This document shows positions 1 through 64,000 of a stretch of DNA of 64,000 bases, one piece after another (positions within the stretch are counted from its first letter, which is position 1; every line of letters starts with the position of its first letter). The position numbers were made by a program, and so were the translations under genes. The DNA lies in sequence record OR770614.1; one strand, 5' to 3'. The notes under the pieces were generated by a model. That model made no database searches. It saw only the letters and a program-made list of their open reading frames with translations, and had not been told where the DNA came from.

Positions 1-255
1 GAGACAAATGGTGAATTTAATGAATATAAGGCAGGTCAAGTATTTTCTTCTGGTCCTTCTATAGTATTTATTATAGATAAGAATACTTATAATCAAATTG
101 AAAAATTAAAAATTGCTTTTATAGATGGATTACCTAATCTAGTTGTAAAAGACGAAGAAGAATTTGAAGAAATTGAAGATCAAGAAACTCCTGAAGAAAA
201 AGAAATTCGTGAATTACAAGAAAAATTAGCTGCTTTAATGGCTGGTAGAAAATAA
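1..255 (+). CDS. 3' end of a hypothetical protein (partial, runs off window start)
   Basis: Open frame from position 1 to TAA at 253-255 (ETNGEFNEY...LAALMAGRK); next gene's RBS (GGAGG) follows. Confidence 0.7.
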   Translation, partial: ETNGEFNEYKAGQVFSSGPSIVFIIDKNTYNQIEKLKIAFIDGLPNLVVKDEEEFEEIEDQETPEEKEIRELQEKLAALMAGRK

Positions 256-274
256 TTTAGGAGGAATTTTAATT

Positions 275-748
275 ATGAATTTAACTAAAAAATCTTTTAT
301 TGTAACATTCCATGCTACTTTAGTAGCTAAAGGTGTGTTAGAATTAGAAGAAGTATCTGAAGGTAATGAATTAAAATCATTAGTTGAAGAAGTTTTAAAT
401 GAAGTTGGTTTTGGAGAAGTAACAGAATCATCTGAATCTTATGATCCTTATGATAGCAGTGGTCCTGTTAAAATGTATGGACCGGGAAGTAATGGAGTTT
501 GGGTAACTTCATCTACTGAACAACCTTTAGAAAAACCTAATTATGAATACTCTGATGCTGAACCGGTTCCTTCAAAACCTGAAAATACACCTGTTGAAGC
601 TGAGATCGATCCGATTGACGAAGAACATCGTGTAGAAGGTTTTAATGAAGATTCAGAAGTTCAAGGTATTGGTAGAGCTACTGAAGTTGAACCTCAAGAA
701 GATTCTGAAAATGCAGATTCTGCTCGTGGAGGAATTTTACCTCAATAA
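275..748 (+). CDS. Hypothetical acidic protein, probably late/virion-associated
   Basis: 157 aa ORF with GGAGG RBS and E/D/P-rich C-terminal half. Confidence 0.6.
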   Translation: MNLTKKSFIVTFHATLVAKGVLELEEVSEGNELKSLVEEVLNEVGFGEVTESSESYDPYDSSGPVKMYGPGSNGVWVTSSTEQPLEKPNYEYSDAEPVPSKPENTPVEAEIDPIDEEHRVEGFNEDSEVQGIGRATEVEPQEDSENADSARGGILPQ

Positions 749-775
749 TAGAGTTCATTAAGTTAATAAAAATAG

Positions 776-787
776 AACAAATATATA
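776..787 (+). promoter_or_regulatory. Candidate late promoter AACA-N6-TA
   Basis: AACA AATATA TA matches the AR9 non-virion RNAP consensus; the motif is short and common in AT-rich DNA. Confidence 0.35.
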
Positions 788-903
788 TGAAAGTTATTTA
801 CATAGTATTTAGCTTTCATACTAACTTTTTCTTTGTTCTTTTCTGAGTTGACTCTATAAAGCTTTATTCTTTTTCTATTAATTTTTGGCAAAGTCTTCAA
901 AAT

Positions 904-940
904 GTCCTAACAATCTCAATGGTTGTTAGGACTATTTATT
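904..940 (+). terminator. Rho-independent terminator-like hairpin
   Basis: GTCCTAACAATC-TCAAT-GGTTGTTAGGAC stem followed by TATTTATT. Confidence 0.55.
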
Positions 941-984
941 TGCAAGTAGATCAAATCTATCATAACTCTTGTTCATTCTATTGG

Positions 985-996
985 AACAATGATTTA
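985..996 (+). promoter_or_regulatory. Candidate late promoter AACA-N6-TA upstream of the lysis cassette
   Basis: AACA ATGATT TA, 44 nt before the ATG at 1040. Confidence 0.4.
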
Positions 997-1039
997 TAAA
1001 TAAATTAATTAAATAGAAGAAAGGAAGGTAATTTATAAA

Positions 1040-1546
1040 ATGGAAAATAGTAAAAATAAAAATATTGTAGAAGATAAAAATGAAATTGACATTAATAATG
1101 ATACTAATGAAAATCTAATTGTAAAAATATACTACTATATTAAGCAATTTAAATTTTATTTAACGCCAATTTTCCTTTCTATTTACGCAATAATTTACGG
1201 TATCCAATTTGTTTTTAGAACTAGAGAAGCGTATAGGACATCTGAAATATATATTGCGTTATCAAAATTTATGGATTTGCAAATATACGGTGTATTTTTA
1301 TTAGTTTCGGGTTTTTGTATAGGTATTTCATTATTTTTAAATAAATATATAGGAAGACCTTTTTTAATTGTTGGTTCATTTATATCTTTTGTATTATTCT
1401 TCATATACGCATTTATATCTTTAGATACTGCAGGAATGCAATCTACTATGATTATTCGAATTGTATTTTCTTTTGTTAACTTATTCTTAGCAATATTTAC
1501 ATTTTTAGAAATGAAAGTTGAGAATATTATAGATGACCGAAAATAA
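1040..1546 (+). CDS. Multi-pass membrane protein (about 4 TM), lysis-cassette associated
   Basis: Four hydrophobic segments; overlaps the next gene; lies two genes upstream of the holin. Confidence 0.6.
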   Translation: MENSKNKNIVEDKNEIDINNDTNENLIVKIYYYIKQFKFYLTPIFLSIYAIIYGIQFVFRTREAYRTSEIYIALSKFMDLQIYGVFLLVSGFCIGISLFLNKYIGRPFLIVGSFISFVLFFIYAFISLDTAGMQSTMIIRIVFSFVNLFLAIFTFLEMKVENIIDDRK

Positions 1547-2081
1547 ACATTTCCAAAATAACAAAAATATAACAGAATTAGACTTATATAAAGTTAATAA
1601 TTCTTTAAAAGAGGAAATAGAAGAAAAATTCGATAAAAAAATTGAAGATATAAAAACAGACAATGTTAAAACTAATAGTACTTTAGTGAGAGTTGAAGTA
1701 TTATTAGAAAATATGGGAAAAAATACAGAAGAGATTAGAAAAGAAATGAAAGAAGATCGTGCAGTCAGAAAATTAGAAGAAGAAGATAGAATTAGAAGGC
1801 ACAATGATTTAGAAAAACAAATAATGTCTGTCAAAGATGAATTGAATGATAATGTAGAGACTGTAGAGAGAAAACTTAGTGATGAAATCAAAGAAGTTAA
1901 ATTAGGATTAGATACAAAACTTAATATTGATGATTTCGAGACTAAATTTGATGATATAGAAAAAGCTGAAAATGATAGTGACAAAGAGACCAAAGCTTTT
2001 AGACGTAATGCTTCTTTAACTATACTAACGGTATTACTATCACCTTCAGTTGTTTTATATTTAATCCAAAAATTTTGGTAA
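1533..2081 (+). CDS. Coiled-coil protein with C-terminal membrane anchor (holin-adjacent)
   Basis: K/E-rich heptad region followed by a hydrophobic tail (LTILTVLLSPSVVLYLI). Confidence 0.6.
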   Translation: MTENKHFQNNKNITELDLYKVNNSLKEEIEEKFDKKIEDIKTDNVKTNSTLVRVEVLLENMGKNTEEIRKEMKEDRAVRKLEEEDRIRRHNDLEKQIMSVKDELNDNVETVERKLSDEIKEVKLGLDTKLNIDDFETKFDDIEKAENDSDKETKAFRRNASLTILTVLLSPSVVLYLIQKFW

Positions 2082-2091
2082 CAATAATATA
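2080..2091 (+). promoter_or_regulatory. Candidate late promoter AACA-N6-TA directly upstream of the holin
   Basis: AACA ATAATA TA overlapping the stop codon of the previous gene. Confidence 0.35.
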
Positions 2092-2108
2092 GAAAGTAGG
2101 AAAATTTA

Positions 2109-2633
2109 ATGGCAAAGAATTTAAAAGTAGGTAAAGATAAATATATTAATGTAGCTTTAAGATTTAAAAATACTACTTGGACAGCAGCATTATTAGTTCA
2201 AATTGTAAACTTTGTAATTTTTATGATTAGAGCATTTGGTGGGAATGTTTCAGGTAGTACTGAAGAAAATATAGGTAGTATTATTCAAGTTGCAGCAATG
2301 GCCATTTCAAGTATAGTAGGTAGATTTATGGATCCTACAACTAGTGGAACAGCAGACTCTGAACGTAACTTAGCTAAAACTCGATTAACTACAAATGATG
2401 AAAAATCTCTTCAAGCAATGGATTATGATGGTTCAGTTTTACCTCCAGTTAAACCTTTTTTGGAGCAAAACAACAACCAAGAAACTACAAACTTGCAAAA
2501 CAATCAAAATTCCAATGAAAGTAATTTTGGTGGTGGATCAGTAGGTAATGAAACTATTGATAATGAAGTTAATATAGATTCTAATTACAATCCAGAAATA
2601 TTTGGTGGAGGATCTTCTTCTGAAGATAATTAA
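2109..2633 (+). CDS. Holin, phiLC3 family, with an acidic/Asn-rich C-terminal extension
   Basis: INVALRFKNTTW...two TM segments...DPTTSGTADSERNL matches the phiLC3 holin signature (INWKVRxKN...DPTTxGxxDSxxAL). Confidence 0.85.
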   Translation: MAKNLKVGKDKYINVALRFKNTTWTAALLVQIVNFVIFMIRAFGGNVSGSTEENIGSIIQVAAMAISSIVGRFMDPTTSGTADSERNLAKTRLTTNDEKSLQAMDYDGSVLPPVKPFLEQNNNQETTNLQNNQNSNESNFGGGSVGNETIDNEVNIDSNYNPEIFGGGSSSEDN

Positions 2634-2655
2634 AAATCAATAATAAATATAATTT

Positions 2656-2691
2656 ACGGTAACGCTCTTAACTGAGTGTTACCGTTATTTT
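2656..2691 (+). terminator. Rho-independent terminator after the holin
   Basis: ACGGTAACGCTC-TTAACT-GAGTGTTACCGT followed by TATTTT. Confidence 0.8.
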
Positions 2692-2762
2692 ATAAAAATT
2701 TTTAATACATATATAACGTTAATATTATAAATTAATGTGTTACTTAGAAAGGGAGTTTAGGG

Positions 2763-3392
2763 GTGGCAAAAAAGAAAAAAGAAGTTCCTAAAAAGATACT
2801 AGATAAAATTGAAGAAGCTAAAAAATGTAATATAAATATGAATAAAAAAGAAAATTCTATTATAATAAATATTGAAGACCATGAAGTTTATCAATACTTA
2901 AGACACCGTAGAAATGGTTATAGAATGTATGATCCTCTACATGCTTATAAAAAAGTATTAGAAGATATGTTTAAAAATTTATTAATAATAAATGATGATA
3001 TAAATGAATTAGTTAAAGAAAATTTCGATAATGCGATAGATATAACTTTAATAGTAGAATGTAATCCAGTTAACAATACAGATTCTATTAAAAAAATATT
3101 ATATAAATTATTGGGTAAAGTTTTTAGAGTTAAAACGCCTGATACAGATAATTTTCAAAAAACTATATTCGATATTATGAATGATATATTTTGGAAAGAT
3201 GATGCACAAATTGTTAAAATTAATGCAGAGAAAAAATACTCATATGATTTTAAAGATAAGACTTACATAAAACTGACTTATCATGAAGATCATAAAGATT
3301 ATGAAAAAGGTTCATTAACTAAAGAAGAAAAAGAGCAATATAAAGAATTAATAGAAAAAATTAAAATGTATAAAGAAAGAGGTATTTTATAA
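2763..3392 (+). CDS. rusA: RusA-family Holliday junction resolvase
   Basis: KTPDTDNFQKTIFDIMNDIFWKDDAQIVKINAEKKYS matches the RusA catalytic motif (PDxDNxxK..D...DDxQ); GTG start. Confidence 0.85.
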   Translation: MAKKKKEVPKKILDKIEEAKKCNINMNKKENSIIINIEDHEVYQYLRHRRNGYRMYDPLHAYKKVLEDMFKNLLIINDDINELVKENFDNAIDITLIVECNPVNNTDSIKKILYKLLGKVFRVKTPDTDNFQKTIFDIMNDIFWKDDAQIVKINAEKKYSYDFKDKTYIKLTYHEDHKDYEKGSLTKEEKEQYKELIEKIKMYKERGIL

Positions 3393-3393
3393 A

Positions 3394-3909
3394 ATGGCTG
3401 AAATGAAAAATAGTAGAGATGTATTAATCGGAGAAGAAAAAGATATTAGAGATTTACAATTATTAATGAGAATTAGAAATAATATTATGAATTATGTAGA
3501 TGTAGAAAATACAATTGATATTATTCGAGATGTAATTAATGATTCTGAAAACTTTAGCTTTAGATCTAAACAAGCTGAAAAATTTATTGATGTTAAAAAA
3601 CCTGTATTTGTTATTAAATTAGATGATAGTGAACTATCTGCTAAGAATAAACAAAGCTTTGAAGGTAGTGAAAGTGATTATCAAAGTTATATAGATAATT
3701 ATGAAAAAGATGTAGCTGATAAGCTTGATAGAGAAGTTTTAAAATATATAGGTAAAGCTATTTTTGATTCTATTAAAGATGATAGTGAATTAGATAGATT
3801 ATTAAAAGATAATGAGCTAGAAATGAAAGATTTAATGATTACAAATATTTATGTGTATAAATTATCAGATCCTTATACTAATGCAATCAATCTTTCATTA
3901 TTTATTTAA
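3394..3909 (+). CDS. Hypothetical protein
   Basis: 171 aa ORF immediately following rusA. Confidence 0.6.
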   Translation: MAEMKNSRDVLIGEEKDIRDLQLLMRIRNNIMNYVDVENTIDIIRDVINDSENFSFRSKQAEKFIDVKKPVFVIKLDDSELSAKNKQSFEGSESDYQSYIDNYEKDVADKLDREVLKYIGKAIFDSIKDDSELDRLLKDNELEMKDLMITNIYVYKLSDPYTNAINLSLFI

Positions 3910-3935
3910 TACATGAATACTATTAAAACTAGTAA

Positions 3936-3947
3936 AACATTCTCTTA
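3936..3947 (+). promoter_or_regulatory. Candidate late promoter AACA-N6-TA upstream of the tail protein
   Basis: AACA TTCTCT TA, 41 nt before the ATG at 3989. Confidence 0.4.
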
Positions 3948-3988
3948 TAATAATAAAAATAAGAGCGAAAGTTTGGTGAATATTCATA

Positions 3989-6985
3989 ATGGAAGATAAA
4001 GATAAAAATCTCTTACAAATAAGTGAAGAGATGAATTCTATTAAGTCTAAGATAAATTCTTTAGTTCAAGATCAAGATAGTATTAAGAATTTATCAGAAG
4101 ATAATAAGAATAAGATTAATGTACTTAATGAAAATCTGGATAATATTGATAAAGAAAATGATAACTTAATAGAAAAATTAAGAAATTTAGATGGTAGTCA
4201 TGATATTGATTTAGATCTTTCTAATTATGTTACACTTGATACACTTAAAACAGAATTAAGAAAATATCAAAAATTAAGTATTGACTATATTGATAGATTA
4301 GCTGAAGGTGGTTGGGATTCTGATATTAAAGGTAATTTAGAAAACCTTAATGGCAGAGTCTCAGCTAATGAAGAATCAATTTCTTCAACTATGTCTAAAG
4401 TTAATAAATATGATTCAACTATTCAATACTTAAGCACTAAGGTTGAACAAACAGCTGAGTCTATTAAGAGTATTGCTACTGATTACACACTTAATGAAAT
4501 TAATCAAAGTATTACTAAATTAGAATCATTTAGAGAACAAACAGCTAGAGTTTTACAAGATACAGTTACTAGAGCTGATATAGATACTATGAATAATAAA
4601 GTAACTGAATTTGAAAGTCAAGTATCTCAGTTTGCAGATTTAATAGAACAGACTGTTTCTAAATCAGAAATTGACGGAATTACTATTGGTGGTAAAAACT
4701 TACTAGAAAATTCATTAGCTATTAAAGGTAATTGGTTATTATACCCTGAAAGTTTATCTTCAACTAAAGAGAATGCTTTAACATTTGGTCAAGATAATAA
4801 CGGTAAGAGTTATTTTACTATTAATACCGATGGAATAGAAGGAGAAGTTGGAACTATAAGCTATAATTCTTTCCCTTTAAAATATAATGAAACTTATACT
4901 ATTTCATTTGATTTTAGATCAGATACATTTAATAGACTTGATCATTGTTACTTCATTGATCCTTCAGGTAATTATACTACACCTATTGCTGAAAAATATT
5001 TAGATATTGATGAAGAATGGCATAGATACTCATTTGTATATAAACAAACTTTAACTGGAAGAAATAGTACAAAATTATTAATTGGTGTAGATACTGATTT
5101 AAATCAATTAAATGGTACATTTGATATATCTAGTGTTAAAGTTGAAAGAGGTAGTGTATCATCTGACTGGACTCCTGCTCCAGAAGACTTTGATAATATG
5201 TTAGAGAATTATAATAAAGATATCAATAATAAAATAGATAATATTGAAGAAAATGCTATTGGGTTAGGTGATACTGTTACTGAAGCTTTTAAAGATGGTA
5301 TTATATCTAATGCAGAAAAAATAGCTATTGAAAAGCAAAAGAATATTATTGATAAAGATAAAAAAGAAATAGATCAAATATTTAATTCATTATATGCAAA
5401 TAAAATGATGACAAATAGTGTTAAAACTGAATTGAAAAATAATTATGATTTATTCAATGAAAAATATAATATATTACTACAAGATATAACTAATACAATT
5501 TCAGATGGAATAGCTACTAAAGAAGAAGTAGCTCAATTTAATACAAATTTCTTAAGATATAATGAAGCTCAATCAAATATTAAATCATCTATTCAAAAGG
5601 CAGTAGATAATATTTCTAATGGCTATGCAGTTGATGAAGCTAGTAAAATCACTGTAGGTGGAATGAACTTAGTAAGTTATGAAAATATTTTAGCTATAGG
5701 ATCTGCAACTCTAAATAAGAATACTTATAAAGAGAACGGTGAAATGAATGTAGCTTTAACTGCTAATGGACAAGGTATTAAATTTAAATTAGATAAAGTG
5801 AGAAATAGACGTGAACATGTATTAGGTTTTAATTTAGAAAAGAAAACTGGTACACTTACAAATGTTGATATTAATATTCCTAATGCTTCTGTAACTTCTT
5901 GTTCTGTTAATGGTAATAAAATTGGAAGTGATTCTAGAAGTATTACATTTAACGATACATCATCATTGACATTTATTGAAGTTGTATTTATACCTAATGA
6001 CAGTTTCACAACTAATACTCCTACAGAAATCGTTATTAATCGTAATGGCACATTCCCATTATCTGTAGATGTAGAAGGGTTAAAAGTGGAAGAAGGTAAT
6101 AAAGCTACTGCTTGGCAACCTTCTATTAAAGACAGTAATGCTAGAATTACTAATATGGAAAGTAGAATTAGTCAGAATGAAAAGAATATAGATTTAAGTG
6201 TAACTAAAGAAACGTACAATGCAGATAAATCTAAAATGGAAAAAATGGGATCAGCTTTATCTATTTTAGCAGATGGTATTAGTATGTCATCTTCATCTAA
6301 TGATAAATTGTCTTCTTTTGATATTGATCCTAATAGCATTAAATTAAAATCTAAAATGGTTGATATTAATGATGGCGATGTAATAATTTCTAATGGTAAA
6401 GCTACTATTAAAGAAGCTTCTATTACTAATTTAATGTCTAAAAATATAGTTGTCCAAACTATGTTAGATGCAATGGGTGAAGTTAAAGGTGGTATTACTA
6501 TTAAACGTCCTGATGGAGGTTACTTAGTATATAATGGTATGCCAAGATTTACTACAGCTTATGTGCGTTCTGAACCAGGTGTGCAAGATTTAATGTCTAA
6601 TGGTACTCCTAGATTTAAGAATGTTGGTAATGCATTTATGTTTAGTGATAAGACTACCGGTAAATACTTCAGACGTGCTATGACAATGTATGGTCAACAT
6701 GAAACTAGATGGTTGCATATAGGTATTTGGTATGCTACTCCTCAATGTGGTATTGATATTAAAGTAGATTCATTTAATGACCAAAATGGAGTATTCTTTG
6801 ATAAAACTGTGTCTATACCTAAAGATACGTCAACTAGTGTAACTAAGACAAAACATAAAGAAATTATTGTAGATATGGGTATTCCAGCACAATCTATAGC
6901 TTCTATAGCAATTCGTGCAAGAGTTAAACCTGGTCAAAAAGGTAATGCTTGGATTCTTAACTCATATGTTTATGGTAGAAACTAA
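3989..6985 (+). CDS. Tail fibre / receptor-binding protein with two carbohydrate-binding-like modules
   Basis: Coiled-coil N-terminus; two modules bounded by GGKNLLENS...KVERGSVSSDWTPAPED and GGMNLVSYEN...KVEEGNKATAWQPSIKD, typical of Firmicutes phage host-specificity tail proteins. Confidence 0.75.
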   Translation: MEDKDKNLLQISEEMNSIKSKINSLVQDQDSIKNLSEDNKNKINVLNENLDNIDKENDNLIEKLRNLDGSHDIDLDLSNYVTLDTLKTELRKYQKLSIDYIDRLAEGGWDSDIKGNLENLNGRVSANEESISSTMSKVNKYDSTIQYLSTKVEQTAESIKSIATDYTLNEINQSITKLESFREQTARVLQDTVTRADIDTMNNKVTEFESQVSQFADLIEQTVSKSEIDGITIGGKNLLENSLAIKGNWLLYPESLSSTKENALTFGQDNNGKSYFTINTDGIEGEVGTISYNSFPLKYNETYTISFDFRSDTFNRLDHCYFIDPSGNYTTPIAEKYLDIDEEWHRYSFVYKQTLTGRNSTKLLIGVDTDLNQLNGTFDISSVKVERGSVSSDWTPAPEDFDNMLENYNKDINNKIDNIEENAIGLGDTVTEAFKDGIISNAEKIAIEKQKNIIDKDKKEIDQIFNSLYANKMMTNSVKTELKNNYDLFNEKYNILLQDITNTISDGIATKEEVAQFNTNFLRYNEAQSNIKSSIQKAVDNISNGYAVDEASKITVGGMNLVSYENILAIGSATLNKNTYKENGEMNVALTANGQGIKFKLDKVRNRREHVLGFNLEKKTGTLTNVDINIPNASVTSCSVNGNKIGSDSRSITFNDTSSLTFIEVVFIPNDSFTTNTPTEIVINRNGTFPLSVDVEGLKVEEGNKATAWQPSIKDSNARITNMESRISQNEKNIDLSVTKETYNADKSKMEKMGSALSILADGISMSSSSNDKLSSFDIDPNSIKLKSKMVDINDGDVIISNGKATIKEASITNLMSKNIVVQTMLDAMGEVKGGITIKRPDGGYLVYNGMPRFTTAYVRSEPGVQDLMSNGTPRFKNVGNAFMFSDKTTGKYFRRAMTMYGQHETRWLHIGIWYATPQCGIDIKVDSFNDQNGVFFDKTVSIPKDTSTSVTKTKHKEIIVDMGIPAQSIASIAIRARVKPGQKGNAWILNSYVYGRN

Positions 6986-6992
6986 TATTTAA

Positions 6993-7472
6993 TTGGAAAG
7001 GAGCTTGAATATTTTGTCAGAAGAAAAGAATGAAGAAAAAATTATGATGGATTTAGCAGTAACAGTGGACAATGAAGGAAATATACTTGATTATGAAACT
7101 TTACAATATGAAGATGAACCTACAACTCTTCATCTAAAAACTAAAATTCCTTTCATTTATCAAGATCAAATTGATAAGTTTTATGTATATATGGAAGGTT
7201 TTAAACCAGTAGTTAAATTAAAAGAAAATGAAACTATTGATGAGAACAGATTAATGTCAGAAGAAGAAGCAGAATCATATTTACAAAGGAAAAAAGAAAG
7301 AGTTAAGCACATGAATATGATGAGCGAAGAATTATCTAAAGGTGTAGATACTAATTTTAGTGGAACTTATGGTGGAGATGATTTCAAAGCAACTGGAGAT
7401 AAGACAAATCCTTTAGATGGTCTTGATGCTTTTGGTAGAAGACAAACTGATAATACTGATTATTTTAGATAA
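6993..7472 (+). CDS. Hypothetical protein, possibly a tail-fibre partner/chaperone
   Basis: 159 aa ORF with TTG start, 7 nt after the tail gene; function inferred from position only. Confidence 0.5.
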   Translation: MERSLNILSEEKNEEKIMMDLAVTVDNEGNILDYETLQYEDEPTTLHLKTKIPFIYQDQIDKFYVYMEGFKPVVKLKENETIDENRLMSEEEAESYLQRKKERVKHMNMMSEELSKGVDTNFSGTYGGDDFKATGDKTNPLDGLDAFGRRQTDNTDYFR

Positions 7473-7488
7473 AAAAAATGCGGTAATA

Positions 7489-7530
7489 ATCCCCTAACCT
7501 TATTAATTTAAGGTTAGGGGATATATTTTT
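7489..7530. terminator. Probably bidirectional terminator between the convergent + and - blocks
   Basis: Perfect 14-bp stem ATCCCCTAACCTTA-TTAATT-TAAGGTTAGGGGAT; T-rich on the right. Confidence 0.8.
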
Positions 7531-7539
7531 AAATTTTAA

Positions 7540-8154
7540 TTATCCAAAGATACGATCTAATGATTCTTCTAATGATTCGTTTGTGCTTTCTTCATCTTCT
7601 GAATCTTCTTCTTCGTCTTCATCTTCTTTAGTAATTTTATCTACATCTTCTTCAGGTTTTTCTTTAGAATCTGGAGATTTTTCTGAATTCATTTTGTTAG
7701 CTTTAGTTGTTTGTTTCTCAACATCCATTTCAGGTTTTTCATTTTCTTCGAATAGACGTTCTAATTCTTCTTCTAATGAATCTTCATCATCTTCAGAATC
7801 TTCATCTTCGTCTTCTTCTAATTCATCATCTTCTTCAGAATCATCTTCTTCAGACTCTTCAACTGAATCTTCATCATCTTCTTCAGAATCATCTTCTTCA
7901 GACTCTTCAACTGAATCTTCATCATCTTCTTCAGAATCATCTTCATCAGCTGATTCAATGATACTTTCGAATTGTTCTTCTACTGAAGTTTCTTCATCAT
8001 CTTCTTCAGATTTTGTTTCAGAATCTTCTTTAGATTTACTTTCGTCTTCATCTGCTGATTCAATGATACTTTCGAATTGTTCTTCAAGAGCTTCTTCCTG
8101 AGCTTGTTCGAAAAGTTGTTCTAACTCTTCTTGAATTGCATTTTGTTTTTCCAT
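7540..8154 (-). CDS. Extremely acidic, low-complexity protein with repeated LEExLExLF-type motifs
   Basis: 204 aa, mostly E/D/S; strong AAGGAG RBS upstream. Confidence 0.75.
   Translation of the reverse strand: MEKQNAIQEELEQLFEQAQEEALEEQFESIIESADEDESKSKEDSETKSEEDDEETSVEEQFESIIESADEDDSEEDDEDSVEESEEDDSEEDDEDSVEESEEDDSEEDDELEEDEDEDSEDDEDSLEEELERLFEENEKPEMDVEKQTTKANKMNSEKSPDSKEKPEEDVDKITKEDEDEEEDSEDEESTNESLEESLDRIFG
7823..7944. repeat. 48-nt tandem repeat (about 2.5 copies) inside the acidic gene
   Basis: tcatcatcttcttcagaatcatcttcttcagactcttcaactgaatct at 7823-7870 and 7871-7918, plus a partial third copy. Confidence 0.9.
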
Positions 8155-8342
8155 AATAAGTAATTCTCCTTTTTCAAAATATTTATATAATGATATAAAA
8201 ATTATGTTTTGTTATTTTTCTAAATACGTGTACAGATTAATAAAAAATTGTTCATATTAATCTAAAAAATACAATTTCTGATAAAAAAAATAAATCACAT
8301 ATCTTAAAATTAATTAAGATATGTGAATGTTATTAATAAACA

Positions 8343-9041
8343 TTAAATAAATGCATTTTTAATTTTTGCTTTTCTTTCTATATCTTTGAATTCATCTTCT
8401 TCTATAAAATCAAAATTATAATTAGACATTAATGCATAAGTCAATGTATTAAAAATAGGACTTTTCTTACAATATTCTTCTCCTAAATTACTTATCAAAT
8501 CTATTATAGAACAAGTGTCTTCATCATTATAATTCTTTATATTAATTATTATTCTATCTCGTTTTCTATTTTTAGGTTTACTTAATGTAAATATATAGGT
8601 ATACTTATCCCTTAAATATTTTATTTCTTTATGAATATTTTTTATTAATAATTCAGCTTGTTCTTTTTGTTCTTTATTACTAATCATGAATTCAAAGCTC
8701 ATATTTAATAATGCTCTTTCATCATTAGGATTATAAGGTCTATTGTAATTACTTTTATATAACACTATATTTAAAAAGCCTTCATTGTTATAATAATCCA
8801 TATTATTATAATCATTTAAAGATTTCAGTATATCAACTATAGTTTCTTTATTTATAAAAGTTTTTAAATAATCTAAATGTTTATCACTTAATTTTACTGA
8901 TTTATTAAAATTGTTAATCATATTTGGTATTCTTAAATAAACTGGATTATCTTTATATAGATCACATAATTGATTAAAACTTAAAGGAATTACTCTAGGA
9001 CCTATTAGTTCTTTTTCTTTAAGTATTCTGATATTAATCAC
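8343..9041 (-). CDS. Hypothetical protein, C-terminal-tag family (divergent copy)
   Basis: Ends FIEEDEFKDIERKAKIKNAFI*. Confidence 0.7.
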   Translation of the reverse strand: MINIRILKEKELIGPRVIPLSFNQLCDLYKDNPVYLRIPNMINNFNKSVKLSDKHLDYLKTFINKETIVDILKSLNDYNNMDYYNNEGFLNIVLYKSNYNRPYNPNDERALLNMSFEFMISNKEQKEQAELLIKNIHKEIKYLRDKYTYIFTLSKPKNRKRDRIIINIKNYNDEDTCSIIDLISNLGEEYCKKSPIFNTLTYALMSNYNFDFIEEDEFKDIERKAKIKNAFI

Positions 9042-9054
9042 TTTCTTTCTATTA

Positions 9055-9717
9055 TTATATAAATAATTCTTTAGTTAATATTGATTTATATTCTTTTTTA
9101 TCTATACTTTCTATAAAATTTCTATGATCCAAAAGAACTTTTATCTCATTATTGAATTTATTATAATCATCTGCATATACTGCAATATTATCCAAAATGA
9201 ATTGAATGATCTTAATATAGTTTGAGTAAAATAAATTCTCTATAAATTCATCTATTTTATTTTTATCTATTAAAAATATTAATGTCAAATCTAATACATA
9301 CTCTGTATTGTAATGATCCAGAGAAACAGATTTTAAAAAATCTAGATCAATTTCATGTATACTATCTATAAATTCTTTTTCGTTTTCAATTAAATCTGAA
9401 TAACTTTTTAAACTGAAATACATATTCATTATATATCTATTTTTAGATGTTTTACTAATAAAAAATTCTAATTTACTATTAAAGAAATCCATATGAACTA
9501 CTTTCATATTTTCTCTATTAAGAATTTCAAATATTTTATTAGCTATACATTTAGATGCTTTTTCCATATTATTAATTTCTTCATCAGAATTAATTAAATA
9601 AATTGATCTGTCTTTATTATCATTAAAATCATAGATCTTTTTATTACCATTGGCACTTCTCTTATGATAAAATATATTTACATTTTCTTTGTTAAAACGA
9701 TATAAGTAGTTAACCAT
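9055..9717 (-). CDS. Hypothetical protein, C-terminal-tag family
   Basis: Ends IDKKEYKSILTKELFI*. Confidence 0.75.
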   Translation of the reverse strand: MVNYLYRFNKENVNIFYHKRSANGNKKIYDFNDNKDRSIYLINSDEEINNMEKASKCIANKIFEILNRENMKVVHMDFFNSKLEFFISKTSKNRYIMNMYFSLKSYSDLIENEKEFIDSIHEIDLDFLKSVSLDHYNTEYVLDLTLIFLIDKNKIDEFIENLFYSNYIKIIQFILDNIAVYADDYNKFNNEIKVLLDHRNFIESIDKKEYKSILTKELFI

Positions 9718-9794
9718 AAAAGCATCTCATCCATTTCTATATTATAATATAATAAAAAGTTACTATATTATTTATGGATGAGATGTTATATAAT

Positions 9795-10637
9795 CTATTT
9801 AAAACTTTCTTTTACTGCTATCTTCTTATATTCATCTTCTGGTACAAAAGTTATTTTTTCTTTATTTTTATTAATAATATCTTTATATGATATAGAATCT
9901 AAATTATCTATTACTTCATCTTTAAAATATAAAGAATATAATTCAATACCTTTTTTATCTCTAAAGAAATTGCAATTTAGTATTTCATAATTATATTTTT
10001 TCATTAAAACTGATAAGAAATTATTTAATTCTTCTTTATTAGGAATTAAAAAGAATTTCATATTTTTCATTTCTTTATTATTTATACGATCTCTCCTAGA
10101 TATATTGATATATGAAGTTATTGTTTTTGAAATAACTTCATATAATTTATTTGGAGATGAATAATTATTAAAAAGATAAGGATTGATTTGCTTTCTATTT
10201 TTACCTTTTACATAATTATCTAATTTAAATTGATACTCTTTAAATCTATTTAATATTCTTTTATTTACTTTATTAGATAAAATTAAATAATAACTTTCTT
10301 TAGTACCACGATTTTCTATATATAATATATCTATTCTATTGTCTATATCCTTTTTAACATGTCTAAATAATTTTTTATTAAATAATTGCATTACTTCACT
10401 TATGTCAAAATAATTATCACTATATCTTTCATCTTCAGGTACAATATCATGTACAAATATTGTACCTACTTGGGGCATAAATTTTCCATCATTTTTATAA
10501 TTTGAATTATAATCTACAACAGAATTGATAAAGAATTTATAAAAATTATCATCTTCATTATTTTTATACAACATATTCAATTTTGTATTCTCATTATCCT
10601 TTTTAGTTAGTCTTTTATCTATTTTAATGATTTCCAT
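9795..10637 (-). CDS. Hypothetical protein, C-terminal-tag family
   Basis: Ends VPEDEYKKIAVKESFK*. Confidence 0.75.
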   Translation of the reverse strand: MEIIKIDKRLTKKDNENTKLNMLYKNNEDDNFYKFFINSVVDYNSNYKNDGKFMPQVGTIFVHDIVPEDERYSDNYFDISEVMQLFNKKLFRHVKKDIDNRIDILYIENRGTKESYYLILSNKVNKRILNRFKEYQFKLDNYVKGKNRKQINPYLFNNYSSPNKLYEVISKTITSYINISRRDRINNKEMKNMKFFLIPNKEELNNFLSVLMKKYNYEILNCNFFRDKKGIELYSLYFKDEVIDNLDSISYKDIINKNKEKITFVPEDEYKKIAVKESFK

Positions 10638-10655
10638 AATATCAATTTCATCTCC

Positions 10656-11195
10656 TTATTTAAATGTCTCTTTTACTATAAATTTTTTGTATTCTTCCTT
10701 AGACATATCATCTATATATCCTTTATATTCATATAAATTATAATCAGAACTATAGAAAATAACATCTTCTTCCTCTCCATCATGTTCTGGAAGAAAATCA
10801 AAATTGTATGAAAAAACTATATACATATCTTCTTTAATATTACGTATATAGCTATTAAATATAAATTTATTCATATTTTTACTTTCTAAGAAACTAATAT
10901 TTTTAGTATATTCTTCTCCATTTTCATGAATGTGAATTATATTATTTAAATGATTATCTTCAACCCATTCAGGACTATTCTCAAATGATATATGTTTAAC
11001 TACTTCATTATTCATATTTATTAATTTAAAATTAATTAATACGTTTCCTGGTGTAGTTTCTACATTATGTTTAAATCTATAAAACATATAAGTGTCAATA
11101 ATTTCTTTATTTGAAATTTCTCCTTCATCTCTTGTTAAATGAAATATGTCAAAGTGACCGTCTTGTTCTATTCTAAATTTTTTATTGATTTCCAT
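10656..11195 (-). CDS. Hypothetical protein, C-terminal-tag family
   Basis: Ends MSKEEYKKFIVKETFK*. Confidence 0.75.
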   Translation of the reverse strand: MEINKKFRIEQDGHFDIFHLTRDEGEISNKEIIDTYMFYRFKHNVETTPGNVLINFKLINMNNEVVKHISFENSPEWVEDNHLNNIIHIHENGEEYTKNISFLESKNMNKFIFNSYIRNIKEDMYIVFSYNFDFLPEHDGEEEDVIFYSSDYNLYEYKGYIDDMSKEEYKKFIVKETFK

Positions 11196-11196
11196 T

Positions 11197-11823
11197 TTAT
11201 TTAAATCCCCTTTTTATTAATTCATTTTTATATTCTTTTTCATTAATTTCTTGTATTCTAGTATTTATAATATTCATAAAATTGTATAACCTCATATTAT
11301 TAACTTTATACATTCTTGCATTATTTCCATTATCATAACCAATATTATTATTTATAGGTTCGATAATTTCTTTAGAGTTACAATGTGAAATTAATTCAAA
11401 TACGATATTTCTATTTTCACTTATATCGATAATTAATTCTAGGTTTGAAAATTCTAAATCTAAATTATTAATATCTTCTTTAATTAGATTAAATATATTT
11501 TTAGAATTTTCTATATCATGGGTCAATCTATAATAATCTCCATATATGTCTTCCCTAAATAAACCTATATTACCTTTTGATATTATATGATATTTAAATT
11601 CTATAATATTTCTTAAACTATTCAATTCAATAGTGATTGTGTTATATTTAATTATTTTTCTCATTCTATCAGTATAAAATTCATTGAAAAATTGTTCAAA
11701 TAAAATAATATTTAATTCTTGAGAATCAATACTATCTTTATTTTGTTTATATGGTAATTTTAGTGTATCAATATTTTTAAAATTTCTTAATAAACCTCTA
11801 AAATCCAACATGAAATAATTCAT
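11197..11823 (-). CDS. Hypothetical protein, C-terminal-tag family
   Basis: Ends INEKEYKNELIKRGFK*. Confidence 0.75.
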   Translation of the reverse strand: MNYFMLDFRGLLRNFKNIDTLKLPYKQNKDSIDSQELNIILFEQFFNEFYTDRMRKIIKYNTITIELNSLRNIIEFKYHIISKGNIGLFREDIYGDYYRLTHDIENSKNIFNLIKEDINNLDLEFSNLELIIDISENRNIVFELISHCNSKEIIEPINNNIGYDNGNNARMYKVNNMRLYNFMNIINTRIQEINEKEYKNELIKRGFK

Positions 11824-11904
11824 CTATCCTTTTCATCTCCTTCAAATAAAAAAATTAATTATAAAAGAGATGATACTTTAATTAAAGTATCATCTCATTT
11901 TTTA

Positions 11905-12204
11905 TTAAATTACATTCTTATAGATAGTTTCAGGTACAAATTCTTCATCATAATCATGAATAGTTAATAATACATCTTCATGAGAATATTCTAAAGTATA
12001 CATATCATTTTCATCATTAACATTAACTACTGAATAAGAGAAAATACTTGAATCTTTGTCTAATCCTAATTCTTCAATTAAACCTGATTCAGTTCCATAA
12101 CCTTCATCTACACCTATTTCATTACTTTCTAGTACTTCATACTCTCCATCTACTTCACCTCTAAGTTGTAAATCTCTTAATACTTCTTCATTTAATTTTG
12201 TCAT
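11905..12204 (-). CDS. Small, highly acidic protein (candidate DNA mimic)
   Basis: Start MTKLNEE follows a GGAGG RBS; 99 aa with 27 D/E versus 5 K/R by hand count. Confidence 0.7.
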   Translation of the reverse strand: MTKLNEEVLRDLQLRGEVDGEYEVLESNEIGVDEGYGTESGLIEELGLDKDSSIFSYSVVNVNDENDMYTLEYSHEDVLLTIHDYDEEFVPETIYKNVI

Positions 12205-12261
12205 AACAAATTCCTCCATTAATTTTATTAGAAAGATATATGATAATATCTTTCTTCATTA

Positions 12262-12277
12262 TTATAATATATACTTA
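12262..12277 (-). promoter_or_regulatory. Early-type promoter motif TAAGTATATATTATAA
   Basis: One of about 13 intergenic copies of TAA(A/G)TATATATTATAA upstream of - strand genes. Confidence 0.65.
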
Positions 12278-12281
12278 ATCT

Positions 12282-12587
12282 TTATTTTGTTTCAAATTTC
12301 TCAATGCCTTTTTCTTCAATAACTACATCTGCATTTAATACTTGTAAACGTTTACCGTCTACATTAATAACAATGTAACTACCACCTGCTTCATCACTAT
12401 ATTTAGTTCTGATTTTCTTTCCTTCATATTGATGTAATACTTTACCATCTTTACTATATATAGTTACTTTTCTTTCTAGACCTGATGTATCTGATTTATG
12501 ATCTTTAGTAGCATCATCAAACCATGTACAACCTGCTAGTACTGTTGTTAATACTATAACTCCAAATAACATTAATAACTTTTTCAT
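12282..12587 (-). CDS. Lipoprotein, DUF5052-like
   Basis: Signal peptide with LAGC lipobox; GLERKVTIYSKDGK...DGKRLQVLNADVVIEEK pattern. Confidence 0.7.
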   Translation of the reverse strand: MKKLLMLFGVIVLTTVLAGCTWFDDATKDHKSDTSGLERKVTIYSKDGKVLHQYEGKKIRTKYSDEAGGSYIVINVDGKRLQVLNADVVIEEKGIEKFETK

Positions 12588-12604
12588 AATTTATTTTCTC
12601 CATT

Positions 12605-13090
12605 CTATTCTAAATAGTATATTCCTTCACTAATATCAATTCCATGCTTTTTCAAATCAGAAGATTTAACTAAATTATTTTTACATATTAGTTGTCCATC
12701 AAACCTATTTGTAATAATACCTTTATTATTTACTTTTTTACCAATTGCATGATCTGAAATTCTAATAAATTTAAAATTATTGTTTTTTACATATATCGAT
12801 ATAGATCTTTTATTACTAGAAAAATTAACTATATAACCACTTCTAGCTAATTCATTTGTTAAACTTCCTTTTACATTACCTAATTCTAAAATAACTTCAT
12901 TTGTTTTAGAATTAATAAATTTCTTTCTAATATCTTCCCCTAACATCACATGGTCATTAATCTCTTTCACTATAGGCATTGTATTAAAGTTATTCTTCTG
13001 TGAGTAGTCTAGAAGAAAGAATAATAAATCTTCAATTCCTTCTTCTGTGACTGGAAAGACCTCCTTATTTTTATTCTCCAAATATTTCAT
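12605..13090 (-). CDS. Hypothetical protein with an RISDH motif
   Basis: SIYVKNNNFKFIRISDH; RxSDH is recurrent in phage proteins, function unknown. Confidence 0.55.
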   Translation of the reverse strand: MKYLENKNKEVFPVTEEGIEDLLFFLLDYSQKNNFNTMPIVKEINDHVMLGEDIRKKFINSKTNEVILELGNVKGSLTNELARSGYIVNFSSNKRSISIYVKNNNFKFIRISDHAIGKKVNNKGIITNRFDGQLICKNNLVKSSDLKKHGIDISEGIYYLE

Positions 13091-13116
13091 CCGTTTAATC
13101 TCCTTTAATATATTAT

Positions 13117-13449
13117 TTATACAAAACTATTTAATTCCTTCATATGATAACTTCCTAATTCTAATTTAAGATGAAAGTTCTCTATCATTTTACAATTTAA
13201 ACCATATTCTTCTAATAATTCTACATTAATAGTTTCTTCATTAATTTCCAATATCTCTTTTAATGTAAATATATCTGAAGATACTACTGTTAGAGAATCC
13301 GCTAAATTATCAAGATCTTTTTCTCTAGAATCATCTATATTATAGAAGAAACTTTCTTCCATCAAATGCTTGCAATTAGATATAACAATTAAGTCTCCTA
13401 CAATTTTATCATAAACTCTATCTAAAACTTTTTTACTATCTTTTAACAT
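13117..13449 (-). CDS. Hypothetical protein
   Basis: Start MLKDSK follows GGAG; the ORF-track extension to 13500 runs into the promoter region. Confidence 0.55.
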   Translation of the reverse strand: MLKDSKKVLDRVYDKIVGDLIVISNCKHLMEESFFYNIDDSREKDLDNLADSLTVVSSDIFTLKEILEINEETINVELLEEYGLNCKMIENFHLKLELGSYHMKELNSFV

Positions 13450-13521
13450 TATCCATTCCACTCCTATTATTTTAATTGGTATGAAGTTTATCAACTTCAT
13501 TTATATAATATATACTTATAA

Positions 13522-13992
13522 TTAATTTAAATATATATTTTTATTGTAATTATCCTTACCTAATTTATTACTTACATTAATATCAAATATTAAATTTCCA
13601 GTTACAGATTTATCTTTATTATTAATACTTTTTACTAACAACATTGTAATTGAATTATTGTAAGTTAAAGTTTCTATAGTTGTATATATTTTAGTATCTT
13701 TACTTATATCATCCTTTTTAATATTTCTTACTAATTTTAAATCTCCATTGTCTATTATAGTACCTACTTCTGTATCTAATATTTCAATAATACAATTAAC
13801 AAAATCTTCTGCTTTATGAAACAGATCGTGTTTTTCATTAAGAATATAAGTTCTATTTGGTTTAACTTCAGCTTCTTTATTAATTGTATTTAATGATTTA
13901 TATATGAAGTTATTAATATAATTTTGTGTAACTTCAACTGGCAATTTTAAATTATTATTTATTAATTTGTCTATATTCTTTTTATTCTTCAT
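13522..13992 (-). CDS. Hypothetical protein
   Basis: 156 aa ORF coupled to the upstream gene by an overlapping stop/start. Confidence 0.6.
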   Translation of the reverse strand: MKNKKNIDKLINNNLKLPVEVTQNYINNFIYKSLNTINKEAEVKPNRTYILNEKHDLFHKAEDFVNCIIEILDTEVGTIIDNGDLKLVRNIKKDDISKDTKIYTTIETLTYNNSITMLLVKSINNKDKSVTGNLIFDINVSNKLGKDNYNKNIYLN

Positions 13993-14444
13993 TATCTAAA
14001 ATTATCCTTTACTAAATTATTTTTATACTCTTTCTCTGTTATATCTTTTAAATTAAAATCCATTGAATTATGATACCCTTCACTGAGATTATTTTTAATA
14101 ATTAATAGTACTTTGTCTATTATTTTTATTAATCCTTCTTCATCTTCTGGAATAAGTATTGTATCATCATAATGTTGATCATATTCAAATTCATCTTTTA
14201 ATTTACTTAAAATTAAATTATTATCATCTTTAACTATTAAACCATCATCTTCTTCACTATAAAAGAAAAATATAGTACTTTCAGATAAATTTTCGATATC
14301 AAAAGATATTTCACTGTGTAAAGTTAATCCAAAACTATTCACCTTAAATATCTCACTTCTTATTAATTCATCAAAGACTATTTCTTTATTTTTGCCTTGA
14401 AAATAACATTCTTTTCCTCTTAAAATTGTTTTAAAGTATTTCAT
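13992..14444 (-). CDS. Hypothetical protein, C-terminal-tag family
   Basis: Starts MKYFK; ends ITEKEYKNNLVKDNFR*. Confidence 0.75.
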   Translation of the reverse strand: MKYFKTILRGKECYFQGKNKEIVFDELIRSEIFKVNSFGLTLHSEISFDIENLSESTIFFFYSEEDDGLIVKDDNNLILSKLKDEFEYDQHYDDTILIPEDEEGLIKIIDKVLLIIKNNLSEGYHNSMDFNLKDITEKEYKNNLVKDNFR

Positions 14445-14460
14445 GTTAAGATCTCCTTAT

Positions 14461-14925
14461 TTAAATTTTATCTAATACATTAGCTAGATATTCATTATGA
14501 TTGAGTTCAATTCTGTTTTCTTCAGGAACTTTATTCTCTATATCATCTATAAAACTATCAAACATATTATCAAGAAGTTCAATGAATTTACTATCTGAAC
14601 CTCTTTCTTTATATCTATTTAGATAAATTTCTTTATCTGAACGTTTAGGATAAGCTACAACAAATTCTAAATTATTATCAATCAACTCTTGGATAACCTC
14701 TTTGTGTGTAGATACAAAAATGTAATCCATCACATTCTTATAATAAAGGTCTTTAATATAACGAATATAATTCTTTGGAAATCTAGGATCTCTAATCTTT
14801 TCCCCATCTTTTACTAACCATGAAAAGCTAGTTGAATCCGAATCAGATGTTTTTAAGAATGTGATATTGTTTTTAATATAAGATTTACCTGTACCTGGAA
14901 ATGCTGCGATTATTTTAGTGTTCAT
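14461..14925 (-). CDS. P-loop nucleotide kinase/ATPase-like protein
   Basis: N-terminal Walker A-like IIAAFPGTGKS. Confidence 0.7.
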   Translation of the reverse strand: MNTKIIAAFPGTGKSYIKNNITFLKTSDSDSTSFSWLVKDGEKIRDPRFPKNYIRYIKDLYYKNVMDYIFVSTHKEVIQELIDNNLEFVVAYPKRSDKEIYLNRYKERGSDSKFIELLDNMFDSFIDDIENKVPEENRIELNHNEYLANVLDKI

Positions 14926-15538
14926 TTTTATTTTCTCCTTTAGTGTTTAAATTGTAGTAATCTTGAAACTCTTCTATTTCTTTAATCATTTCATTTGATT
15001 TTTCTATCTTGAGTTTATTCTCTTTATATCTTAAGAATTCGATATATGTCAAAAGACGATTACTCTCAATATTATTTTTCCAGTGATTTTTATATTTCCT
15101 TTCATGACTTTCTATAACTCCTTTTATAAATGGAGGCATATATAGTCCGTCTAGATTATAAAGTATATTACTATCTTCACTAAGAGTACCGTCATTTTTC
15201 ATAACATCCATTAACTCTTTGAAGTATGGATCTTTACTATTTAATATTATATACCATGCAGAATAATATTTTCCTTTATACTTATATGATTTATTTAAAT
15301 GTTGATACTCTTCCATTATTCTTGAATTAAAATATTTTTTACCTATAATTATAGAAGAAATTATTATTGGAACTAATACAAATAAAGATAGTAATGCTAA
15401 TTTAGAGCTAACTCCTAGTAATGAAAAGAATAATAATACTGATCCAAGCATCATTATCATTTTAATTATAAAAGGTATCATTGCATCATAACCTGTTTTA
15501 TAAAGATACCAGTCAAATATATTTACTTTATTTTTCAT
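14915..15538 (-). CDS. Membrane protein (2 TM) with a cytoplasmic domain
   Basis: Two N-terminal hydrophobic helices; KYYSAWYIIL weakly resembles the YYSLHYLL family at 53-61 kb. Confidence 0.6.
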   Translation of the reverse strand: MKNKVNIFDWYLYKTGYDAMIPFIIKMIMMLGSVLLFFSLLGVSSKLALLSLFVLVPIIISSIIIGKKYFNSRIMEEYQHLNKSYKYKGKYYSAWYIILNSKDPYFKELMDVMKNDGTLSEDSNILYNLDGLYMPPFIKGVIESHERKYKNHWKNNIESNRLLTYIEFLRYKENKLKIEKSNEMIKEIEEFQDYYNLNTKGENKNEH

Positions 15539-15544
15539 AATTTA

Positions 15545-15739
15545 TCACTTCTCTTTCTTCCTTCTATAAAATGTTCTTCCGTACATATTTTCATAATAAT
15601 CAATAATATCAGTAATACACTGTCTACTAACATTAAATCTTTCAGCAAATTGATCTAATGTTTTCCAATTATTATGAATTATATATTGCATTACTTCTTT
15701 ACGTTCTTTAGGTGTTAATTTATAGTTTCTTCCAGCCAT
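15545..15739 (-). CDS. Small helix-turn-helix DNA-binding protein
   Basis: KTLDQFAERFNVSRQCITDII is an HTH-like pattern. Confidence 0.65.
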   Translation of the reverse strand: MAGRNYKLTPKERKEVMQYIIHNNWKTLDQFAERFNVSRQCITDIIDYYENMYGRTFYRRKKEK

Positions 15740-15750
15740 AACTATCTCCT

Positions 15751-16248
15751 TTAATAAGCAATATATAATTTCTTAGCTTGTTTATTACTAATATTGTATT
15801 TATCTTGTAATTCTTTAACTTTATCCATAAGTAAATTAGCATACTCCATATCAATATCATGTCCATTTTTATTCATCTTTTTAAAGTATTCAAATTCAAT
15901 AATAGATTTAATAATCTCACATGCTCTTTCATCATCCGATTTTTTAATCATGAAATTATAAATCATTTCTTGAACTACTTCATTTAAAGTATATTCGATA
16001 TTTTTATCATCTACTATAAAAGTCATTTTAATTTTGTAATCAGGATCATAGAAAACCTCTAAATTAGTAAAATGTGCTACACTCATATCAAATAACCATG
16101 ATGATAATAGATTATCTTTTAGATATCTTAAATTTAATAATAAGTCATTTTTAAACATTTTTGTAATCTCCATTTCTAAGTATTTTGTTTTTAGTAATTC
16201 ATTATTAATAATATCTTGATTAATTTCAATATTTTTATTTTTTAACAT
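15751..16248 (-). CDS. Hypothetical protein
   Basis: 165 aa ORF with RBS. Confidence 0.6.
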   Translation of the reverse strand: MLKNKNIEINQDIINNELLKTKYLEMEITKMFKNDLLLNLRYLKDNLLSSWLFDMSVAHFTNLEVFYDPDYKIKMTFIVDDKNIEYTLNEVVQEMIYNFMIKKSDDERACEIIKSIIEFEYFKKMNKNGHDIDMEYANLLMDKVKELQDKYNISNKQAKKLYIAY

Positions 16249-16270
16249 ATCCGTTTCAGCTCCCTATTTA

Positions 16271-16492
16271 TTATATTGATAAAAATGTTATTGTTAATAT
16301 GACTTCTCCAATTGCAATTATCATAGCTAATAATACCATTGTCATTAATTCTTTTTTCATTCCAATAAAACCTATTATAAAAGCAATTAATAATAAAGAA
16401 AATAAAAATATCGTCTCAAACATATCCAATTCAACTCCTATTAATTTAATTAAAATAATCCCAATGAGAATATTTATCTCATTGGGATTCAT
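16271..16492 (-). CDS. Small membrane protein
   Basis: Two hydrophobic helices; true start may be the internal MFETIF. Confidence 0.55.
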   Translation of the reverse strand: MNPNEINILIGIILIKLIGVELDMFETIFLFSLLLIAFIIGFIGMKKELMTMVLLAMIIAIGEVILTITFLSI

Positions 16493-16494
16493 TA

Positions 16495-17019
16495 TTATAA
16501 TTCTTTGTATTTATTATATAACTCAGATAATTCTTTATCTTCATATTTAGAAATTTTATCTTCAATATCTTTTTCAGATTCTAATTTCTGCATTCTTAAT
16601 TTCATTAACTTTTCTAATTTTTCTTTTTCTTTCTTCTTATCTAGATTTTTAAAATGTTCAAAAATATCTCTACCAATAAAACTTATGATTTCTTTATATT
16701 CATGAACTTCATCTTCTTCGTCAGTTCTATATTCTAAATCATCTAAATCTTTTACATATTCAGATCTAATGAATTCATCTTCCGACATGATAGATTCAAC
16801 TCTAATTGGTTTAATACTAACCGCAAAATCTTCTAATGTTTCAGAAGTGCTGTAATTTGCAGTAGTTACTAAAGCATAATCTCTATCAAAAGATCCAATA
16901 TTTTCTATAAGTTCTGGAGTTACTAATTTTTCTGGTACTTTATAAATATAGTCATTTCCTTTAAATTCTCTATTGCTAGCAAATTTACCAATTAAATAAT
17001 ATTTCATTTTTATTTCCAC
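16495..17019 (-). CDS. Hypothetical protein with C-terminal coiled coil
   Basis: 174 aa ORF downstream of the promoter-hairpin at 17034-17078. Confidence 0.6.
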   Translation of the reverse strand: MEIKMKYYLIGKFASNREFKGNDYIYKVPEKLVTPELIENIGSFDRDYALVTTANYSTSETLEDFAVSIKPIRVESIMSEDEFIRSEYVKDLDDLEYRTDEEDEVHEYKEIISFIGRDIFEHFKNLDKKKEKEKLEKLMKLRMQKLESEKDIEDKISKYEDKELSELYNKYKEL

Positions 17020-17033
17020 CTTTTATTTTATTT

Positions 17034-17078
17034 TGAGTAATATTAATTAATATTACTCATTTTTATAATATATATTTA
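17034..17078 (-). promoter_or_regulatory. Early promoter plus 5' leader hairpin
   Basis: TAAATATATATTATAA-AAA-TGAGTAATATTAATTAATATTACTCA on the - strand. Confidence 0.6.
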
Positions 17079-17747
17079 AATTTGAGATAATAAAAAGTAT
17101 ATAGTTAATAATCCCATTATAATATGAAAATAGAATAATTTTTTATTTATTCTTTCTTCATATACTTTAAATATTATACTGTCTAAATACTTTTCTAAGT
17201 CCTTATTATCTTTAAAGTTTTTTATAAGTTCTTCAAATTTAATTATATTTCCATCTTTATCTTTCATTTCTAAATTACTAAATACATATTTCTTATTTTC
17301 AAAACTTAAATTTCCACCACCTTCTTTTATTAATTCATATTGAAATAATTTATGTTTTATCATAGGTATTAGACTCATTATAATTATAATGAATATACTC
17401 ATATAAATATCATTGGTTATTCCGTAATTTGTGTTTATTATAAATAAAGAATAAAATATTACTGTATATAAAACTACATCATAACTTTTTAAAATTTTTC
17501 TTATAACTATATTTATCATAAGTATTATAAAGAAATAATATACAATATATGACTTAGCTACTTCATGGTTAAATATAAGTGAAACTATTGGAAATACTGA
17601 ACTTGATAATGTTAACACAGTTGGGAAAAATTTCCTATCTAATTTTTCTTTATATGATGTTGTAAGAATTTTAAATAAAGAAAAATAAGTAATATATACC
17701 ATTATTACAGTTAAAATTGTTACTATAATTTCTTCCACTTTATACAC
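17076..17747 (-). CDS. Polytopic membrane protein
   Basis: Five to six hydrophobic segments. Confidence 0.65.
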   Translation of the reverse strand: MYKVEEIIVTILTVIMVYITYFSLFKILTTSYKEKLDRKFFPTVLTLSSSVFPIVSLIFNHEVAKSYIVYYFFIILMINIVIRKILKSYDVVLYTVIFYSLFIINTNYGITNDIYMSIFIIIIMSLIPMIKHKLFQYELIKEGGGNLSFENKKYVFSNLEMKDKDGNIIKFEELIKNFKDNKDLEKYLDSIIFKVYEERINKKLFYFHIIMGLLTIYFLLSQI

Positions 17748-17776
17748 TTCTTTCTTATAAAAAAATAATTAATGAA

Positions 17777-17808
17777 GATCATGGATCTATGAAAAGATCC
17801 ATGATCTA
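17777..17808. terminator. Perfect GATC-rich hairpin
   Basis: AGATCATGGATCT-ATGAAA-AGATCCATGATCT (about 17776-17807). Confidence 0.55.
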
Positions 17809-17813
17809 ATAAT

Positions 17814-18056
17814 TTAAATACCTTTTGTTATCTTGAGAAATAAGTCTAAATCATCATTGTATTCATCCATAATAACTACTTTAGTTAATTCGCTATGATG
17901 ATTTTTATACACTTCAATTTCATCAAATTCATTTAATTTAATAAATTTAGGTCCTGATGGTACATGTATAATGAAACTGTCATATACGTTAGTTAGTCCT
18001 AAATTTGAAATAAATCTATTAAATATTTCTTCTTTTTTAGTTATTGTTTTAATCAT
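17814..18056 (-). CDS. Hypothetical protein
   Basis: 80 aa ORF with AAGGAG RBS. Confidence 0.6.
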   Translation of the reverse strand: MIKTITKKEEIFNRFISNLGLTNVYDSFIIHVPSGPKFIKLNEFDEIEVYKNHHSELTKVVIMDEYNDDLDLFLKITKGI

Positions 18057-18084
18057 TTTTTTTTTCTCCTTTATAATTTATATA

Positions 18085-18513
18085 TTATTCTTCAAATAAT
18101 TCTGGATCTGTTTCTGGAGTGATTTCTCTTGAAGTACTTCCTGGTTCACCTGGTGATTTAACTTCACCTTCTGCATCTAACTCTTCTTCACGGCCATTCG
18201 CTGAATATACTGATTCTTCTGTTGTTTCATTTTGTTGAACTTCATTACCAGTGTCTGCATTATTATTTTCTTCTACATTGTTATTTTTAGTTTGTTGATC
18301 ATTTTCATTTGTAGCTTGTTGTTGAGATTCTGTATTTTGATGTTGTTCTTTTTCTTTCTTATTCTCTTTTTCCTTTTTAACTTCTTTTTGCTCAGTTTGT
18401 AATTTTTGTTTTTCTAATTGTAAATCCTTATAACTTGTGTATGCAAATAAAGCTCCTACGAATAATACTGCTACTACCACAATTGCACCTAAACTTATTA
18501 ATAGTTTTTTCAT
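18085..18513 (-). CDS. Membrane-anchored low-complexity protein (paralog 3 of 3)
   Basis: MKKLLISLGAIVVVAVLFVGALFAYTSYKD anchor followed by a Q/E/N-rich tail. Confidence 0.7.
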   Translation of the reverse strand: MKKLLISLGAIVVVAVLFVGALFAYTSYKDLQLEKQKLQTEQKEVKKEKENKKEKEQHQNTESQQQATNENDQQTKNNNVEENNNADTGNEVQQNETTEESVYSANGREEELDAEGEVKSPGEPGSTSREITPETDPELFEE

Positions 18514-18541
18514 AATAATTTTCCTCTTTTCTAATTTATTT

Positions 18542-19015
18542 TTAGTTTGCCCACTCTTTAATAATATCTGGATTATTGTTTACTTCTTCTCTGATACTAT
18601 CTACATATTCATTACCTCGTTGTGCTTCTACTTTTCCTTCAGTAATAGCTCTGTCGTTTTCATCCATGTAAGTCATATAGTATTCCATTAATTCTTCGTC
18701 ACTCATAGTACCAATATCTGTATTAACTTCATTACTAGTGTCTACATTATTATTTTCTTTTTGACTTGGTGCTTCTTCTTGACTTGGTGCTTCTTCTTGA
18801 ACTGCTTGTTCTTGATCGTTATTTGTTTGTGTGTTACTTACCGTTTCTTGATTTTTATCTTCTTCAGAATCTTTTTGATTATTTTCTTGAGATACTTTAT
18901 TTTGCTCTTCTTGAGTTTCATTTAGATCTTTATATACTGAATAACCAAATAATACTGTTACTCCCAATACTGATAATAATACTAATACACCTAATATACC
19001 TAATAATTTTTTCAT
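18542..19015 (-). CDS. Membrane-anchored low-complexity protein (paralog 2 of 3)
   Basis: MKKLLGILGVLVLLSVLGVTVLFGYSVYKD anchor; QEEAPS repeat. Confidence 0.7.
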   Translation of the reverse strand: MKKLLGILGVLVLLSVLGVTVLFGYSVYKDLNETQEEQNKVSQENNQKDSEEDKNQETVSNTQTNNDQEQAVQEEAPSQEEAPSQKENNNVDTSNEVNTDIGTMSDEELMEYYMTYMDENDRAITEGKVEAQRGNEYVDSIREEVNNNPDIIKEWAN

Positions 19016-19062
19016 AATAAATTCTCCTTTAATATTTTATTTATTCTATTCAATTATATCAA

Positions 19063-19653
19063 TTACATACCTTCGCCTGGTTCTGGAATTTCACCTCTTG
19101 ATGCTTTCTCATACATCTCTTTTTGCTTTTCATATTCTGCATCCATATCTTCTTCTTCAGAACCACTATGTTTTTCTTCTTCGCTCAATTCATATTTTTT
19201 ATGAAGTTCAGGATTCGCCATTTCAGGTGAAACTGGTTGGAATTTACCTTCTTCAGCTAATCTATTTAGCTCTGGTGTCATTTCATCTGTTGTGGCAATT
19301 CCATCTCCATTCTTATCAGCCTTAATAATTTCTTCTTTTATGCTTTGAGGATCATCTGCTTTTGGTTGGTCACTGTTATCAACTTCTTGAGTATTTTCAA
19401 CATTACTATTAACTTCTGTTGAATCTGAACTTTGTTCTGTTTCTAAAGATTGATTCTCTTCGTTGTTTACTTCTTTGTTATTTTCTTCGTTGTTATTTTT
19501 ATTAGGTTTTTCTTTAACTTCTTGTTTTTGTTCTGTCTTCAGTTCTTTATCATTACTTTTTATATTCTTATATTGACTGTATCCAAATAAAACTGTTACA
19601 CCTAATACCGCTAATAATACTATTACACCTAATACACCTAAAATTTTTTTCAT
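19063..19653 (-). CDS. Membrane-anchored protein with an EF-hand-like loop (paralog 1 of 3)
   Basis: Same anchor; DKNGDGIATTDE fits the 12-residue EF-hand calcium loop. Confidence 0.7.
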   Translation of the reverse strand: MKKILGVLGVIVLLAVLGVTVLFGYSQYKNIKSNDKELKTEQKQEVKEKPNKNNNEENNKEVNNEENQSLETEQSSDSTEVNSNVENTQEVDNSDQPKADDPQSIKEEIIKADKNGDGIATTDEMTPELNRLAEEGKFQPVSPEMANPELHKKYELSEEEKHSGSEEEDMDAEYEKQKEMYEKASRGEIPEPGEGM

Positions 19654-19697
19654 AATAATTTCTCCTTTAATTTTAATAGTGAGTTAATCACTCTATA

Positions 19698-19720
19698 AGC
19701 TATCTACCTTAATAGATAGC
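19698..19720 (-). terminator. Hairpin downstream of the GC-rich gene
   Basis: GCTATCTA-CCTTAA-TAGATAGC on the + strand. Confidence 0.5.
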
Positions 19721-19730
19721 CTAACAATGA

Positions 19731-20012
19731 TCAGAATACGTCAACGTCAAAGCCTTCAAAGAATTCAAAGACTTCTTCCTGCTTTCTTCCGTCTGCTCCT
19801 GCCATGTGGAACAGGAGACCGAAGTTGTTCTCCTCATCGTGAAACTGTCTCTCGATGGCTTCAGTTAGGTCAAACACATCTTGAGATAGAGCAAGATCCA
19901 GACCCTCTTTGTCTTTAGCTACCACCTCTAGAACTGTCACTCCATTTATTTGAGGTTGGAATCCTCTTGTTGTTTTAATAATTTTAATTGTATCTGTCAT
20001 TTTGTCGTCCAC
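19731..20012 (-). CDS. Small acidic protein encoded by an anomalously GC-rich gene
   Basis: 93 aa (89 aa from MTDTIK); about 43% GC by hand count over 19741-19980. Confidence 0.65.
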   Translation of the reverse strand: MDDKMTDTIKIIKTTRGFQPQINGVTVLEVVAKDKEGLDLALSQDVFDLTEAIERQFHDEENNFGLLFHMAGADGRKQEEVFEFFEGFDVDVF

Positions 20013-20083
20013 CTTTATTTTTAATATGTAGAGTGGATCATAGAAAATAATCCACTCTTTTAAATCTATTTATCTTCATTGTT

Positions 20084-20176
20084 ATTATTGAAGACTTCTT
20101 TCATAAATTTGAAACATCCTGTTGCTTTCATGAATACAAGCAACACGATGATTGTAATAAAGTTTGCGATTAACAT
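20084..20176 (-). CDS. 30 aa micro-protein (not in ORF track)
   Basis: GGAGGTG RBS followed by MLIANFYYNHRVACIHESNRMFQIYERSLQ*. Confidence 0.45.
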
Positions 20177-20206
20177 ATCCGATACACCTCCTTATAGTTT
20201 AATTGA

Positions 20207-20404
20207 TTATTTCCAAAAATTTCCTTTCCTAATTTCTCCTACTGTATAATTAATTAATAATGATACAGCTGATAATACTAATCCAAGTGCTAAAGATTTT
20301 CCTTCTACGTATCCAATCATTTCTCCTATGATAAAACCAATTATAAAAGTAAACCAAAATAATATCCATGGCTTTATTTTCAATAATCTTTTTTCTTCAT
20401 TCAT
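20207..20404 (-). CDS. Small 2-TM membrane protein
   Basis: Two hydrophobic helices; resembles the next gene. Confidence 0.6.
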   Translation of the reverse strand: MNEEKRLLKIKPWILFWFTFIIGFIIGEMIGYVEGKSLALGLVLSAVSLLINYTVGEIRKGNFWK

Positions 20405-20661
20405 TATCTAAATACATCTCCTTTCTCACTATTTATTCTAATATAGTATACTTTATTACTTTTACTTTCTTGTATTTTAGATTTTCTTTCATCTCCAATT
20501 GCATAATTAATTGCTATAGCAATTAATGGTGTTAACATAGAAATTGTAGCTCCTACAAAGAAATCATTTGACATTAAACCAATAGTTGATCCTAATGTCA
20601 TACCTAAAACTAATGCCCATTCAGTTCTTAATCTTAAAATTTTCATAATAAAATCCTCCAT
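20404..20661 (-). CDS. Small 2-TM membrane protein
   Basis: Two hydrophobic helices; INYAIGD matches INYTVGE in 20207-20404. Confidence 0.6.
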   Translation of the reverse strand: MEDFIMKILRLRTEWALVLGMTLGSTIGLMSNDFFVGATISMLTPLIAIAINYAIGDERKSKIQESKSNKVYYIRINSEKGDVFR

Positions 20662-20666
20662 TTATA

Positions 20667-20972
20667 TTATTGAATTACTAATAAATCGTCTTTCCATAGA
20701 TTATGCTCTTCTTTACTTTGGAAAGATTGATGTAATCTTCCAGCTTTCGCATAATCACTGTTAACTTTATATTCCTTAATTTTATTCTTTTTGACATTTC
20801 TTAAATATCTTTCTGATCTAATGTCAAATTTTAATTTCTCTATTTGTTTCATTAAATCTAATTTCCTTTCAAATTGTTTATTTGAAATTGGTTTATCTCC
20901 GAATCTAATTTCTTTTTCTAATATTGCTTGTAATTCTTGTTTCAATTGTTTGATTTTTTCTTCTCTGACCAT
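20667..20972 (-). CDS. Basic coiled-coil protein with KAGRLH motif (copy B)
   Basis: Start MVREEK follows GGGGAG; SDYAKAGRLH shared with 22301-22609. Confidence 0.65.
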   Translation of the reverse strand: MVREEKIKQLKQELQAILEKEIRFGDKPISNKQFERKLDLMKQIEKLKFDIRSERYLRNVKKNKIKEYKVNSDYAKAGRLHQSFQSKEEHNLWKDDLLVIQ

Positions 20973-20977
20973 TTTAA

Positions 20978-21148
20978 TTACACTCCCCATTTTCTTAATC
21001 CGAAAGCTGAATTATCAAAGCTATCTAGTATAGATTCTATTTCTTTATACGTTTGTTCAGATGGGTATCTTGCTCCATCTGAATAATTGTTTAGCAATTC
21101 CTCTTCGTTAATTTCCATAAATTCAATTTCATTTAATAAGTCTAACAT
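20978..21148 (-). CDS. 56 aa acidic micro-protein (not in ORF track)
   Basis: AAGGATG RBS; MLDLLNEIEFMEINEEELL...GLRKWGV*. Confidence 0.55.
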   Translation of the reverse strand: MLDLLNEIEFMEINEEELLNNYSDGARYPSEQTYKEIESILDSFDNSAFGLRKWGV

Positions 21149-21176
21149 AATAAATCATCCTTTTCTTTTTAGTTTT

Positions 21177-21216
21177 TTGTTGGATCATAGAAAATTATAG
21201 ACCTAATGAACTTGAT
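21177..21216 (-). repeat. 40-nt direct repeat (copy B) containing the TTTTCTATGATCC motif and a hairpin arm
   Basis: ttgttggatcatagaaaattatagacctaatgaacttgat is identical to 22630-22669. Confidence 0.9.
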
Positions 21217-21260
21217 CCATGTCCATTAGGTCTCTTTAAAACAGTATCTTTTTCAACTCC

Positions 21261-21359
21261 TTATAATTTCTTAATTAATTTTCTTTCAAATAGAATAGTT
21301 TTAAGACTAATTCTATAAGAAGATTTTTCATTCTGTTTATTAATGATAGTGATTTTCAT
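21261..21359 (-). CDS. 32 aa basic micro-protein (not in ORF track)
   Basis: AAGGAGG RBS; MKITIINKQNEKSSYRISLKTILFERKLIKKL*. Confidence 0.45.
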   Translation of the reverse strand: MKITIINKQNEKSSYRISLKTILFERKLIKKL

Positions 21360-21375
21360 AATGTTTCCTCCTTTT

Positions 21376-21543
21376 TTATTTTAATTTAGCGAACGGATGT
21401 TCAAAAGTTATTTCTGAAGCTCTTTTAAAAACTTGTTTTTCCATTTCTTTTTGCATAGACATTTCTTCAATCTTGTCTAAAACAACTCCCATCACAATTC
21501 CTAATCCAAATCCTGCTAATAATTTCAATAATAATTTTGTCAT
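21376..21543 (-). CDS. 55 aa membrane-anchored protein (copy B)
   Basis: GGAGG RBS; QKEMEKQVFKRASEITFEHPF nearly identical to 22716-22883. Confidence 0.7.
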   Translation of the reverse strand: MTKLLLKLLAGFGLGIVMGVVLDKIEEMSMQKEMEKQVFKRASEITFEHPFAKLK

Positions 21544-21639
21544 AATATATTCCTCCATTAATTTTATGAAGAAAGAGTTAATGATAATCTCTTTCTTCAT
21601 AATTATAATATATGCTTATTTTATTATACGTTACGCTTT

Positions 21640-22287
21640 TTAAAATTCAACTGATTTACTATTAATTAATTGATCTACAATAATATCAATATCTCTTCCA
21701 AAATATTCTTCTATTAATACATTATCCCATGTTACATAATTTTTATCTTCAAAATATTCAATATCAATATCCATATAGACTAGCTCGATAATTAATTCTC
21801 TAAGATCTTCAATGTTATTAACATTTTCTATTTCGTTATTTTTTAAAGTTTTTTGTATAATGTAAAAATAATATAGACCATTTTGTTGTTCAGGTTCTTC
21901 ATTATTAAGTTGGATAATTTGATTACATAATCTTATAATATGTTTATGAGTTAATTTCCAATCTTCTTTGTTTAATAAAGATATTGTATTCTCTTCTACA
22001 ATATTTCTAGGATTTAGAATTTCATTATTCATGATTCTCATTAAGAATTTCAAAGAATCATTAACTGAAATTACATCTAATCTACTTAATTTTCCATTAT
22101 ATTTTTCAGTATTTAATTCTTTTTCTTTTTCTAAAAATAACTTAACAAATTCATTTCCTTTAACTATATGCTTTTGATCTCCTAAAAATGCTAAATCAAT
22201 ATAATCTATAGCTTTTTGATATGAATCTTTAATTCCTGAAAATTCTAAATTTGACTCTTTTAAATTACTTTTATTTATTTTTAACAT
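21640..22287 (-). CDS. Hypothetical protein
   Basis: Start MLKINK follows AAGGAG; the longer ORF-track start overlaps the upstream gene by 107 nt. Confidence 0.6.
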   Translation of the reverse strand: MLKINKSNLKESNLEFSGIKDSYQKAIDYIDLAFLGDQKHIVKGNEFVKLFLEKEKELNTEKYNGKLSRLDVISVNDSLKFLMRIMNNEILNPRNIVEENTISLLNKEDWKLTHKHIIRLCNQIIQLNNEEPEQQNGLYYFYIIQKTLKNNEIENVNNIEDLRELIIELVYMDIDIEYFEDKNYVTWDNVLIEEYFGRDIDIIVDQLINSKSVEF

Positions 22288-22300
22288 AATTATTTCTCCT

Positions 22301-22609
22301 TTATTGTTCTGAATTATTGAAAATTGCGTGTTTCTCTTGTTTCTGATATTTTCTATGAAGTCTACCTGCTTTAGAAAATTCATCTGATCCTTTGTAAATA
22401 TTATCATTATTCTGATCTTTAACTCTCGCTATATGTTTTTCTCTATCGAAAGTTTTTTCATCTTTTTCTAGTTCATTAATTTCTTTAATTAATCTTTCTT
22501 TTTCTTTATGAAGTCTTTCTCTTATAGTGAATGATCTGTTTATTCCTATATTTGAATATACAGTTTTTAATTCTTTTCTTAACTCTACTAATTTATTTTT
22601 GTTATTCAT
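22301..22609 (-). CDS. Basic coiled-coil protein with KAGRLH motif (copy A)
   Basis: SDEFSKAGRLH; paralog of 20667-20972. Confidence 0.65.
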   Translation of the reverse strand: MNNKNKLVELRKELKTVYSNIGINRSFTIRERLHKEKERLIKEINELEKDEKTFDREKHIARVKDQNNDNIYKGSDEFSKAGRLHRKYQKQEKHAIFNNSEQ

Positions 22610-22629
22610 TGATTTTTAGCTCCTTTTTA

Positions 22630-22669
22630 TTGTTGGATCATAGAAAATTATAGACCTAATGAACTTGAT
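22630..22669 (-). repeat. 40-nt direct repeat (copy A)
   Basis: Identical to 21177-21216. Confidence 0.9.
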
Positions 22670-22715
22670 ACATTATATTCATTAAGTCTTTAAAACAGTT
22701 ATCCTCTTTCCTCCT

Positions 22716-22883
22716 CTATCCTAAATTAGAAAACGGATGTTCAAACGTTATTTCTGAAGCTCTTTTAAGAACTTGTTTTTCCATTTCCTTTTGCATAATT
22801 AATTCGTCAATCTTATTGTTAATTACTCCTAATACGATTCCTACACCAAATCCTACCAACGTTTTCAATACTAAGTTTTTCAT
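22716..22883 (-). CDS. 55 aa membrane-anchored protein (copy A)
   Basis: GGAGG RBS; paralog of 21376-21543. Confidence 0.7.
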   Translation of the reverse strand: MKNLVLKTLVGFGVGIVLGVINNKIDELIMQKEMEKQVLKRASEITFEHPFSNLG

Positions 22884-22970
22884 AATAATTCCTCCATTAA
22901 TTTTTATTAGAAAGATAATTAATATTTTATCTTTCTTCATTATTATAATATATACTTATTTTAGCATACA

Positions 22971-23606
22971 TTACGCTTTTTCTAAAACACCTAAATCATA
23001 TAAATGGTTAACCATAATATAAAATTCATCTTTATCTATATTTTTATTATTTGGTATCATTTCAAATAAATCATATTTATTTATATTAATAATATCTACA
23101 TTATCCTTATTTTTGTCTAAAACACGCTCTATGTGAATTGTATTATGCAATAGATTATTTAACTCAGGTAGATAAAAATAGATATTTTGATACTTACAAT
23201 TATCTGAATTTAACTCTATAATTAATTCATCTAGCTTATCTTTAATGTATTTGATAACTCTATCAAATGTACTACCATTTGTTAATTTAAAACCAGTAGA
23301 TCGAATTACTTCTTTAGTATCAAAAACATTAGATTTAACAATATTGTTTAACATCATTAAATCTTCTTTCAATAATTTGATATTTAAATTAGATTCATTA
23401 AAGTTGTTAGATTCTAATGCTTGGTATCTAGATTTTTCTAAATAATAAATAATGAAATTGTAATAATCTTTTAACGGTTTATAAGATATATATTCTTTAT
23501 TGATAATATCTCTATACTCATTTATTAGTTTTGTATAACTATCATCCGTTTTTATTTCTTTAACATTTGTTAATAGTTCATTGACTTTAATCATAATATA
23601 TTGCAC
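22971..23606 (-). CDS. Hypothetical protein
   Basis: 211 aa ORF with GAGGTG RBS, just downstream of a TTTTCTATGATCC copy. Confidence 0.6.
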   Translation of the reverse strand: MQYIMIKVNELLTNVKEIKTDDSYTKLINEYRDIINKEYISYKPLKDYYNFIIYYLEKSRYQALESNNFNESNLNIKLLKEDLMMLNNIVKSNVFDTKEVIRSTGFKLTNGSTFDRVIKYIKDKLDELIIELNSDNCKYQNIYFYLPELNNLLHNTIHIERVLDKNKDNVDIININKYDLFEMIPNNKNIDKDEFYIMVNHLYDLGVLEKA

Positions 23607-23638
23607 CTCTATATTTTTTATTTTTGGATCATAGAAAA

Positions 23639-23881
23639 TTACATACCTAGAAAGCTAGATATAACATGTACTCGTATTTCAACTATTGATTTTACTATTG
23701 ATGTTAACGTTACAAGTGATATCGCTAATATAAGTTTTGTCCTTAAGCTTAATTTTCTTTTAAATATATAATTCTCTAAATAAGTAGATAAATATTTAGA
23801 AATTTCAAAAGACCCAAAAGCTATCGCTACTGGTATTAACGTATAATATAATAAAGCAATTATTATATCTAATATAAACAT
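23639..23881 (-). CDS. Small 2-TM membrane protein
   Basis: Two hydrophobic helices; follows the promoter at 23941-23956. Confidence 0.6.
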   Translation of the reverse strand: MFILDIIIALLYYTLIPVAIAFGSFEISKYLSTYLENYIFKRKLSLRTKLILAISLVTLTSIVKSIVEIRVHVISSFLGM

Positions 23882-24013
23882 TAATTCATCTCCTTTTTAT
23901 TTATTTAAGATATATCATTATATATTATATATCTTCATTATTATAATATATATTTAAATAAATGATAATTACGAAAAAAAAAATATTAGAGGTAATGATC
24001 AAATTAATGATCA

Positions 24014-24739
24014 TTACCTCAATTTTATTAATTCTTTTATTACTGTGTAAATATTAATATTGAAACCTTTAAATATAATTACAATCATATTCCATATTAA
24101 TAATAATATTTGAATTGATATAATTATATATTTTTCATTGACATTATTATTAATATTGTAATGTGATAATTCAAAATTTATTGTATTCATATTTAAAATT
24201 AGTATTGAAAATATTAATGGAAATAAAGAAAAGAATGAAGCAAAAGTAACTCTCATACTTTTATCTTTATATATTCCATAATCTGAAGAATAATGTAATA
24301 CCGTTATTATAAGTAGTATCATTACAAAAAACATAAATACTGAATTTAATATAGAAGAATCGGATATTAATAAACCAAATAAAAATATATTAGCAACAAT
24401 AAATATTCTTAAAATACTTTTCATTTTAATAAAACCAACAAATGCTAAATCTAATAATATATTAATAATTATTGCACTTAATATTACGATTAAAATGCTC
24501 CAATTCCATATTAAATTTCCATATGAAGATATATCATCAATTATAATTTGTAAAAATATTATTAATAATAAACTTAAATATACGGTAAAAGAAACTGGAG
24601 CAATATCATATATACTATTCTTTTTATCTTTTATATTCTTATAGGTATAAAAATAAAATGTAATATATATTGATATTAATAAGAAAGGTATATTTAATAT
24701 CAATGATATAAAATTTAATTTATTTATTAAATCCATCAT
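24014..24739 (-). CDS. Polytopic membrane protein (about 7 TM)
   Basis: Almost entirely hydrophobic segments. Confidence 0.65.
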   Translation of the reverse strand: MMDLINKLNFISLILNIPFLLISIYITFYFYTYKNIKDKKNSIYDIAPVSFTVYLSLLLIIFLQIIIDDISSYGNLIWNWSILIVILSAIIINILLDLAFVGFIKMKSILRIFIVANIFLFGLLISDSSILNSVFMFFVMILLIITVLHYSSDYGIYKDKSMRVTFASFFSLFPLIFSILILNMNTINFELSHYNINNNVNEKYIIISIQILLLIWNMIVIIFKGFNINIYTVIKELIKLR

Positions 24740-24758
24740 AATTTAAAACACATTCTTT

Positions 24759-25376
24759 CTATTCTGATTTACTAAATTCATTAATAAAATTATATTCTTG
24801 ATCAATATCTTTAAAATATTCGTCTATAATTTTACTCTGTTTAGATAGTATATTAATCTCTGTTACACTTGGTTTAAGATTAAGAACTTTCTGATTCACT
24901 GTCTCTGATTTAAAAACATCATTTAAACGTTTATTCATAAGAGAAGTATCTATTTTAGAAATATATTCATTTAATTCAATTGTATCAATATCAACAGGTA
25001 TAATAAAGTATAAGTTAGTCTTAATTATTTCATTATCTTCTGTTTTATTTCCTGTATAAATAATATTAACTTTATCAACTGATTTTAAATCAGAATTCAT
25101 AATATTATCAATAATTTTAGCATTTGAATTTTTAAAGTCTTTATCAATATTATCTAGATAATTGTAAAATTCATTAAATCTAACGATATGACCTGTATGG
25201 AAATCAAATCTCATTTTAAATTGATTTTTTCCTTTTTTATTGAATTTAACAACTTCATTAATATCTTTTATATCATGCGTGTAATCTGGTTTAACCTTTT
25301 TATTAAATTCAAAATTAGACAATAATAAATAATTATTATTGTCTTTATCTTGAAATATTAGAAATTTATTTTTCAT
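24759..25376 (-). CDS. Hypothetical protein
   Basis: 205 aa ORF. Confidence 0.6.
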   Translation of the reverse strand: MKNKFLIFQDKDNNNYLLLSNFEFNKKVKPDYTHDIKDINEVVKFNKKGKNQFKMRFDFHTGHIVRFNEFYNYLDNIDKDFKNSNAKIIDNIMNSDLKSVDKVNIIYTGNKTEDNEIIKTNLYFIIPVDIDTIELNEYISKIDTSLMNKRLNDVFKSETVNQKVLNLKPSVTEINILSKQSKIIDEYFKDIDQEYNFINEFSKSE

Positions 25377-25390
25377 AATTCATTTCACCC

Positions 25391-25918
25391 TTATCCGTTT
25401 TTAATTTTGTCAAATCCGTCTATTAATTTAAGTAATTTATATGACATTAATGTTACTGATAAATTATTATAAGTTGATACATAAAGTTCTTTAAGATCTT
25501 TATTATTAAATTCATCTTTATTAATTTTATTAATAATTTCATCTAAAGATGTTTCTAATATTAATACTGATTTATAATCATCTTTATTAATATTTGTTTT
25601 AATATCACTTGATGTTTTTAATAAAGTACTGATATTCTCTTTATCAGCTTCATTAACTTCATTATCTTTGAAGATATCAATTATATTATCTTCAATATTC
25701 TTTAATTCTTTTAGTGAATTATTAATATTGATACTTATATACATTTTATTATTTTCTAAATCTCTCTTATTACTGATATTCTCTAATATACCTTTTAAGA
25801 TATTCTTATTAGGAAATTCCTCCAATTTACTACTTGTTTGAAAATCTGTTAATTCTTTAAATATTTCTTCAAATGTAAAAATTTCTTGTTTGTTTGACAT
25901 ATCCATTTCACTCTCCAT
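25391..25918 (-). CDS. Hypothetical helical protein
   Basis: 175 aa ORF downstream of the promoter-hairpin at 25933-25986. Confidence 0.6.
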   Translation of the reverse strand: MESEMDMSNKQEIFTFEEIFKELTDFQTSSKLEEFPNKNILKGILENISNKRDLENNKMYISININNSLKELKNIEDNIIDIFKDNEVNEADKENISTLLKTSSDIKTNINKDDYKSVLILETSLDEIINKINKDEFNNKDLKELYVSTYNNLSVTLMSYKLLKLIDGFDKIKNG

Positions 25919-25932
25919 TTTAATAATTTAAT

Positions 25933-25986
25933 ATAGGTAATGAGCGTTATAATATTTGCTCATTACCTATTTATAATATATATTTA
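25933..25986 (-). promoter_or_regulatory. Early promoter plus GGTAATGA-family 5' hairpin
   Basis: TAAATATATATTATAA-ATAGGTAATGAGC-AAATATTATAAC-GCTCATTACCTAT on the - strand. Confidence 0.65.
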
Positions 25987-25990
25987 TTTC

Positions 25991-27052
25991 TTATTTAATA
26001 CTACTAAATAATATTGGATCTGATAATTTAATTCTTTCTTTAGGAACTCCAAAATCTTTTTCTTCTTCATGTAAATTGTAATAAATATTAGCATCATTAA
26101 GTTTAACTGCAATTGAATTGCCCAACATTCTATAACTTTTATAATCTGATAATTTAACATCTTTATCTGAATAAATATTTATATTCATATTAAGTAAACC
26201 TAATTTACTTAAATAATCAAATACAAATTTATATCCTTTTCCATTATTAGCTATAAATAAATCATTATCATTTATCTCCCTATTATGAATATGATTAAAT
26301 ATAGATATAATGTCAAAGAAACCTTCTGCTATATGAATGTTATACACATTTTGATCCAATGCCAAATTATTCGTGATTGAATAAAATCTATTACTTTCTT
26401 CTGCTAGATTTTTAAATATCTTTTGTTTAAAGTGTTTTCTACCAGTAACTTCATTAAACATTTTTCTACAATTTATAGTGTTTCTATCATTTAACATATA
26501 ACTAAAATAATTTTGATTTAATGTATTTATTTGAAGTTTATTATCTATATCAAAATTATTCTTTCTATAGAAATCATTTATATTTAATATTAGTTTATAT
26601 AAATCAATATCTGATTCACTAATATTAATTCCTAATCTTTCATTGATATAATTAATTTTTCCTATTTCTAATTCATTATATTGATCTGGATAGTAATCTA
26701 ATACTTTAGTATTTCTATCAATAAAACTTTTACCGTATTTTCTATTTAAGTTAGATAAGTAATTATTATATTCACTATTAATATAACTACCAATATCAGC
26801 TTGATTAGAGTTTAGCATTTCTAATACTTTACTATTCATAACTCCTGAAGCATTACATCTCTGACAGAAATATTTAAATGGTGTATTATTTTGAATATAC
26901 ATATGTGTTGATTTATTAGATTTTTTAGAATCACCACAAAATGGACATCTAACCATTGTTTCATCTTGAGAAGAAGTTAATCTACATGGATTAACATTCT
27001 GTTTTAAATGATGGTATAAAGTTAAATCGTATTTACTCATGTAGATTAACAC
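25991..27052 (-). CDS. DNA primase, T4 gp61-like (Zn ribbon plus TOPRIM)
   Basis: RCPFCGDS...YFCQRC zinc ribbon; IAEGFFD and IYSDKD TOPRIM motifs. Confidence 0.85.
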   Translation of the reverse strand: MLIYMSKYDLTLYHHLKQNVNPCRLTSSQDETMVRCPFCGDSKKSNKSTHMYIQNNTPFKYFCQRCNASGVMNSKVLEMLNSNQADIGSYINSEYNNYLSNLNRKYGKSFIDRNTKVLDYYPDQYNELEIGKINYINERLGINISESDIDLYKLILNINDFYRKNNFDIDNKLQINTLNQNYFSYMLNDRNTINCRKMFNEVTGRKHFKQKIFKNLAEESNRFYSITNNLALDQNVYNIHIAEGFFDIISIFNHIHNREINDNDLFIANNGKGYKFVFDYLSKLGLLNMNINIYSDKDVKLSDYKSYRMLGNSIAVKLNDANIYYNLHEEEKDFGVPKERIKLSDPILFSSIK

Positions 27053-27066
27053 TTCTTTCTTTTATA

Positions 27067-27729
27067 TTATAATAAATTAATAATTTTTCGAGCAACTTTA
27101 TCAAAGATAGATTCTTGTTTTCCTGCTTTTTTAATATCTACATTATCACGATATTCTCTACCTGTTTCAGGATCTTTTTGAACATTTTGCATCTTATCTT
27201 TAATTTCTTTAGCTTTTTCTTCTGTTTTATTTTTAAGTCCTTCTGTAGCTTCTTTTGTTTTCTCTACTGTAGGTGATTCAACTACAGTTTCTACAGCTAA
27301 TTCTACTTTACTTGGTTTAACTTCATCTCCACGTAAAATTTTCTTGTATTCGTTAAATGTAGGATATCCTTCTTTAGCAAATCTATAATCTTCAGTTAAA
27401 TGTCCAAAATATTCAGCTCTACGAATATGAGTAATAGTGTGAGTTTTTCTTTCAATTCCATATTTCTCTTTAAATTCTTTTAAAATGTAAGTATTACCAT
27501 GTCCTTTATCGATTAAACCAGCAATAAAGTGAACTTGCTCTTTAGTTAATTTTGGTGTACCTTTAGTAGTTGTTTGTTTTTTAGTCATTTTTAAATCATC
27601 CTTTTTATTATTATTTTTTGGCAAATCTATAATTTTTTCGTTAATTGAGTTTTCTAATTTAATTTCTTTTTCTAACTTTTTCTTTTCTAACTTTTTTCTT
27701 TGTCGTTTATTCATGGTCAATGTCTCCAA
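27067..27729 (-). CDS. Putative DNA-binding protein, paralog of 54564-55208
   Basis: LTKEQVHFIAGLIDKGHGN...YPTFNEY aligns with FNDSQLHFISKMIDKGYNN...YPTYYEW; start may be the internal MTKKQ. Confidence 0.55.
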   Translation of the reverse strand: METLTMNKRQRKKLEKKKLEKEIKLENSINEKIIDLPKNNNKKDDLKMTKKQTTTKGTPKLTKEQVHFIAGLIDKGHGNTYILKEFKEKYGIERKTHTITHIRRAEYFGHLTEDYRFAKEGYPTFNEYKKILRGDEVKPSKVELAVETVVESPTVEKTKEATEGLKNKTEEKAKEIKDKMQNVQKDPETGREYRDNVDIKKAGKQESIFDKVARKIINLL

Positions 27730-27748
27730 TTATATTTATTTAATTTTC

Positions 27749-27871
27749 TTATCTATTTTTCTGACACTGTTTAGCTAATTCCCTCATCACCTTTGTTCTC
27801 TTTGCCCCTTTCTTTGCTACTGCTCTATTTCTCTTGTAATTTCTCACCATTTGATTTAGAATTTCTCTCAT
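27749..27871 (-). CDS. 40 aa highly basic micro-protein
   Basis: AAGGAG RBS; MREILNQMVRNYKRNRAVAKKGAKRTKVMRELAKQCQKNR*. Confidence 0.55.
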   Translation of the reverse strand: MREILNQMVRNYKRNRAVAKKGAKRTKVMRELAKQCQKNR

Positions 27872-27935
27872 CTTTATCTTCTCCTTTATATAATAATAAG
27901 AATAACGATCTAATAAGACCGTTATTCTAAAAAAT

Positions 27936-30900
27936 CTATTCACTAGCTTTAATATCTACATTTTTTGATTTAGGATTATTTAATAAATAAACAGCTATTT
28001 GTGAGTCTTTATTAAGTGAGTAAGTTCTATTAAACAATCCATCATTATATGAAATTAATTGGTTTACTGGATCTTGTACTTTTAATTGTTCGTATTGTTC
28101 TTCTGAAAATAGTGCTATGATATTTAAAGTATCCATTTATCTTAACCTACATTTAATATATAGGATGAGACTATATCTTATGGTTTCCCATTTATATATT
28201 TAGTCGTTGAACCTTATAATTAGGATGCTGATTAGTTTCAAACTGTCCCAGCAATTAATATGATTTATTGAAGGCAATAAATCAATAAATTTTATAATTC
28301 ATTAAAATATTTCCGCTATTCCAAATTCGATAAACACCCGATTGTTTTTTAGGAAAATCTGAGTATTCCATGTTTTCATTAATGTAATTTGGAAAGTATT
28401 CTGGTATAATAGATTTTTCAAATTCATGAACTGAATAAATATTTCTTTTAAAAATTATTTTACATGTAGATTTTAATTCTTTAACATAATTAAAACCAAA
28501 ATCTTTGAAATATTTACCATCAGAATAATCTTTATTTATTATTAAATCTATTGTTTTTATATTGTTTCTTTTGAAATATTTAATTGAATTACTTAATAAT
28601 TTAAATAAACCACCATTTACAATTGTTTTATTACTAAAAGCAAATTTTTCTAATTTAACTTTATTCTTATTTATATAATTATATGACATAATTGCAATTA
28701 TTTCATCATTAATTTTTAATGAAAAATTAATATCATGAGAGGAATTTATATAGGTACTATTATTTTTATAGAAGTTTTTAGCGTCATAATCGTTAATTAT
28801 TTCAAAATTACATTCTCTAGCATTTATTTTCTTTTCTTGAAAATAATCTATAGAATACAATATCCTATTAATTATTAAATCTTTTTTAAACTCGTAATCT
28901 AATGAGTTAATAAAATATATTTCAATATCAAAATTATTTTTAAAAAAATCTTTCTTATGTTTATGATATTCTTTATTTTTCATTTTATCTGAATGATAAT
29001 AGTATCCATTAAATTCAAATCCTATTTTTTTATCTGGAAAGAATAGATCTACTTCATATATTTGATCATTAAAAGAGAATCTTTTGTTATTTAAAATAAT
29101 TCCTTTATATGATTCTTTTATATATTTTATTAATTCAATTTCTTGATTAGATTTAATATTTTTACAAAGAGGACATCTATATCCTTGTTGAAAGTCATTA
29201 ACTCTTACACTATAAATATTACCACATTTTTTATGTTTTATTGGATATTTTTCTTTATTATTGAATTTATAATTTAAATCCAACCATTCATATTCATTAC
29301 CATCTTTAGATTCAGATAATATTTTTATTAAATAATTTTCATCATCTTTATAATAATATTTACCTCTTTTTTTATTTGAACAAAAAGGACATCTTCTTTT
29401 CTTATTTCCCAAAAATAAGCGTGGTTCTACTTTATATTCATTTCCGCATATTTCATGTCTTAATAAAACTTTATCGCTACCATTTTTATTAAAACCTTCT
29501 ATATAAGTATAATCTTTATTTTCTTTTTTAATTTCTTCAAAAAAGTCTTTATCCGATATATTTTTATAATTTCTAGCTTTTTTATTCCCTTCATTTTTAA
29601 AACATTTCGGACATCTTCCTTTTCCTTCATTTAAGAAAATATTACCTTTAGATACTCTATATTCTTCACCACAAATTTTATGTTTTAAAATAAAAGGCTT
29701 TGAAGTTCCCTCATAATTGCTTATTAATTCATAATTATTATTATCTATATTTTTTATTTTGTTTATTACATCTTCTTCTGTTAATTTAGGTGGCATAAAC
29801 TCATCCTTTCAATTAATTATTAAGGAGGTTTATTTAAATTTATTTTTTATTGATAATTTTTACCATCATAGTCTGCACCCATACCAGCAAGTATATTATT
29901 ACTGATACCTACTACTGATGATTCTATATCTTGAATTATATCTTTAATTTTTAATATTTGAACTGAGCTTTCACTAATACTGGGATTTCTATTTAAAATA
30001 ACTCTCATTCCATTTTCAGTTTTATCAACTAGTTCTCTCATATATTTATATACTTTAGGATTAAATGTATCTAATGCTCTGTCTAATATTTCTTCACCTT
30101 TAGCTAAAGGAATATTTTCTGTTACATACATTAAATTTGCTAAGATAGGTTTATATACTTCTAAGAAGATGGTATAATTTAATCTAATTTCATTTAATTT
30201 AAGGTCAGGTGCTGGAACAATTACTGAACGTGCAGAGAAACCAACACGACTACCCATTAGTAATTTACGAATAGTTCCACCTTTACCTTTAATATTCTCA
30301 TTAATTACACGATCACTAATATTAATACTATCATCTTGAATTTTACTTAATAGATTTAATTTTTGTAACTCTACTGAATCATCTGTATAATGTCTATCAA
30401 GTTCTTTAATACTATTACTATGAGCAATTAATAAATTATAATCTTTATTAATTTCAGAATGTCTAAAAGTTTTAGTAGCTTTATTAACTGTAGCAGGTCT
30501 TAATTTAGGACTAAATACAGTTACATAATTTTGGAATAGTAAATCAGATAAATACCATTGTACTACTCTATTGTAATCTTTAGTTTTACGTTTTTCACGT
30601 TTAACTTCTTCTTTAAGAATTTTTAAGAAATTCTTTCTAAATTCAATTAAACCAATATAAGAGTTATGATCATCTTCAGGTTCAATTACATTACCATTTT
30701 CATCAATAGGTTTTTCAGAACTAATAATTTCTTGGAATCTTTTATTACCAATTAATTTTTTAACACGTTCATAACCTAACGGATTTAAAATATAATTATT
30801 ACCTAAATCTACAATAGCTTCATTAGTAATATTATCTGCTTCTGAATCAGGACCGAAGATTTTCTCACTGAAGATACCATCTTCAGTGAAATCACCTTTC

Positions 30901-30974
30901 TTATCAATTGATTCATGATTAGTTACAACTGGAACATTTTCTAAATCCTTTTTCTTGAGTAAAAATCTAACCAT
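27936..30974 (-). CDS. Multisubunit RNA polymerase beta-prime-like subunit (catalytic N-terminal part), spliced: exon 1 30974-29862, exon 2 28133-27936; 436 aa
   Basis: GIFSEKIFG, KGKGGTIRKLLMGSRVGFSARSVI and ILNRNPSI motifs; splicing restores ADYDGDTLN (catalytic DxDGD). Confidence 0.92.
28134..29861 (-). mobile_element. Group I intron (1728 nt) with an endonuclease ORF, inserted in the DYDG/D catalytic motif
   Basis: 5' exon ends in U, intron ends in G; core AATTGCTGGGA / AATCAGCATC / GTTCAACGACTAAA / AAGATATAGTCT at 28158-28262. Confidence 0.9.
28282..29796 (-). CDS. Intron-encoded homing endonuclease, EDxHD/Vsr-like (Hef-like), with three Zn-finger repeats
   Basis: Three HKxCG...CPxC repeats; YEVDLFFPDKKIGFEFNGYYYHSD nuclease motif; INARECNFEII-type C-terminal domain. 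Confidence 0.8.
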   Translation of the reverse strand: MPPKLTEEDVINKIKNIDNNNYELISNYEGTSKPFILKHKICGEEYRVSKGNIFLNEGKGRCPKCFKNEGNKKARNYKNISDKDFFEEIKKENKDYTYIEGFNKNGSDKVLLRHEICGNEYKVEPRLFLGNKKRRCPFCSNKKRGKYYYKDDENYLIKILSESKDGNEYEWLDLNYKFNNKEKYPIKHKKCGNIYSVRVNDFQQGYRCPLCKNIKSNQEIELIKYIKESYKGIILNNKRFSFNDQIYEVDLFFPDKKIGFEFNGYYYHSDKMKNKEYHKHKKDFFKNNFDIEIYFINSLDYEFKKDLIINRILYSIDYFQEKKINARECNFEIINDYDAKNFYKNNSTYINSSHDINFSLKINDEIIAIMSYNYINKNKVKLEKFAFSNKTIVNGGLFKLLSNSIKYFKRNNIKTIDLIINKDYSDGKYFKDFGFNYVKELKSTCKIIFKRNIYSVHEFEKSIIPEYFPNYINENMEYSDFPKKQSGVYRIWNSGNILMNYKIY

Positions 30975-30977
30975 AAC

Positions 30978-32600
30978 TTAATCTTCTCCTTCTTCTACAA
31001 TTTCTTTAATGTCCATAATAACTTCCTGATCATCATTTTCTTTCTCTAATTTATCAATATTTTCAATATCTTCAATTTCTTTGATATTAGGTTTATTTTC
31101 AAAATAGAATGAACCATTCTCACCAGGATCTTTAACTTCACAGAATGGAGTTAACGTACGAGTAATACCTGGATTATTTGATGAAGTAGCAATCAAATCA
31201 ATTCTACCGAAATAAGTGTTATTGATATTGATTGTTCTAATAGATGGTTTACTAGTGTCTACAGCTGATTGTGGACCTGCTTTAGTCATTTTAAGAATTC
31301 TAGTAAATAAATCAATTGTATTAACTGCATTAGAATAACGTATACCATCAGAAGTTCCAATAGTTTTCAATAGATAATCTCTAGGTACTCCTGAGAATAA
31401 ACCTTTAAGGTTTTTAATAGTACGTTTTTTATCTGAGAAGTTAATCATACGGTAAGATGTATCAGAATTTTTTCTATTCAGTGGATAAGTTAAGTATTCT
31501 AATACTCTTAATCGTTTATTAGCTAAATCTGTATTATCTAATAAGTTAAGATTATCAAAGTTCTTAAACATGTATTTAACCACATGATAAGTTGATTCTT
31601 TATCTTCTTTTTCTAATCGTGATATAGCTTGAGTACGACTATCTAATATACGATCAAATGAAAGTATCATTGAATTCGCTTTATCTATTTTAGTGTCAAT
31701 ATTAGTTGAACCACTGAAGATAGAACCTAAAGCCTTTAACCAGAATTCTCTATCGTATATTTTATCTAATCCAGCTCTCATTCCTTTGAATAAATCTTTA
31801 ATACAAAGGATCATAGAATTTCTATAACGATCATCAACATCTAACCATTCTTTTTCAACTTTTAAAGAAAGTTTATTATTAATTTTAAAGTAATAGTAAT
31901 TATCTTCTTTATCATCATTAATATCTATTACTTCACAATGGTCTTTAATTTCTAAAAATTCAAATGTTTCGTCAAATCCCATTTTTGCAACAAAGAACAT
32001 AAATGCTGGAACACTCTTATTTTTATTGAACACTTCTAGATATAGAGTTCTCCCTCTTTGGAAATTAGACATCTTATTATCGTCATCCATAATAGTGTCT
32101 TTTTTAGAACCATTGACTGATAGTGGTTGCAATAAGTTTTTCATTACTACAGTACTAGCTTTTGGTTTATAAAATTCAGCATCAGCTAATTGTAGAATTG
32201 GGAAAAATTTGTTATTATTGATATAGTAGTATTGACCTTCAATAAGTTCAGGGAAATCTAATTTGTGTGTATATTCTTCTTTATTACCTTCTGAATCTTC
32301 AAATTCTACTGTAATTTGAACTTCCAGTAATTTAGATTCTTCAACATTGATTTTTCTATAATCTTTAGATTTAAGTTGTTTATCTGTCATTTGATTATAT
32401 TCATAAACCTGACTTGGTGAAACAACTTTACAATCTAAGAATTTAATTCCTTTAATAAATTCTACTGATCGATAAATATCTGAAATGATTTTTTCTAAAC
32501 TTTCATTTTGTCTGAAATAAATTACGTCTTCGTTAAATGGTTCTTTTTTGCTAATGTCTTCGTTGATGTTCTTTGTAACTTTACTTAAGTATTTACTCAA
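30978..32600 (-). CDS. Multisubunit RNA polymerase beta-like subunit, N-terminal part
   Basis: GQYYYINNNKFFPILQL, DLANKRLR and TYFGRIDLIATSSNNPGITRTL correspond to conserved RpoB regions; TTG start after GGGAGAG. Confidence 0.85.
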   Translation of the reverse strand: MSKYLSKVTKNINEDISKKEPFNEDVIYFRQNESLEKIISDIYRSVEFIKGIKFLDCKVVSPSQVYEYNQMTDKQLKSKDYRKINVEESKLLEVQITVEFEDSEGNKEEYTHKLDFPELIEGQYYYINNNKFFPILQLADAEFYKPKASTVVMKNLLQPLSVNGSKKDTIMDDDNKMSNFQRGRTLYLEVFNKNKSVPAFMFFVAKMGFDETFEFLEIKDHCEVIDINDDKEDNYYYFKINNKLSLKVEKEWLDVDDRYRNSMILCIKDLFKGMRAGLDKIYDREFWLKALGSIFSGSTNIDTKIDKANSMILSFDRILDSRTQAISRLEKEDKESTYHVVKYMFKNFDNLNLLDNTDLANKRLRVLEYLTYPLNRKNSDTSYRMINFSDKKRTIKNLKGLFSGVPRDYLLKTIGTSDGIRYSNAVNTIDLFTRILKMTKAGPQSAVDTSKPSIRTININNTYFGRIDLIATSSNNPGITRTLTPFCEVKDPGENGSFYFENKPNIKEIEDIENIDKLEKENDDQEVIMDIKEIVEEGED

Positions 32601-32689
32601 TTATCCGACACTCTCCCTCTTGGTAATAAAAAACTTTATAAGTTATGAGTTATTTCTGTTTTTTATTTTTTTATAAAATGAAAACTCAT

Positions 32690-32701
32690 AACAATATTAT
32701 A
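32690..32701 (+). promoter_or_regulatory. Candidate late promoter AACA-N6-TA for the HU-like gene
   Basis: AACA ATATTA TA in the divergent intergenic region. Confidence 0.4.
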
Positions 32702-32762
32702 TCATAAAACTTAGAAAAAAGCTAGGAAAATAATTAAATTTTTCTAAATTTTTTAAAAATAA

Positions 32763-33095
32763 ATGAAAGAAAGGAAACTAAAAATGAATAGACAAATTCA
32801 AGATCAAAAACATTTCTTCCGTGAATGGTCTAAACGAACTGGTTTATCTCAAAGAGAATTAGTAGATGCTTATTCAGAAATGATTGATATTTTAGTTGAA
32901 TCAGCTAATGATTCAGATCAAACTAAAACTATTATTCCTGAAATCGGTGTTTTAGAAGTTAAACCTGAAGATATGCGTAAACGTAGAAATCCAAGAACTA
33001 ATCAAATTGTAGTTACTGAACCTACACGTAAAGCACACATTCGTTTATACCCTAGACTTAAAAATAGATTTAAACCGGATGAATTAGAGAAATAA
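32763..33095 (+). CDS. HU/IHF-family DNA-binding protein
   Basis: IIPEIGVLEVK...RKRRNPRTNQIV arm motif; start may be MNRQ at 32784. Confidence 0.8.
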   Translation: MKERKLKMNRQIQDQKHFFREWSKRTGLSQRELVDAYSEMIDILVESANDSDQTKTIIPEIGVLEVKPEDMRKRRNPRTNQIVVTEPTRKAHIRLYPRLKNRFKPDELEK

Positions 33096-33108
33096 AAATA
33101 ATTTAAAA

Positions 33109-33145
33109 GCCATAATATACTTATTTGTATATTATGGCAATTTTA
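33109..33145. terminator. Terminator between the HU-like gene and the convergent gene
   Basis: GCCATAATATAC-TTATTT-GTATATTATGGC followed by AATTTTT. Confidence 0.75.
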
Positions 33146-33424
33146 TTATTCATTCTCATTAATGTCTTCTTTAGTTTCTTTTCTTTTAATAGTTAAATTA
33201 AGTACTTTTCTGAAGAATTTAATTTTAAGATTTAATAAGAAATTATTATCTGATTTAATCTTAACATCAAACTTCTGTTCTTTATCTTCTTCAGTTTCAG
33301 GTAAAGTAACAAATTCAAAGTCTACTCTTTCTAAGTCTTTTCTAGATAATAATTCTTTCTTTTGTTTTTCATTAAGTTTTAACCCTAATCTTTTTTCTAA
33401 TTTCTTTTGTTTTCTTTTATTCAT
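33146..33424 (-). CDS. Basic hypothetical protein
   Basis: 92 aa ORF with GGAG RBS. Confidence 0.55.
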   Translation of the reverse strand: MNKRKQKKLEKRLGLKLNEKQKKELLSRKDLERVDFEFVTLPETEEDKEQKFDVKIKSDNNFLLNLKIKFFRKVLNLTIKRKETKEDINENE

Positions 33425-33454
33425 ATTTAATAAGTCATCTCCATATTATAATTA

Positions 33455-33838
33455 TTAATCTTTATAGTCTGGTTTAGCTGGAATCCACATTTTAGGATTG
33501 TAATTAATTTCATACTGATATTTGCTAACATTCTTAGTTGTTACATCTTCGACAGTATATGAAACATTATCAGATAAACCAATGATGTGTTTTTGGTATT
33601 TACCATCTTCATTTTCTACAACTATTTCTAACTGGTTATCTTCTTTATCCGCTTTAATAGACATGCGTCCAGACATCTGAAAAATAATATCGTTCTTAAT
33701 AGCATTTATGACAGTTACTTTTCTAACCACATTAAAATTATCTGACTCTTCAGACATATTTTGACTAACCTTATCTGCTTGAGAGCACCCTGCTAATAAT
33801 AAAACTAATAATAATGGTAATACTAAAAATTTCTTCAT
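33455..33838 (-). CDS. Phage lipoprotein
   Basis: LLAGC lipobox; ADKVSQNMSEESDNFNVVRKVTVIN pattern seen in Firmicutes phage lipoproteins. Confidence 0.75.
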   Translation of the reverse strand: MKKFLVLPLLLVLLLAGCSQADKVSQNMSEESDNFNVVRKVTVINAIKNDIIFQMSGRMSIKADKEDNQLEIVVENEDGKYQKHIIGLSDNVSYTVEDVTTKNVSKYQYEINYNPKMWIPAKPDYKD

Positions 33839-33871
33839 GATTGTTTTCTCCTTTGATTGGTTTTAATATAT

Positions 33872-33924
33872 TAGAGGTAATGATAAATAATATATCATTA
33901 CCTCATTTTTATAATATATATTTA
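33872..33924 (-). promoter_or_regulatory. Early promoter plus GAGGTAATGA-family 5' hairpin
   Basis: TAAATATATATTATAA-AAA-TGAGGTAATGATA-TATTATT-TATCATTACCTCT on the - strand. Confidence 0.7.
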
Positions 33925-34143
33925 AATAATATCTTCTTCGTAACTAGGAATAATTAATTCTTGTTCTAATAAATTATCTAACTTACTTTTTTCTAATATA
34001 AATCCATTACCATCTTTATCTGAATATAAAAGTAATTCAGATTCACCATCAATAAAGTTTTTTAAACCTCTACGGTGTAAAAAGAATTTTCTTTCGTTTC
34101 TCTTATATTCAAATGAGAATGGTACTTTTCCTTCTTCCATCAT
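33922..34143 (-). CDS. Hypothetical protein
   Basis: 73 aa ORF. Confidence 0.55.
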   Translation of the reverse strand: MMEEGKVPFSFEYKRNERKFFLHRRGLKNFIDGESELLLYSDKDGNGFILEKSKLDNLLEQELIIPSYEEDII

Positions 34144-34433
34144 ACTACAACATCTCCATCTTTAGTTTCAATATTCTTTGAATTTAATTCAATACTAAAA
34201 TTCTTAATATGATTCAAGTGATTTAATTTTAATTTATTTTTAAAACTTTCCTTATCAATACTTTCGATATTATAAGTATTCAATATCATTTGCATTGTAG
34301 TAAAGTTTTCTGAATCATATATTTCTAATAACGTAATCTCTAATTTATTAATAGCTTCTTCAAATGTATCAAATGTAAATGATTCAATTATTTTTCTATT
34401 AAATTTTAATTTAAATCCATATACTCTTTTCAT
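34140..34433 (-). CDS. Hypothetical protein
   Basis: 97 aa ORF with GGAGGAG RBS. Confidence 0.6.
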   Translation of the reverse strand: MKRVYGFKLKFNRKIIESFTFDTFEEAINKLEITLLEIYDSENFTTMQMILNTYNIESIDKESFKNKLKLNHLNHIKNFSIELNSKNIETKDGDVVV

Positions 34434-34454
34434 TTAAATTCTCCTCCTTTCTAT

Positions 34455-35105
34455 TTAACTAAATAAAGAATTTACAAATATAGATCTATATTCTTTAATC
34501 GTAATCTCTTTATTATAATTGAAGAATACATTTTTAGACTGCTTTAAAGTTAAAAAGAATTCAGCTAATGTTAATGCTTTAAGATATTGCTTTTCATTGT
34601 CTCTATTTTGTTTAAATAAATTAATGAATATATCTTCAATTCCTATTTCTTTAAAATTATCTGTATATAATTCTTCTTTAATATCCTTCTCTACATATGG
34701 TACTTTAGTTATTGTAAAATATGCATTATTAGTTTTAACTAAGTTATTTGAATCTAATAAATCATCTATTTCCGGTTCAGTAAGACTATTAATTTCTTTA
34801 AAATCTCTGAAATTACTTACTTTTTTAATATTCTCTTTTATTAAATTTAATGTCTGATGATTTACTATTTTACTATAGAAATTCATAGTAGTTCTTTCAT
34901 TTGAGAATATATTTTCTTCCAATATTAAAGAATAACTAGCATTATTAATCATTAAAGCATTACTATTTTCTGTAATATCCAATTGCTTTTCAATTTGTTC
35001 CATTATATCTTTATCGTAATCTATAAGTAGAACAATTGTATTTAAATTCTTTTTATACGTATTCCTAGACTTTCTTTGAAAATTAATTAAGTACATTATA
35101 ACCAA
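34455..35105 (-). CDS. Hypothetical protein, C-terminal-tag family (divergent copy)
   Basis: Ends EITIKEYRSIFVNSLFS*. Confidence 0.65.
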   Translation of the reverse strand: MVIMYLINFQRKSRNTYKKNLNTIVLLIDYDKDIMEQIEKQLDITENSNALMINNASYSLILEENIFSNERTTMNFYSKIVNHQTLNLIKENIKKVSNFRDFKEINSLTEPEIDDLLDSNNLVKTNNAYFTITKVPYVEKDIKEELYTDNFKEIGIEDIFINLFKQNRDNEKQYLKALTLAEFFLTLKQSKNVFFNYNKEITIKEYRSIFVNSLFS

Positions 35106-35169
35106 ACTATATCACCACACTTATATATTAATGAATTTATAATAATTACACGTTAGTTTCATTTATTAA

Positions 35170-35598
35170 TTATTTAAATGAATTCGTTACGATTAAATTA
35201 TTAAATTGCTTTTCAGTTAATATATCTTTCAAGTATCGATGAAAAGTTTCTTTAAAATCATATACTATATACTTATCATTTTCTTTTACTAATGCACATA
35301 TATGACTATAATCATTTTCTTTTAATAACATTTTATTTAAAGTAGCATAATCAATTTTTCCATCATCAAAATATATTATTGACTTAAAAGATGGTTTAAT
35401 TATTGTTTCATAAAAACTATCAAATGATTCCATATATAAATCTTTATCATCTTTAAAACTAGTACTACTAAAAAATACTTGTCTCATTACAGGATAAATA
35501 AACGACCTCAATACTTTATATTTTTTTATTTGAATTGATAAATCGTTATAATTGAAATATTCAGCATTTGGATTATTATCTCTCATTATCTTTTTCAC
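35170..35598 (-). CDS. Hypothetical protein, C-terminal-tag family
   Basis: Ends LTEKQFNNLIVTNSFK*. Confidence 0.7.
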   Translation of the reverse strand: MKKIMRDNNPNAEYFNYNDLSIQIKKYKVLRSFIYPVMRQVFFSSTSFKDDKDLYMESFDSFYETIIKPSFKSIIYFDDGKIDYATLNKMLLKENDYSHICALVKENDKYIVYDFKETFHRYLKDILTEKQFNNLIVTNSFK

Positions 35599-35681
35599 CT
35601 CTCTTTAAATAAATATTTTAGAAAGATGTATAAATATCATACATCTCTCACAATTTTATAATATATATTTAAATTGAGTTT

Positions 35682-36131
35682 TTACTTAAATGAATCTTTT
35701 ACCATAATATTTTTATACTGTTTCTCTGTTATTTCATCAAAGTGTTCCATATACAAATTATGATTTAAAAAATTAATATTAAATCTTGGCATAGTCATTA
35801 CTGTATTTACTTCATTATTAATAATTAAATCTACATGAATTAAAGATTTAGCATCTTCATATTTTCTATTAACAAATACTATTGGATTATTCTCTATTTC
35901 ATGATTAACTTTTTCAGTTAGACTTTCAAATCCAAGTTTAGGGTAAATATCTTTGTTTTTCATTTTATTAATTTCATCTAATGTAAAACAAAAATCTGCA
36001 CCATTGCAATATTTGACAATGAAGTTTTTATTTTTTATGTCTTTTTTAATAAGTGGGGTTTTAAGTCCAGGCATAACATCTAAACCTAAAAATTTAATAT
36101 AACCATCTTTATTTAATCTATAATATTTCAT
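35682..36131 (-). CDS. MKYY.../C-terminal-tag family protein
   Basis: MKYYRL...EITEKQYKNIMVKDSFK*. Confidence 0.75.
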   Translation of the reverse strand: MKYYRLNKDGYIKFLGLDVMPGLKTPLIKKDIKNKNFIVKYCNGADFCFTLDEINKMKNKDIYPKLGFESLTEKVNHEIENNPIVFVNRKYEDAKSLIHVDLIINNEVNTVMTMPRFNINFLNHNLYMEHFDEITEKQYKNIMVKDSFK

Positions 36132-36145
36132 ATTATAAAACCTCT

Positions 36146-36616
36146 TTATTTAAAAATTTCTTTAATTTTATTAGCTTTATATTCCTTTTCAGTTATTTTT
36201 ATATAATCTTCATTAATTATTAATTCCATTTTATTAATACCTTCTAAATTGAATGTAAATTTATCGTTATATCCATGATTTCTTATATTATCATATATTT
36301 CATTCAAAGTTTCTTCACCGGTTAAATGCATGCTATTTTCCCATATTGCATAACTTTTAAGATCAATCCAGTAATTCACGTACGTGTTTTCTTCTTCATC
36401 TCTTAAAAAATTAGTTTCTATTTTTATAGGAAAATCTTTAATTAAATCAATTAATATAATTTCTTCATCTTCTTTTACATATAAAGATTCTAATAATTCA
36501 ATATCTTTACCGTCTTTCTTAAGATACCAATTTCTTTCCATTAATTGAGAATATACATCAGGATCAATAAATAAAATTTTAGATATTCCACTTTGGGTCA
36601 TTTTATAATATTTCAT
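36146..36616 (-). CDS. MKYY.../C-terminal-tag family protein
   Basis: MKYYKM...KITEKEYKANKIKEIFK*. Confidence 0.75.
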   Translation of the reverse strand: MKYYKMTQSGISKILFIDPDVYSQLMERNWYLKKDGKDIELLESLYVKEDEEIILIDLIKDFPIKIETNFLRDEEENTYVNYWIDLKSYAIWENSMHLTGEETLNEIYDNIRNHGYNDKFTFNLEGINKMELIINEDYIKITEKEYKANKIKEIFK

Positions 36617-36634
36617 TTTATATCTACTCCTTTT

Positions 36635-37087
36635 TTATTTAAAAGTTTCTTTGACCTTTAGATCTTTATACTCTTTTTCGGATACTTCTTCATAGTCAAT
36701 CCCTTCTGAGAGACTATATACACCTTCCTTTAATTTTTCAATTGAAAATTTTGTTTTAGATATTTTTTTATTTATTTTGTTATATATTTTTAATAAAGAA
36801 CTATTTTCATTCATTTTCATATTACTAACTTTACATATATGAAATTCTTCTTCTCCAATAAATACATACATATAACCATCTACATACATTTTTTCCTTTG
36901 GTCCTTTTCGAACACTATATTCTATACTTGGTGTTTTGTTTTCAATAATTTCTGATATACTAATTTCTTCATCTTCTCTTAAATAAAGATCTTCTTTTCT
37001 GAATAAATTATTGTAACAGTATACCATTTCACTATTAATACCTAAAATTTCAGACATTCCATATTGATTTATTTTATAATATTTCAT
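36635..37087 (-). CDS. MKYY.../C-terminal-tag family protein
   Basis: MKYYKI...EVSEKEYKDLKVKETFK*. Confidence 0.75.
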   Translation of the reverse strand: MKYYKINQYGMSEILGINSEMVYCYNNLFRKEDLYLREDEEISISEIIENKTPSIEYSVRKGPKEKMYVDGYMYVFIGEEEFHICKVSNMKMNENSSLLKIYNKINKKISKTKFSIEKLKEGVYSLSEGIDYEEVSEKEYKDLKVKETFK

Positions 37088-37103
37088 AATTTATTTCTCC
37101 TTT

Positions 37104-37535
37104 TTATTTAAAACTTTCTTTGATTTTATTATCTTTATATTCTTTTTCAGTAATTTCTACATATTGGATATTCTCTTTTAAATCATAAATTTCTTTATCT
37201 CTGCTAAAAATAAAATCTTTATTAAAAACTAAATCTTCTGCATGTTTATGAACTTCTTCAAGTGTATGATGTTTAAAATTATCTAAAATAATCTCTACAC
37301 TATTCGTTAAATATCCGCCTTTCATTTCTAAGTGAGCATCCATAGTTAAAGGTCTATTTGAATTTGTAAAGACGTTGAAATTAAGCTTTAAATTATCTTG
37401 ATCTTTAATCAAGTAACGTGTTTTAATGACTTCATTTTCTTCAAAACAAAAATTTTGTTTAAGATTATCATAACCACCACCATAAGTTTCTAAAATTTGA
37501 ACTACACCATCATTTATTAATTTATAATATTTCAT
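37104..37535 (-). CDS. MKYY.../C-terminal-tag family protein
   Basis: Start MKYYKL at 37535 after AAGGAG; ends EITEKEYKDNKIKESFK*; the in-frame upstream ATG at 37610 precedes a hairpin. Confidence 0.75.
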   Translation of the reverse strand: MKYYKLINDGVVQILETYGGGYDNLKQNFCFEENEVIKTRYLIKDQDNLKLNFNVFTNSNRPLTMDAHLEMKGGYLTNSVEIILDNFKHHTLEEVHKHAEDLVFNKDFIFSRDKEIYDLKENIQYVEITEKEYKDNKIKESFK

Positions 37536-37565
37536 TTTATAATATATCTCCTTTTTATTTATATA

Positions 37566-37604
37566 ATAAAATATCCCAATACCTATTAATTTAGGTATTG
37601 GGAT
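37566..37604 (-). terminator. Terminator-like hairpin inside the paralog array
   Basis: ATCCCAATACCTA-AATTAA-TAGGTATTGGGAT followed by ATTTTATT on the - strand. Confidence 0.65.
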
Positions 37605-37626
37605 TATCATAATTTATTTCTCCTCT

Positions 37627-38076
37627 TTATTTAAAGTTTTCTTTAACTTTATTTTGATAGTATTCTTTTTTAGATATTTCAATATAATGAATATCCTTCA
37701 ATAATTTAACTCCAATTTTTTCAAAATTAGTGAATGAAAATACATCATTCACTAATTTTCTTTTAATGATTTTAAATAATTCATTATCACACATTTTAGT
37801 ATCTTTTAAATTAATATTAATGCTATAAAGCATAGGAATATCATTATCTTTTTTATCTATAATTAAACAAGCTTTTCCTTTTTCATAACCTTTGTTAGAA
37901 ATATCAATTGAATTAACTTTTTCATCATAATCTTTTTCTATAAAATTGTAAAAAGGAATTTCTTCATCTTCTGTTAGATAAATATATCCACTTTTAAATA
38001 TATCAATAATATTGTTGGATCCATGTATACCTAATACTTCTGACATTCCTTTTTTATTAAGTTTATAATATTTCAT
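37627..38076 (-). CDS. MKYY.../C-terminal-tag family protein
   Basis: MKYYKL...EISKKEYYQNKVKENFK*. Confidence 0.75.
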   Translation of the reverse strand: MKYYKLNKKGMSEVLGIHGSNNIIDIFKSGYIYLTEDEEIPFYNFIEKDYDEKVNSIDISNKGYEKGKACLIIDKKDNDIPMLYSININLKDTKMCDNELFKIIKRKLVNDVFSFTNFEKIGVKLLKDIHYIEISKKEYYQNKVKENFK

Positions 38077-38077
38077 A

Positions 38078-40069
38078 TTATAATAGCTCTCCTTTGGAAT
38101 CTTCTACATTAATGATATTAATACCTTTTTCCTTAGCTTTCTTAATTTTAGTTGAACCTGAATTTGGATCCGGAGTAACTAATAAATCAGTCTTACCTGA
38201 AACTGATGAAGTTACTTTATGACCTTTAAGTTCTAACTGTTCTTTAAATTCAGCATCTCTAAATCCACTAAATACGATATTCATTGGCTCAACTGAATCA
38301 TCTTTATTAGCTTCCATTTCTTTTTTAAGTGATTTAACATCCAATTCATTAAATAAGAATTCAATTAAATCTTTATTCTGTTTATAACCGTTAATAATAA
38401 TCTCAGCAGTGATATCAGCGATTCCTTTAATAGAAGTTAAATCTTTAATACTTAAATCTGTATAATCTATTTCTTGTGGATCATAGACTTTAGTAACTAA
38501 TTTAAATGTAGTTCTTCCAACTCCGTTTAATCCTAATGAACCTAATACATCATAGTCATAATATTCTTTATTTTTATGAATTGTATTAATAATATTCTGA
38601 GCTGATTTTTCTTTAAATGTATCTACTTGCATGATATCATTTTTATCAATTTCATATAAACTTTGAATTCCATTAGGTAGTTTGTTACCTTTATAAAGTT
38701 TATTAATAGTAGAATATTCAATTCCTTTAATATCCATTTTATCCACATAATTGTTAATAATACCTAGTACTCTACATTCACAATCGTTATTAATGCATGA
38801 TACAAATGTTTCATTTTCATTAACCTCAAGTTCTTCCCCACAGTATACACACTCTTTAATGAACGGTATAGGTTCTCCAGTAATTTCGTTAGTAGGAGAC
38901 GGAGTTAAATAGCTTAAAACATCATTACGATACTCAATAATAACTTCTTGACCTTTAACTAATTGAAGTTCTTTAAATCGTTTATAGTTAGCAATTGAAA
39001 CACGTTCACATTTAGCACCATTAAAATAAATAGGTTCAAATCTAACTACAGGCGTGTAACGACCAGTTCCATTTTCAGACACATCAAATTCAATATCAAT
39101 AACATTAGTTTTCTTAGTCATATACGGAAATTTTAAAGCTACATCAAATTTATTACGATCATTTAATCTACCTAAACGATTTCTATCATCTTCATCAAGA
39201 GCTTCAATAACTAAACCATCAATCATGTATTCATAATACTCTCTTTCATCAGCTATTTGATGATATAATTCATTAAAGTCTTTATAATCGTGTTCATCTT
39301 CCATAACAAAATTATACTGTGGATCAAGTTGATCAAATACAGTACTATGACTAGTAATTGCTGAAATTAGATTTAATTCTTCTTGTCGAGTTAACTCTTT
39401 ATTGCTAATATTAATTCTCAATGGTAATAAATTAATTAATTTACGTTTCTTATATCCATCATCTGAGTTTAATAATCCGGCAACAATTGATCTAGGATTA
39501 GCATACTCCTCATCAATCTTATTAAAGTTACTATAACTCATTACTGCTTCACACTTAATAGCGATATCAATATTATCTTCAGATAAATCAACTGCATTAA
39601 TATCTACATCTGATTTTTTAATTTTAATATGGCTAAAGAAATCAGTTAAGTCAGCTCCTTTTCCATCTTTTCCTCTTGTTAAAGCTGATTTAGTTACTAA
39701 ATAATCTCCCTTAGTAGTTAAAATAACTAAAACACTATTACCGTCATATTTTTGAGTAATTAATAATTGTTTACCATTTAAACCTTTATCATATATCCAT
39801 TCTGATAGTTCTTCTACAGAATTAACCTTAGAAACTGTTCCTACTAATTCAGGATATTCATGAGAAACATCTACTAACTTTTTACCTTTAGAAGGTAAAG
39901 CTCCACCATTAAATGGTCTATATCGTTCATATTCTCTTAATAATTTGTCAAACTCTTCATCTGTTAACTCTGGTTGATCTGATGTGTTATAATATACATA
40001 AGATTGATCCTCTAAATATTTTTGTACTTCATCTAAATTACTTTCATTTACTTCGTTAAATTTTGTCAT
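38078..40069 (-). CDS. ligA: NAD-dependent DNA ligase
   Basis: YYNTSDQPELTDEEFD (domain Ia), KYDG adenylation motif, RGKDGKG, IDGLVI, CxxC zinc region, C-terminal BRCT (SSVSGKTDLLV...SGSTKIKKAKEKGI). Confidence 0.95.
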   Translation of the reverse strand: MTKFNEVNESNLDEVQKYLEDQSYVYYNTSDQPELTDEEFDKLLREYERYRPFNGGALPSKGKKLVDVSHEYPELVGTVSKVNSVEELSEWIYDKGLNGKQLLITQKYDGNSVLVILTTKGDYLVTKSALTRGKDGKGADLTDFFSHIKIKKSDVDINAVDLSEDNIDIAIKCEAVMSYSNFNKIDEEYANPRSIVAGLLNSDDGYKKRKLINLLPLRINISNKELTRQEELNLISAITSHSTVFDQLDPQYNFVMEDEHDYKDFNELYHQIADEREYYEYMIDGLVIEALDEDDRNRLGRLNDRNKFDVALKFPYMTKKTNVIDIEFDVSENGTGRYTPVVRFEPIYFNGAKCERVSIANYKRFKELQLVKGQEVIIEYRNDVLSYLTPSPTNEITGEPIPFIKECVYCGEELEVNENETFVSCINNDCECRVLGIINNYVDKMDIKGIEYSTINKLYKGNKLPNGIQSLYEIDKNDIMQVDTFKEKSAQNIINTIHKNKEYYDYDVLGSLGLNGVGRTTFKLVTKVYDPQEIDYTDLSIKDLTSIKGIADITAEIIINGYKQNKDLIEFLFNELDVKSLKKEMEANKDDSVEPMNIVFSGFRDAEFKEQLELKGHKVTSSVSGKTDLLVTPDPNSGSTKIKKAKEKGINIINVEDSKGELL

Positions 40070-40073
40070 TATC

Positions 40074-40781
40074 TTATTTCTCTCCTTTAATATATAGATT
40101 TGTATAGTGATTATTTAATTTATTTCCATCTTTTCTACGTATATATGTTGCATATACTTCTTTATTTAAGAAATTTTCTAGTACTAATTTTTTAATTAAG
40201 AATAAAGGATTTTCTTTATAATTTGATATATTAACATAAGGTTCTTCACCTATAAAATTGATAGGTAATAATTTATTCGTGTTTGTATTTTTAACTCTTC
40301 CATAGCTACTTAATATAAAATTATCATAACATTTAATATTAGTCCATTCTTCATTATTTTCATCGTATATTAATTCTTTATTCAAATTATTTAAAACACC
40401 TTTAATTCTTCTAATTGATGTGTGGTTATTAATATTAAATTTATCAGATAATTGTTCTTTATCATTGTTTTTTAAAAGTATCTTAATCTCTTCTATATCT
40501 TTAATAGAATATTTTCTTATAGGTGTATATTCTAAATTATCTTTATGAACATTTAATGAATTCCCATCTTTGTAATGTAAATGTTTATAATTATTTTGAT
40601 TATCTAAAAATGTTTCAGCTACTATTCTATCAACTCTTTGTAATTTTCTACCATTCATATTAAAATGTAAATGGTTATTAACTGGAAAAATACTTACATA
40701 AATATCTTCGTATTCATTGTATATATTACCTTTTTCACTAATTATATACCTTTCATCTTTTGGGTATTGTTTCCATTTCAT
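40074..40781 (-). CDS. Tandem NUMOD4-HNH protein, likely catalytically degenerate
   Basis: Two WKxx...Y.IS..G.(I/V) plus (R/K)(I/L)V.E.FL...KDGN.LN....NL modules; the usual HNH histidines are replaced. Confidence 0.7.
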   Translation of the reverse strand: MKWKQYPKDERYIISEKGNIYNEYEDIYVSIFPVNNHLHFNMNGRKLQRVDRIVAETFLDNQNNYKHLHYKDGNSLNVHKDNLEYTPIRKYSIKDIEEIKILLKNNDKEQLSDKFNINNHTSIRRIKGVLNNLNKELIYDENNEEWTNIKCYDNFILSSYGRVKNTNTNKLLPINFIGEEPYVNISNYKENPLFLIKKLVLENFLNKEVYATYIRRKDGNKLNNHYTNLYIKGEK

Positions 40782-40799
40782 ATTTTTTCCATCTCCTTA

Positions 40800-41029
40800 T
40801 TAATATAAAAACGTATTGTACAACAAATCAAAAACAAAAATGGCTATTACACATACTATAAATGAAATCAATGTTATCAACGATCCCATAAATAATATGT
40901 GAGAATCTTTTACACAGATTCCCACAACAAGTGCAATTATTCCTACAATTATACTTATTATTGATCCCATTATTAAAATGCTATTAATGCAAGAATGAAA
41001 TTTACTGCAATTACCATTATCTTTTCCAT
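40800..41029 (-). pseudogene. Small membrane-protein gene with one frameshift in a T4 run (or a sequencing error)
   Basis: AAGGAG RBS, MEKIMVIAVNFILALIAF then TAA; adding one T at 40975-40978 gives a continuous 76 aa hydrophobic ORF. Confidence 0.5.
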
Positions 41030-41059
41030 CTCCTTATTTATAAAAAAATTATTAAATTA

Positions 41060-41111
41060 AGAGTAATGATGAAGTTAATCATCATTACTCCATTTTTATA
41101 ATATATATTTA
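41060..41111 (-). promoter_or_regulatory. Early promoter plus GAGTAATGA-family 5' hairpin
   Basis: TAAATATATATTATAA-AAATG-GAGTAATGATG-ATTAACTT-CATCATTACTC on the - strand. Confidence 0.65.
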
Positions 41112-41122
41112 AATATTAATTT

Positions 41123-41320
41123 CTAAAAAGAAGTCAAATGCCAGTATATAATAAATGTCAATGATAATGATAATACTATTTTTATTAAATCTATTTTTAT
41201 ATCTTCTCTAAACGTTTTATTAAAAATTGAAATAAATAAAAATGAAATTTCTGATATAGAAAAACTTAAACTAATAATACCAATCCAAAATAAAATAATC
41301 ACATATATACCTAACAGCAA
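41123..41320 (-). CDS. Small membrane protein
   Basis: Two hydrophobic helices. Confidence 0.5.
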   Translation of the reverse strand: MLLGIYVIILFWIGIISLSFSISEISFLFISIFNKTFREDIKIDLIKIVLSLSLTFIIYWHLTSF

Positions 41321-42495
41321 CTTAAAAACATCCTTTCTCGTTTATCTTCTTCCACTTTATTAAATAAAGGACCAAAATATAAATTATTGCTTATTTTTTT
41401 ATTTTCTTTTTCATATTCGAAAATTTCATATAACATATTGAAAGTAAAATTATTACTTCTTATATAAGGAGTATCGTATAAGTTTGATACTTTATAAACA
41501 TTCATGATGTAATATTTGATAGCTTCTAAGAAATTGTTGAATTTATATTCTTTATCATTTCTAAATAATCTTAAATAAAAATTATTTGAAAGATTAAAAT
41601 CATATAGATTTTCAATTTTAACAAGAGTATTAAATAGATGATTATTTTTATGATCTTTATGATTTTCTATCAAATTATCTTCAATAATCTCAGTATCTAA
41701 AAATGTAAATTCATTTCTTCCTCTAGTATGATCAATAATATTATGAATATTACCATTCATCATTAAATTTAAAATTAAACCATTACTATATTTATTATCT
41801 AAATTCACAAATTCATTAATAAAATCTGAAAACGTATCTTCTGAAAAGAAAAAGCGTGTAAAGTTACTTCCAATATCATCCGATGGTTCTATATATTCAT
41901 AATAATCATCAACATTATCAGTATCAAGAAAAATAGTAGACATCTTTGAAGTGTAGTATTTTTCATCTCCATTTAATTCATTAAAGAAATTATTATTTTT
42001 AGAAAATTCTTTAATTAATTTTTTATTAAAATTGTATGGATGTACAGTTAATGCCCCTAAAGAACTCATTAAATCTTCATCAGTTAAAATATTTAAATAT
42101 AGCAATAATGTCTTAATATAAGATATTGAAACTACAAAATCTTTTCTTTCATAATTTTTAAAATTCTTTTCCATATCTAAAAATATTTCATATTGATTTA
42201 CTTCATTTCCTTTAATTAAATTACCTAAATACATTATTATTAAATCATCATTATTTTCATTTGATAATTCAATTAATGTATCTTTATATTCATTTAATTT
42301 ATTTTCTATATCTTTATAAAATGTAGATGTTTTTCTAAAGAAAGATTTACCATTAAAATAAAAATAAATTAGGTAATCCATTAATTCTTCAAATAATAAT
42401 TTTTCATCTTTTTTAATTTTATCTTTATTAATCATTATATTATTATATTTATTCTCAATTAATAACAAATCTTTTTCTTCAATTACATATTTCAT
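41311..42495 (-). CDS. Hypothetical protein
   Basis: 394 aa ORF with GGAG RBS. Confidence 0.65.
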   Translation of the reverse strand: MKYVIEEKDLLLIENKYNNIMINKDKIKKDEKLLFEELMDYLIYFYFNGKSFFRKTSTFYKDIENKLNEYKDTLIELSNENNDDLIIMYLGNLIKGNEVNQYEIFLDMEKNFKNYERKDFVVSISYIKTLLLYLNILTDEDLMSSLGALTVHPYNFNKKLIKEFSKNNNFFNELNGDEKYYTSKMSTIFLDTDNVDDYYEYIEPSDDIGSNFTRFFFSEDTFSDFINEFVNLDNKYSNGLILNLMMNGNIHNIIDHTRGRNEFTFLDTEIIEDNLIENHKDHKNNHLFNTLVKIENLYDFNLSNNFYLRLFRNDKEYKFNNFLEAIKYYIMNVYKVSNLYDTPYIRSNNFTFNMLYEIFEYEKENKKISNNLYFGPLFNKVEEDKRERMFLSCC

Positions 42496-42509
42496 ATCTC
42501 TTTCATCTC

Positions 42510-43217
42510 CTAATTAAATGATTTTGATGCATAATGTGTTTTTAATTTTTTAGATATGTGCTCTCTATCTTTTTTATTTATTTGATTAAATAATTTTAGA
42601 TTGATATTTTCCATTTCTTTAATTGAATCTAATCTTGAGGCATAATCATCTAGTAATTCCATAACACGAGCTCCATTCATTATTGAATTATTAAATGAAT
42701 CTTCACTTACTAAAAAATCTTTATCAGATACTATTTCAGAATTCATGACAATCTTAAAACTAGTATTTTTAGTATATTCTGAATTAATAGATTTTAAATA
42801 ATTTATTAAAGTTTCTACTATTAAGAATAATTTTAGTTTTACTCTACTTAATATTAGATGACTATCATTCGCATTTATTTCAAATCTATGGTTAAAATGC
42901 GAATATACAATATTAAACAATTTCTTTTCATTATAGTAATTTATTACTTCTTTAAGAGATTCTATACCTAGTCTACCAGATAATGCATATTGAAACGCAG
43001 TAACTAAGAGTAATTCATATTTTCTAGCATTATCAAACAATTCGCTTTCATCCATTTCATTTTCTTGTTGTTTAATCATAGGTATTAGTCTATCTATTTT
43101 TTCTGAATCACTTATTTTACTTTTGTATTTATTTTTCATTTCTTTAGTATCCATATAATCCTTTAGAACTATTTCAGTTCTAATGGATGTATTAGGATTT
43201 TTATTATAATTATACAT
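42510..43217 (-). CDS. Hypothetical protein (weak C-terminal tag)
   Basis: Ends KLKTHYASKSFN*. Confidence 0.6.
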   Translation of the reverse strand: MYNYNKNPNTSIRTEIVLKDYMDTKEMKNKYKSKISDSEKIDRLIPMIKQQENEMDESELFDNARKYELLLVTAFQYALSGRLGIESLKEVINYYNEKKLFNIVYSHFNHRFEINANDSHLILSRVKLKLFLIVETLINYLKSINSEYTKNTSFKIVMNSEIVSDKDFLVSEDSFNNSIMNGARVMELLDDYASRLDSIKEMENINLKLFNQINKKDREHISKKLKTHYASKSFN

Positions 43218-43231
43218 AGTAAATTCTCCTT

Positions 43232-43789
43232 TTATTTAAAATTATTTCTGACTAGATATTTTTTAACTTCTCTTTCAAAATGATTCACTATATTATCTTC
43301 AAAGAATTCTCTTTCTTTTTTAATATATTCAATCAATGCTTTTATATACATAATATAGTTTATTGAGATTATTTTATCAAGTTTCTCATTATAATAAATA
43401 TATATCGTATTAGATTCAGAACTAAATTCGCTAAGAGTTTCTGCTTTAGATTTAAACTGATCTTTCATCATTTCTATAAAATTATCAAATGCAAATTTAT
43501 TATTAAACGTACCTTCCATAATTGTATATAAACCGTAATCGTATATTGAATGTCTAATAACTTCTTCTAAACTTACTGATGGTATAATAGTGCCGATATT
43601 CCTATTTCTTAACTCATTTGCTTTATTTTTAAGAATATACGTTAAAATCTCATTTTGACTATTAACTTTATTATACATATCCCTTTTTTCTTTAATAGAC
43701 ATTTTATTAATAATATTATCAAAATCATCAATATTCTTTTTAAAAATATCTACATTAAAAGTTTTATCTACGTCTATTTCAGCATTCAT
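43232..43789 (-). CDS. Hypothetical protein, C-terminal-tag subfamily 2
   Basis: Paralog of 43805-44353; ends EREVKKYLVRNNFK*. Confidence 0.7.
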   Translation of the reverse strand: MNAEIDVDKTFNVDIFKKNIDDFDNIINKMSIKEKRDMYNKVNSQNEILTYILKNKANELRNRNIGTIIPSVSLEEVIRHSIYDYGLYTIMEGTFNNKFAFDNFIEMMKDQFKSKAETLSEFSSESNTIYIYYNEKLDKIISINYIMYIKALIEYIKKEREFFEDNIVNHFEREVKKYLVRNNFK

Positions 43790-43804
43790 AAAATTTATCT
43801 CCTT

Positions 43805-44353
43805 TTATTTAAAATTATTTTTAACTAGGTAATTTTTATACTCTTTTAAAATATCATTAACTAATTCTTCTCCATAAAAATGTCTTGCACTGTCAAAATA
43901 ATTAATTAAAGACTTTAAGTACATTAAATAATCAACTTCGATTAATTTATTTAATTTAGTATTAAAATAAATATGTACAACGCCTTCAGATCCTCTTGAA
44001 AATTTATCTAGTTCTGATTGATTTTCATTTTTCTCAAATCCTCTTTTAATATTATTTGCAAAATGGTCAAAATTTAATTTCCCATTACTTGTAGTTAAAT
44101 TAATAGTTAACATCGAATATACATCATAATCATTTAATATATGTTTAATAAAAAACTCTAAACTATCAGCTTCTAAAATCCTACCTAATTGGTTAATCAT
44201 TAATTCTTTTTTATAATCTTTATATAGGTTAGTAAATAAATCACTTTCATTTTTACTTTTCTTGTATAAATTTCCTGCTTCTTCAAAATTTAAATTATTA
44301 ATAGTACTATAAAATGCAGATAAATCTTTTCTAAGTTTTTCTTCACCAAACAT
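43805..44353 (-). CDS. Hypothetical protein, C-terminal-tag subfamily 2
   Basis: HIYFNTKLNKLIEVDYLMYLKSLINY aligns with 43232-43789; ends LKEYKNYLVKNNFK*. Confidence 0.7.
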   Translation of the reverse strand: MFGEEKLRKDLSAFYSTINNLNFEEAGNLYKKSKNESDLFTNLYKDYKKELMINQLGRILEADSLEFFIKHILNDYDVYSMLTINLTTSNGKLNFDHFANNIKRGFEKNENQSELDKFSRGSEGVVHIYFNTKLNKLIEVDYLMYLKSLINYFDSARHFYGEELVNDILKEYKNYLVKNNFK

Positions 44354-44369
44354 AATAATCCTCCTTATT

Positions 44370-46268
44370 CTATCTAAACATTATATTTACAATTTCATTT
44401 CTAAAAGCTTTATCTAATTCTCTAGCTTCATCTGGAAAGAATTTACCTATATATCTACATAATTCTCTAAAGAATTCTGGTAGAGTTAAATGAGTTAATT
44501 CAATACCGTCATATGATATTATGAAGTGATTAGTTTCATAATATGTATTTTTATTATTTGAAACCTTATCAGAAATATTTTTTACTAATCGTTTAGCAAC
44601 AGAATTAATTTTTAAATCAAATTTTATATTAATACCAGAATCTTTTAAAAGACCCAGACTCATTTTTTCTTCAAAGTAACTATCTAAATCTTTATAATAA
44701 AATCTACTAGCATTTACGTCAATATCATATTTAAAGTTATTGAATATTTTATCAATTTCTTCAATTTTACTTGCAGCATAAGAACTATTTTTATACATTA
44801 ATGGTTCTATAATACTATTAGACGTTACATCTATAATATTTATTCTATTTATATTCTTATTACTAAATACCGAATTAGAATTTAATTCTATACCAGCCTT
44901 TATTAATTCATCTATTTTAAAATCAGAATGATCTCTAGTTAATAATTTATTTTCTTTAATAAGGTTAATATTTCTTCTAAGTTTACTAGGTGTATTACTA
45001 AGAATTAATTTGAAAAGTGATTTTATAGTTTCAAATTCAAATTTCTTTAATTTAGAAGGATTATATAAGTATTTATCTATTAATCCATAGAAATACTTGT
45101 GTTCAATTATACAGATATCATTAGTTAATAAGTTATACGATTCTAAGTTACAAATTTTACTAATTCTTCTATTTTCAGTTAAACTTGTTTTATTCACATA
45201 TAAATCATTTATATAATTACCTAATAAGATATTATAATAATTATTGCCATCCATGCATTTTTTAAGGATATTTAATTTAGTATCTTTTAAATCAAATTCA
45301 TTTTTATAATTTGAATCATAATTTTTATATCCTTCATCTTTGGTTGATGTGAATAACCATTCAGGTAAGAAGTTGTCCATTACAGCATATTTCTTTATAT
45401 TATTTTTACTACTATTATCATTAATAAAAGTAAATGCTTTAGTTAATATATATTCAAATTTATCAAAGTTCATATCTACAACAATTTCAAACATATCTGG
45501 AGCTATACCTTTACGATAATCAACTGACTCACTATAATAATTATTGATATGCTTTCCTGGTTTTAAATCATTAATTAAAATACTAAGTTCTTCTTTTCTA
45601 TTTTTGTTAATTTTACAATCTATATACTCTATTATTAGATTCATAAAATAATCATTTAAATTCACATTTTTATTTTTAATATAAATCTTGTCTAAATTAT
45701 TTTTAGAAATATAAGATAATTGTAGGTATGAGAAGATTAAATTAAATAAAAAGAAATCTCTATCTATTTTCTTTATATTTCCATTTTTACATTTATTGAT
45801 TCCTTCTGATAAACTATATGGAACTAACAAACTATAATAAAAATTAAAAAGACTATTTTTACTTAAGTATTCTTCAATTAAACTAATATTATCTCTAGTA
45901 TCAAATATAGATCTATTTAACATTGCTTCTAAACTACTAATCATTTCTGAATACATAATTTTTGTTGTACTGTCTAAATTTTGTTTATCTATTTGATCAC
46001 TTAGGTATTTTATTGAATTTAAATAATCTTCTTTCTTTGGATTCTGTAAGTGAACATTAGATTGTTCCTTTAGACCTTTTGCTTCTTGTACAGACATTTT
46101 ATTTATATTTTCAATAACATCAGAAAAGAAATCATTAAATTTAGTTTTAATATTATCATTATAGAATTCAAATATATTATCTACATTAATACCATTATTA
46201 TCAATATATTCCAATTTATCAATTATGTCATTTATTAAGTCTCTATGAACTGCCATTATCATATTCAT
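44370..46268 (-). CDS. Large hypothetical protein related at both ends to subfamily 2
   Basis: N-terminal INKMSVQEAK matches INKMSIKEKR; ends AFRNEIVNIMFR*. Confidence 0.65.
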   Translation of the reverse strand: MNMIMAVHRDLINDIIDKLEYIDNNGINVDNIFEFYNDNIKTKFNDFFSDVIENINKMSVQEAKGLKEQSNVHLQNPKKEDYLNSIKYLSDQIDKQNLDSTTKIMYSEMISSLEAMLNRSIFDTRDNISLIEEYLSKNSLFNFYYSLLVPYSLSEGINKCKNGNIKKIDRDFFLFNLIFSYLQLSYISKNNLDKIYIKNKNVNLNDYFMNLIIEYIDCKINKNRKEELSILINDLKPGKHINNYYSESVDYRKGIAPDMFEIVVDMNFDKFEYILTKAFTFINDNSSKNNIKKYAVMDNFLPEWLFTSTKDEGYKNYDSNYKNEFDLKDTKLNILKKCMDGNNYYNILLGNYINDLYVNKTSLTENRRISKICNLESYNLLTNDICIIEHKYFYGLIDKYLYNPSKLKKFEFETIKSLFKLILSNTPSKLRRNINLIKENKLLTRDHSDFKIDELIKAGIELNSNSVFSNKNINRINIIDVTSNSIIEPLMYKNSSYAASKIEEIDKIFNNFKYDIDVNASRFYYKDLDSYFEEKMSLGLLKDSGINIKFDLKINSVAKRLVKNISDKVSNNKNTYYETNHFIISYDGIELTHLTLPEFFRELCRYIGKFFPDEARELDKAFRNEIVNIMFR

Positions 46269-46299
46269 CTCCTATTTATAAAAAATACTGATTTAACTA

Positions 46300-46908
46300 T
46301 TAAATAAAATTATCTTTTACTGCATATTTATTCATTTCTTTAATTAATGATTCAACTATTTCTTCTTTTAATGAATCTAATAAAAACTTCTCTAAAGAAT
46401 CTATAAATTGTTTGTATGTTAATTCTTTCCATTCTGATTTAATATTAATATATAAAGATCTATTTTCTTTACTAAATGCTTCATATTCTTTATAAAATAC
46501 TTTAGCAATTTCTTTGAATGTCTTCTTACTAATTATAGGTAATTCTTCTACATTATCTAAGAAGAAATAATATAGAGGATATACTTCATCTTCTGTATAT
46601 ATTTTAGAATCTATAGATATTTTTATAGTATGTGCATCCAATTTTTCTTTACCACTATTGTTATACAGAGATATATCTCCTATTTCTAAATTATTTAAAC
46701 TCATATCACTATTTTCCTCCATATCTTTAGATTCAGTAGATGGTGTTTCCCAAACTTTAGTAGTAGAAAAAAGATTATTTTGAGATGGAAGATTATAATT
46801 TACTCTTTTTGCATCTGTATGAAATACAACATTATCTGTATCTATATCAAATCTTTCAGCTAATTTTTTATATGTTTCTTTAAAATCTCTATTAATTTTA
46901 ATCACCAC
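46300..46908 (-). CDS. Hypothetical protein, C-terminal-tag subfamily 2
   Basis: Ends LIKEMNKYAVKDNFI*. Confidence 0.7.
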   Translation of the reverse strand: MVIKINRDFKETYKKLAERFDIDTDNVVFHTDAKRVNYNLPSQNNLFSTTKVWETPSTESKDMEENSDMSLNNLEIGDISLYNNSGKEKLDAHTIKISIDSKIYTEDEVYPLYYFFLDNVEELPIISKKTFKEIAKVFYKEYEAFSKENRSLYINIKSEWKELTYKQFIDSLEKFLLDSLKEEIVESLIKEMNKYAVKDNFI

Positions 46909-46985
46909 TTTTTATTAAATAAGGAGTAATGATGAAATTAATCACCATTACTCCAATTATATTTATTTTGAATCTTCTTTAATTT

Positions 46986-47216
46986 TTATCCTGCATCATA
47001 CGTGTTATCACCATTGATTGAAGTAGTTGGCTCTACTTTTTCCCACTCTACATCTGATTTAAATTTAGGTCGAAAATCTCCATCGCCATCTGCAAAAATT
47101 GAAACACTGCCAGACGAACCTACTATTCCAAGACATTCCATTTCGTTCAACATTGACATAAAACAATCAATCCATCTTTCTTCCATTTCAACTTCAATTG
47201 TAAATTTCTTTTTCAT
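46986..47216 (-). CDS. Small hypothetical protein with a DGDGD motif
   Basis: MEERWIDCF...FADGDGDFRPKF; AAGGAG RBS. Confidence 0.65.
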   Translation of the reverse strand: MKKKFTIEVEMEERWIDCFMSMLNEMECLGIVGSSGSVSIFADGDGDFRPKFKSDVEWEKVEPTTSINGDNTYDAG

Positions 47217-47280
47217 AATAATACTCCTTTATTAAAAATAAAAGTAATGATGAAATTAATCATCATTACTTTTATTATAT

Positions 47281-49943
47281 TTATTTTGAATCTTCTTTAA
47301 TTTCTTTAACTAGATTATTTATTTCTCTAGGTGATAAATCTTTAATATCATCTACATTTTCGAATTTTTCCATTAAGAACTCTAATTGATCTGGAGAAAG
47401 ATCCATAATTGAATGAAGATCTTCTTCTCCTGCTTTATTATAATCAATACTAACATTTAGTGGACTAAAGTAAGCATTAAGTACTTTAGTGTTATTATTT
47501 TGATATCTCTTTTCAAATGAAGTATTTAATTTAAACGGATTACCTGTATATAACTCTACTAATAGACGTTTTCTTAAGTCTTCATTATTAGAGTACATAT
47601 TAGTTAATTCATTAATAGCTTTGATAGATCCACCGATCATCATGTTAGTTGTTTCCATCTCACCGCAGTTATTCTAAATATTATTATTTAGCTAGACTAT
47701 ATCATTACCATTTAAGGTAGAATATATTTAGTCGTTGAACACTAATTAAAGTGATGCCGATTAGTTTAATACTCTTCTCAGCAATTAATATTCTTTACAT
47801 TTATACATTTCTATATAACGGAGCCTTTATTTGACTCTGAGAGGATTGTTGTTTATTCTTGATCTATAGAACTTAGAATCGGGTGTTCGTGTGGGAATAC
47901 CACTGTAATTATTAAAGTCAATTGATTTTGCACTTAATTTCCCACTAGGCTCGTGTTTTAACTTCAGGTGATACAAATCTCCAACCATAAATGTTCTATT
48001 ACTAACATCTAGTCGGTTTTTCTTAATATTGTATTTATTGAATAAGTATCTGATTTGTTCAGATTCAATATTATCAAAGAAAGGTGCTTGATGAAGTACA
48101 ATACCATTTTTAATAAAGTCTTCAATAGCTTCTTTAGTCTCTTCATTATCTAAACTATCAAATAATTTTACATAATTATCATAAGATACTTTATCTGCAT
48201 CTTTGATATATTCTAATAAATATTCTTTCTGCTTATTAACATCATCTAACTTACTAATACGATGTCTAATAACGCTTGAAATATGATTTAATTCTAATTC
48301 AACTAATGCTGAAGGATTTCCTCTATTAATAATACCCATATTATTATGAATTAAGTCTACTCTTTTCTTAATAGGGGTTTTATTATCTTTTGTGAAATCT
48401 TCTCCATCAAATTCAGTAATCATTGGCATTTCATTATCTGGAACAATCTTAGCTACTACACCTTTTCCACCGTACCTTGTGCTTATTTTTGCATTTGTGT
48501 TAATGAACTTCATATACTTTACTAAGAAGATCAGACTATATCATTACCTTCATATAAGGTAGAATATATTTAGTCGTTGAACACTATTTATAGTGATGCT
48601 GATTAATTTTATAATTCTCAGCAATTAATATTCTTTACATATAAATTTTCATTCATAAGGGACCTATTAATTTGATCCGTGCACTAAAGGTTTCTTCTCT
48701 AATACTTTAACTCTAAATACGATTTTATCAAATTGATTTCCATCATATACAAGTTTAGCATTAGGATCAATGTAGCTCTTAAATCTATTATAAGTTCTAA
48801 TTAAATCATTACTAAATTTCTTCTTGCGTACAATATCATCAGTAACAGTTACAAATGTACGATAGAAGTGTTCTAAATCTTTGATATATTTTAAGAATTG
48901 CTCTGAGTACTTTTCATTCTCTAATTTTTCAATTGATTCATTATTAAGTACATCAATATCAATAATTTTACCATGTACCTTGTATGCATTATCACTTTCA
49001 ACAATTTTAGATAACATATCATTTTTAAATTTATGAATTAATTCGTCATAGTTTAGTCGTCTTGTTGCTGTTAATACACCATCTTTAATTTCTTCTCCAA
49101 CATCTGGAAATGCTTTATAACTTTCTTCATCACCATAAATATTTAAAGGAATATCATTTGTATTTATAGTTACATTAACTACATGAACGAAATAACTTGA
49201 CATTTTCTCAGCTAATGATTCTGATACAACAATACCATCTTCCTATAGGTTATAATTAATAAAATTATACCATAGACTATATCATTACCGTTTAAGGTAG
49301 AATATATTTAGTCGTTGAACACTGTTTTTAGTGATGCTGATTAATTTAATAACATCTCAGCAATTAATATTCTTTACATACATAAATTTCTTTATGCAGG
49401 AACAAAGTTAATTTTATTCGTAAATCCTTTATCTGGTAAAAATACTGAAGTAGCGTTTGTACCATATTGGAAATTATTTGATTCTTCATCATAGTTTTGA
49501 TCTTTATAAAGTACTTCATTTTTATCAACAGTACTACCAATTTCTAAAGAATCAATTTTTTCATTTTGATATTTATTACCGAACTTCTCAGCTAAATGAT
49601 TAGCTTCTTCTCTAATAATAATATCATACTCATCATTATCTTTATACTTCACTAAATAGTATTTTACATATTTATTCTTTTCAAATATAAAAATAACTTC
49701 AAAATCTCTTTCAGCTTTCTTATAACCAGTTGAATATTTACCCACTTGATTCTCAAAACCAGTTTGAATTAATGGAGGTTCAGCTTCAGTTAATTGAATA
49801 CATTGACCTATATGTGAAGTGAACATTTGTGATCTATTACCATTAGTTCTATTAACATTAGGCATTAATAGTAGTTCCGATAAAAATTCATGACTTTTCT
49901 TATCTTCAATCTCTTGCATTCTTTGTGTTCTTTCCTTTGTCAT
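47281..49943 (-). CDS. Multisubunit RNA polymerase beta-like subunit, C-terminal part, spliced from 4 exons: 49943-49416, 49242-48675, 48491-47834, 47665-47281; 712 aa
   Basis: NGNRSQMFTSHIGQ motif; splicing restores GFTN/EDGIVVSES, HGS/KISTRYGGKGVV and NPLRV/GEME; exons sum to 2139 nt in frame. Confidence 0.92.
47666..47833 (-). mobile_element. Group I mini-intron 3 (168 nt, no ORF)
   Basis: Exon ...AGAGU / intron ends ...UAACUG; IGS GCUC; P2 with GAAA loop; P3-P9 pairings present. Confidence 0.9.
48492..48674 (-). mobile_element. Group I mini-intron 2 (183 nt, no ORF)
   Basis: Exon ...GGAU / intron ends ...CAAAUG; IGS GUCC; same core as introns 1 and 3. Confidence 0.9.
49243..49415 (-). 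mobile_element. Group I mini-intron 1 (173 nt, no ORF)
   Basis: Exon ...GAAU / intron ends ...CUAUAG; IGS GUUC; P7 GACUA/UAGUC; P3 GAAUAU/AUAUUC. Confidence 0.9.
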
Positions 49944-50010
49944 CCTATAAACACTCTCCCTGTAATATAAAAGATAATGTGAAATAATATTCTCTTAATA
50001 TTCCACATTT

Positions 50011-50026
50011 TTATAATATATATTTA
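50011..50026 (-). promoter_or_regulatory. Early promoter motif upstream of the RNAP beta C-terminal gene
   Basis: TAAATATATATTATAA, exact consensus. Confidence 0.65.
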
Positions 50027-50041
50027 ATAATAATTTTGTGC

Positions 50042-50090
50042 AATGGAATGGATCCAATGACACTTATTTTATGTCATTGGATATTCCATT
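50042..50090 (-). terminator. Long hairpin after the recombinase gene
   Basis: AATGGAAT..ATCCAATGACA-loop-TGTCATTGGAT.ATTCCATT. Confidence 0.55.
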
Positions 50091-50100
50091 TTAAATATAA

Positions 50101-51420
50101 TTAACCTTTTTCTACTTCAACTTCATTTTTCTCTGAATCATAGTATTTTCCATCTGAACCTAACCAAATATCTTCTTCACTATTAATACATTCCACTAAC
50201 TCTAATTCTTCTTCATCTAAACTTGATTCATGTTCAATTGAAGCTAAGAATTTATCTTTATAGATATTTCTAATGTATTTATCAAAGTACTCTTGGAAAT
50301 CTTTGTTCCCTTCATATTTCTCTTGGAAAGTTTTAAGTGTAAAACTTACATCATCATAACCATCAATACGGTAAGCACGAGGATTACCTTTTAATAATTT
50401 TTGCTCTTGTAAATATAATAAGTTTGATAGAGTATTATTAAATCCATCTTTTTGTTCAAAGATCAAATTAAATTTAGCTCCAGCTGCATTTGAACGTGAT
50501 TTAATTACTTCAACTGTATTGATAAAACCTTTAATTCCGTATTTAGCTTGATTAGAACTTCCTTCTGGATCTAAAGCTTGTGATGGACTAATTTTAAACA
50601 TGTTATTTGCCATATAGTTGATTGCTTTACCACCTGGTAGTGCTTCACCTTGTTTAAGATAATTTAATTCTTTAGGTGTAGCTGCATAAGGATTAATATC
50701 AATTTTAGTTGTAATATGGTTAATTAAAATAAGCATAATATTAGCCGAGTTTAATGTAGATGAACCAATAATACGTTTAATGAATGTTGTATTATCTTTA
50801 GCTTGTTTAGTGGCATTCATTTGTCCACCTTCACCATCTTTATCATCAATTTCTTTAGAAGCCATTGTAGCAACAGAGTCAATAATAACTACTGTTGGAG
50901 CCATGAATGAAACTTTTTCTCCAGTTTCTGGATCAATCTTATCTGTATGAATAGTAAATTCTTCTTCACTTTCTAATTTAGTATCACGAATACCACGAAT
51001 TAATTGATCCACTGAATCTAAACTAATCTTTTTATTTAATTTAGTGTATTTATCTTGTTTCGTTTGTTTAGACCAACCAGTTAATTGATAAATACGTTCA
51101 TCGGTAGTTGCATCCTCAAAGTCATAATGAATGATACTAGCATTTTCAAATGGTTCAACAATTTTAGCTGCAGCTTGAATTGCTAATGTTGTTTTACCTG
51201 AACCTGATCCACCAATAAATGTTGTAACTTTACCACCCATTAAACCAATACGTTCATCATCAGTTACAGTATTTAAAAAACCATTTCTATAATCTAATAA
51301 GTTGATTCCTGACTCATACATAGGTGTGTAATTATCTTCCTTACCATATACATTAGGGTTTGATTTGATTAAATCATGAATTTTACTTGTTAATTTTGCC
51401 ATTGAAATTTCACTCTCCAA
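50101..51420 (-). CDS. RecA/UvsX-like recombinase
   Basis: Walker A GGSGSGKTT, Walker B VVIIDSVATM, LILINH, PGGKAINYMA. Confidence 0.9.
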   Translation of the reverse strand: MESEISMAKLTSKIHDLIKSNPNVYGKEDNYTPMYESGINLLDYRNGFLNTVTDDERIGLMGGKVTTFIGGSGSGKTTLAIQAAAKIVEPFENASIIHYDFEDATTDERIYQLTGWSKQTKQDKYTKLNKKISLDSVDQLIRGIRDTKLESEEEFTIHTDKIDPETGEKVSFMAPTVVIIDSVATMASKEIDDKDGEGGQMNATKQAKDNTTFIKRIIGSSTLNSANIMLILINHITTKIDINPYAATPKELNYLKQGEALPGGKAINYMANNMFKISPSQALDPEGSSNQAKYGIKGFINTVEVIKSRSNAAGAKFNLIFEQKDGFNNTLSNLLYLQEQKLLKGNPRAYRIDGYDDVSFTLKTFQEKYEGNKDFQEYFDKYIRNIYKDKFLASIEHESSLDEEELELVECINSEEDIWLGSDGKYYDSEKNEVEVEKG

Positions 51421-51529
51421 AAATTATTTAATACTATAACGTTATTTATTATATCAAATTTTTTATAAAAAAGCTAGAAATTTTTCTTAAGAATTAAAAG
51501 TTTTTTCTAGCTAAATGATATTAATATTA

Positions 51530-51715
51530 CTAATTAGTTAATATGAAAATCACTAAGAAAAATAATAACTGTATAAAAGCTAAACTTAATAAAACATATA
51601 AAGCTTTGATTCTTTTTCTTTCTTTACTAACTGTTTCTATTCCATAAAATGTTTTCAAAATATATAACATTATGAAAAGCATTACAACATTTAAGATTAT
51701 TGTGAATAAACTCAT
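51530..51715 (-). CDS. Small 2-TM membrane protein
   Basis: Two hydrophobic helices, AAGGAG RBS. Confidence 0.6.
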   Translation of the reverse strand: MSLFTIILNVVMLFIMLYILKTFYGIETVSKERKRIKALYVLLSLAFIQLLFFLVIFILTN

Positions 51716-51752
51716 TAAAAGGTTTCTCCTTTCTAAAAAAAAAATATTAAAT

Positions 51753-51784
51753 AACCTAACCCATTTATAAAAATGAGTTAGGTT
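51753..51784 (-). terminator. Terminator-like hairpin
   Basis: AACCTAACCCATTT-ATAA-AAATGAGTTAGGTT with a T-run shortly after on the - strand. Confidence 0.55.
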
Positions 51785-51795
51785 GAGTTTTTAAT

Positions 51796-52281
51796 TTAAT
51801 TTTGTAATTTGAGACTTATATCGTATTTGTTATTAAGTTCATTAACTTTCTTATCTATTTTATTGTAACAATAATTATAATCAGTTTTATCTAGCAATAT
51901 GTCAAGCTCTTCAATATACATTTCTAGACGTTTACTACGTTCACTTTCTGATTCTTCTTTTAATGTATTATTCGTTCTCGTTTTTACATCTTCTAATTTT
52001 TTAGTGATAAAATTTAAATCATTAATAAACACCTCTGATTTCTCTAAATCAAATACTATAGCAGGTTTATCTAAAAAAGTTATTACCATTTTTCCATCAT
52101 CATCATCAACGATAGTATAGTTAAAAGAAAAATATTTCATATCAAGAGTTAAATTTTTTATTACAAAAGGCATAAACAACTCATAATTCAGAAAGTAACC
52201 AATATCTTTTTGTATCTCTTTTATAATTTTATATTTGGATTCAATTTCTTTTATATTCTTTAATATCTTTTTATTATCCAT
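51796..52281 (-). CDS. Hypothetical protein
   Basis: 161 aa ORF. Confidence 0.6.
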   Translation of the reverse strand: MDNKKILKNIKEIESKYKIIKEIQKDIGYFLNYELFMPFVIKNLTLDMKYFSFNYTIVDDDDGKMVITFLDKPAIVFDLEKSEVFINDLNFITKKLEDVKTRTNNTLKEESESERSKRLEMYIEELDILLDKTDYNYCYNKIDKKVNELNNKYDISLKLQN

Positions 52282-52397
52282 TATAATATCATCCTTTATT
52301 TTTTATATGAAGCTAAATTTACTAATCCTAATACTAGAATTGAAATTAACGTATACGGTAGTATGAATAACATAATTATTGACTCCTTTCTTCTATA

Positions 52398-52739
52398 TTA
52401 ATATATTTTACTTTTATCTTCATGATATTCAGATATTGATGATCTAGAACTTGCTATTAAGATAATCAATAACATTATAGATAACACTATAGCAATAAAT
52501 GAATCTTTGAAAAACAAAGACCATACTAAATATGACAAAACTATTGATGCTAAAGAAATCATTATTCCTAAAGAAGATTTGACATTGAATCCCATAAAAC
52601 TCTTATACCAAAAGCCATGAGTTCCATAGTCAACATCTCTCCAAATAAACATAGGATTTCTAATCATAAGAATAATACCGCATAAAAACGTTATAAATAA
52701 TAAACCAATTAATATAAACATAAAAATTGACATATACAA
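52398..52739 (-). CDS. Membrane protein (3 TM)
   Basis: Three hydrophobic helices. Confidence 0.6.
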   Translation of the reverse strand: MYMSIFMFILIGLLFITFLCGIILMIRNPMFIWRDVDYGTHGFWYKSFMGFNVKSSLGIMISLASIVLSYLVWSLFFKDSFIAIVLSIMLLIILIASSRSSISEYHEDKSKIY

Positions 52740-52751
52740 ATCATCCTTTCA

Positions 52752-53024
52752 TTATACTACATCCGCATACATAATATATTCATTATCAATATATCCATAA
52801 TATGCCATAATAGCTTTAATTTTATTTTCTACTTGAAAAGTATCTACATCAGAATGATAAGATGGTCTCATATTACATTCAGGATCATCAAATAAAAGAT
52901 ATTCAATTTCTATTGATTTACCTTCTTTTTTAATTACTGCAGATATATTTTCTTCTTTAAATTTATTTTGAATTAATTCAAATCTTTTATTTGTTTTATT
53001 TTTAAATATATTAAATAAACCCAT
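52752..53024 (-). CDS. Hypothetical protein
   Basis: 90 aa ORF with GGAG RBS. Confidence 0.6.
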   Translation of the reverse strand: MGLFNIFKNKTNKRFELIQNKFKEENISAVIKKEGKSIEIEYLLFDDPECNMRPSYHSDVDTFQVENKIKAIMAYYGYIDNEYIMYADVV

Positions 53025-53054
53025 ATCCTATTCATCTCCTATTTAAATAATTAT

Positions 53055-53248
53055 TTAGATTGTTAATAGTACAACTAATACAGTATATATAGTAAATGAT
53101 ATTATCAATAGTATTGATAATATAACTGTAATTTTACCCATTAAACCTTCAAGACTCTCCGTATCAACCCCCCTATTACAAAGGATATAGTTGTTACCAC
53201 CATTAATACAATCGTAGATATTGATGTTATAATTGCTAATATTTCCAT
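53055..53248 (-). pseudogene. Small 2-TM membrane gene interrupted by a frameshift at a G6 run
   Basis: MEILAIITS...FVIGG reads out of frame; one extra G at 53168-53173 gives 64 aa with a clean second TM. Confidence 0.5.
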
Positions 53249-53266
53249 TTAATTACACCATCTTCA

Positions 53267-53800
53267 TTATTTATTTTTATATAAATTTCCATTCATATAA
53301 TCATTAAATTCTTTTATCTGTTCTACATTAAGAATACCATTTATGATATCATTATATTCTTTACTTATTTTCTTAGTCTTCTTCATATTTAATTTTTCAT
53401 TGTTTTCAATGAAATTAAACCAATGATCATAAAACATAGGTCTTTTTACTGATCTAGAGAATAAATATTCCCTTTTATCTTTATCAGATAATAATTCTTC
53501 TGAAGTTACACCTAATTCACCTTTTACAAAGAATTTTTTATCTGGATTTTTTAATAAATAATGACCCGCATATAATCTTTCGCCACCATCTTTTTCTGAA
53601 ATCAATAAAAAAGACATATTTAAAAATTCCATGATCCCATTTATATTAGTTCCAAATATGTTTTTATCTTGATATATTCGATCTTCATTATACAAATATT
53701 TTGTTTTTTCATTTATATTACCAATTTCATTAGCTTGTAATAATACTAATATAATTAAAATAATTATTACAAATACTAGTGCACCTATTATCCATGTCAT
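53267..53800 (-). CDS. Membrane-anchored protein, YYSLHYLL family (short member)
   Basis: N-terminal TM; ERLYAGHYLLKNPD resembles ERYYSLHYLLSHPE. Confidence 0.6.
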   Translation of the reverse strand: MTWIIGALVFVIIILIILVLLQANEIGNINEKTKYLYNEDRIYQDKNIFGTNINGIMEFLNMSFLLISEKDGGERLYAGHYLLKNPDKKFFVKGELGVTSEELLSDKDKREYLFSRSVKRPMFYDHWFNFIENNEKLNMKKTKKISKEYNDIINGILNVEQIKEFNDYMNGNLYKNK

Positions 53801-53819
53801 AGTTAATAAACCACCTTTC

Positions 53820-53990
53820 TTATTGTAAAATGTATATCATTTCTATTAAGTTTATTCTCGGTAAATATAATATTGATATGATCAATATAATTAATGAAAA
53901 TATACCACCTGCCATAACTAGTGCATTATCATTAATTTCTAAACCTAAAATAACCAAGCAAAGACCGATTATAGATAATATAGTTAACAT
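53820..53990 (-). CDS. 56 aa membrane protein (not in ORF track)
   Basis: AAGGTGG RBS; MLTILSIIGLCLVILG... Confidence 0.5.
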   Translation of the reverse strand: MLTILSIIGLCLVILGLEINDNALVMAGGIFSLIILIISILYLPRINLIEMIYILQ

Positions 53991-54058
53991 TTTATGTCCA
54001 CCTTTCTTTTAATTTATAAAGAGTAATGAACTTAATGTACATCACTCTATTAATAAAA

Positions 54059-54238
54059 CTAACTTCCAGTAATTACACCAACTATACCTGTAGCTATAAA
54101 TAATATTACGGTTATTGCAGCCAAAACTACAGTTATTGATAAATATAATTCATCATCCCAAAATAAAGCTGCTATGAAAAAAGAAATTAAAGTTAAAACG
54201 AAAAATGTAATGAATGATATTAATAAAAACATATCCAT
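54059..54238 (-). CDS. 59 aa 2-TM membrane protein (not in ORF track)
   Basis: MDMFLLISFITFFVLTLISFFIAALFWDDEL... Confidence 0.55.
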   Translation of the reverse strand: MDMFLLISFITFFVLTLISFFIAALFWDDELYLSITVVLAAITVILFIATGIVGVITGS

Positions 54239-54240
54239 AG

Positions 54241-54561
54241 TTATTTTCTCCGATCTTTAACTAATTTGAAATTCTTATCTCTACTTTCATGTTTAATATT
54301 CCCATTCCAATCAACTATATCAATTTCATAACCATAATCTTTAAATTTTTTATTATTTCTAAATTTATTAATCGCTGAATTTAAATAGCTTTTAGAATCA
54401 GCTTTAATATAAATTAATTTATATTCTTTACTTGCCATGTAATATCTAGGTAAATTTTCAGTATAATTATCATTTGATGCATCATTTTTAGTTTTATAGT
54501 TTATGAATAACATTACAGATAAAATTGTTAACATTACAATTACTAATATTGTAGTACCCAT
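54241..54561 (-). CDS. Membrane-anchored small protein
   Basis: N-terminal TM. Confidence 0.6.
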   Translation of the reverse strand: MGTTILVIVMLTILSVMLFINYKTKNDASNDNYTENLPRYYMASKEYKLIYIKADSKSYLNSAINKFRNNKKFKDYGYEIDIVDWNGNIKHESRDKNFKLVKDRRK

Positions 54562-54563
54562 GA

Positions 54564-55208
54564 TTATTTCACCATCTTTTCATATTTATTATACAAATGA
54601 TAATTTATTATAGAATCCATTCCTTTAATAGCATACATAAATATATACATTATTGTCTCATATTTATTTAAATTATTAGTATCTATACGTATATAAGTTT
54701 CTTTATATTCCACATTCAAATCATTCATATTATGAGTTATACTTTTGATTCTTTTCGTAAAATCCTCATCAATAATTTTATCATCTATAGATTTAACTAG
54801 TCTAAATCCACTATCAGTTTCTTGCAAGTATGCAATTAATTTAAATGTATTACTTTTAGTGACCAAGAACATATCATCTTCTTCAATTTTATCTTTAATG
54901 TAATTACCAAATTCTTCAAATTTAGTTTTATGATAGATATTATTCTCCATTAGATAATCTACCCACTCATAATAAGTGGGATAGTTATGGTAAGTATCAA
55001 ATTTATAATTTTGACTTATAGCAAATTTATAATTTTGACTTATATTTTTTCCTTGAATTCCTCTACGAACTTGCGTTATATATGCAGATATTGTTTCTTC
55101 ATTAAATTCTTCTTTAAATAATAAAAGAATTATTTTGTTGTTATACCCTTTGTCAATCATTTTAGATATAAAATGTAATTGTGAGTCATTAAATTTTTTA
55201 ATATGCAT
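54564..55208 (-). CDS. Putative DNA-binding protein, paralog of 27067-27729
   Basis: Shared N-terminal helical domain. Confidence 0.55.
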   Translation of the reverse strand: MHIKKFNDSQLHFISKMIDKGYNNKIILLLFKEEFNEETISAYITQVRRGIQGKNISQNYKFAISQNYKFDTYHNYPTYYEWVDYLMENNIYHKTKFEEFGNYIKDKIEEDDMFLVTKSNTFKLIAYLQETDSGFRLVKSIDDKIIDEDFTKRIKSITHNMNDLNVEYKETYIRIDTNNLNKYETIMYIFMYAIKGMDSIINYHLYNKYEKMVK

Positions 55209-55304
55209 ATCAAAATCTCTCCTTTAATTTTATTTATTCTTCTAATTTAAATCTCCTTATAATATATTAGAAGTAATGACAAATAATGTGTCATTACTTC
55301 ATTT

Positions 55305-56633
55305 TTATTGATTCATATAATGTTTATATTCTTCAATATATTCCATCTTTTCTTTTTCAATTATACTTTGGTTTAAGTTCTTAATAAATTTCTTCTTCTC
55401 TTTATTATTTAACTTATAATTAGTTTCTATTAAATTAGACCAATGATCTTTATCATGAGTACGATCATATTGATATTCTTTTAATAAATCAAATTTACTA
55501 TCATCAACTTCTTTTTCTTCATATTTCTTGTAAATATATTCCAATAAATCTCTCATATTGACTTTTACTTCGTCATATTCATCATCACTTAGTAAACTAA
55601 TAGTCATTACTTTATCTATATTTTTAGTATATTTTAAAGATTCTTTGTTTAATATAAATTCACTTCTTTTATTAATTGCATATTCAATTCCATAGTAATC
55701 TTCTTCTAGAAATTCATCATATATAAATCTCGTAATTAAATTTTTATTTAAATATTCTCTACCTTTTTCATCAATATTAACAATTTCTATTTTAGGAGTT
55801 AATATACTATTTATACAAATATCCGCTTCAGAACCATAGAGATCATCTGTTCTATCTAATTCTCTCATATAAACGTTTTTATTTTCATCTATAGCTGCTA
55901 CGATTATTTTATTTAATTTTTTAGTTACTAGTATCATTATTTTGCTTCCTAAAAAAGACATTATATTAATATTTTTAAAATCCTTTATTGACATAAATAA
56001 TTTTTCTTTTTCTAACCTAACTAAATCATTAATATCTTCATTTATCATAATATTAAAGCTACTATATATATCTTTTGATTTTAATGTATCTTTATAATTA
56101 TTATTTATAAAGTATTTTACAAATTTATCTAATTCCATTTTTCTATCATAATTTAGTAAACCTTTTTCTACATTACCATTATTAAGATTAAGACTTTCTA
56201 TACTATATATTTGTAAAGGAGATTTAAAGAAATCTTTATTATCTTGTACATTAGCTTTGTATAAATTGATTTTTTCTTTTAAATAAAATTCTAATTCTGG
56301 ATGACTTAAAAGATAATGGAGAGAGTAATATCTCTCCTTATTATCAAAAGTATTTTTTAATTTAAAAGATTGATTTAATATTTTAGATAATTCATTATTG
56401 TTAAAGTCTATTAATCTATCAGATTTCTTTATTAATGGAGCTTTATTGTAATCTTTTTTATCTATCTTTATTTTAGATTTATTAATCTTTCTTATATTAT
56501 TTTTTCTTCCTTCTTTATACGATTCAATGTTATTTTTTATATAAAATATTGTCATATAAATTACTATACTTATAAATGTTAATACTACTGCTGCTAATAA
56601 AAAGTAAATTGATAAATAGAATAAACCACGCAT
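55305..56633 (-). CDS. Membrane-anchored protein, YYSLHYLL family
   Basis: N-terminal TM; ERYYSLHYLLSHPELEF and DKDHWSNLIETNYKLNNKEKKKFIKNL shared with 60067-61224. Confidence 0.7.
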   Translation of the reverse strand: MRGLFYLSIYFLLAAVVLTFISIVIYMTIFYIKNNIESYKEGRKNNIRKINKSKIKIDKKDYNKAPLIKKSDRLIDFNNNELSKILNQSFKLKNTFDNKERYYSLHYLLSHPELEFYLKEKINLYKANVQDNKDFFKSPLQIYSIESLNLNNGNVEKGLLNYDRKMELDKFVKYFINNNYKDTLKSKDIYSSFNIMINEDINDLVRLEKEKLFMSIKDFKNINIMSFLGSKIMILVTKKLNKIIVAAIDENKNVYMRELDRTDDLYGSEADICINSILTPKIEIVNIDEKGREYLNKNLITRFIYDEFLEEDYYGIEYAINKRSEFILNKESLKYTKNIDKVMTISLLSDDEYDEVKVNMRDLLEYIYKKYEEKEVDDSKFDLLKEYQYDRTHDKDHWSNLIETNYKLNNKEKKKFIKNLNQSIIEKEKMEYIEEYKHYMNQ

Positions 56634-56634
56634 A

Positions 56635-57732
56635 TTATCTCTCCATTTCTTGCATTTCTATTCTTTCAGTGTTTTGTTTAATTTCTTTAAGCTCTTCATA
56701 TCCTCTTTGTCTTTCATTATAAGCTTCTTCAGACATACGTTTAAGATCTTCTGTCATTTCAATCATATTGTTTTGAGTTTCTTTTAATACATCAATATCG
56801 ATAAATGATTTATTAGATTCATTAAACATTTGGATGGCATTATCTTTAAGGATATTAGAGTTACTTAATAGAATATCAGAAGTTGCTTCTCTAATAGCTT
56901 TATTAGTCTTAATAGCTTGTTGTTGTTGAATTAAGATAACAGCTTTAGTTAATTGAGACTTCCAAATAGGAATACTATTTACTAATGAATTATTAATACT
57001 TTCTTTTAAGTTATGGTTAATATTCTTAACCATTTCTAATTCGTAAACATTTTGTTTTGATAGAGCTAATGAAGTTCTTAAATCGTATAAACGTTTATCT
57101 AAATTATCTAAACCTTGTTCTTTATCTGATACTAATTGAATTTGATTTTGTTTACTTTCATCGTCATTAATATTTTTAACTTCTTCCATATCTTGCTTGA
57201 TTTCAAGTTTTAAGTCTTCTTGCTTTTGACTAGCTGCTTCAATGTAATCATTTAAAGTTTCATAATAATCTTTATTAGATTGAATTAATTTATCTAATGA
57301 ACTATTTGAATGATCTATATAAGAGCTTCCTTCTTTTAATTGTTTCTCTATGAATACCATATTATTTGATGCTGAATCAACTTTAGATAATTCTTTACCA
57401 ATTAATTTGTTCTTTTCTTTATTAAAGATACCTTTGATTTTCTCTAATATGCCAGGTTTGTCAACATCTGCATTAACATCATCAACCGCCTTCTGCGGAT
57501 CATAGGAATTAAACACATCTAACATTTCTTCTAGTACTTTATTTATTTGCTCATTTGAATCATTTTCTTTAATACGTTTTAAAACTTCATCTGATTCTTT
57601 AGAAAGTTTATTTTGAACTTCATGACCATAATTAATAATAGTGTTTTTATCAAGTACATTAATTTTATCTGCTTTCTTAATTACCTCTGGTGAAATATCT
57701 TTTCTTTCTACTAATTGATTATTATTTTCCAT
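56635..57732 (-). CDS. telA: Toxic anion resistance protein, TelA/YaaN family
   Basis: NTIINYGHEVQNKL...LDKRLYDL...QNVYELEMV...NSIPIWKSQL...NKAIREATSDILLSNS fits the TelA coiled-coil pattern. Confidence 0.85.
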   Translation of the reverse strand: MENNNQLVERKDISPEVIKKADKINVLDKNTIINYGHEVQNKLSKESDEVLKRIKENDSNEQINKVLEEMLDVFNSYDPQKAVDDVNADVDKPGILEKIKGIFNKEKNKLIGKELSKVDSASNNMVFIEKQLKEGSSYIDHSNSSLDKLIQSNKDYYETLNDYIEAASQKQEDLKLEIKQDMEEVKNINDDESKQNQIQLVSDKEQGLDNLDKRLYDLRTSLALSKQNVYELEMVKNINHNLKESINNSLVNSIPIWKSQLTKAVILIQQQQAIKTNKAIREATSDILLSNSNILKDNAIQMFNESNKSFIDIDVLKETQNNMIEMTEDLKRMSEEAYNERQRGYEELKEIKQNTERIEMQEMER

Positions 57733-57794
57733 ATCCTATACATCTCCTAATTTAATTATTTATTAAGTAAGTGAGTCTAATATTATTTTCAGAC

Positions 57795-57944
57795 TCAATC
57801 TCCATTATTTAAAACCTCATAATATACTAATTTATAACTACTTTTCTCTAAGTTTTCTTTACTAGGTTTTTGTTCTTCACCGCTACATGCTGCTAAAATA
57901 ACTGTTAAACATATTGTTAGACCTAAAATCATTAATTTCTTCAT
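57795..57944 (-). CDS. 49 aa lipoprotein (not in ORF track; possibly truncated)
   Basis: MKKLMILGLTICLTVILAAC lipobox. Confidence 0.55.
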   Translation of the reverse strand: MKKLMILGLTICLTVILAACSGEEQKPSKENLEKSSYKLVYYEVLNNGD

Positions 57945-57950
57945 TTTAAT

Positions 57951-58208
57951 TTAAATCCCCTTTATCCTTTTTATTAAATCTCCGAATTCACTTATAGAAT
58001 TATAAACTTTATCTCCATTCTCTTCTGTCTTCTTAGATAAATAATACTGAATGTCATTTTTATCCATTACCATATAAACTTCTAAAATTTCTTTTCTTTG
58101 ATTTTTTGCTAAATTAGAACTATCAAAATCACATCTAAATAGATAATTACTTATGGCATTTAACTTATATACATCGACATATTTTTCTATCTGTTTTATT
58201 TCATCCAA
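57951..58208 (-). CDS. Small helical protein, paralog of 61243-61518
   Basis: MDEIKQIEKYVDVYKLNAISNYL versus MEELKQIEKYLDVNKLNAISNYL. Confidence 0.7.
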   Translation of the reverse strand: MDEIKQIEKYVDVYKLNAISNYLFRCDFDSSNLAKNQRKEILEVYMVMDKNDIQYYLSKKTEENGDKVYNSISEFGDLIKRIKGI

Positions 58209-58227
58209 TGTTTTACCTACTCTCTAT

Positions 58228-58584
58228 TTAAATTTTACTTGCAAAATTCTTTAGAACTGATAAAATTGCTTCCTTGTCTACACTACTTGAATTTGATTCC
58301 TTGTCTACACTACTTGAATCTGATTCTTTACGTGAAATATCTTTTAAACCTTCTGCAATCTTACTTAAAGATTCTTCATATCTATATTCTACATGTAATT
58401 TTTCTAATTTTAAGTATTTTTCAAATACTTCTCCGTTAGTTTTTGGCTCTAAAGAATCAAAATCATCCCCTTGTAAAGCTATGCTTAATGCATCCAATTT
58501 TTCTTTATTAATATAATCACTTAATTCTTTTCTCATATATAATTCATCTCCTAATATTATTTTATATTTCTTTCTTCTAACCAT
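58228..58584 (-). CDS. Hypothetical protein with an internal 27-nt duplication
   Basis: Likely start MVRRKK after GGAG, coupled to the upstream stop; SSSVDKE occurs twice (58270-58319). Confidence 0.55.
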   Translation of the reverse strand: MVRRKKYKIILGDELYMRKELSDYINKEKLDALSIALQGDDFDSLEPKTNGEVFEKYLKLEKLHVEYRYEESLSKIAEGLKDISRKESDSSSVDKESNSSSVDKEAILSVLKNFASKI

Positions 58585-58954
58585 GTATTCTCCAAAATGA
58601 CTCATTAATTCTTTTCCCAATAACTTCATTTAAGTTAATTAAACCACTTATTAAATCTTGATCCTTAATGATATCATATACTGCATTAAAATCAATTGTT
58701 TCATAATCAACTTCAGGAATAGTGACATAATCTTCATCTTCTTCCTTCGCATTATATTCAGTATCATAATAAAACATATCATGACCTTCCACTTCAATAT
58801 CCAAATCACTACTATTTAAATTTAACTTTTCACCATCAATAAAAAGATTATAAAAAGCTCTACCTGGTTCCGATGGATACCATGCTCTTTTATTCAACTC
58901 ATTCAATAATTGTGCAGCCTCTTTAATTGTAAAAACTTCTCCAAATTTTTTCAT
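58577..58954 (-). CDS. Acidic hypothetical protein
   Basis: 125 aa ORF after the promoter at 58997-59012. Confidence 0.6.
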   Translation of the reverse strand: MKKFGEVFTIKEAAQLLNELNKRAWYPSEPGRAFYNLFIDGEKLNLNSSDLDIEVEGHDMFYYDTEYNAKEEDEDYVTIPEVDYETIDFNAVYDIIKDQDLISGLINLNEVIGKRINESFWRIHG

Positions 58955-59029
58955 ATCTAAATCATCCTTTTCATTATCTTATTTTATCTTTCAATTTTAT
59001 AATATATATTTATTTAATTCTTTACTAAT

Positions 59030-59380
59030 TTATAATTTATATAAAGCCATTAATGTGTTAATAGTTAATACAAATAAACTTATCATGTAAATATTCTTGT
59101 ATAATATTGTTACATTATTCTTATCAATTGATTTAAATAAAAAGAATATAAATGAACCACCGAACACTATTATTGATAATAATGAAACTCTTGGATCAAT
59201 ATAGTCTTTGAATAACATAATAAAGTTTGATATTAAAAGTATGAAGCTTATTGAAAATAATAACTTCATTTGTTTGATTACTGTATTTTGTTTCATATTT
59301 CCTATATTACTAAAAACAAACATTAACACTAACAAAGTATAAGTAATTAATAAAACCATTGTAATTAAATTTATAAACAT
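59030..59380 (-). CDS. Membrane protein (4 TM)
   Basis: Four hydrophobic helices. Confidence 0.65.
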   Translation of the reverse strand: MFINLITMVLLITYTLLVLMFVFSNIGNMKQNTVIKQMKLLFSISFILLISNFIMLFKDYIDPRVSLLSIIVFGGSFIFFLFKSIDKNNVTILYKNIYMISLFVLTINTLMALYKL

Positions 59381-59395
59381 ATCTATTTCACTCTC

Positions 59396-60058
59396 CTAAT
59401 CAATATTTGAATCCCAATAATAACTATTTTTAGATTTTAATAAAAAGTTATTACTTATAGAATTTCTTATATTATGTGTAATATTTTCATTTCCAACTAA
59501 AGACCATATAGTGTATATAAAAATTGATTTAAAAGTATAACCTCTATCATTTTCATTTAATATATCTTTTTTGTACTGTAATAATTCTTTAAATTCGAAA
59601 TATTTATTTATAATATCATCTACACTAAATTCAGGTATATATTTACTTCCAGATACATATAGTATTGCAGAAACTTTAATTATATATTTTTCTAAGTCAG
59701 ATTCTTTAATATTCTCATTTCTTATCTCATCTAACATTTCCATTAATCTTTGTTCGTAAGTTAAATGAGGTTCATGATTATTCAAACCAAAACGATTCAT
59801 TTCATCACTAACTCTACTTTCTATATGTTCTAGTCTTCTTTTTAGATATTTATCATTTCTATTAATTTGTCTTCTATAATCTTCATTAAGATTAAGTGAT
59901 ATATGACCATAATGATTATCTCTATCATATATTCCTGAATTCATTTCATTAATAATACTATCCATGTGTCTTTCTATATTTTCATTATTTCTATCATGTA
60001 TATTATCTAAACTATTTACCAAATAATCAAAGTCTTCTTCCATTCCCATATTTTTCAC
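59396..60058 (-). CDS. Hypothetical protein
   Basis: 220 aa ORF. Confidence 0.6.
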   Translation of the reverse strand: MKNMGMEEDFDYLVNSLDNIHDRNNENIERHMDSIINEMNSGIYDRDNHYGHISLNLNEDYRRQINRNDKYLKRRLEHIESRVSDEMNRFGLNNHEPHLTYEQRLMEMLDEIRNENIKESDLEKYIIKVSAILYVSGSKYIPEFSVDDIINKYFEFKELLQYKKDILNENDRGYTFKSIFIYTIWSLVGNENITHNIRNSISNNFLLKSKNSYYWDSNID

Positions 60059-60066
60059 CTCTTATT

Positions 60067-61224
60067 CTATTTGGAATATTCTTTAAATTCTTCAATATCT
60101 TTTAGTCTTTTCTGTTCTACTAATTTTCTATGAAGATTTTTAATAAATTTTTTCTTCTCTTTATCATTTAATCTATAATTAGTTTCTATCATGTTAGACC
60201 AATGATTTTTATCTAGATCTCTATCAATTCTTTTATCTTCAAGATAACTTAAATTATCATTTCTTCTTTTAACATCGGAAAGCACATAATTCATTAATCC
60301 TTCAGTATTAAAAGAAACTTTTTCAACTTTTATATCATGTAAATATAAATATAACTTTTTATCAATAAGAGATTCATTATTTAAAGATTCATGTTTAAAG
60401 AATATTTCAGAATTTTCATCTATATGATAATATTTATACTGTCTTTTATTAAAGAAAGCCAATTCATTATTGGATTGGTTTATGAAAAATTCTGGTCGAT
60501 ATATTAATCTCATTTCATTTCCGCTATTTTCATGAAATTGTAATTCATGTTTTTTAATATAGACCTTTTGATTTTCATCCACTATAACTAATTGAATCTT
60601 CTCATTTACTTCAACTAGTCCAATTAAAATTTTAGTTCCGAGAAAAGAATACTTATACATTTTATTAATATAATCGGAATAAAGTTCAAAAGAAGATTTT
60701 TCTAATTTAGGTAATTCATTTATATCACTATCTATTAAATCTTTAAATTGTCTAATAAAATTATTATCATCCTTTTTCATTTCATCTATATTTTTATAGA
60801 ATATATTTAATAATAATATTGGCAACATTTCAAATGACATTTCATAATCGAATAATTTACCTTTTTCAAATGGATCTATTTTAAAATGTGATGTTTGTGA
60901 TGGATCTCTATCCAATCTAGCATCAAATATTGGTATATTAATATCTCTATTAAACTCTAATTCTGGATGACTTAATAGATAATGTAAAGAATAATATCTT
61001 TCTTTTCCATCAAAAGCATTTTCTAATTTATATGAATGATTAAGTTTATCCATTAATTTTTCTTCATCTAAAGTTATTAATTTTTCAGCTTCTTTAAATT
61101 TTTTATCTTCATTATTATTTATTTTTCTTTTATTTTTTCTAAAAATAATATTTGAAATCACTATTGTAGAGATTCCTCCTACAATACCAGTTCCTGAAAA
61201 TGCATATAACAAAATATCAGACAT
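60067..61224 (-). CDS. Membrane-anchored protein, YYSLHYLL family
   Basis: Paralog of 55305-56633. Confidence 0.7.
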   Translation of the reverse strand: MSDILLYAFSGTGIVGGISTIVISNIIFRKNKRKINNNEDKKFKEAEKLITLDEEKLMDKLNHSYKLENAFDGKERYYSLHYLLSHPELEFNRDINIPIFDARLDRDPSQTSHFKIDPFEKGKLFDYEMSFEMLPILLLNIFYKNIDEMKKDDNNFIRQFKDLIDSDINELPKLEKSSFELYSDYINKMYKYSFLGTKILIGLVEVNEKIQLVIVDENQKVYIKKHELQFHENSGNEMRLIYRPEFFINQSNNELAFFNKRQYKYYHIDENSEIFFKHESLNNESLIDKKLYLYLHDIKVEKVSFNTEGLMNYVLSDVKRRNDNLSYLEDKRIDRDLDKNHWSNMIETNYRLNDKEKKKFIKNLHRKLVEQKRLKDIEEFKEYSK

Positions 61225-61242
61225 ACATTTATCCCTCCTTTC

Positions 61243-61518
61243 TTAGTTGAAATGTTGAGATCTAATTTCTTCAGCTATTTTTTTCGTTGCTTCTGAATTT
61301 GATTCTCCTAGTTCTTCTATCTTTTTAGCCAAGTAATAATTAACATCATTTTTATCCATTTCCATGTATAATTTTAAAATTTTTTCTCTTTCTGTTGTGC
61401 TTATAAAAGGTCTTCCATCTTGAAATGTTTCATCATAATCTTTTAAATATAAATAATTACTTATTGCATTTAACTTGTTTACGTCTAAGTATTTCTCTAT
61501 TTGCTTTAATTCTTCCAT
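61243..61518 (-). CDS. Small helical protein, paralog of 57951-58208
   Basis: Near-identical N-terminus. Confidence 0.7.
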   Translation of the reverse strand: MEELKQIEKYLDVNKLNAISNYLYLKDYDETFQDGRPFISTTEREKILKLYMEMDKNDVNYYLAKKIEELGESNSEATKKIAEEIRSQHFN

Positions 61519-61620
61519 TTTTTAATTCGCTCCTTAAAATTTATAATTAATTTATTTATACAAAAAATTAAAATAATAAGGATAATGACTAAATAAATAG
61601 CCATTATCCAAATTTAAATA

Positions 61621-61998
61621 TTAACAAAACTCATAAAAATCATAAAAATAAACTTTACCACTTTCTAATACAATTCCATGTAAAGATAAAGCTAAAGTAT
61701 GTCCATGTGCTAATGATGTAACACCTTTATCGAATACTTTTTGCATTACTGAAGCCCAATTGTCTATGCTCTCTTCATAACCACCAAATTTACTTTGTAA
61801 TATAGTATATAAATCTGATTCATAAAAATTATCAATAATATCAGATTTATTTGAATCATCGAAAGAGTCGTCTTCTTCATATGAAGAAATTACTGTGTCT
61901 ACGAAACTATCAATACTTTCTTTATCGATTTCAGTTAAAACATTTCCATCTTTTTCAATTACTTCTAAAATTACTTCTTTAAATTCTTTTTTATTCAT
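61621..61998 (-). CDS. Acidic hypothetical protein
   Basis: 125 aa ORF with GGAG RBS. Confidence 0.6.
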   Translation of the reverse strand: MNKKEFKEVILEVIEKDGNVLTEIDKESIDSFVDTVISSYEEDDSFDDSNKSDIIDNFYESDLYTILQSKFGGYEESIDNWASVMQKVFDKGVTSLAHGHTLALSLHGIVLESGKVYFYDFYEFC

Positions 61999-62017
61999 AT
62001 CCTAAACATCTCCTATT

Positions 62018-62365
62018 TTATATTTGTTTATTTTGTTTTAAATGAGGTATTAACTCATTTAAAACATAATTATCTACTTTGATTCCGAAATCCTCAGCTG
62101 AATCTGTTATCAATATATTATTGAATGTGAATTCATCTTCGAATAATAAAGATTTATCAGAAGTATCAATTCTAAATATTCCCTTTATATTGACTGTGTT
62201 GTTGTAGTTATTTTCGTATTCTATGTCTTCGAAAACTAAATAAACGTTTTCATCATATTTCTCGCTGTATACATTCCAAAATCTGTATAAAGATGATTCA
62301 ATATCCACTCTACCTAATATTTCATTTATAGAGTTTTTTAATTCTACTTTTTCATAATCTTTCAT
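62018..62365 (-). CDS. Acidic hypothetical protein
   Basis: 115 aa ORF with GGAG RBS. Confidence 0.6.
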   Translation of the reverse strand: MKDYEKVELKNSINEILGRVDIESSLYRFWNVYSEKYDENVYLVFEDIEYENNYNNTVNIKGIFRIDTSDKSLLFEDEFTFNNILITDSAEDFGIKVDNYVLNELIPHLKQNKQI

Positions 62366-62511
62366 ATCTAATTCACTCTCCTAATTAAATAATATTTTTG
62401 AAATAATGACTAAATTAATAATCGCTATATCACTATAATAATATATATTTAAAATACATTTAAACGCAATATAATAGAGGCAATGACAAGTTAATGTCAT
62501 TACCTCTTTAT

Positions 62512-62661
62512 CTACCTAAATAAATAAAATACTATTACTACAACTAAAATTGCAACTACAATTCCAGACCATCCCATAGGCGGAATTACTGCTAACGGTC
62601 CACGGAAGATAATACCTAATATTAATAATATAACTAATATAGCTATTAACCAAGTAATCAT
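62512..62661 (-). CDS. 49 aa 2-TM membrane protein (not in ORF track)
   Basis: AAGGAG RBS; MITWLIAILVIILILGIIFRGPLAVIPPMGWSGIVVAILVVVIVFYLFR*. Confidence 0.55.
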   Translation of the reverse strand: MITWLIAILVILLILGIIFRGPLAVIPPMGWSGIVVAILVVVIVFYLFR

Positions 62662-62727
62662 AATTTATCTCCTTTCTTAATTCATATAAATTACATATGA
62701 ATATAAGGATAAAGAGTTGTTTTATAA

Positions 62728-63192
62728 CTATTTAATTACTAGAGTCACTTCTTTAAAATCATTAATATTAAACTGAATATGTGATATATTAAATTTATAT
62801 TTTCCAGTTAAAATGATATTATCATTATATAAATCACTAATTATTTCGTACTCACGATTTTGTCCATCTTTAAATGTATGAGTATATTGATTAGTGTCAA
62901 TACCTAATGATTTTTTTACACTTTTGAAAAGAGATATTATTTCTTTAATTAGCGAATACATTAAAGGATAATCAATTGAAGTAACACTATTTACAGATTT
63001 AATTAATATAGTATCCGATTTTTTATCATATATGAAATTATCTTTAGATGTTTCTTTAATTAAAGCATTGTCAAATATAGTTAATAAAACATTTAGATTC
63101 TTATTTATTTCATTTTTACAATTTTCAACAGAACCTAATCTTTCTTCCATATCTTTCATTTTAGCATTTTTCTTTAAATCAATAATGTCCAT
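62728..63192 (-). CDS. Hypothetical protein
   Basis: 154 aa ORF after the promoter-hairpin at 63226-63276. Confidence 0.6.
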   Translation of the reverse strand: MDIIDLKKNAKMKDMEERLGSVENCKNEINKNLNVLLTIFDNALIKETSKDNFIYDKKSDTILIKSVNSVTSIDYPLMYSLIKEIISLFKSVKKSLGIDTNQYTHTFKDGQNREYEIISDLYNDNIILTGKYKFNISHIQFNINDFKEVTLVIK

Positions 63193-63225
63193 ATCCTAAA
63201 CACTCTCCTATTTTCTAATATATTA

Positions 63226-63276
63226 GAGGTAATGACAAATAATATGTCATTACCTCATTTTTATAATATATATTTA
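63226..63276 (-). promoter_or_regulatory. Early promoter plus GAGGTAATGA-family 5' hairpin
   Basis: TAAATATATATTATAA-AAA-TGAGGTAATGAC-ATATTATTT-GTCATTACCTCT, then RBS and ATG. Confidence 0.7.
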
Positions 63277-63395
63277 TTCTTCTTCTTGATCATAATCAGG
63301 TCTAGTATCTTTAAGTAAATCTTAAAGATCATCTTAAAATTAAAAAAAAATAAAGGATCATAGATATTAGTCTTAATGACTAATATCTATGATAT

Positions 63396-63713
63396 TTATA
63401 AACTATCAATAATAGGTGCCAATTCTGCACTAACATTTTCATTTGTTGATTCATAATAAGCACTTATTAAAATTTCTTTAAGTGATAATCCAGGATATGC
63501 TCTTACAATTTTATAGCATTCTGAAATTTCACGAATAGTAAATGAACTAATATGATTTTCATAAGTATCAACTATAGACATAGTTCCTTTATTATCAATT
63601 TCTGCTTGTTCTAATAAAACACTATCATTAATGACTTTTTTATTTCTTTCCGTCATCATTTCAACACCGAATTCGTTAAATAATCTTTCTAATTTTTCTT
63701 TACATATACACAT
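63396..63713 (-). CDS. Hypothetical protein
   Basis: 105 aa ORF with AAGGAG RBS; followed by a perfect hairpin at about 63357-63393. Confidence 0.6.
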   Translation of the reverse strand: MCICKEKLERLFNEFGVEMMTERNKKVINDSVLLEQAEIDNKGTMSIVDTYENHISSFTIREISECYKIVRAYPGLSLKEILISAYYESTNENVSAELAPIIDSL

Positions 63714-63733
63714 ATTTATCTTCTCCTTTTTTA

Positions 63734-64000
63734 TTAAGCTTCTTGTAAATCTTCATCGATTAAAGAAATTACTTCTTTTTTCTTATTTTCTAACTCTTCA
63801 ACGTTTAAAGCTTCTTCTAAAATGTAGTTATTTAAAAGAATTGTATCAATTGTAATAGATGAACCATTAATAGTAACATCGACAGTAACAGGAGTTGAAG
63901 AAACTTTTGCATTTAAATTAATAACTTCAGCATTATATTTTTCTTCTAAAGAAGATATGAATTCTTTTATATCTTTTTCTTTATATGCTAAAAATTCAGC
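63734..64000 (-). CDS. 3' end of a hypothetical protein (partial, runs off window end)
   Basis: Open frame AEFLAYKEKD...DEDLQEA* ending at 63734. Confidence 0.65.
   Translation of the reverse strand, partial: AEFLAYKEKDIKEFISSLEEKYNAEVINLNAKVSSTPVTVDVTINGSSITIDTILLNNYILEEALNVEELENKKKEVISLIDEDLQEA

Follow-up and report, generated by a model that had tools for sequence, protein, structure and literature searches.

A constant C-terminal peptide tail on hypervariable, predicted early proteins of Staphylococcus AR9-like jumbo phages

The ankyrin-repeat proteins of poxviruses form a fast-evolving multigene family in which a variable body is joined to a C-terminal PRANC/F-box-like module that docks onto one host hub. 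Short terminal peptides also mark the internal proteins of phage T4 and encapsulin cargo for enclosure in a shell, and the substrates of type IV secretion carry C-terminal signals. Within a single jumbo-phage lineage, a large paralogous expansion is found in Bacillus phage G, with roughly 35 copies of a zinc ribbon (PMC7824862). The stretch of DNA analyzed here (the window; 64,000 nucleotides of record OR770614.1) belongs to vB_StaM_PB50, an AR9-like jumbo phage of Staphylococcus, and contains 18 minus-strand open reading frames that all end close to the consensus [IV][ST]EKEYKxxx[VI]KxxF[KR]. This tail is about 16 residues long and closes with Phe, followed by Lys or Arg. All 18 genes, in four clusters and coding for 142-632 aa, lie where the original prediction had placed them, and the four tails quoted there match the ORF ends exactly:

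8343-9041, minus strand: 232 aa, weakest member, ending in ..KIKNAFI; HMM 8-10 bits; fits the motif solely with a 4-residue insertion
9055-9717, minus strand: 220 aa, ending in ..KKEYKSILTKELFI; orthologues in AH12, LY01 and SA1
9795-10637, minus strand: 280 aa, ending in ..EDEYKKIAVKESFK; body group G09
10656-11195, minus strand: 179 aa, ending in ..KEEYKKFIVKETFK; body group G07
11197-11823, minus strand: 208 aa, ending in ..EKEYKNELIKRGFK; C-terminal 120 aa weakly match the small-type profile
13992-14444, minus strand: 150 aa, KYF N-terminus, ending in ..EKEYKNNLVKDNFR; full-length alignment in A2
34455-35105, minus strand: 216 aa, degenerate tail ending in ..IKEYRSIFVNSLFS; S6 orthologue 55% identical
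35170-35598, minus strand: 142 aa, ending in ..EKQFNNLIVTNSFK; first gene behind the promoter at 35656
35682-36131, minus strand: 149 aa, KYYR N-terminus, ending in ..EKQYKNIMVKDSFK; unusually conserved, 92.6% to S6
36146-36616, minus strand: 156 aa, small KYYK type; full-length paralogue of 36635 and 37627
36635-37087, minus strand: 150 aa; modelled member, AF2 pLDDT 85, pTM 0.75
37104-37610, minus strand: 168 aa, ending in ..EKEYKDNKIKESFK; 25-aa hydrophobic N-terminal extension, KYYK motif from residue 27
37627-38076, minus strand: 149 aa, ending in ..KKEYYQNKVKENFK; directly downstream of DNA ligase
42510-43217, minus strand: 235 aa, degenerate tail ending in ..THYASKSFN; HMM 17 bits at the C-terminus
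43232-43789, minus strand: 185 aa, without the KYYK motif; paralogue of 43805 (E 1e-29)
43805-44353, minus strand: 182 aa; mostly helical in a low-confidence AF2 model (pLDDT 54.5)
44370-46268, minus strand: 632 aa, the largest in the window, ending in ..AFRNEIVNIMFR
46300-46908, minus strand: 202 aa, ending in ..EMNKYAVKDNFI; body group G04

The tail is strictly confined to the extreme C-terminus; HMM and PSSM scans of the 18 members found no internal or N-terminal copies. The penultimate Phe, originally claimed for all 18 proteins, is indeed present in 18/18, compared with 8 of the 79 other likely genes. An HMM built from the 20 C-terminal residues matched every member at its exact C-terminus with 8-30 bits (top non-member, 5 bits), and a leave-one-out PSSM gave at least 12 bits in 15 of the 18 members, against maxima of 9.7 over 16,945 internal windows and -4.2 over the 79 other C-termini; two window members are borderline in tail scoring. 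The tail also occurs beyond the window, and the 16-18 proteins of the original prediction have grown to approximately 37 of 290 genes genome-wide (~1 gene in 8; 18 in the window and ~19 elsewhere), with products of 82 to 739 aa. The 82-aa product is encoded at 838-1086 of the record, and 13 of the genes form an array at 243-254 kb. Across 91 tails, Phe occupies position -2 with a frequency of 0.99 and the last residue is basic with a frequency of 0.67; charged columns are conserved as well (K-13 0.78, basic -10 0.81, basic -5 0.73).

The tagged genes are all annotated as hypothetical, and Pfam and PHROGs cover none of them. For the 37 members, Pfam-A returned no family at its cut-off and just isolated hits above E 1e-4; we took the weak matches (DUF4275, DUF4304 and others; E 0.01-0.6) for noise and discarded them. 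The PHROGs scan of 20 members gave one hit, at E 0.007. A tail-only profile searched against 1.84 billion representatives gave one match with E <0.001, to the same family; at 32 columns, the profile lacks the length needed to inform on distribution. DNA-pattern scans found the tail neither in IMG/VR nor in genome contigs, a weak absence since the patterns fix codon choice; a single metagenome match was dismissed as chance, falling outside any ORF on an AT-rich, mitochondrion-like contig. The tail is real and undescribed.

Among phages, the tail is kept in all 10 known Staphylococcus jumbo phages, including the orthologous arrays of S6, SA1, AH12, LY01, and MarsHill; it is absent from AR9 and a Listeria relative within the syntenic regions compared. 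The proteins that carry it diverge rapidly: between PB50 and S6 the bodies are 33-55% identical, compared with 96.7% for the ligase and 84-88% for nvRNAP beta-prime, and the ligase retains 91-97% identity across all ten phages. Orthologues of 44370-46268 were found only in these 10 phages, in 8/10 at 29-38% identity, and the array following the ligase varies in size from two genes in LY01 to seven in PB50 and eight in S6. Of 17 orthologue groups, 14 have a higher identity in the tail than in the body. Codon comparisons showed 12% synonymous and 34% non-synonymous differences in the tail, and 8% and 54% just upstream; the higher synonymous share bears out the earlier proposal of selection on the peptide, and by these comparisons the tail is under purifying selection as a peptide. 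The codon variation cited in support of that proposal holds for the V/I position at -6 (GTA, GTC, GTT, ATT, ATA, ATC) but not for Phe, which is invariably TTT. This constant codon, the AT-rich DNA, and the tight packing of tagged genes (13-20 nt to the next start) would suit a nucleic-acid element, such as a promoter, a terminator, a translational-coupling site, or a recombination boundary for cassette exchange; yet several codons are in use for conserved residues, conservative replacements (I/V, K/R, Y/F) are common, the tail has an excess of synonymous differences, and it is also found on the last genes of arrays and on isolated genes, with the ribosome-binding site as the sole shared DNA element downstream. 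We consider such an element extremely improbable; the real promoter motif is another sequence, a 15-mer that lies between genes. This motif, the core of which agrees with annotated AR9 early promoters, precedes every tagged array as the early promoter motif of the virion RNA polymerase:

12262-12276, minus strand: early-promoter motif before the 11905-9795 operon; 15-mer with one mismatch
17063-17077, minus strand: early-promoter motif before the operon containing 13992-14444; exact 15-mer
35656-35670, minus strand: early-promoter motif before 35170 and 34455; exact 15-mer, intergenic
41096-41110, minus strand: early-promoter motif before HNH, ligase and the 37627-35682 array; exact 15-mer
50011-50025, minus strand: early-promoter motif before the nvRNAP beta pieces and the 46300-42510 array; exact 15-mer

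The genes flanked by the arrays are those for the ligase, the nvRNAP pieces, and an SbcC-like ATPase. RNA-seq of SA1 places the ligase among the early genes, and the start codon of 37627-38076 ends one base ahead of the ligase's stop codon, so that this tagged gene looks co-transcribed with it; the early class of the tagged genes as a whole is assigned from promoters and such named neighbors rather than from per-gene SA1 RNA-seq values.

This genomic context bears on the capsid, which the original prediction had named as one possible destination of the tagged proteins. A capsid-targeting or co-injection signal would resemble those of T4 internal proteins and encapsulin cargo, with which the tail shares a short terminal peptide on varied proteins and a setting with an HK97-type shell; the encapsulin cargo-loading peptide is likewise C-terminal and shared by unrelated cargo, the PB50 tail being carried by ~30 body groups that show no profile similarity. 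However, the T4 capsid-targeting sequence is N-terminal and removed by the prohead protease, in contrast to a C-terminal tail in 18/18 PB50 proteins, and T4 internal proteins are expressed late with the head genes whereas all PB50 arrays follow early-promoter motifs. Encapsulin cargo genes adjoin the shell gene; the tagged arrays lie next to the genes named above, far from the head genes, with the major head gene at 38.9-40.5 kb of the record. T4 and encapsulin cargo is found inside purified particles, but tagged proteins are nearly absent from two published, shallow virion proteomes: by LC-MS of SA1 virions, of the tagged genes verified in SA1, at least 22 in number, one (54343-54927) was represented among 52 detected proteins, in a list that includes virion-unrelated proteins, and of the 15 proteins detected in DC4 virions, none is encoded in the array that lies between UvsX and ligase. 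The DC4 virions also yielded a GroEL-like chaperonin. Although the one SA1 detection is in its favor, capsid routing is not borne out by the early operons and these proteomes, and we regard it as highly unlikely; the tail is most likely not a virion-packaging signal.

Structure prediction was constrained by the yield of word-indexed searches: the protein queries 36635 and 43805 and the tail region from 13992 recovered just 1-5 close relatives, with the consequence that the AF2 alignments were shallow and the model of 43805 was poor. The model of 36635-37087 is a confident alpha/beta fold in which strand 132-135 leads into the tail, modelled as helix 137-148; pLDDT is 94 for this strand and for the first half of the helix. 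In this protein, the tail is predicted to be a helix following a well-placed strand and not a floppy appendage. Such placement resembles an ordinary part of a fold and as such speaks against docking. Foldseek searches with this model found no fold match in the PDB (best E 0.46, TM <0.3) and, in BFVD, three orthologues only, 28-30% identical. In 43805-44353, the tail lies within helix 162-178, the most confident part of the model; this second model, on which a different fold would depend, is too weak for a comparison of folds, and its low confidence also counts against docking. A terminal helix with Y, I/L, V, F, and several Lys could in principle act as an amphipathic helix directing early proteins to the cell membrane; this function is barely credible, as the tail carries conserved Glu residues and a net charge of about +1, its hydrophobic positions do not form one clean face, and a TM segment is absent from every member.

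The bodies, clustered without their tails, form ~30 groups with hhalign probabilities below 15%, in more than 620 body pairs, although the profiles are shallow and remote homology could escape them. A full-length HMM of the small type recruited no other tagged proteins. The initial statements that the proteins could not be aligned and were otherwise dissimilar are accurate for most bodies, even at the profile-profile level, but the former holds only in part, the window containing two sets of full-length paralogues (36146/36635/37104/37627 and 43232/43805), and the latter was overstated: tail subtypes track the tandem arrays in which the genes are arranged, and an N-terminal aromatic KYYK hairpin motif recurs in ~25 of the 37 members. 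Since roughly two thirds share this hairpin, many tagged genes are, by sequence, probably diverged tandem paralogues; the tandem arrangement, the array-specific tail subtypes, and the common hairpin fit plain paralogy and in that respect tell against docking. Carried further, paralogy would make the tail a structural remnant, the terminal pieces of a folding core that all members inherited with one fold from one ancestor, and no common partner would be needed. The tandem arrays with local paralogues, the hairpin, the few groups that hhalign merges through the N-terminus (G00, G03, G13, G17, and G19), and the confidently modelled pre-tail strand and helix start are consistent with such a remnant. 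They are set against the size range of the members, the large number of body pairs below the hhalign threshold, the charged nature of several of the best-conserved tail columns, and the helical-looking members (43232, 43805, 46300, 44370, and some in loci L004 and L002) that have neither hairpin nor pre-tail strand; moreover, BFVD gave only close orthologues where other tagged proteins would have been expected. A structural remnant is possible, and we hold it below an even chance.

A strictly C-terminal, selected peptide on mostly unalignable bodies fits a module for a common partner; to this extent the originally proposed address label, which would route varied cargo to one partner, finds support, its capsid option excepted. 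We give about even chances to the reading that these hypervariable early proteins are a set specific to the lineage and that their constant C-terminal module docks to one shared candidate partner. The tail would be the constant module of an early set confined to Staphylococcus AR9-like jumbo phages, most members having a short strand before the tail and the N-terminal KYYK hairpin. Duplication followed by divergence may have enlarged the arrays, along with some fusion of tails to unrelated bodies; the variable bodies would engage diverse, fast-changing host targets in host takeover or anti-defence; and the one common job of the invariant tail would most likely be to dock the members onto a single conserved partner, conceivably one of the core proteins of the phage or else a host hub that is itself conserved (a protease, a chaperone, or a polymerase, for instance). 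More tentatively, and short of an even chance, the tail could be a phage-wide docking peptide, the last 16 residues of ~37 hypervariable early effectors tethering each of them to the same invariant hub; candidates for this hub are an AAA+ protease or unfoldase of the host, a polymerase, and the phage's own GroEL-like chaperonin. A degron for a host AAA+ protease, which would clear the early proteins together at the onset of the late phase, is a special case of docking and not a true alternative to it. The extreme C-terminal position, the invariant hydrophobic residue near the free end, the basic last residue, and the confinement to early-operon genes are compatible with a degron, but sixteen conserved residues and a helix N-cap exceed the needs of known terminal degrons, and we consider it unlikely.

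The constant module on hypervariable early proteins marks a site of the phage-host arms race in Staphylococcus jumbo phages that are therapeutic candidates, and the tail provides a simple sequence handle to list such genes in new genomes. If docking to a single partner is correct, the identity of that partner would give a mechanism to dozens of orphan genes, and the modular effector architecture would be one so far undescribed in phages. Compared with known systems, the tail resembles AAA+ protease adaptor tethers and C-terminal degrons in its free C-terminus, near-terminal hydrophobic residue, and basic residues, but it is longer, helical with a capping motif, and carried by ~37 proteins. With type IV secretion substrates it shares the loosely conserved C-terminal signal on many unrelated proteins, which there address a single receptor; those signals are compositional, in contrast to the fixed motif of phage cytoplasmic early proteins that implicate no secretion apparatus. 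The zinc ribbons of phage G are a comparable expansion, yet a whole small domain is conserved there, and here only the termini, with bodies beyond profile recognition. The poxvirus ankyrin/PRANC proteins likewise combine a variable body with a constant C-terminal module; they differ in that the module is a domain instead of ~16 residues, the host here is bacterial, and Pfam gives no profile relationship. If docking to a hub holds, the phages would follow a logic of variable target binder plus constant hub adaptor, as do the F-box-like families of eukaryotic viruses.

The original observation of a shared C-terminal tail on 18 minus-strand ORFs held for both gene coordinates and C-terminal ends; all 18 are annotated as 'hypothetical protein' in the record. 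A profile HMM built from the last 20 residues matched every member at its exact C-terminus only (8-30 bits, against 5 bits for the top non-member), and a leave-one-out PSSM built on the final 16 residues gave at least 12 bits in 15 of the 18 members, with maxima elsewhere of 9.7 (16,945 internal windows) and -4.2 (C-termini of 79 other likely genes); two members have degenerate tails, and 8343-9041 can be fitted only by allowing a 4-residue insertion. When the scan was extended, as originally proposed, to the PB50 genome outside the window (taken as separate loci), further members appeared (record coordinates): an unbroken run of 13 genes at 243-254 kb, a pair of genes at 137-140 kb, a single 82-aa gene at 838-1086, and three probable members of 167, 414, and 739 aa, for a genome-wide total of approximately 37 of 290 genes. 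A penultimate Phe also occurs in 8 of 79 non-member genes, about twice the expected share, including 61243-61518, 20404-20661, and 13117-13500 (minus strand); a few of these, for example 61243-61518, could be degenerate members. The 394-aa gene 41311-42495 (minus strand) lies within the tagged array and carries no tail; with 34% identity to the related phage S6 it is hypervariable like its tagged neighbors.

Purifying selection maintains the last 16 residues at the peptide level and not at the DNA level, as had been proposed from varying codon usage. In orthologue comparisons across six phages, tail codons show 12% synonymous and 34% non-synonymous differences, compared to 8% and 54% in the adjoining 32 upstream codons; in 14 of 17 orthologue groups the tails are more alike than the bodies in percent identity. 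Among 91 tails, the best-kept columns include Phe at -2, counted back from the last residue (share 0.99), a hydrophobic residue at -11 (0.96), and V/I at -6 (0.90); several of these well-kept columns are charged (Lys at -13, 0.78; basic residues at -10, -5, and -1, 0.81, 0.73, and 0.67). Conservation of the gene ends as a nucleic-acid element is very improbable, since V/I at -6 is encoded by at least six codons and the only sequences shared downstream of the stop codons are ribosome-binding sites.

The bodies diverge strongly. Between PB50 and S6, the tagged proteins are 33-55% identical (a single exception reaches 92.6%), compared to 96.7% for the ligase and 84-88% for nvRNAP beta-prime; ligase identity is 91-97% across all ten Staphylococcus jumbo phages, the only phages with orthologues of the 632-aa member, eight of ten at 29-38% identity. 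Downstream of the ligase, the number of tagged genes in the array is two in LY01, seven in PB50, and eight in S6. After removal of the last 22 residues, 91 tagged proteins from six phages formed 36 BLAST groups; all-against-all hhalign merged only the small groups with an N-terminal aromatic hairpin motif (KYYK-x-N-x-x-G type), via approximately 16-60 columns at the N-terminus, plus three other pairs. All other group pairs, more than 620, remained below 15% probability, with profiles so shallow that the detected relatedness is a lower bound. The claim that the bodies are otherwise dissimilar is qualified by the N-terminal motif shared by approximately 25 of 37 PB50 members and by tail subtypes that track arrays (EKEYK..VKE.FK beside the ligase, DEKEIKNYLVK.NFK at record 243-254 kb); motif and subtypes point to local duplication. 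In 37104-37610 (minus strand), a 25-residue hydrophobic extension precedes the KYYK motif, and the AH12 orthologue has a similar one.

The predicted model of 36635-37087 (150 aa, ten sequences) is confident (pLDDT 85, pTM 0.75) and shows a beta-rich alpha/beta protein, with the KYYK residues as strand 3-6 and a strand at 132-135 followed by the tail as helix 137-148; pLDDT is 94 for residues 131-140 and 69 for residues 141-150. Foldseek found nothing for this model in the PDB (best E 0.46, TM <0.3) and only three orthologues, 28-30% identical, in BFVD; tagged proteins had no matches in Pfam and PHROG. Members without the hairpin (43232, 43805, 44370, 46300, and those in two separately fetched loci) have helix-like sequence continuing into the tail; the low-confidence, mostly helical model of 43805-44353 (182 aa, three sequences, pLDDT 54.5), in which the tail ends helix 162-178, where confidence is highest, suggests that there may be a second structural class. 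The chief rival to a docking function is that the tail persists purely as a structural remnant, which is possible though less probable. No transmembrane segments were found in tagged proteins, and membrane targeting by the tail is highly unlikely.

Window bases 28000-48000 are 100% identical to Staphylococcus phage vB_StaM_PB50. PB50 (OR770614.1, 273.7 kb, GC approximately 22%; record coordinate equals window coordinate + 62000) is an AR9/PBS1-like jumbo phage that encodes split multisubunit virion and non-virion RNA polymerases, an NAD-dependent ligase, UvsX, and TelA. The 15-mer AAATATATATTATAA, which contains TATATTAT, occurs in the window in nine exact copies and three with one mismatch, all 12 intergenic and on the minus strand. 

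Early-promoter motif 15-mers and endonuclease genes in the window
12262, 17063, 22943, 23941, 25971, 33909; minus strand; early-promoter 15-mer, exact or one mismatch
35656, 41096, 50011, 58997, 62436, 63261; minus strand; early-promoter 15-mer, exact or one mismatch
28282-29796; minus strand; homing endonuclease, 504 aa, between two nvRNAP beta-prime pieces
40074-40781; minus strand; HNH endonuclease, just upstream of the ligase

The 15-mer shares its core with the early promoters annotated in AR9 and agrees with the motif described as an early promoter ahead of 29 genes in MarsHill, a type that a review assigns to the virion RNAP; its positions provide a ready map of the window's early operons. 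The motif stands directly ahead of every tagged array, in the window and elsewhere in the genome. In SA1 RNA-seq data, ligase and TelA are early, and UvsX and nvRNAP subunits 'middle'.

Several other features mark the window. The nvRNAP beta-prime gene (27936-32600, minus strand) is split into pieces. ORF 7540-8154 (minus strand), at the border of the plus-strand late and minus-strand early blocks, encodes a very acidic 204-aa protein with an E/D/S-rich tail and seven copies of GAAGAAGATG units (7653 to 8007). Between 18000 and 20000, local GC reaches 0.30 with strong AT skew; ORFs 18085-18513, 19063-19653, and 19731-20012 have Pro/Glu/Gly-rich ends, unlike the remaining window. A two-gene module is apparently duplicated (20667-21600 and 22301-22940, minus strand): 20667-20990 resembles 22301-22609, the C-terminal halves of the 74-aa ORFs 21376-21600 and 22716-22940 are almost the same, and a promoter-like motif precedes each copy (21603, 22943).

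The suggestion that the tail directs proteins into the capsid for co-injection fared poorly. Among 52 proteins detected by LC-MS in SA1 virions, only one of at least 22 verified tail-bearing gene products appears, weakly (54343-54927), and none of 15 DC4 virion proteins derives from the array between UvsX and ligase, the stretch checked; neither dataset is deep. With the early promoters ahead of the arrays also taken into account, this scarcity makes a packaging signal very unlikely. The SA1 protein, with three matches and 13% coverage (locus coordinates 31973-32557), belongs to the helical-looking 43232/43805 group.

In the syntenic stretches of Bacillus phage AR9 (30 kb) and Listeria phage LPJP1 (42 kb), no ORF carries the tail, and scanning IMG/VR, 185,579 species genomes, and JGI metagenomes by pattern gave no true match; as far as these sequence searches reach, the tail appears confined to the Staphylococcus jumbo-phage clade. 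The literature searched held no description of the motif. The tagged genes encode early, soluble proteins that are hypervariable and specific to this lineage; their arrays may have grown by tandem duplication and subsequent divergence, with variable bodies following variable host targets, and with one task common to the tail and, in most members, an N-terminal hairpin. Docking onto one invariant partner seems to us the likeliest task, at about an even chance; a degron function is improbable. The closest analogies are multigene families of viruses in which a constant C-terminal module docks onto a hub; cargo-loading peptides, whose defining features the tail shares in part; and protease adaptor tethers, which it resembles in lying at the free C-terminus with a hydrophobic residue near the end. 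With each of these the likeness would be one of analogy, not of membership.

Follow-up and report, generated by a model that had tools for sequence, protein, structure and literature searches.

The window analysed here is the whole 64,000-nt stretch from record OR770614.1, which derives from the Staphylococcus jumbo phage vB_StaM_PB50. On its minus strand lies the gene for the C-terminal part of the non-virion RNA polymerase (RNAP) beta subunit (beta-C), broken into four exons by three inserts, I1–I3 (Table 1). Excision of the inserts leaves a single reading frame of 2139 nt, corresponding to 712 codons and a stop codon, with no internal stops. The introns are unannotated in the PB50 GenBank record, which instead contains four separate CDS named 'non-viral RNA polymerase beta subunit'; the annotated fragments begin at internal ATGs and lose EDGIVVSESLAEK and RVGE, and one of them reads out of an intron tail.

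Table 1. Exons, introns, and predicted intron helices of the beta-C gene, and the intron of the beta′ gene (RF00028, Rfam group I model; R1, core model built here)
Feature	Position	Strand	Details
Exon 1, non-virion RNAP beta-C gene	49416..49943	-	aa 1-176, ends ...GFTN; ATG at 49943; aligns with S6, DC4, PALS_2
Intron I1	49243..49415	-	173 nt, phase 0; empty site in S6 and DC4; RF00028 20.1 bits, E=0.03; R1 134.5 bits
I1 helices P1-P4	P1 49420-49416/49403-49400, P2 49397-49380, P3 49373-49367/49305-49299, P4 49362-49357/49340-49335	-	P2 with GAAA loop
I1 helices P5-P9	P5 49353-49344, P6 49333-49320, P7 49313-49309/49279-49275, P8 49298-49287, P9 49271-49248	-	P5 a stub
Exon 2	48675..49242	-	EDGIVVSE ... 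LVHG and first base of Ser codon; aligns with intron-less alleles
Intron I2	48492..48674	-	183 nt, phase 1; empty site; RF00028 42.3 bits, E=7.2e-9; R1 121.9 bits
I2 helices P1-P4	P1 48679-48675/48663-48660, P2 48657-48640, P3 48634-48628/48567-48561, P4 48623-48618/48602-48597	-	P2 with GAAA
I2 helices P5-P9	P5 48616-48605, P6 48595-48582, P7 48575-48571/48538-48534, P8 48560-48546, P9 48529-48508	-	P8 of 5 bp
Exon 3	47834..48491	-	KISTRYGGKG ... NPLR and two bases of Val codon
Intron I3	47666..47833	-	168 nt, phase 2; empty site; RF00028 44.9 bits, E=1.3e-9; R1 130.7 bits
I3 helices P1-P4	P1 47838-47834/47824-47821, P2 47818-47801, P3 47794-47788/47725-47719, P4 47783-47778/47760-47755	-	P2 with GAAA
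I3 helices P5-P9	P5 47773-47763, P6 47753-47740, P7 47733-47729/47699-47695, P8 47718-47707, P9 47691-47674	-	P5 a stub
Exon 4	47281..47665	-	GEMETTNMM ... to stop codon; empty-site alignment
Fourth intron, non-virion RNAP beta′ gene	28134..29861	-	1728 nt; splits catalytic motif GADYDG/D; R1 66.2 bits
Endonuclease ORF inside beta′ intron	29796-28282	-	504 aa; upstream of ribozyme core 28270-28168

The same gene is uninterrupted in phages DC4, S6, and PALS_2, where it encodes 713 amino acids, and the joined PB50 protein aligns with these products without gaps across all three junctions, at 83% identity. At the DNA level, comparison with the empty sites fixes the positions of the inserts exactly, and all three have a G+C content of only 24–26%. 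Sequence alone permits a single placement for I1, a slide of up to 4 nt for I2, and a slide of 1 nt for I3, and the placement in Table 1 is the only one that gives U at −1 and G as the final intron base in all three; the terminal G residues (49243, 48492, and 47666) were placed by the empty sites together with the reading frame. In-frame stop codons, read from the sequence, occur 3–8 codons past each 5′ splice site, as is usual for phage group I introns, and the inserts contain no ORF, their 168–183 nt leaving no space for a homing endonuclease.

Exons 2 and 3 match chain 7S00_C of the solved AR9 non-virion RNAP structure (residues 175–362, E=3.7e-34, and residues 365–573, E=1e-31, respectively), and exon 3 also matches E. 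coli beta 1065–1248 and the Pfam family Rpb2_6 (E=4e-4). The motifs rebuilt at the junctions, here marked with a slash, are FTN/EDGIVVSE, HGS/KISTRYGGKG, and LRV/GEME. It could be argued from the four CDS in the record that there is no splicing and that the ORFs are translated separately, their products assembling as a further-split beta subunit, and the beta and beta′ subunits of jumbo phages are indeed known to be split (PMC7598289); but the breaks interrupt the best-conserved motifs, two of them splitting codons, the annotated fragments lack conserved residues as noted above, relatives have the gene intact, and the inserts contain a covarying group I core (see below), and we regard separate polypeptides as very improbable. 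The preliminary description of this DNA had joined four ORF fragments into one 712-aa frame, assigned exact boundaries to ORF-less inserts with U before the 5′ splice site and a terminal G, and proposed that three conserved beta motifs are restored; the gap-free alignment to intron-less homologues, the empty sites and frame, the insert sizes and ORF list, and the junctions with their matches to 7S00_C and E. coli beta agree with it on each point.

Minimum-energy folding of subdomains recovers P1 with its U·G pair, the GAAA-capped P2, and the P9 hairpins, and folding of whole introns recovers P4, a P5 stub of 3–4 bp, P6, P7, and P8. P1 consists in each case of the U·G pair followed by three Watson-Crick pairs, with the guide G at intron position 10–13, and the guide sequence differs with each exon context. 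A P10 pairing is convincing, by eye, for I1 only, where GAAG in the 3′ exon can form 4 bp with CUUU directly 5′ of the guide. The P7 sequence permits an A-U closure, a bulged C, and then a G-C pair (CAACGACUA / UAGUCU), and these positions are invariant in the alignment. Neither a peripheral P5abc nor the P7.1/P7.2 extension of subgroup IA is present in I1–I3, with just one nucleotide lying between P3′ (…AUAUUCU) and P8 (ACC…); in a comparison with IC3 docking features, L2 is a GNRA loop, L9 is not, and P5 is too short to provide a receptor. The window contains a 28-nt core motif three times; by chance none would be expected. The whole-intron minimum free energies are −29 to −31 kcal/mol and the z-scores (−1.8 to −2.3) are modest; because of these values and because the helices are short and A+U-rich, autonomous folding may be marginal.

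A search with a group I covariance model, suggested in the preliminary description, was made with Rfam RF00028 (Intron_gpI), and all three introns score below its gathering cut-off of 50 bits, a curators' threshold and not a biological criterion; they are visible only in the permissive E-value mode. At gathering thresholds, Rfam identifies three tRNAs and nothing else in the window and the rest of the PB50 genome, with none of the 22 intron copies described below passing. The low scores arise because peripheral segments are deleted (38 to 12 nt and 51 to 2 nt), not through core mismatches: the core elements AAUUGCUGA, AAUCAGCAUC, GUUCAACGACUAAAU, and GAUAUAGUCU align to the RF00028 consensus within model positions 1–253, and the full-length matches include the conserved GUUCAACGACUAAA and GAUAUAGUCU elements. 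MAFFT put the 5′ splice site and P9 out of register when whole introns were aligned, and we therefore built a covariance model, R1, on the P3–P7′ core only. In an alignment of 62 distinct sequences, pairing holds in 96.7% of cells and double changes are seen at 17 of the 25 pairs, counts that exclude P5 (3–4 bp) and that are biased towards the model's structure, to which the alignment was fitted. The covariation score is 0.552, compared with 0.137 when shuffled (none of 500 shuffles reaches the observed score) and 0.03–0.07 when slid. All of the pairs in P3, P6, and P8 covary, as do two of the six in P4; P7 is invariant (98% paired), and covariation is therefore silent on it. Folding and covariation together bear out the group I architecture put forward earlier, with a G-U pair in P1, a GAAA-capped P2, P3 to P9, and a stub P5.

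The three introns are 91–93% identical to each other over a core of ~107 nt and 79–81% identical overall. R1 identifies 22 copies in the 273.7-kb PB50 genome, all of them in essential genes, with RNAP, DNA polymerase, gyrB, terL, nrdE, and prohead protease genes as hosts; there are no copies in the S6 genome and dozens of matches on uncultivated jumbo-phage contigs. Family boundaries were assigned by scoring with frame and protein checks, as plain DNA gap placement erred for several members at junctions where the PB50 and S6 sequences differ. The ORF-less members are 142–183 nt long, with members of 142–150 nt in the PB50 genome, and the smallest are without P2 and without the P9 hairpin; those of 142 nt lie in the DNA polymerase exonuclease gene and the vRNAP beta′ gene. 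Twelve of the 14 that have no ORF show U at −1 with the U·G pair, the exceptions being one with C opposite A and one anomalous case, and P2 was found by eye in eight of the 14 (I1–I3 and five paralogues), a count that leaves out one 180-nt ORF-less member without a P2 assignment; all eight have GNRA loops (GAAA, GUAA, GCAA, or GUGA). The terL member offers no in-frame splicing under the U/G rule, and the rules for the family are thus incompletely understood. Larger paralogues in nrdE, DNA polymerase, terL, vRNAP beta, and non-virion RNAP beta′ contain endonuclease ORFs (HNH or other). The last of these is the fourth member in the window, delimited by comparison with the empty site of S6; it too follows a U and has G as its final base. 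Its 504-aa ORF is called 'homing endonuclease' in the record, and Pfam gives only a treble-clef zinc finger, DUF4379.

Outside the jumbo phages, blastn gave a single match, to an intergenic piece of the Twortvirinae phage Golestan-100 that resembles a group I intron, lacks any match in Rfam, and was uninformative. Giant-virus MAG contigs with the P7 pattern are not matched by the family model and were excluded from the family. A link between intron spread and the reverse transcriptase of PB50 was set aside, since S6 has a 1503-nt putative orthologous ORF at the position syntenic with the PB50 reverse-transcriptase gene yet none of the introns.

Orthologous introns are present in five other viable phages, and those of AH12 and Machias are 96–100% conserved. 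This conservation is difficult to reconcile with the inserts being decayed, inactive relics in a PB50 pseudogene, a reading for which the sub-threshold Rfam scores are the one point in favor and which we find scarcely credible: the exons are all open and 83% identical to intact homologues, about a dozen essential genes besides beta-C are interrupted by the same family, and this group of phages needs its non-virion RNAP and does not use the host polymerase (PMC7598289). We conclude instead that I1–I3 are very probably ORF-less, miniaturised group I introns, close copies of one family, that are spliced in two steps in vivo, and we infer the splicing from the viability of phages whose essential genes are interrupted in this way.

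The beta-C gene would be transcribed as one pre-mRNA, with each intron folding into a group I core. P1 would pair the last 4–5 exon bases with the internal guide, setting the U·G at the point of cleavage; P4-P5-P6 is predicted to be a domain shrunk to 6 + 3–4 + 4–5 bp, with P8 and P9 as short hairpins; and P3 and P7 would form the usual pseudoknot, with the guanosine pocket expected in P7. By docking on another helix, P2 with its GNRA cap probably stabilises the fold. In the first step free guanosine would attack after the U, and in the second the terminal G would occupy that pocket and the 5′ exon, now released, would attack the 3′ splice site; both this chemistry and the P2 docking are what we infer for I1–I3. 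All three splicing events are needed to rebuild the three RNAP beta active-site motifs, and production of the second (non-virion) polymerase thus depends on them. The family has probably spread within the genome to sites matching the 4–6 nt guide, a pattern that either reverse splicing or selection for spliceable sites would give.

There is a substantial chance, a little below even, that the introns are group I by descent but too reduced to fold alone, so that splicing in the cell would need a trans-acting factor, such as a phage or host RNA chaperone, a maturase-like protein (for example the endonuclease of larger members), or the translating ribosome. Engineered group I ribozymes without P4–P6 are said by Ikawa et al. 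(2000) to stay active, which argues for independence, as do catalytic-core elements and joining regions that are all intact and strongly conserved; nor has a candidate cofactor been identified. The minimal P4–P6, the absence of peripheral P5abc and P7.1/7.2, the 24–26% G+C, and the weak folding energies with their modest z-scores point towards a factor, which if shared would be economical for 22 related introns in one genome, and in another study some phage group I introns that spliced in vivo failed to do so in vitro (PMC11878797). Propagation of MarsHill-like phages succeeds at 30 °C and is poor at 37 °C (Korn et al., bioRxiv 10.1101/2020.12.14.422802), which would suit such a dependence, the link to the introns being speculative. 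We suggest only tentatively, and judge it somewhat doubtful, that these are the smallest natural group I ribozymes yet seen (142–183 nt, the smallest with P1, P3, P4, stub P5, P6, P7, and P8 only), self-splicing free of protein and reaching 20–30 copies per genome via guide-directed reverse splicing, with micro-exons down to ~12 nt in places.

If the introns are active alone, 142–183 nt would lower the size limit for natural group I ribozymes and would reveal a natural dispensability of P2, P9, and an extended P5; such RNAs would also be handy in structural studies and as compact tools that circularise RNA with permuted introns. Some 22 introns are tolerated in the polymerase, terminase, gyrase, and protease genes of one jumbo phage, which makes the expression of its genes depend on the folding of ribozymes, in a way that may vary with temperature or with a factor. 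Because the family is invisible at the Rfam gathering threshold, essential genes appear in the PB50, AH12, and LY01 records as rows of CDS fragments; these annotations would be mended by a family-specific model, which also finds relatives on many uncultivated jumbo-phage contigs.

Predicted introns have been reported for MarsHill, Madawaska, and Machias, and those in the beta-C genes of MarsHill (four exons) and Machias (six exons) were annotated from protein alignment only (Korn et al., bioRxiv 10.1101/2020.12.14.422802); that preprint gives no intron class, structure, length, or family relationship. These introns lie in the same gene in the same phage clade and are partly orthologous to I1–I3, a point on which the preliminary description is amended. 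I1–I3 are a miniaturised variant of known group I introns, in a gene known from relatives to contain introns, and we found neither their class nor their size or copy number described in the literature. Lavysh and colleagues reportedly predicted introns in Bacillus phage AR9 in 2016; AR9 was considered as an experimentally spliced orthologue and rejected, its beta-C gene being uninterrupted. Literature searches for smallest, mini, minimal, or compact group I introns found nothing relevant, and two database papers give no minimum length. The ORF-less members lie below the ~203–205 nt lower bound of two curated subgroup alignments. I1–I3 are not the extreme, since the same genome has members of 142–150 nt.

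The introns of T4 td, nrdB, and nrdD and of the Bastillevirinae are likewise group I introns that interrupt conserved motifs of essential phage genes and have in-frame stops soon after the 5′ splice site, but they usually carry endonuclease genes, which I1–I3 do not. The non-coding part of the Bastillevirinae introns (350 ± 108 nt; PMC11878797) is about twice the size of the phage introns described here. Passages in PMC12908238 and PMC3984707 cite papers on the intron and ribozyme structure of Staphylococcus phage Twort, and the latter also cites Ikawa et al. (2000). Only one nucleotide lies between P3′ and P8 in I1–I3, in the place of a P7.1/P7.2 extension such as that of Twort. Three self-splicing group I introns were reportedly described in Twort orf142 by Landthaler and Shub in 1999, and a crystal structure of the Twort ribozyme exists. 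The Twort introns are similar to those here in the R/S core motifs and are a precedent for a phage gene interrupted three times by group I introns; they are ~250 nt or more, with the IA-type P7.1/P7.2 extension.

The Azoarcus intron, G+C-rich and very stable, interrupts the anticodon loop of a tRNA, and its P5 is complete and serves as the receptor of L9. The phage introns share with it a compact, ORF-less form, a single GNRA-capped P2, the lack of P5abc and P7.1/7.2, short P6, P8, and P9, and the same core elements, but they are 22–63 nt shorter, have ~25% G+C and a P5 of 3–4 bp, and lie in protein-coding genes, and the smallest are without P2 and P9 altogether. Ikawa, Shiraishi, and Inoue are said to have shown in 2000 that engineered group I ribozymes based on the P3–P9 domain can still catalyse the reaction with P4–P6 reduced or absent; such minimal ribozymes are artificial and require ions or polyamines at high concentration, whereas the phage introns are natural and retain a small P4–P6.

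Over 47200–50000 the window is 100% identical to the genome of Staphylococcus phage vB_StaM_PB50 (OR770614.1; length 273,701 bp), and subtracting 62000 from a record position gives the window position. PB50 is placed in the MarsHill/S6 clade of the AR9-like jumbo phages, a group whose genomes code for two multisubunit RNA polymerases. The four ORF fragments that the preliminary description joined into a single frame do form one non-virion RNAP beta C-terminal (beta-C) gene: the joined exons comprise 2139 nt (712 codons plus stop), and the protein aligns with the uninterrupted 713-aa versions in DC4, S6 and PALS_2 at 83% identity with no gaps at the junctions. In the DNA comparison the flanks abut precisely at the points where I1–I3 (G+C 24–26%) are removed, rebuilding the three conserved beta motifs as FTN/EDGIVVSE, HGS/KISTRYGGKG and LRV/GEME (slashes mark junctions). 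Residues 175–362 and 365–573 of the solved AR9 non-virion RNAP chain 7S00_C, consecutive parts of that chain, match exons 2 and 3 respectively, and exon 3 also matches E. coli beta 1065–1248; these matches secure both the identity of the gene and the location of its introns within catalytic-centre motifs. Each insert is preceded by a U and ends in a G, as had been described. No alternative placement of I1 yields the same product, and while the sequence permits slides of 1–4 nt for I2 and I3, every alternative violates the U/G rule. Reading on in the upstream frame meets a stop 3–8 codons inside each intron.

The PB50 record splits the locus into four CDS, each named 'non-viral RNA polymerase beta subunit'; we note that the annotated fragments begin at internal ATGs, one of them within I2, that the AH12 and LY01 beta-C genes are annotated as fragments in a similar way, and that comparable fragmentation is seen in about a dozen further essential genes. 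About 70 nt upstream of the beta-C ATG is TATATTAT, which agrees with the consensus that Korn et al. cite for AR9/MarsHill early promoters and suggests that the gene may be transcribed early by the virion RNAP.

Coordinates of the features discussed (window positions unless a stretch or record is named; bits and E-values are against RF00028)
Feature	Position	Strand	PB50 record	Remarks
TATATTAT	50013-50020	−
Beta-C locus	47281-49943	−
Exon 1	49943-49416	−
I1	49243-49415	−		173 nt; 20.1 bits, E = 0.03
Exon 2	49242-48675	−
I2	48492-48674	−		183 nt; 42.3 bits, E = 7.2e-9
Exon 3	48491-47834	−
I3	47666-47833	−		168 nt; 44.9 bits, E = 1.3e-9
Exon 4	47665-47281	−
Fourth family member in window	29861-28134	−		1728 nt; 504-aa endonuclease ORF
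142-nt member	L014 (PB50) 12754-12895		238153-238294
142-nt member	L014 29122-29263		254521-254662	27.8 bits
149-nt member, virion RNAP beta'	L014 29390-29538	−	254789-254937
terL intron	L010 (PB50) 34270-34440	−
tRNA match	L013 (PB50) 29428-29530	−	~205027-205129	103 nt
Tandem introns, LY01 beta-C	L008 (LY01) 3520-4290
S6 insertions	S6 record 6908-8072, 191670-193586 (L015, L018)			~1.2-1.9 kb, with ORFs
Group-I-like motifs, Golestan-100	L144 (Golestan-100) 1440-1550

Rfam at gathering thresholds reports nothing anywhere in the window. The group I model RF00028 has a cut-off of 50 bits, and a search with it, proposed earlier as a check and run here in E-value mode, matches all three inserts end to end below that value. 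The core elements AAUUGCUGA, AAUCAGCAUC, GUUCAACGACUAAAU and GAUAUAGUCU, called P, Q, R and S in the older literature, are intact in these alignments. The model allots 38 consensus positions to P6 and 51 to P8, against 12 and 2 nt here, and P5 is nearly missing; score is lost because peripheral sequence that the model expects is absent. Of the pairings previously proposed, folding reproduces a P1 of four exon pairs including a U·G, a P2 of 7 bp capped by GAAA, a P4 of 6 bp, a stub P5 of 3–4 bp with a loop of 4–5 nt, P6 of 4–5 bp, P7 of 5 bp, P8 of 3–5 bp and a hairpin for P9. All helices are short and rich in A+U, the P4–P6 domain is minimal, and since a single nucleotide separates P3' from P8 there is no IA-type P7.1/P7.2 extension. 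Minimum free energies are −29 to −31 kcal/mol (z-scores −1.8 to −2.3), and the three inserts are 91–93% identical in the core and 79–81% overall.

To evaluate covariation, 75 family cores, 62 of them distinct, were aligned; they came from PB50, five relatives and metagenomic contigs. In this alignment 96.7% of cells are paired and 17 of 25 pairs show two-sided changes. Its score of 0.552 compares with 0.137 after shuffling (none of 500 shuffles reached 0.552) and 0.03–0.07 for slid partners, numbers that are flattered by fitting the alignment to the family model; the variety of compensated pairs is nonetheless clear and not subtle. Every pair in P3, P6 and P8 covaries, P7 is invariant, and the guide sequence varies in step with each exon context. 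The observation on I1–I3 is confirmed, and its group I interpretation is supported.

The three inserts belong to a larger family. A blastn search with I3 gives 129 matching places, spread over seven records of Staphylococcus phages. Six of these are jumbo phages (PB50, 20; AH12, 29; Machias, 28; LY01, 31; MarsHill, 9; Madawaska, 11), and the seventh contributes one intergenic fragment of a Twort-like phage; no match occurs in S6, DC4 or PALS_2. The family model, a covariance model of the P3-P4-P6-P8 core (106 positions), identifies 22 copies in the whole PB50 genome, none detected by Rfam at gathering thresholds, and zero in the complete S6 genome. Their host genes include both beta and both beta' RNAP gene sets, both DNA polymerase genes, gyrB, terL, nrdE and the prohead protease.

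With S6 as the empty-site reference, boundaries could be set for 14 ORF-less members, of 142, 142, 149, 150, 165, 168, 171, 173, 177, 179, 180, 180, 183 and 183 nt. Read from the sequence, P1 joins P3 directly in the 142–150-nt members, without P2, and two of these also lack the P9 hairpin. By eye, P2 is present in 8 of the 10 members of at least 165 nt, always GNRA-capped (GAAA, GUAA, GCAA or GUGA); it is missing from the 165-nt member, and the count leaves out one ambiguous 180-nt member. No group I-like intron smaller than the two 142-nt members, which lack P2 and a clear P9 hairpin, was seen in this analysis.

Other members carry endonuclease ORFs and span 0.7–1.7 kb, among them one splitting the catalytic GADYDG/D of non-virion RNAP beta'. 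At the equivalent position (DFDG/D) of the paralogous virion beta' gene lies the 149-nt ORF-less member, preceded by C rather than U; this C faces the guide A, so that C·A replaces U·G, and preserves the Gly codon GGC of the motif. In terL, splicing at family-analogous sites (GAGU/AAAAAGG and AUAAAUG/ACC) would excise 170 nt and so break the reading frame, which is retained only with G/U…G/A or U/A…A/C; the junctions are identical in the independently sequenced Machias (L145), which excludes sequencing error, and TerL reconstruction also failed for Korn et al. The S6 insertions occupy the prohead-protease and vRNAP-beta sites that hold family introns in PB50, and may represent a different intron or endonuclease type. 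A PB50 tRNA match, one of three clustered, spans more than the 71 positions of its model, suggesting that this tRNA has either an extended variable arm or an insertion.

The number of cores within the beta-C gene varies among relatives (AH12, 6–7; Machias, 5–6; LY01, 4 in tandem; MarsHill, 3; Madawaska, 2), at sites that differ in part. In LY01, four tandem mini-introns divide a 72-nt coding stretch into micro-exons of about 12, 45 and 19 nt. More widely, among IMG/VR viral contigs the exact pattern GTTCAACGACTAAAT-N10-40-GATATAGTCT occurs in at least 119 stretches, and among bacteria and archaea (one genome for each of 185,579 species) in two MAG contigs only. Among the matches listed, the smallest contig is about 29 kb and the largest 401 kb, with the majority of matches on contigs of 217–401 kb. 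Across 80 of the pattern loci the family model confirmed 62 cores, frequently just 210–250 nt from their neighbours and none on a giant-virus MAG. The group-I-like motifs AAUCAGCAUC, GUUCAACGACUA and UAUAGUCU also occur in Golestan-100 (Twortvirinae), in an intergenic region that lies downstream of the tail-tube gene. Rfam does not match this region and no split gene surrounds it; it may be an intron relic.

Canonical group I splicing is the most likely means by which I1–I3 would be removed: family membership argues for the chemistry, and splicing in vivo is expected because the host genes are essential and the six carrier phages viable. The RNAs may or may not splice unaided, given their short A+U-rich helices, their folding energies and their minimal P4–P6 domain; certain phage group I introns splice in vivo and not in vitro (PMC11878797). 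By the family model, the PB50 copies closest to I1–I3 (122–135 bits; next, 75) are confined to the beta-C gene. Five members in five different genes share a GUCG guide, each following CGAU, and their 3' exons lack mutual similarity. This pattern fits guide-directed reverse-splicing integration, or the survival of those insertions able to form P1; the spread of the family does not look like endonuclease homing.

A precedent for three group I introns within one Staphylococcus phage gene is Twort orf142, and the Azoarcus intron is 205 nt long. Introns in the beta-C gene are already known, as the preliminary description had noted for jumbo-phage RNAP genes: those of MarsHill and Machias were annotated earlier and discussed by Korn et al., from protein alignment and without intron class, structure or size. 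According to the DC4 paper, Rfam detected no introns, a result that is right for DC4, but Rfam would equally miss those of PB50. In size, I1–I3 fall below the introns of two curated GISSD alignments, in which IA3 introns span 205–374 nt and IB4 introns 203–392 nt (PMC6125680), and PB50 members of 142–150 nt are smaller still; introns of Bastillevirinae phages have non-coding portions of 350 ± 108 nt (PMC11878797). Natural group I introns of 142–183 nt, or a PB50-type family, were not found in the literature covered, which was incomplete and in which two database papers state no minimum length. What is new is the identification of I1–I3 as members of one miniaturised group I family that Rfam misses at its threshold, that numbers about 22 copies per genome and whose ORF-less members go down to 142 nt.

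Follow-up and report, generated by a model that had tools for sequence, protein, structure and literature searches.

A Staphylococcus jumbo phage carries, in its gene for non-virion RNA polymerase beta, very small ORF-less group I introns that appear to be old paralogues of a larger family with signs of DNA-level exchange

The window analysed here is a 64,000-nt stretch of OR770614.1, the genome record of Staphylococcus jumbo phage vB_StaM_PB50 (hereafter PB50), in which the record position minus 62,000 gives the window position. Its minus strand carries a gene for the C-terminal half of the beta subunit of the non-virion RNA polymerase (RNAP), which is interrupted by three introns, I1, I2, and I3 (Table 1), and which OR770614.1 annotates as four separate CDSs, each named 'non-viral RNA polymerase beta subunit'. 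The original prediction described the three introns as occupying unrelated sites, but all of them lie within this single gene. Intron boundaries were placed where the exon would end in T and the intron in G and where the spliced translation agreed best with an intron-less homologue, and the outer limits of I1 to I3 that were derived independently in this way coincide with the start and end that had first been proposed. Once the introns are removed at these junctions, no duplicated bases are left behind, i.e., there is no target-site duplication.

Table 1. Exons and introns of the PB50 non-virion RNAP beta gene, and the related intron of the beta-prime gene (window positions; a slash marks the point of insertion)
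Feature	Positions	Strand	Details
Exon 1, RNAP beta gene	49416-49943	minus	3' end ...ACGAAT; from ORF list
Intron I1 (site a), ORF-less, 173 nt	49243-49415	minus	splits N/ED motif; guide GTTC at 49403-49400; final base G
Exon 2, RNAP beta gene	48675-49242	minus	from junction mapping and spliced translation
Intron I2 (site b), ORF-less, 183 nt	48492-48674	minus	splits GS/K within GSKISTRYGGKG motif; guide GTCC at 48663-48660
Exon 3, RNAP beta gene	47834-48491	minus	weak RNA_pol_Rpb2_6 match, under curated cutoff
Intron I3 (site h), ORF-less, 168 nt	47666-47833	minus	splits PLRV/GEME; guide GCTC at 47824-47821
Exon 4 with stop codon, RNAP beta gene	47281-47665	minus	from ORF list and spliced translation
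Fourth family member (core, more diverged), non-virion RNAP beta-prime gene	28168-28270	minus	intron roughly 28137-29846
Homing endonuclease ORF, 504 aa, in beta-prime intron, 5' of core	28282-29796	minus	from annotation; DUF4379; phrog_559

All three insertion points are held by universal beta motifs: TN/EDGIVVSE, HGS/KISTRYGGKGV, and PLRV/GEME. Predicted splicing results in intact proteins of 712 or 713 aa in five phages (PB50, with 712 aa, and AH12, Machias, MarsHill, and Madawaska), and these align across all three junctions with the proteins of the intron-less phages DC4 and PALS_2, with the AR9 subunit (PDB 7S00 chain C), and with bacterial beta. The intron-less DC4 orthologue is one 713-aa protein with an RNA_pol_Rpb2_6 match above the cutoff, and it also matches bacterial beta and, at E=8e-143, chain C of 7S00, in which the non-virion RNAP subunit of AR9 was solved. 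I1 to I3 are minimal introns, composed of P1 to P9 with no peripheral domains, that are predicted to splice themselves out of the RNAP beta pre-mRNA, and their removal restores the catalytic motifs of the subunit.

The guide of each intron matches its own exon, as originally proposed. The exon ends GAAT (I1), GGAT (I2), and GAGT (I3) pair with GTTC, GTCC, and GCTC, respectively, and, following the rule for P1, the final U of the 5' exon stands opposite a guide G in each helix (GAAU/GUUC, GGAU/GUCC, and GAGU/GCUC). After splicing, the joined exons are predicted to read ACGAAT/GAAGAT (I1), CACGGAT/CAAAAA (I2), and CAGAGT/CGGTGA (I3). An intron-final G is found in I1 to I3 and in 14 other ORF-less introns mapped in the RNAP beta gene, and the classical P, Q, R, and S core elements of I1 to I3 can be read directly. 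Minimum-energy folds give P1 (exon plus guide), a 7-bp P2 with a GAAA cap, P4-P5, P8, P7, and the P9 hairpin, and P6 is recovered in the fold of I2. The introns are very rich in A and T, with a GC content of about 25%, and a search of I1 to I3 with the Rfam group I model gives no match at its gathering score, nor at E<=10; similarly, the authors of the DC4 genome, using Rfam, reported no introns in it. In place of Rfam, a covariance model was built from eight cores, and 40 copies were found with it in the DNA scanned. Over the 40-copy alignment, 96% of cells in P3, P4, P6, P8, and the P7 pseudoknot are paired. Double-sided changes amount to 158 cells, compared to 46 after shuffling and 12-34 after displacement of the pairing partners by one to three columns, and 15 of the 25 core pairs have a double-sided (compensatory) change. 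Additionally, no endonuclease gene is present inside I1 to I3 (168-183 nt), where the exon frame stops after at most 7, 3, and 3 codons, respectively. On these sequence-based grounds, and short of a splicing assay, the identity of I1 to I3 as bona fide ORF-less group I introns can be regarded as established.

The blocks of 25, 31, and 16 nt to which the original prediction drew attention are real. Each has exactly three occurrences, all on the minus strand and one per intron, and in 100 shuffles neither of the two longer blocks ever attained three matches. It had also been claimed that only P1/IGS and P9 differ among the three copies; however, there are also differences in P2 and in loops L5, L6, and L8, and full-length identity is 79-81%. 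All three P2 stems consist of 7 bp with a GAAA loop, and their differences are compensatory (6 of 14 positions for I1 versus I3). Within the cores, every difference among I1 to I3 sits in L5, L6, or L8, and stems P3, P6, and P8 are identical, though they covary freely across the family. Core identity is 90-92% within PB50 and 90-94% across sites a, b, g, and h of the PB50 clade, for which identity is 65-78% in the 5' segment (P1-P2), 51-66% in the 3' segment (P9), and 79-85% over the full length. A core motif that is common far outside this intron family accounts for about half of the 31-nt block, and part of the block, together with the S element, is found in at least 120 unrelated viral contigs. 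A looser R...S pattern was tried as a marker of the sublineage and rejected, as it proved to be a generic motif of group I cores and therefore says little about this sublineage. An exact search for the 25-nt core in IMG/VR gave no match.

The mutual divergence of I1 to I3 is about equal to that of same-site introns (h versus h) between the two phage clades, whose exons are 81% identical. For instance, the MarsHill site-h intron is 79% identical to I1 and also 79% identical to its same-site counterpart, I3. Because I1 to I3 diverge as much as same-site introns between clades, they are likely to be old paralogues and not fresh copies with retuned guides. Public phages yielded no nearly identical full-length intron at a different site that could have been the donor of I1 or I2, and the PB50 and AH12 copies of I1 to I3 are 97-100% identical. 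The proposal that one ribozyme spread to new sites is thus upheld in part: ORF-less introns of one sublineage are present at different sites, and the lineage has therefore colonised new sites at some time, but the 79-81% identity does not agree with recent copying. The 5' end of I2 resembles that of the MarsHill site-b intron (14 of 16 nt), which is too weak a similarity for a mosaic to be claimed.

At least 22 related mini-intron cores are detected in PB50 with the covariance model. Their host genes include those for the large terminase (three copies), the prohead protease region (two), DNA polymerase (three), RNR alpha, and gyrase B, and the RNAP subunits non-virion beta (three), non-virion beta-prime (one), virion beta (four), and virion beta-prime (four). 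All 22 copies are within 12 conserved genes, which together occupy 12% of the genome, and this restriction, with the absence of target-site duplications, speaks against the MITE-like spread that had been envisaged. By BLAST, matching places number 16-20 in PB50, 26-29 in AH12, 25-29 in Machias, 30-33 in LY01, 9 in MarsHill, and 11-12 in Madawaska, and no family members were found in S6, PALS_2, DC4, or SA1 with four different queries. The search of the genome and its relatives for the core, which had been suggested at the outset, has a divided outcome, with the 22 PB50 copies and 9-33 places in each of five relatives but none in four near relatives. I1 to I3 are an unusual trio, since core similarity is only 70-89% for the other PB50 introns and for the groups of three to six mini-cores on contigs of uncultivated jumbo phages. 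Local duplication as a general explanation was rejected because introns of the same gene are mutual nearest relatives in 4 of 17 PB50 cases, three of them in the beta gene, and because neighbours in the IMG/VR clusters are 70-83% identical.

Phages were compared site by site in the RNAP beta gene, in which seven sites were mapped (a, b, c, d, e, g, and h), with at least one further site in LY01. Sites a, b, and h are occupied in PB50, a, b, d, e, g, and h in AH12, and c, d, e, g, and h in Machias; MarsHill has introns at b, c, and h, Madawaska at c and h, and DC4 and PALS_2 at none. Phages with 96-98% identical exons differ in which beta-gene sites are occupied, and the number of places per genome ranges from 0 to about 30. 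LY01 was omitted from the exon analysis because the splice sites in its dense intron cluster, and the 5' site of its intron near codon 545, could not be placed confidently.

Some family members encode endonucleases. The non-virion beta-prime intron was correctly predicted to have a related but more diverged core (Table 1), and its ORF contains a DUF4379 treble-clef zinc finger and matches phrog_559, an HNH endonuclease, at 3.8e-60. About 5 of the 22 PB50 family members are endonuclease carriers, and about 17 copies are ORF-less. At least three types of endonuclease occur in the family, namely HNH, HNH_3 with NUMOD, and treble-clef zinc finger, some of the last also having weak DUF2726 or DUF559 matches, and the position of the ORF relative to the core varies. 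The endonuclease at site d is 83-127 nt from g and h, and one LY01 endonuclease is only a few codons away from b and c; near site a, none of the relatives showed an intron with an endonuclease. The PB50 annotation includes about eleven endonuclease genes, several of them free-standing (e.g., window 40074-40781), and none adjoins the RNAP beta gene in this phage.

Exon differences between phages are clustered around the polymorphic intron sites. Between PB50 and Machias, 25 exon mismatches are located within 40 nt of such sites, compared to 12.6 expected (p=4e-4), and between MarsHill and DC4 there are 16, compared to 6.5 expected (p=6e-4). The clustered changes are synonymous runs, some of which move a serine to the other codon family. 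Such switches occur between d and e and at site b, where the codons are TCA versus AGC in Machias, the latter lacking the splice-site U. Similarly, the d-g exon stretch of PB50, which has no d-g introns, has about 11 differences from AH12 in 95 nt, relative to a background of 3%, and is therefore likely to be the result of DNA-level allele replacement and not of cDNA from the same genome. The pattern that marks homing introns, presence/absence polymorphism at fixed sites together with co-conversion of flanking exons, is thus found here, although part of the exon clustering could be due to adaptation of exon bases to P1/P10, or to endonuclease resistance, rather than to co-conversion.

Neighbouring introns also have sequence variants in common. 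PB50 h and Machias g share a patch in L5 (one indel and one substitution), and AH12 h, Machias h, and AH12 g share an alternative L5 form, whereas P6 tracks the site. As the L5 patch crosses sites while P6 does not, all four combinations exist. This is evidence, direct for g and h only, that a short patch has probably been exchanged between neighbouring introns by gene conversion. For a, b, and h, we infer gene conversion from the contrast between core and periphery, which strong selection could partly explain. Intron cores group by phage clade and not by site, with 86% core identity at the same site between clades (h versus h, and b versus b) and 90-94% at different sites within the PB50 clade. 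The core loops of I1 to I3 differ, however, and therefore no single recent tract homogenised all three.

Overall, a moderately probable explanation is that sites a, b, g, and h hold an old paralogous sublineage that is subject to selection and inter-intron conversion and that is distributed by DNA recombination with exon co-conversion. I1 to I3 would then be old paralogues within a large intron family of some Staphylococcus jumbo phages, and their cores would be kept alike by purifying selection on the ribozyme and by short-tract gene conversion between neighbouring introns, as the mosaic patterns suggest. The invariant core blocks may anchor this conversion, while P1-P2 on the 5' side and P9 on the 3' side would stay site-specific because they are not homologous between introns and have to suit the exons next to them. 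Between phages, introns are proposed to be gained and lost at fixed sites through DNA recombination in co-infections, during which the flanking exon would be co-converted, leaving the signature seen in the exons; free-standing endonucleases, or family members that lie within a few codons and encode an endonuclease, would probably assist in this. The explanation covers the exchange and distribution of the introns once the lineage had reached its sites.

If the introns were ancient and immobile, vertically inherited at each site and with core identity maintained by purifying selection alone, then the 97-100% identity of the PB50 and AH12 copies and the confinement of core differences to loops would both be accounted for, as would the fact that the identical blocks are catalytic-core elements conserved over many viral contigs. 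However, this is very unlikely. Occupancy varies among phages with nearly identical exons and from none to about thirty places per genome, the shared L5 patch violates the tree, and flanking exon tracts shift along with intron presence; furthermore, the stems P3, P6, and P8, which are able to covary, are identical in I1 to I3, and yet P2 has changed at 6 of 14 positions. Another possibility is collaborative homing, a mechanism on record for other phages, in which each ORF-less intron would be driven by its own cognate endonuclease, encoded elsewhere and cutting the intron-less allele. Insertion in conserved motifs and the co-conversion signatures are compatible with this, and candidate enzymes are available among the annotated endonuclease genes of PB50, several of which are free-standing. 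Nevertheless, the RNAP beta gene has no adjoining endonuclease and many specific enzymes would be needed for the ORF-less copies, so collaborative homing appears improbable.

The route favoured by the original prediction is at the RNA level: an excised intron reverse-splices at a guide-matched site, a phage reverse transcriptase (RT) copies the product, the cDNA recombines into the genome, and the guide is retuned. PB50 does encode an RT, as had been anticipated, outside the window (record 150938-152491), with an intact RVT_1 domain and its best scores against retron RT models, and 1.1 kb of non-coding DNA lies upstream of it. Paralogous introns do occupy different sites of one transcript, which a review calls the classic circumstantial evidence for this route, while also stating that direct experimental evidence is absent (PMC3984707). 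The sublineage sites a, b, g, and h are all G-purine-purine-U, and the guide is only 4 nt. The site a target and guide (GAAU and GUUC) are identical to those of the MarsHill site-h intron, and exon and guide covary at site h between clades (GAAU with GUUC versus GAGU with GCUC). Since GAAU, GGAU, and GAGU can all be paired through G-U wobbles, one GUUC guide could serve every sublineage site. The G-purine-purine-U pattern would suit guide-directed insertion, but it fits equally well with survival of only the splice-competent insertions. Moreover, 30 such sites are present in the RNAP beta gene and about 6,900 in the genome, and yet all PB50 copies are in conserved motifs of 12 genes. The RT is found in all ten Staphylococcus jumbo phages that were identified, including S6, PALS_2, DC4, and SA1, in which BLAST gave no member of the intron family, and there is no association between RT presence and intron presence across the ten. 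Retron RTs are specific for their own ncRNA template. Additionally, guide retuning does not predict copies that are 79-81% identical with diverged P2 and P9, and cDNA from the same genome would not yield flanking exon tracts that are unlike the intron-less allele; the signals that are visible are at the DNA level. RT-driven spread by reverse splicing is therefore considered unlikely. A combination of the two levels, in which the retron-type RT copies reverse-spliced transcripts and so seeds G-purine-purine-U sites, after which DNA recombination spreads and homogenises the introns, is judged to be still less likely, although such seeding, if true, would be the first natural system of RNA-level group I intron mobility. 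For the original jump to a new site, nothing supports reverse splicing specifically.

The closest precedent for I1 to I3 is orf142 of phage Twort, which according to a published summary has three introns, two of them highly similar (Landthaler and Shub 1999, as summarised in PMC10136302). Twort differs from PB50 in both phage family and host gene. The introns of orf142, which are about 250 nt and ORF-less, also differ from the PB50 family in scale, as the latter has at least 22 copies per genome and introns of 162-183 nt. The same gene set (RNAP subunits, DNA polymerase, terminase, and gyrase B), and the same beta gene, are interrupted in AR9, MarsHill, Madawaska, and Machias. Korn et al. (bioRxiv 10.1101/2020.12.14.422802) inferred the intron-disrupted genes of the last three from protein alignments alone, and reported a retron-like RT and exon numbers that vary between phages; intron sequences, a common ribozyme family, the ORF-less state, and recombination were not analysed in that work. 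In fungal and lichen rDNA, related group I introns at different sites led to a reverse-splicing hypothesis (Bhattacharya et al. 2005, as cited in PMC3984707). Those introns are, like the ones in PB50, paralogues at different sites of one gene, and have been taken as circumstantial evidence for guide-directed transposition. In contrast to rDNA, the PB50 host gene is protein-coding, the phage encodes an RT, and the signatures are those of DNA recombination and co-conversion. Homing phage introns (T4 td and nrdB, and SPO1; jumbo-phage RNAP introns, PMC12908238) likewise occupy active-site motifs of essential genes and show presence/absence polymorphism with flanking co-conversion. Unlike these, I1 to I3 have no endonuclease gene, and such a gene is found in about 5 of the 22 PB50 members. 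Other small group I introns, such as the Azoarcus tRNA-Ile intron (about 205 nt) and those of Bastillevirinae, have the same minimal P1-P9 plan as in PB50, without large peripheral domains. The predicted Bastillevirinae introns start from 173 nt (PMC11878797). The PB50 mini-introns stand apart from both in their combination of 162-183 nt, about 25% GC, and escape from the Rfam group I model.

It is already known that group I introns occur in phage genes, that several similar ones can be present in one gene, and that this gene has introns in relatives of PB50. What seems to be new is that a single family of very small, ORF-less ribozymes makes up the introns of these Staphylococcus jumbo phages; it also seems new that the copy number varies between none and about thirty in phages with exon identities of 96-98%, and that neighbouring introns exchange sequence. 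How ORF-less group I introns move to new sites is a long-open question, for which these phages are a workable system, as they include relatives with no introns and others with many, and as they encode an RT and endonucleases that are either intron-borne or free-standing. Finally, these introns are missed by both standard annotation and Rfam, and essential genes of such genomes are therefore recorded as fragments.

At site h, the intron guide and the exon end that it pairs with have changed together between the two phage clades. In PB50, AH12, and Machias, exon GAGU is paired with guide GCUC, and in MarsHill and Madawaska, exon GAAU is paired with guide GUUC; the exon change is a substitution of Ile to Val. 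At site b, where Machias has no intron, its serine codon (column 1096 of the codon alignment) is AGC, not TCA. The U required for the 5' splice site is thereby lost, and four neighbouring bases are also changed, and this allele may be resistant to the intron or to an endonuclease.

Several members of the intron family encode endonucleases, and these differ in both type and position. The 504-aa endonuclease of the beta-prime gene intron matches phrog_559, has a DUF4379 zinc finger, and is positioned 5' of the ribozyme core, whereas the enzymes of other family members are of the HNH or NUMOD type and lie 3' of the core. These differences suggest that one mini-intron scaffold was invaded by endonucleases several times, independently. 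Two further PB50 genes are annotated as endonucleases. The first is free-standing, lies immediately downstream of the DNA ligase gene, and could be a homing enzyme that acts in trans. The second, a 78-aa "homing endonuclease" coding sequence, has a family intron on either side and a weak match to prohead protease (Peptidase_S77), and is probably a mis-named exon.

The retron-type reverse transcriptase (RT) of PB50 has an N-terminal extension of roughly 200 aa, and the 1.1 kb upstream of its gene is devoid of annotated genes. Korn et al. (bioRxiv 10.1101/2020.12.14.422802) noted likewise for the RT locus of MarsHill. A scan of the PB50 RT locus, including this upstream stretch, with the intron covariance model gave no match.

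Dense mini-intron clusters also occur beyond Staphylococcus phages. On IMG/VR contigs L084, L070, L063, L030, L051, and others, all from uncultivated jumbo phages (230-400 kb, 28-30% GC), compact cores of this same type, three to six per cluster and 70-83% alike, are packed within a few kb.

Finally, the end of the beta gene is part of a direct repeat. Each copy comprises the final codons of the gene and a terminator-like hairpin, and between the copies is a small ORF for which no counterpart is annotated at the same position in AH12, Machias, or DC4. The arrangement looks like a small gene cassette whose insertion also duplicated the end of the beta gene.

Coordinates of the features discussed (window positions unless a sequence is named)
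Feature	Position	Strand	Remarks
Site h, exon end	47834-47837		also L003 3648-3651
Site h, guide	47821-47824		
Beta-prime gene intron	28137-29846 (approx.)	minus	bears endonuclease ORF
Free-standing endonuclease	40074-40781	minus	annotated HNH; NUMOD4 match weak, below threshold
78-aa coding sequence	L010 42909-43145		PB50 record, outside window
Retron-type RT	L012 25438-26991		with upstream stretch (26992-28088), PB50 record 150938-153588, outside window
Direct repeat, 76 nt	46910-46985, 47228-47303		copies 86% identical, 318 nt apart
76-aa ORF	46986-47216		phrog_10928 match
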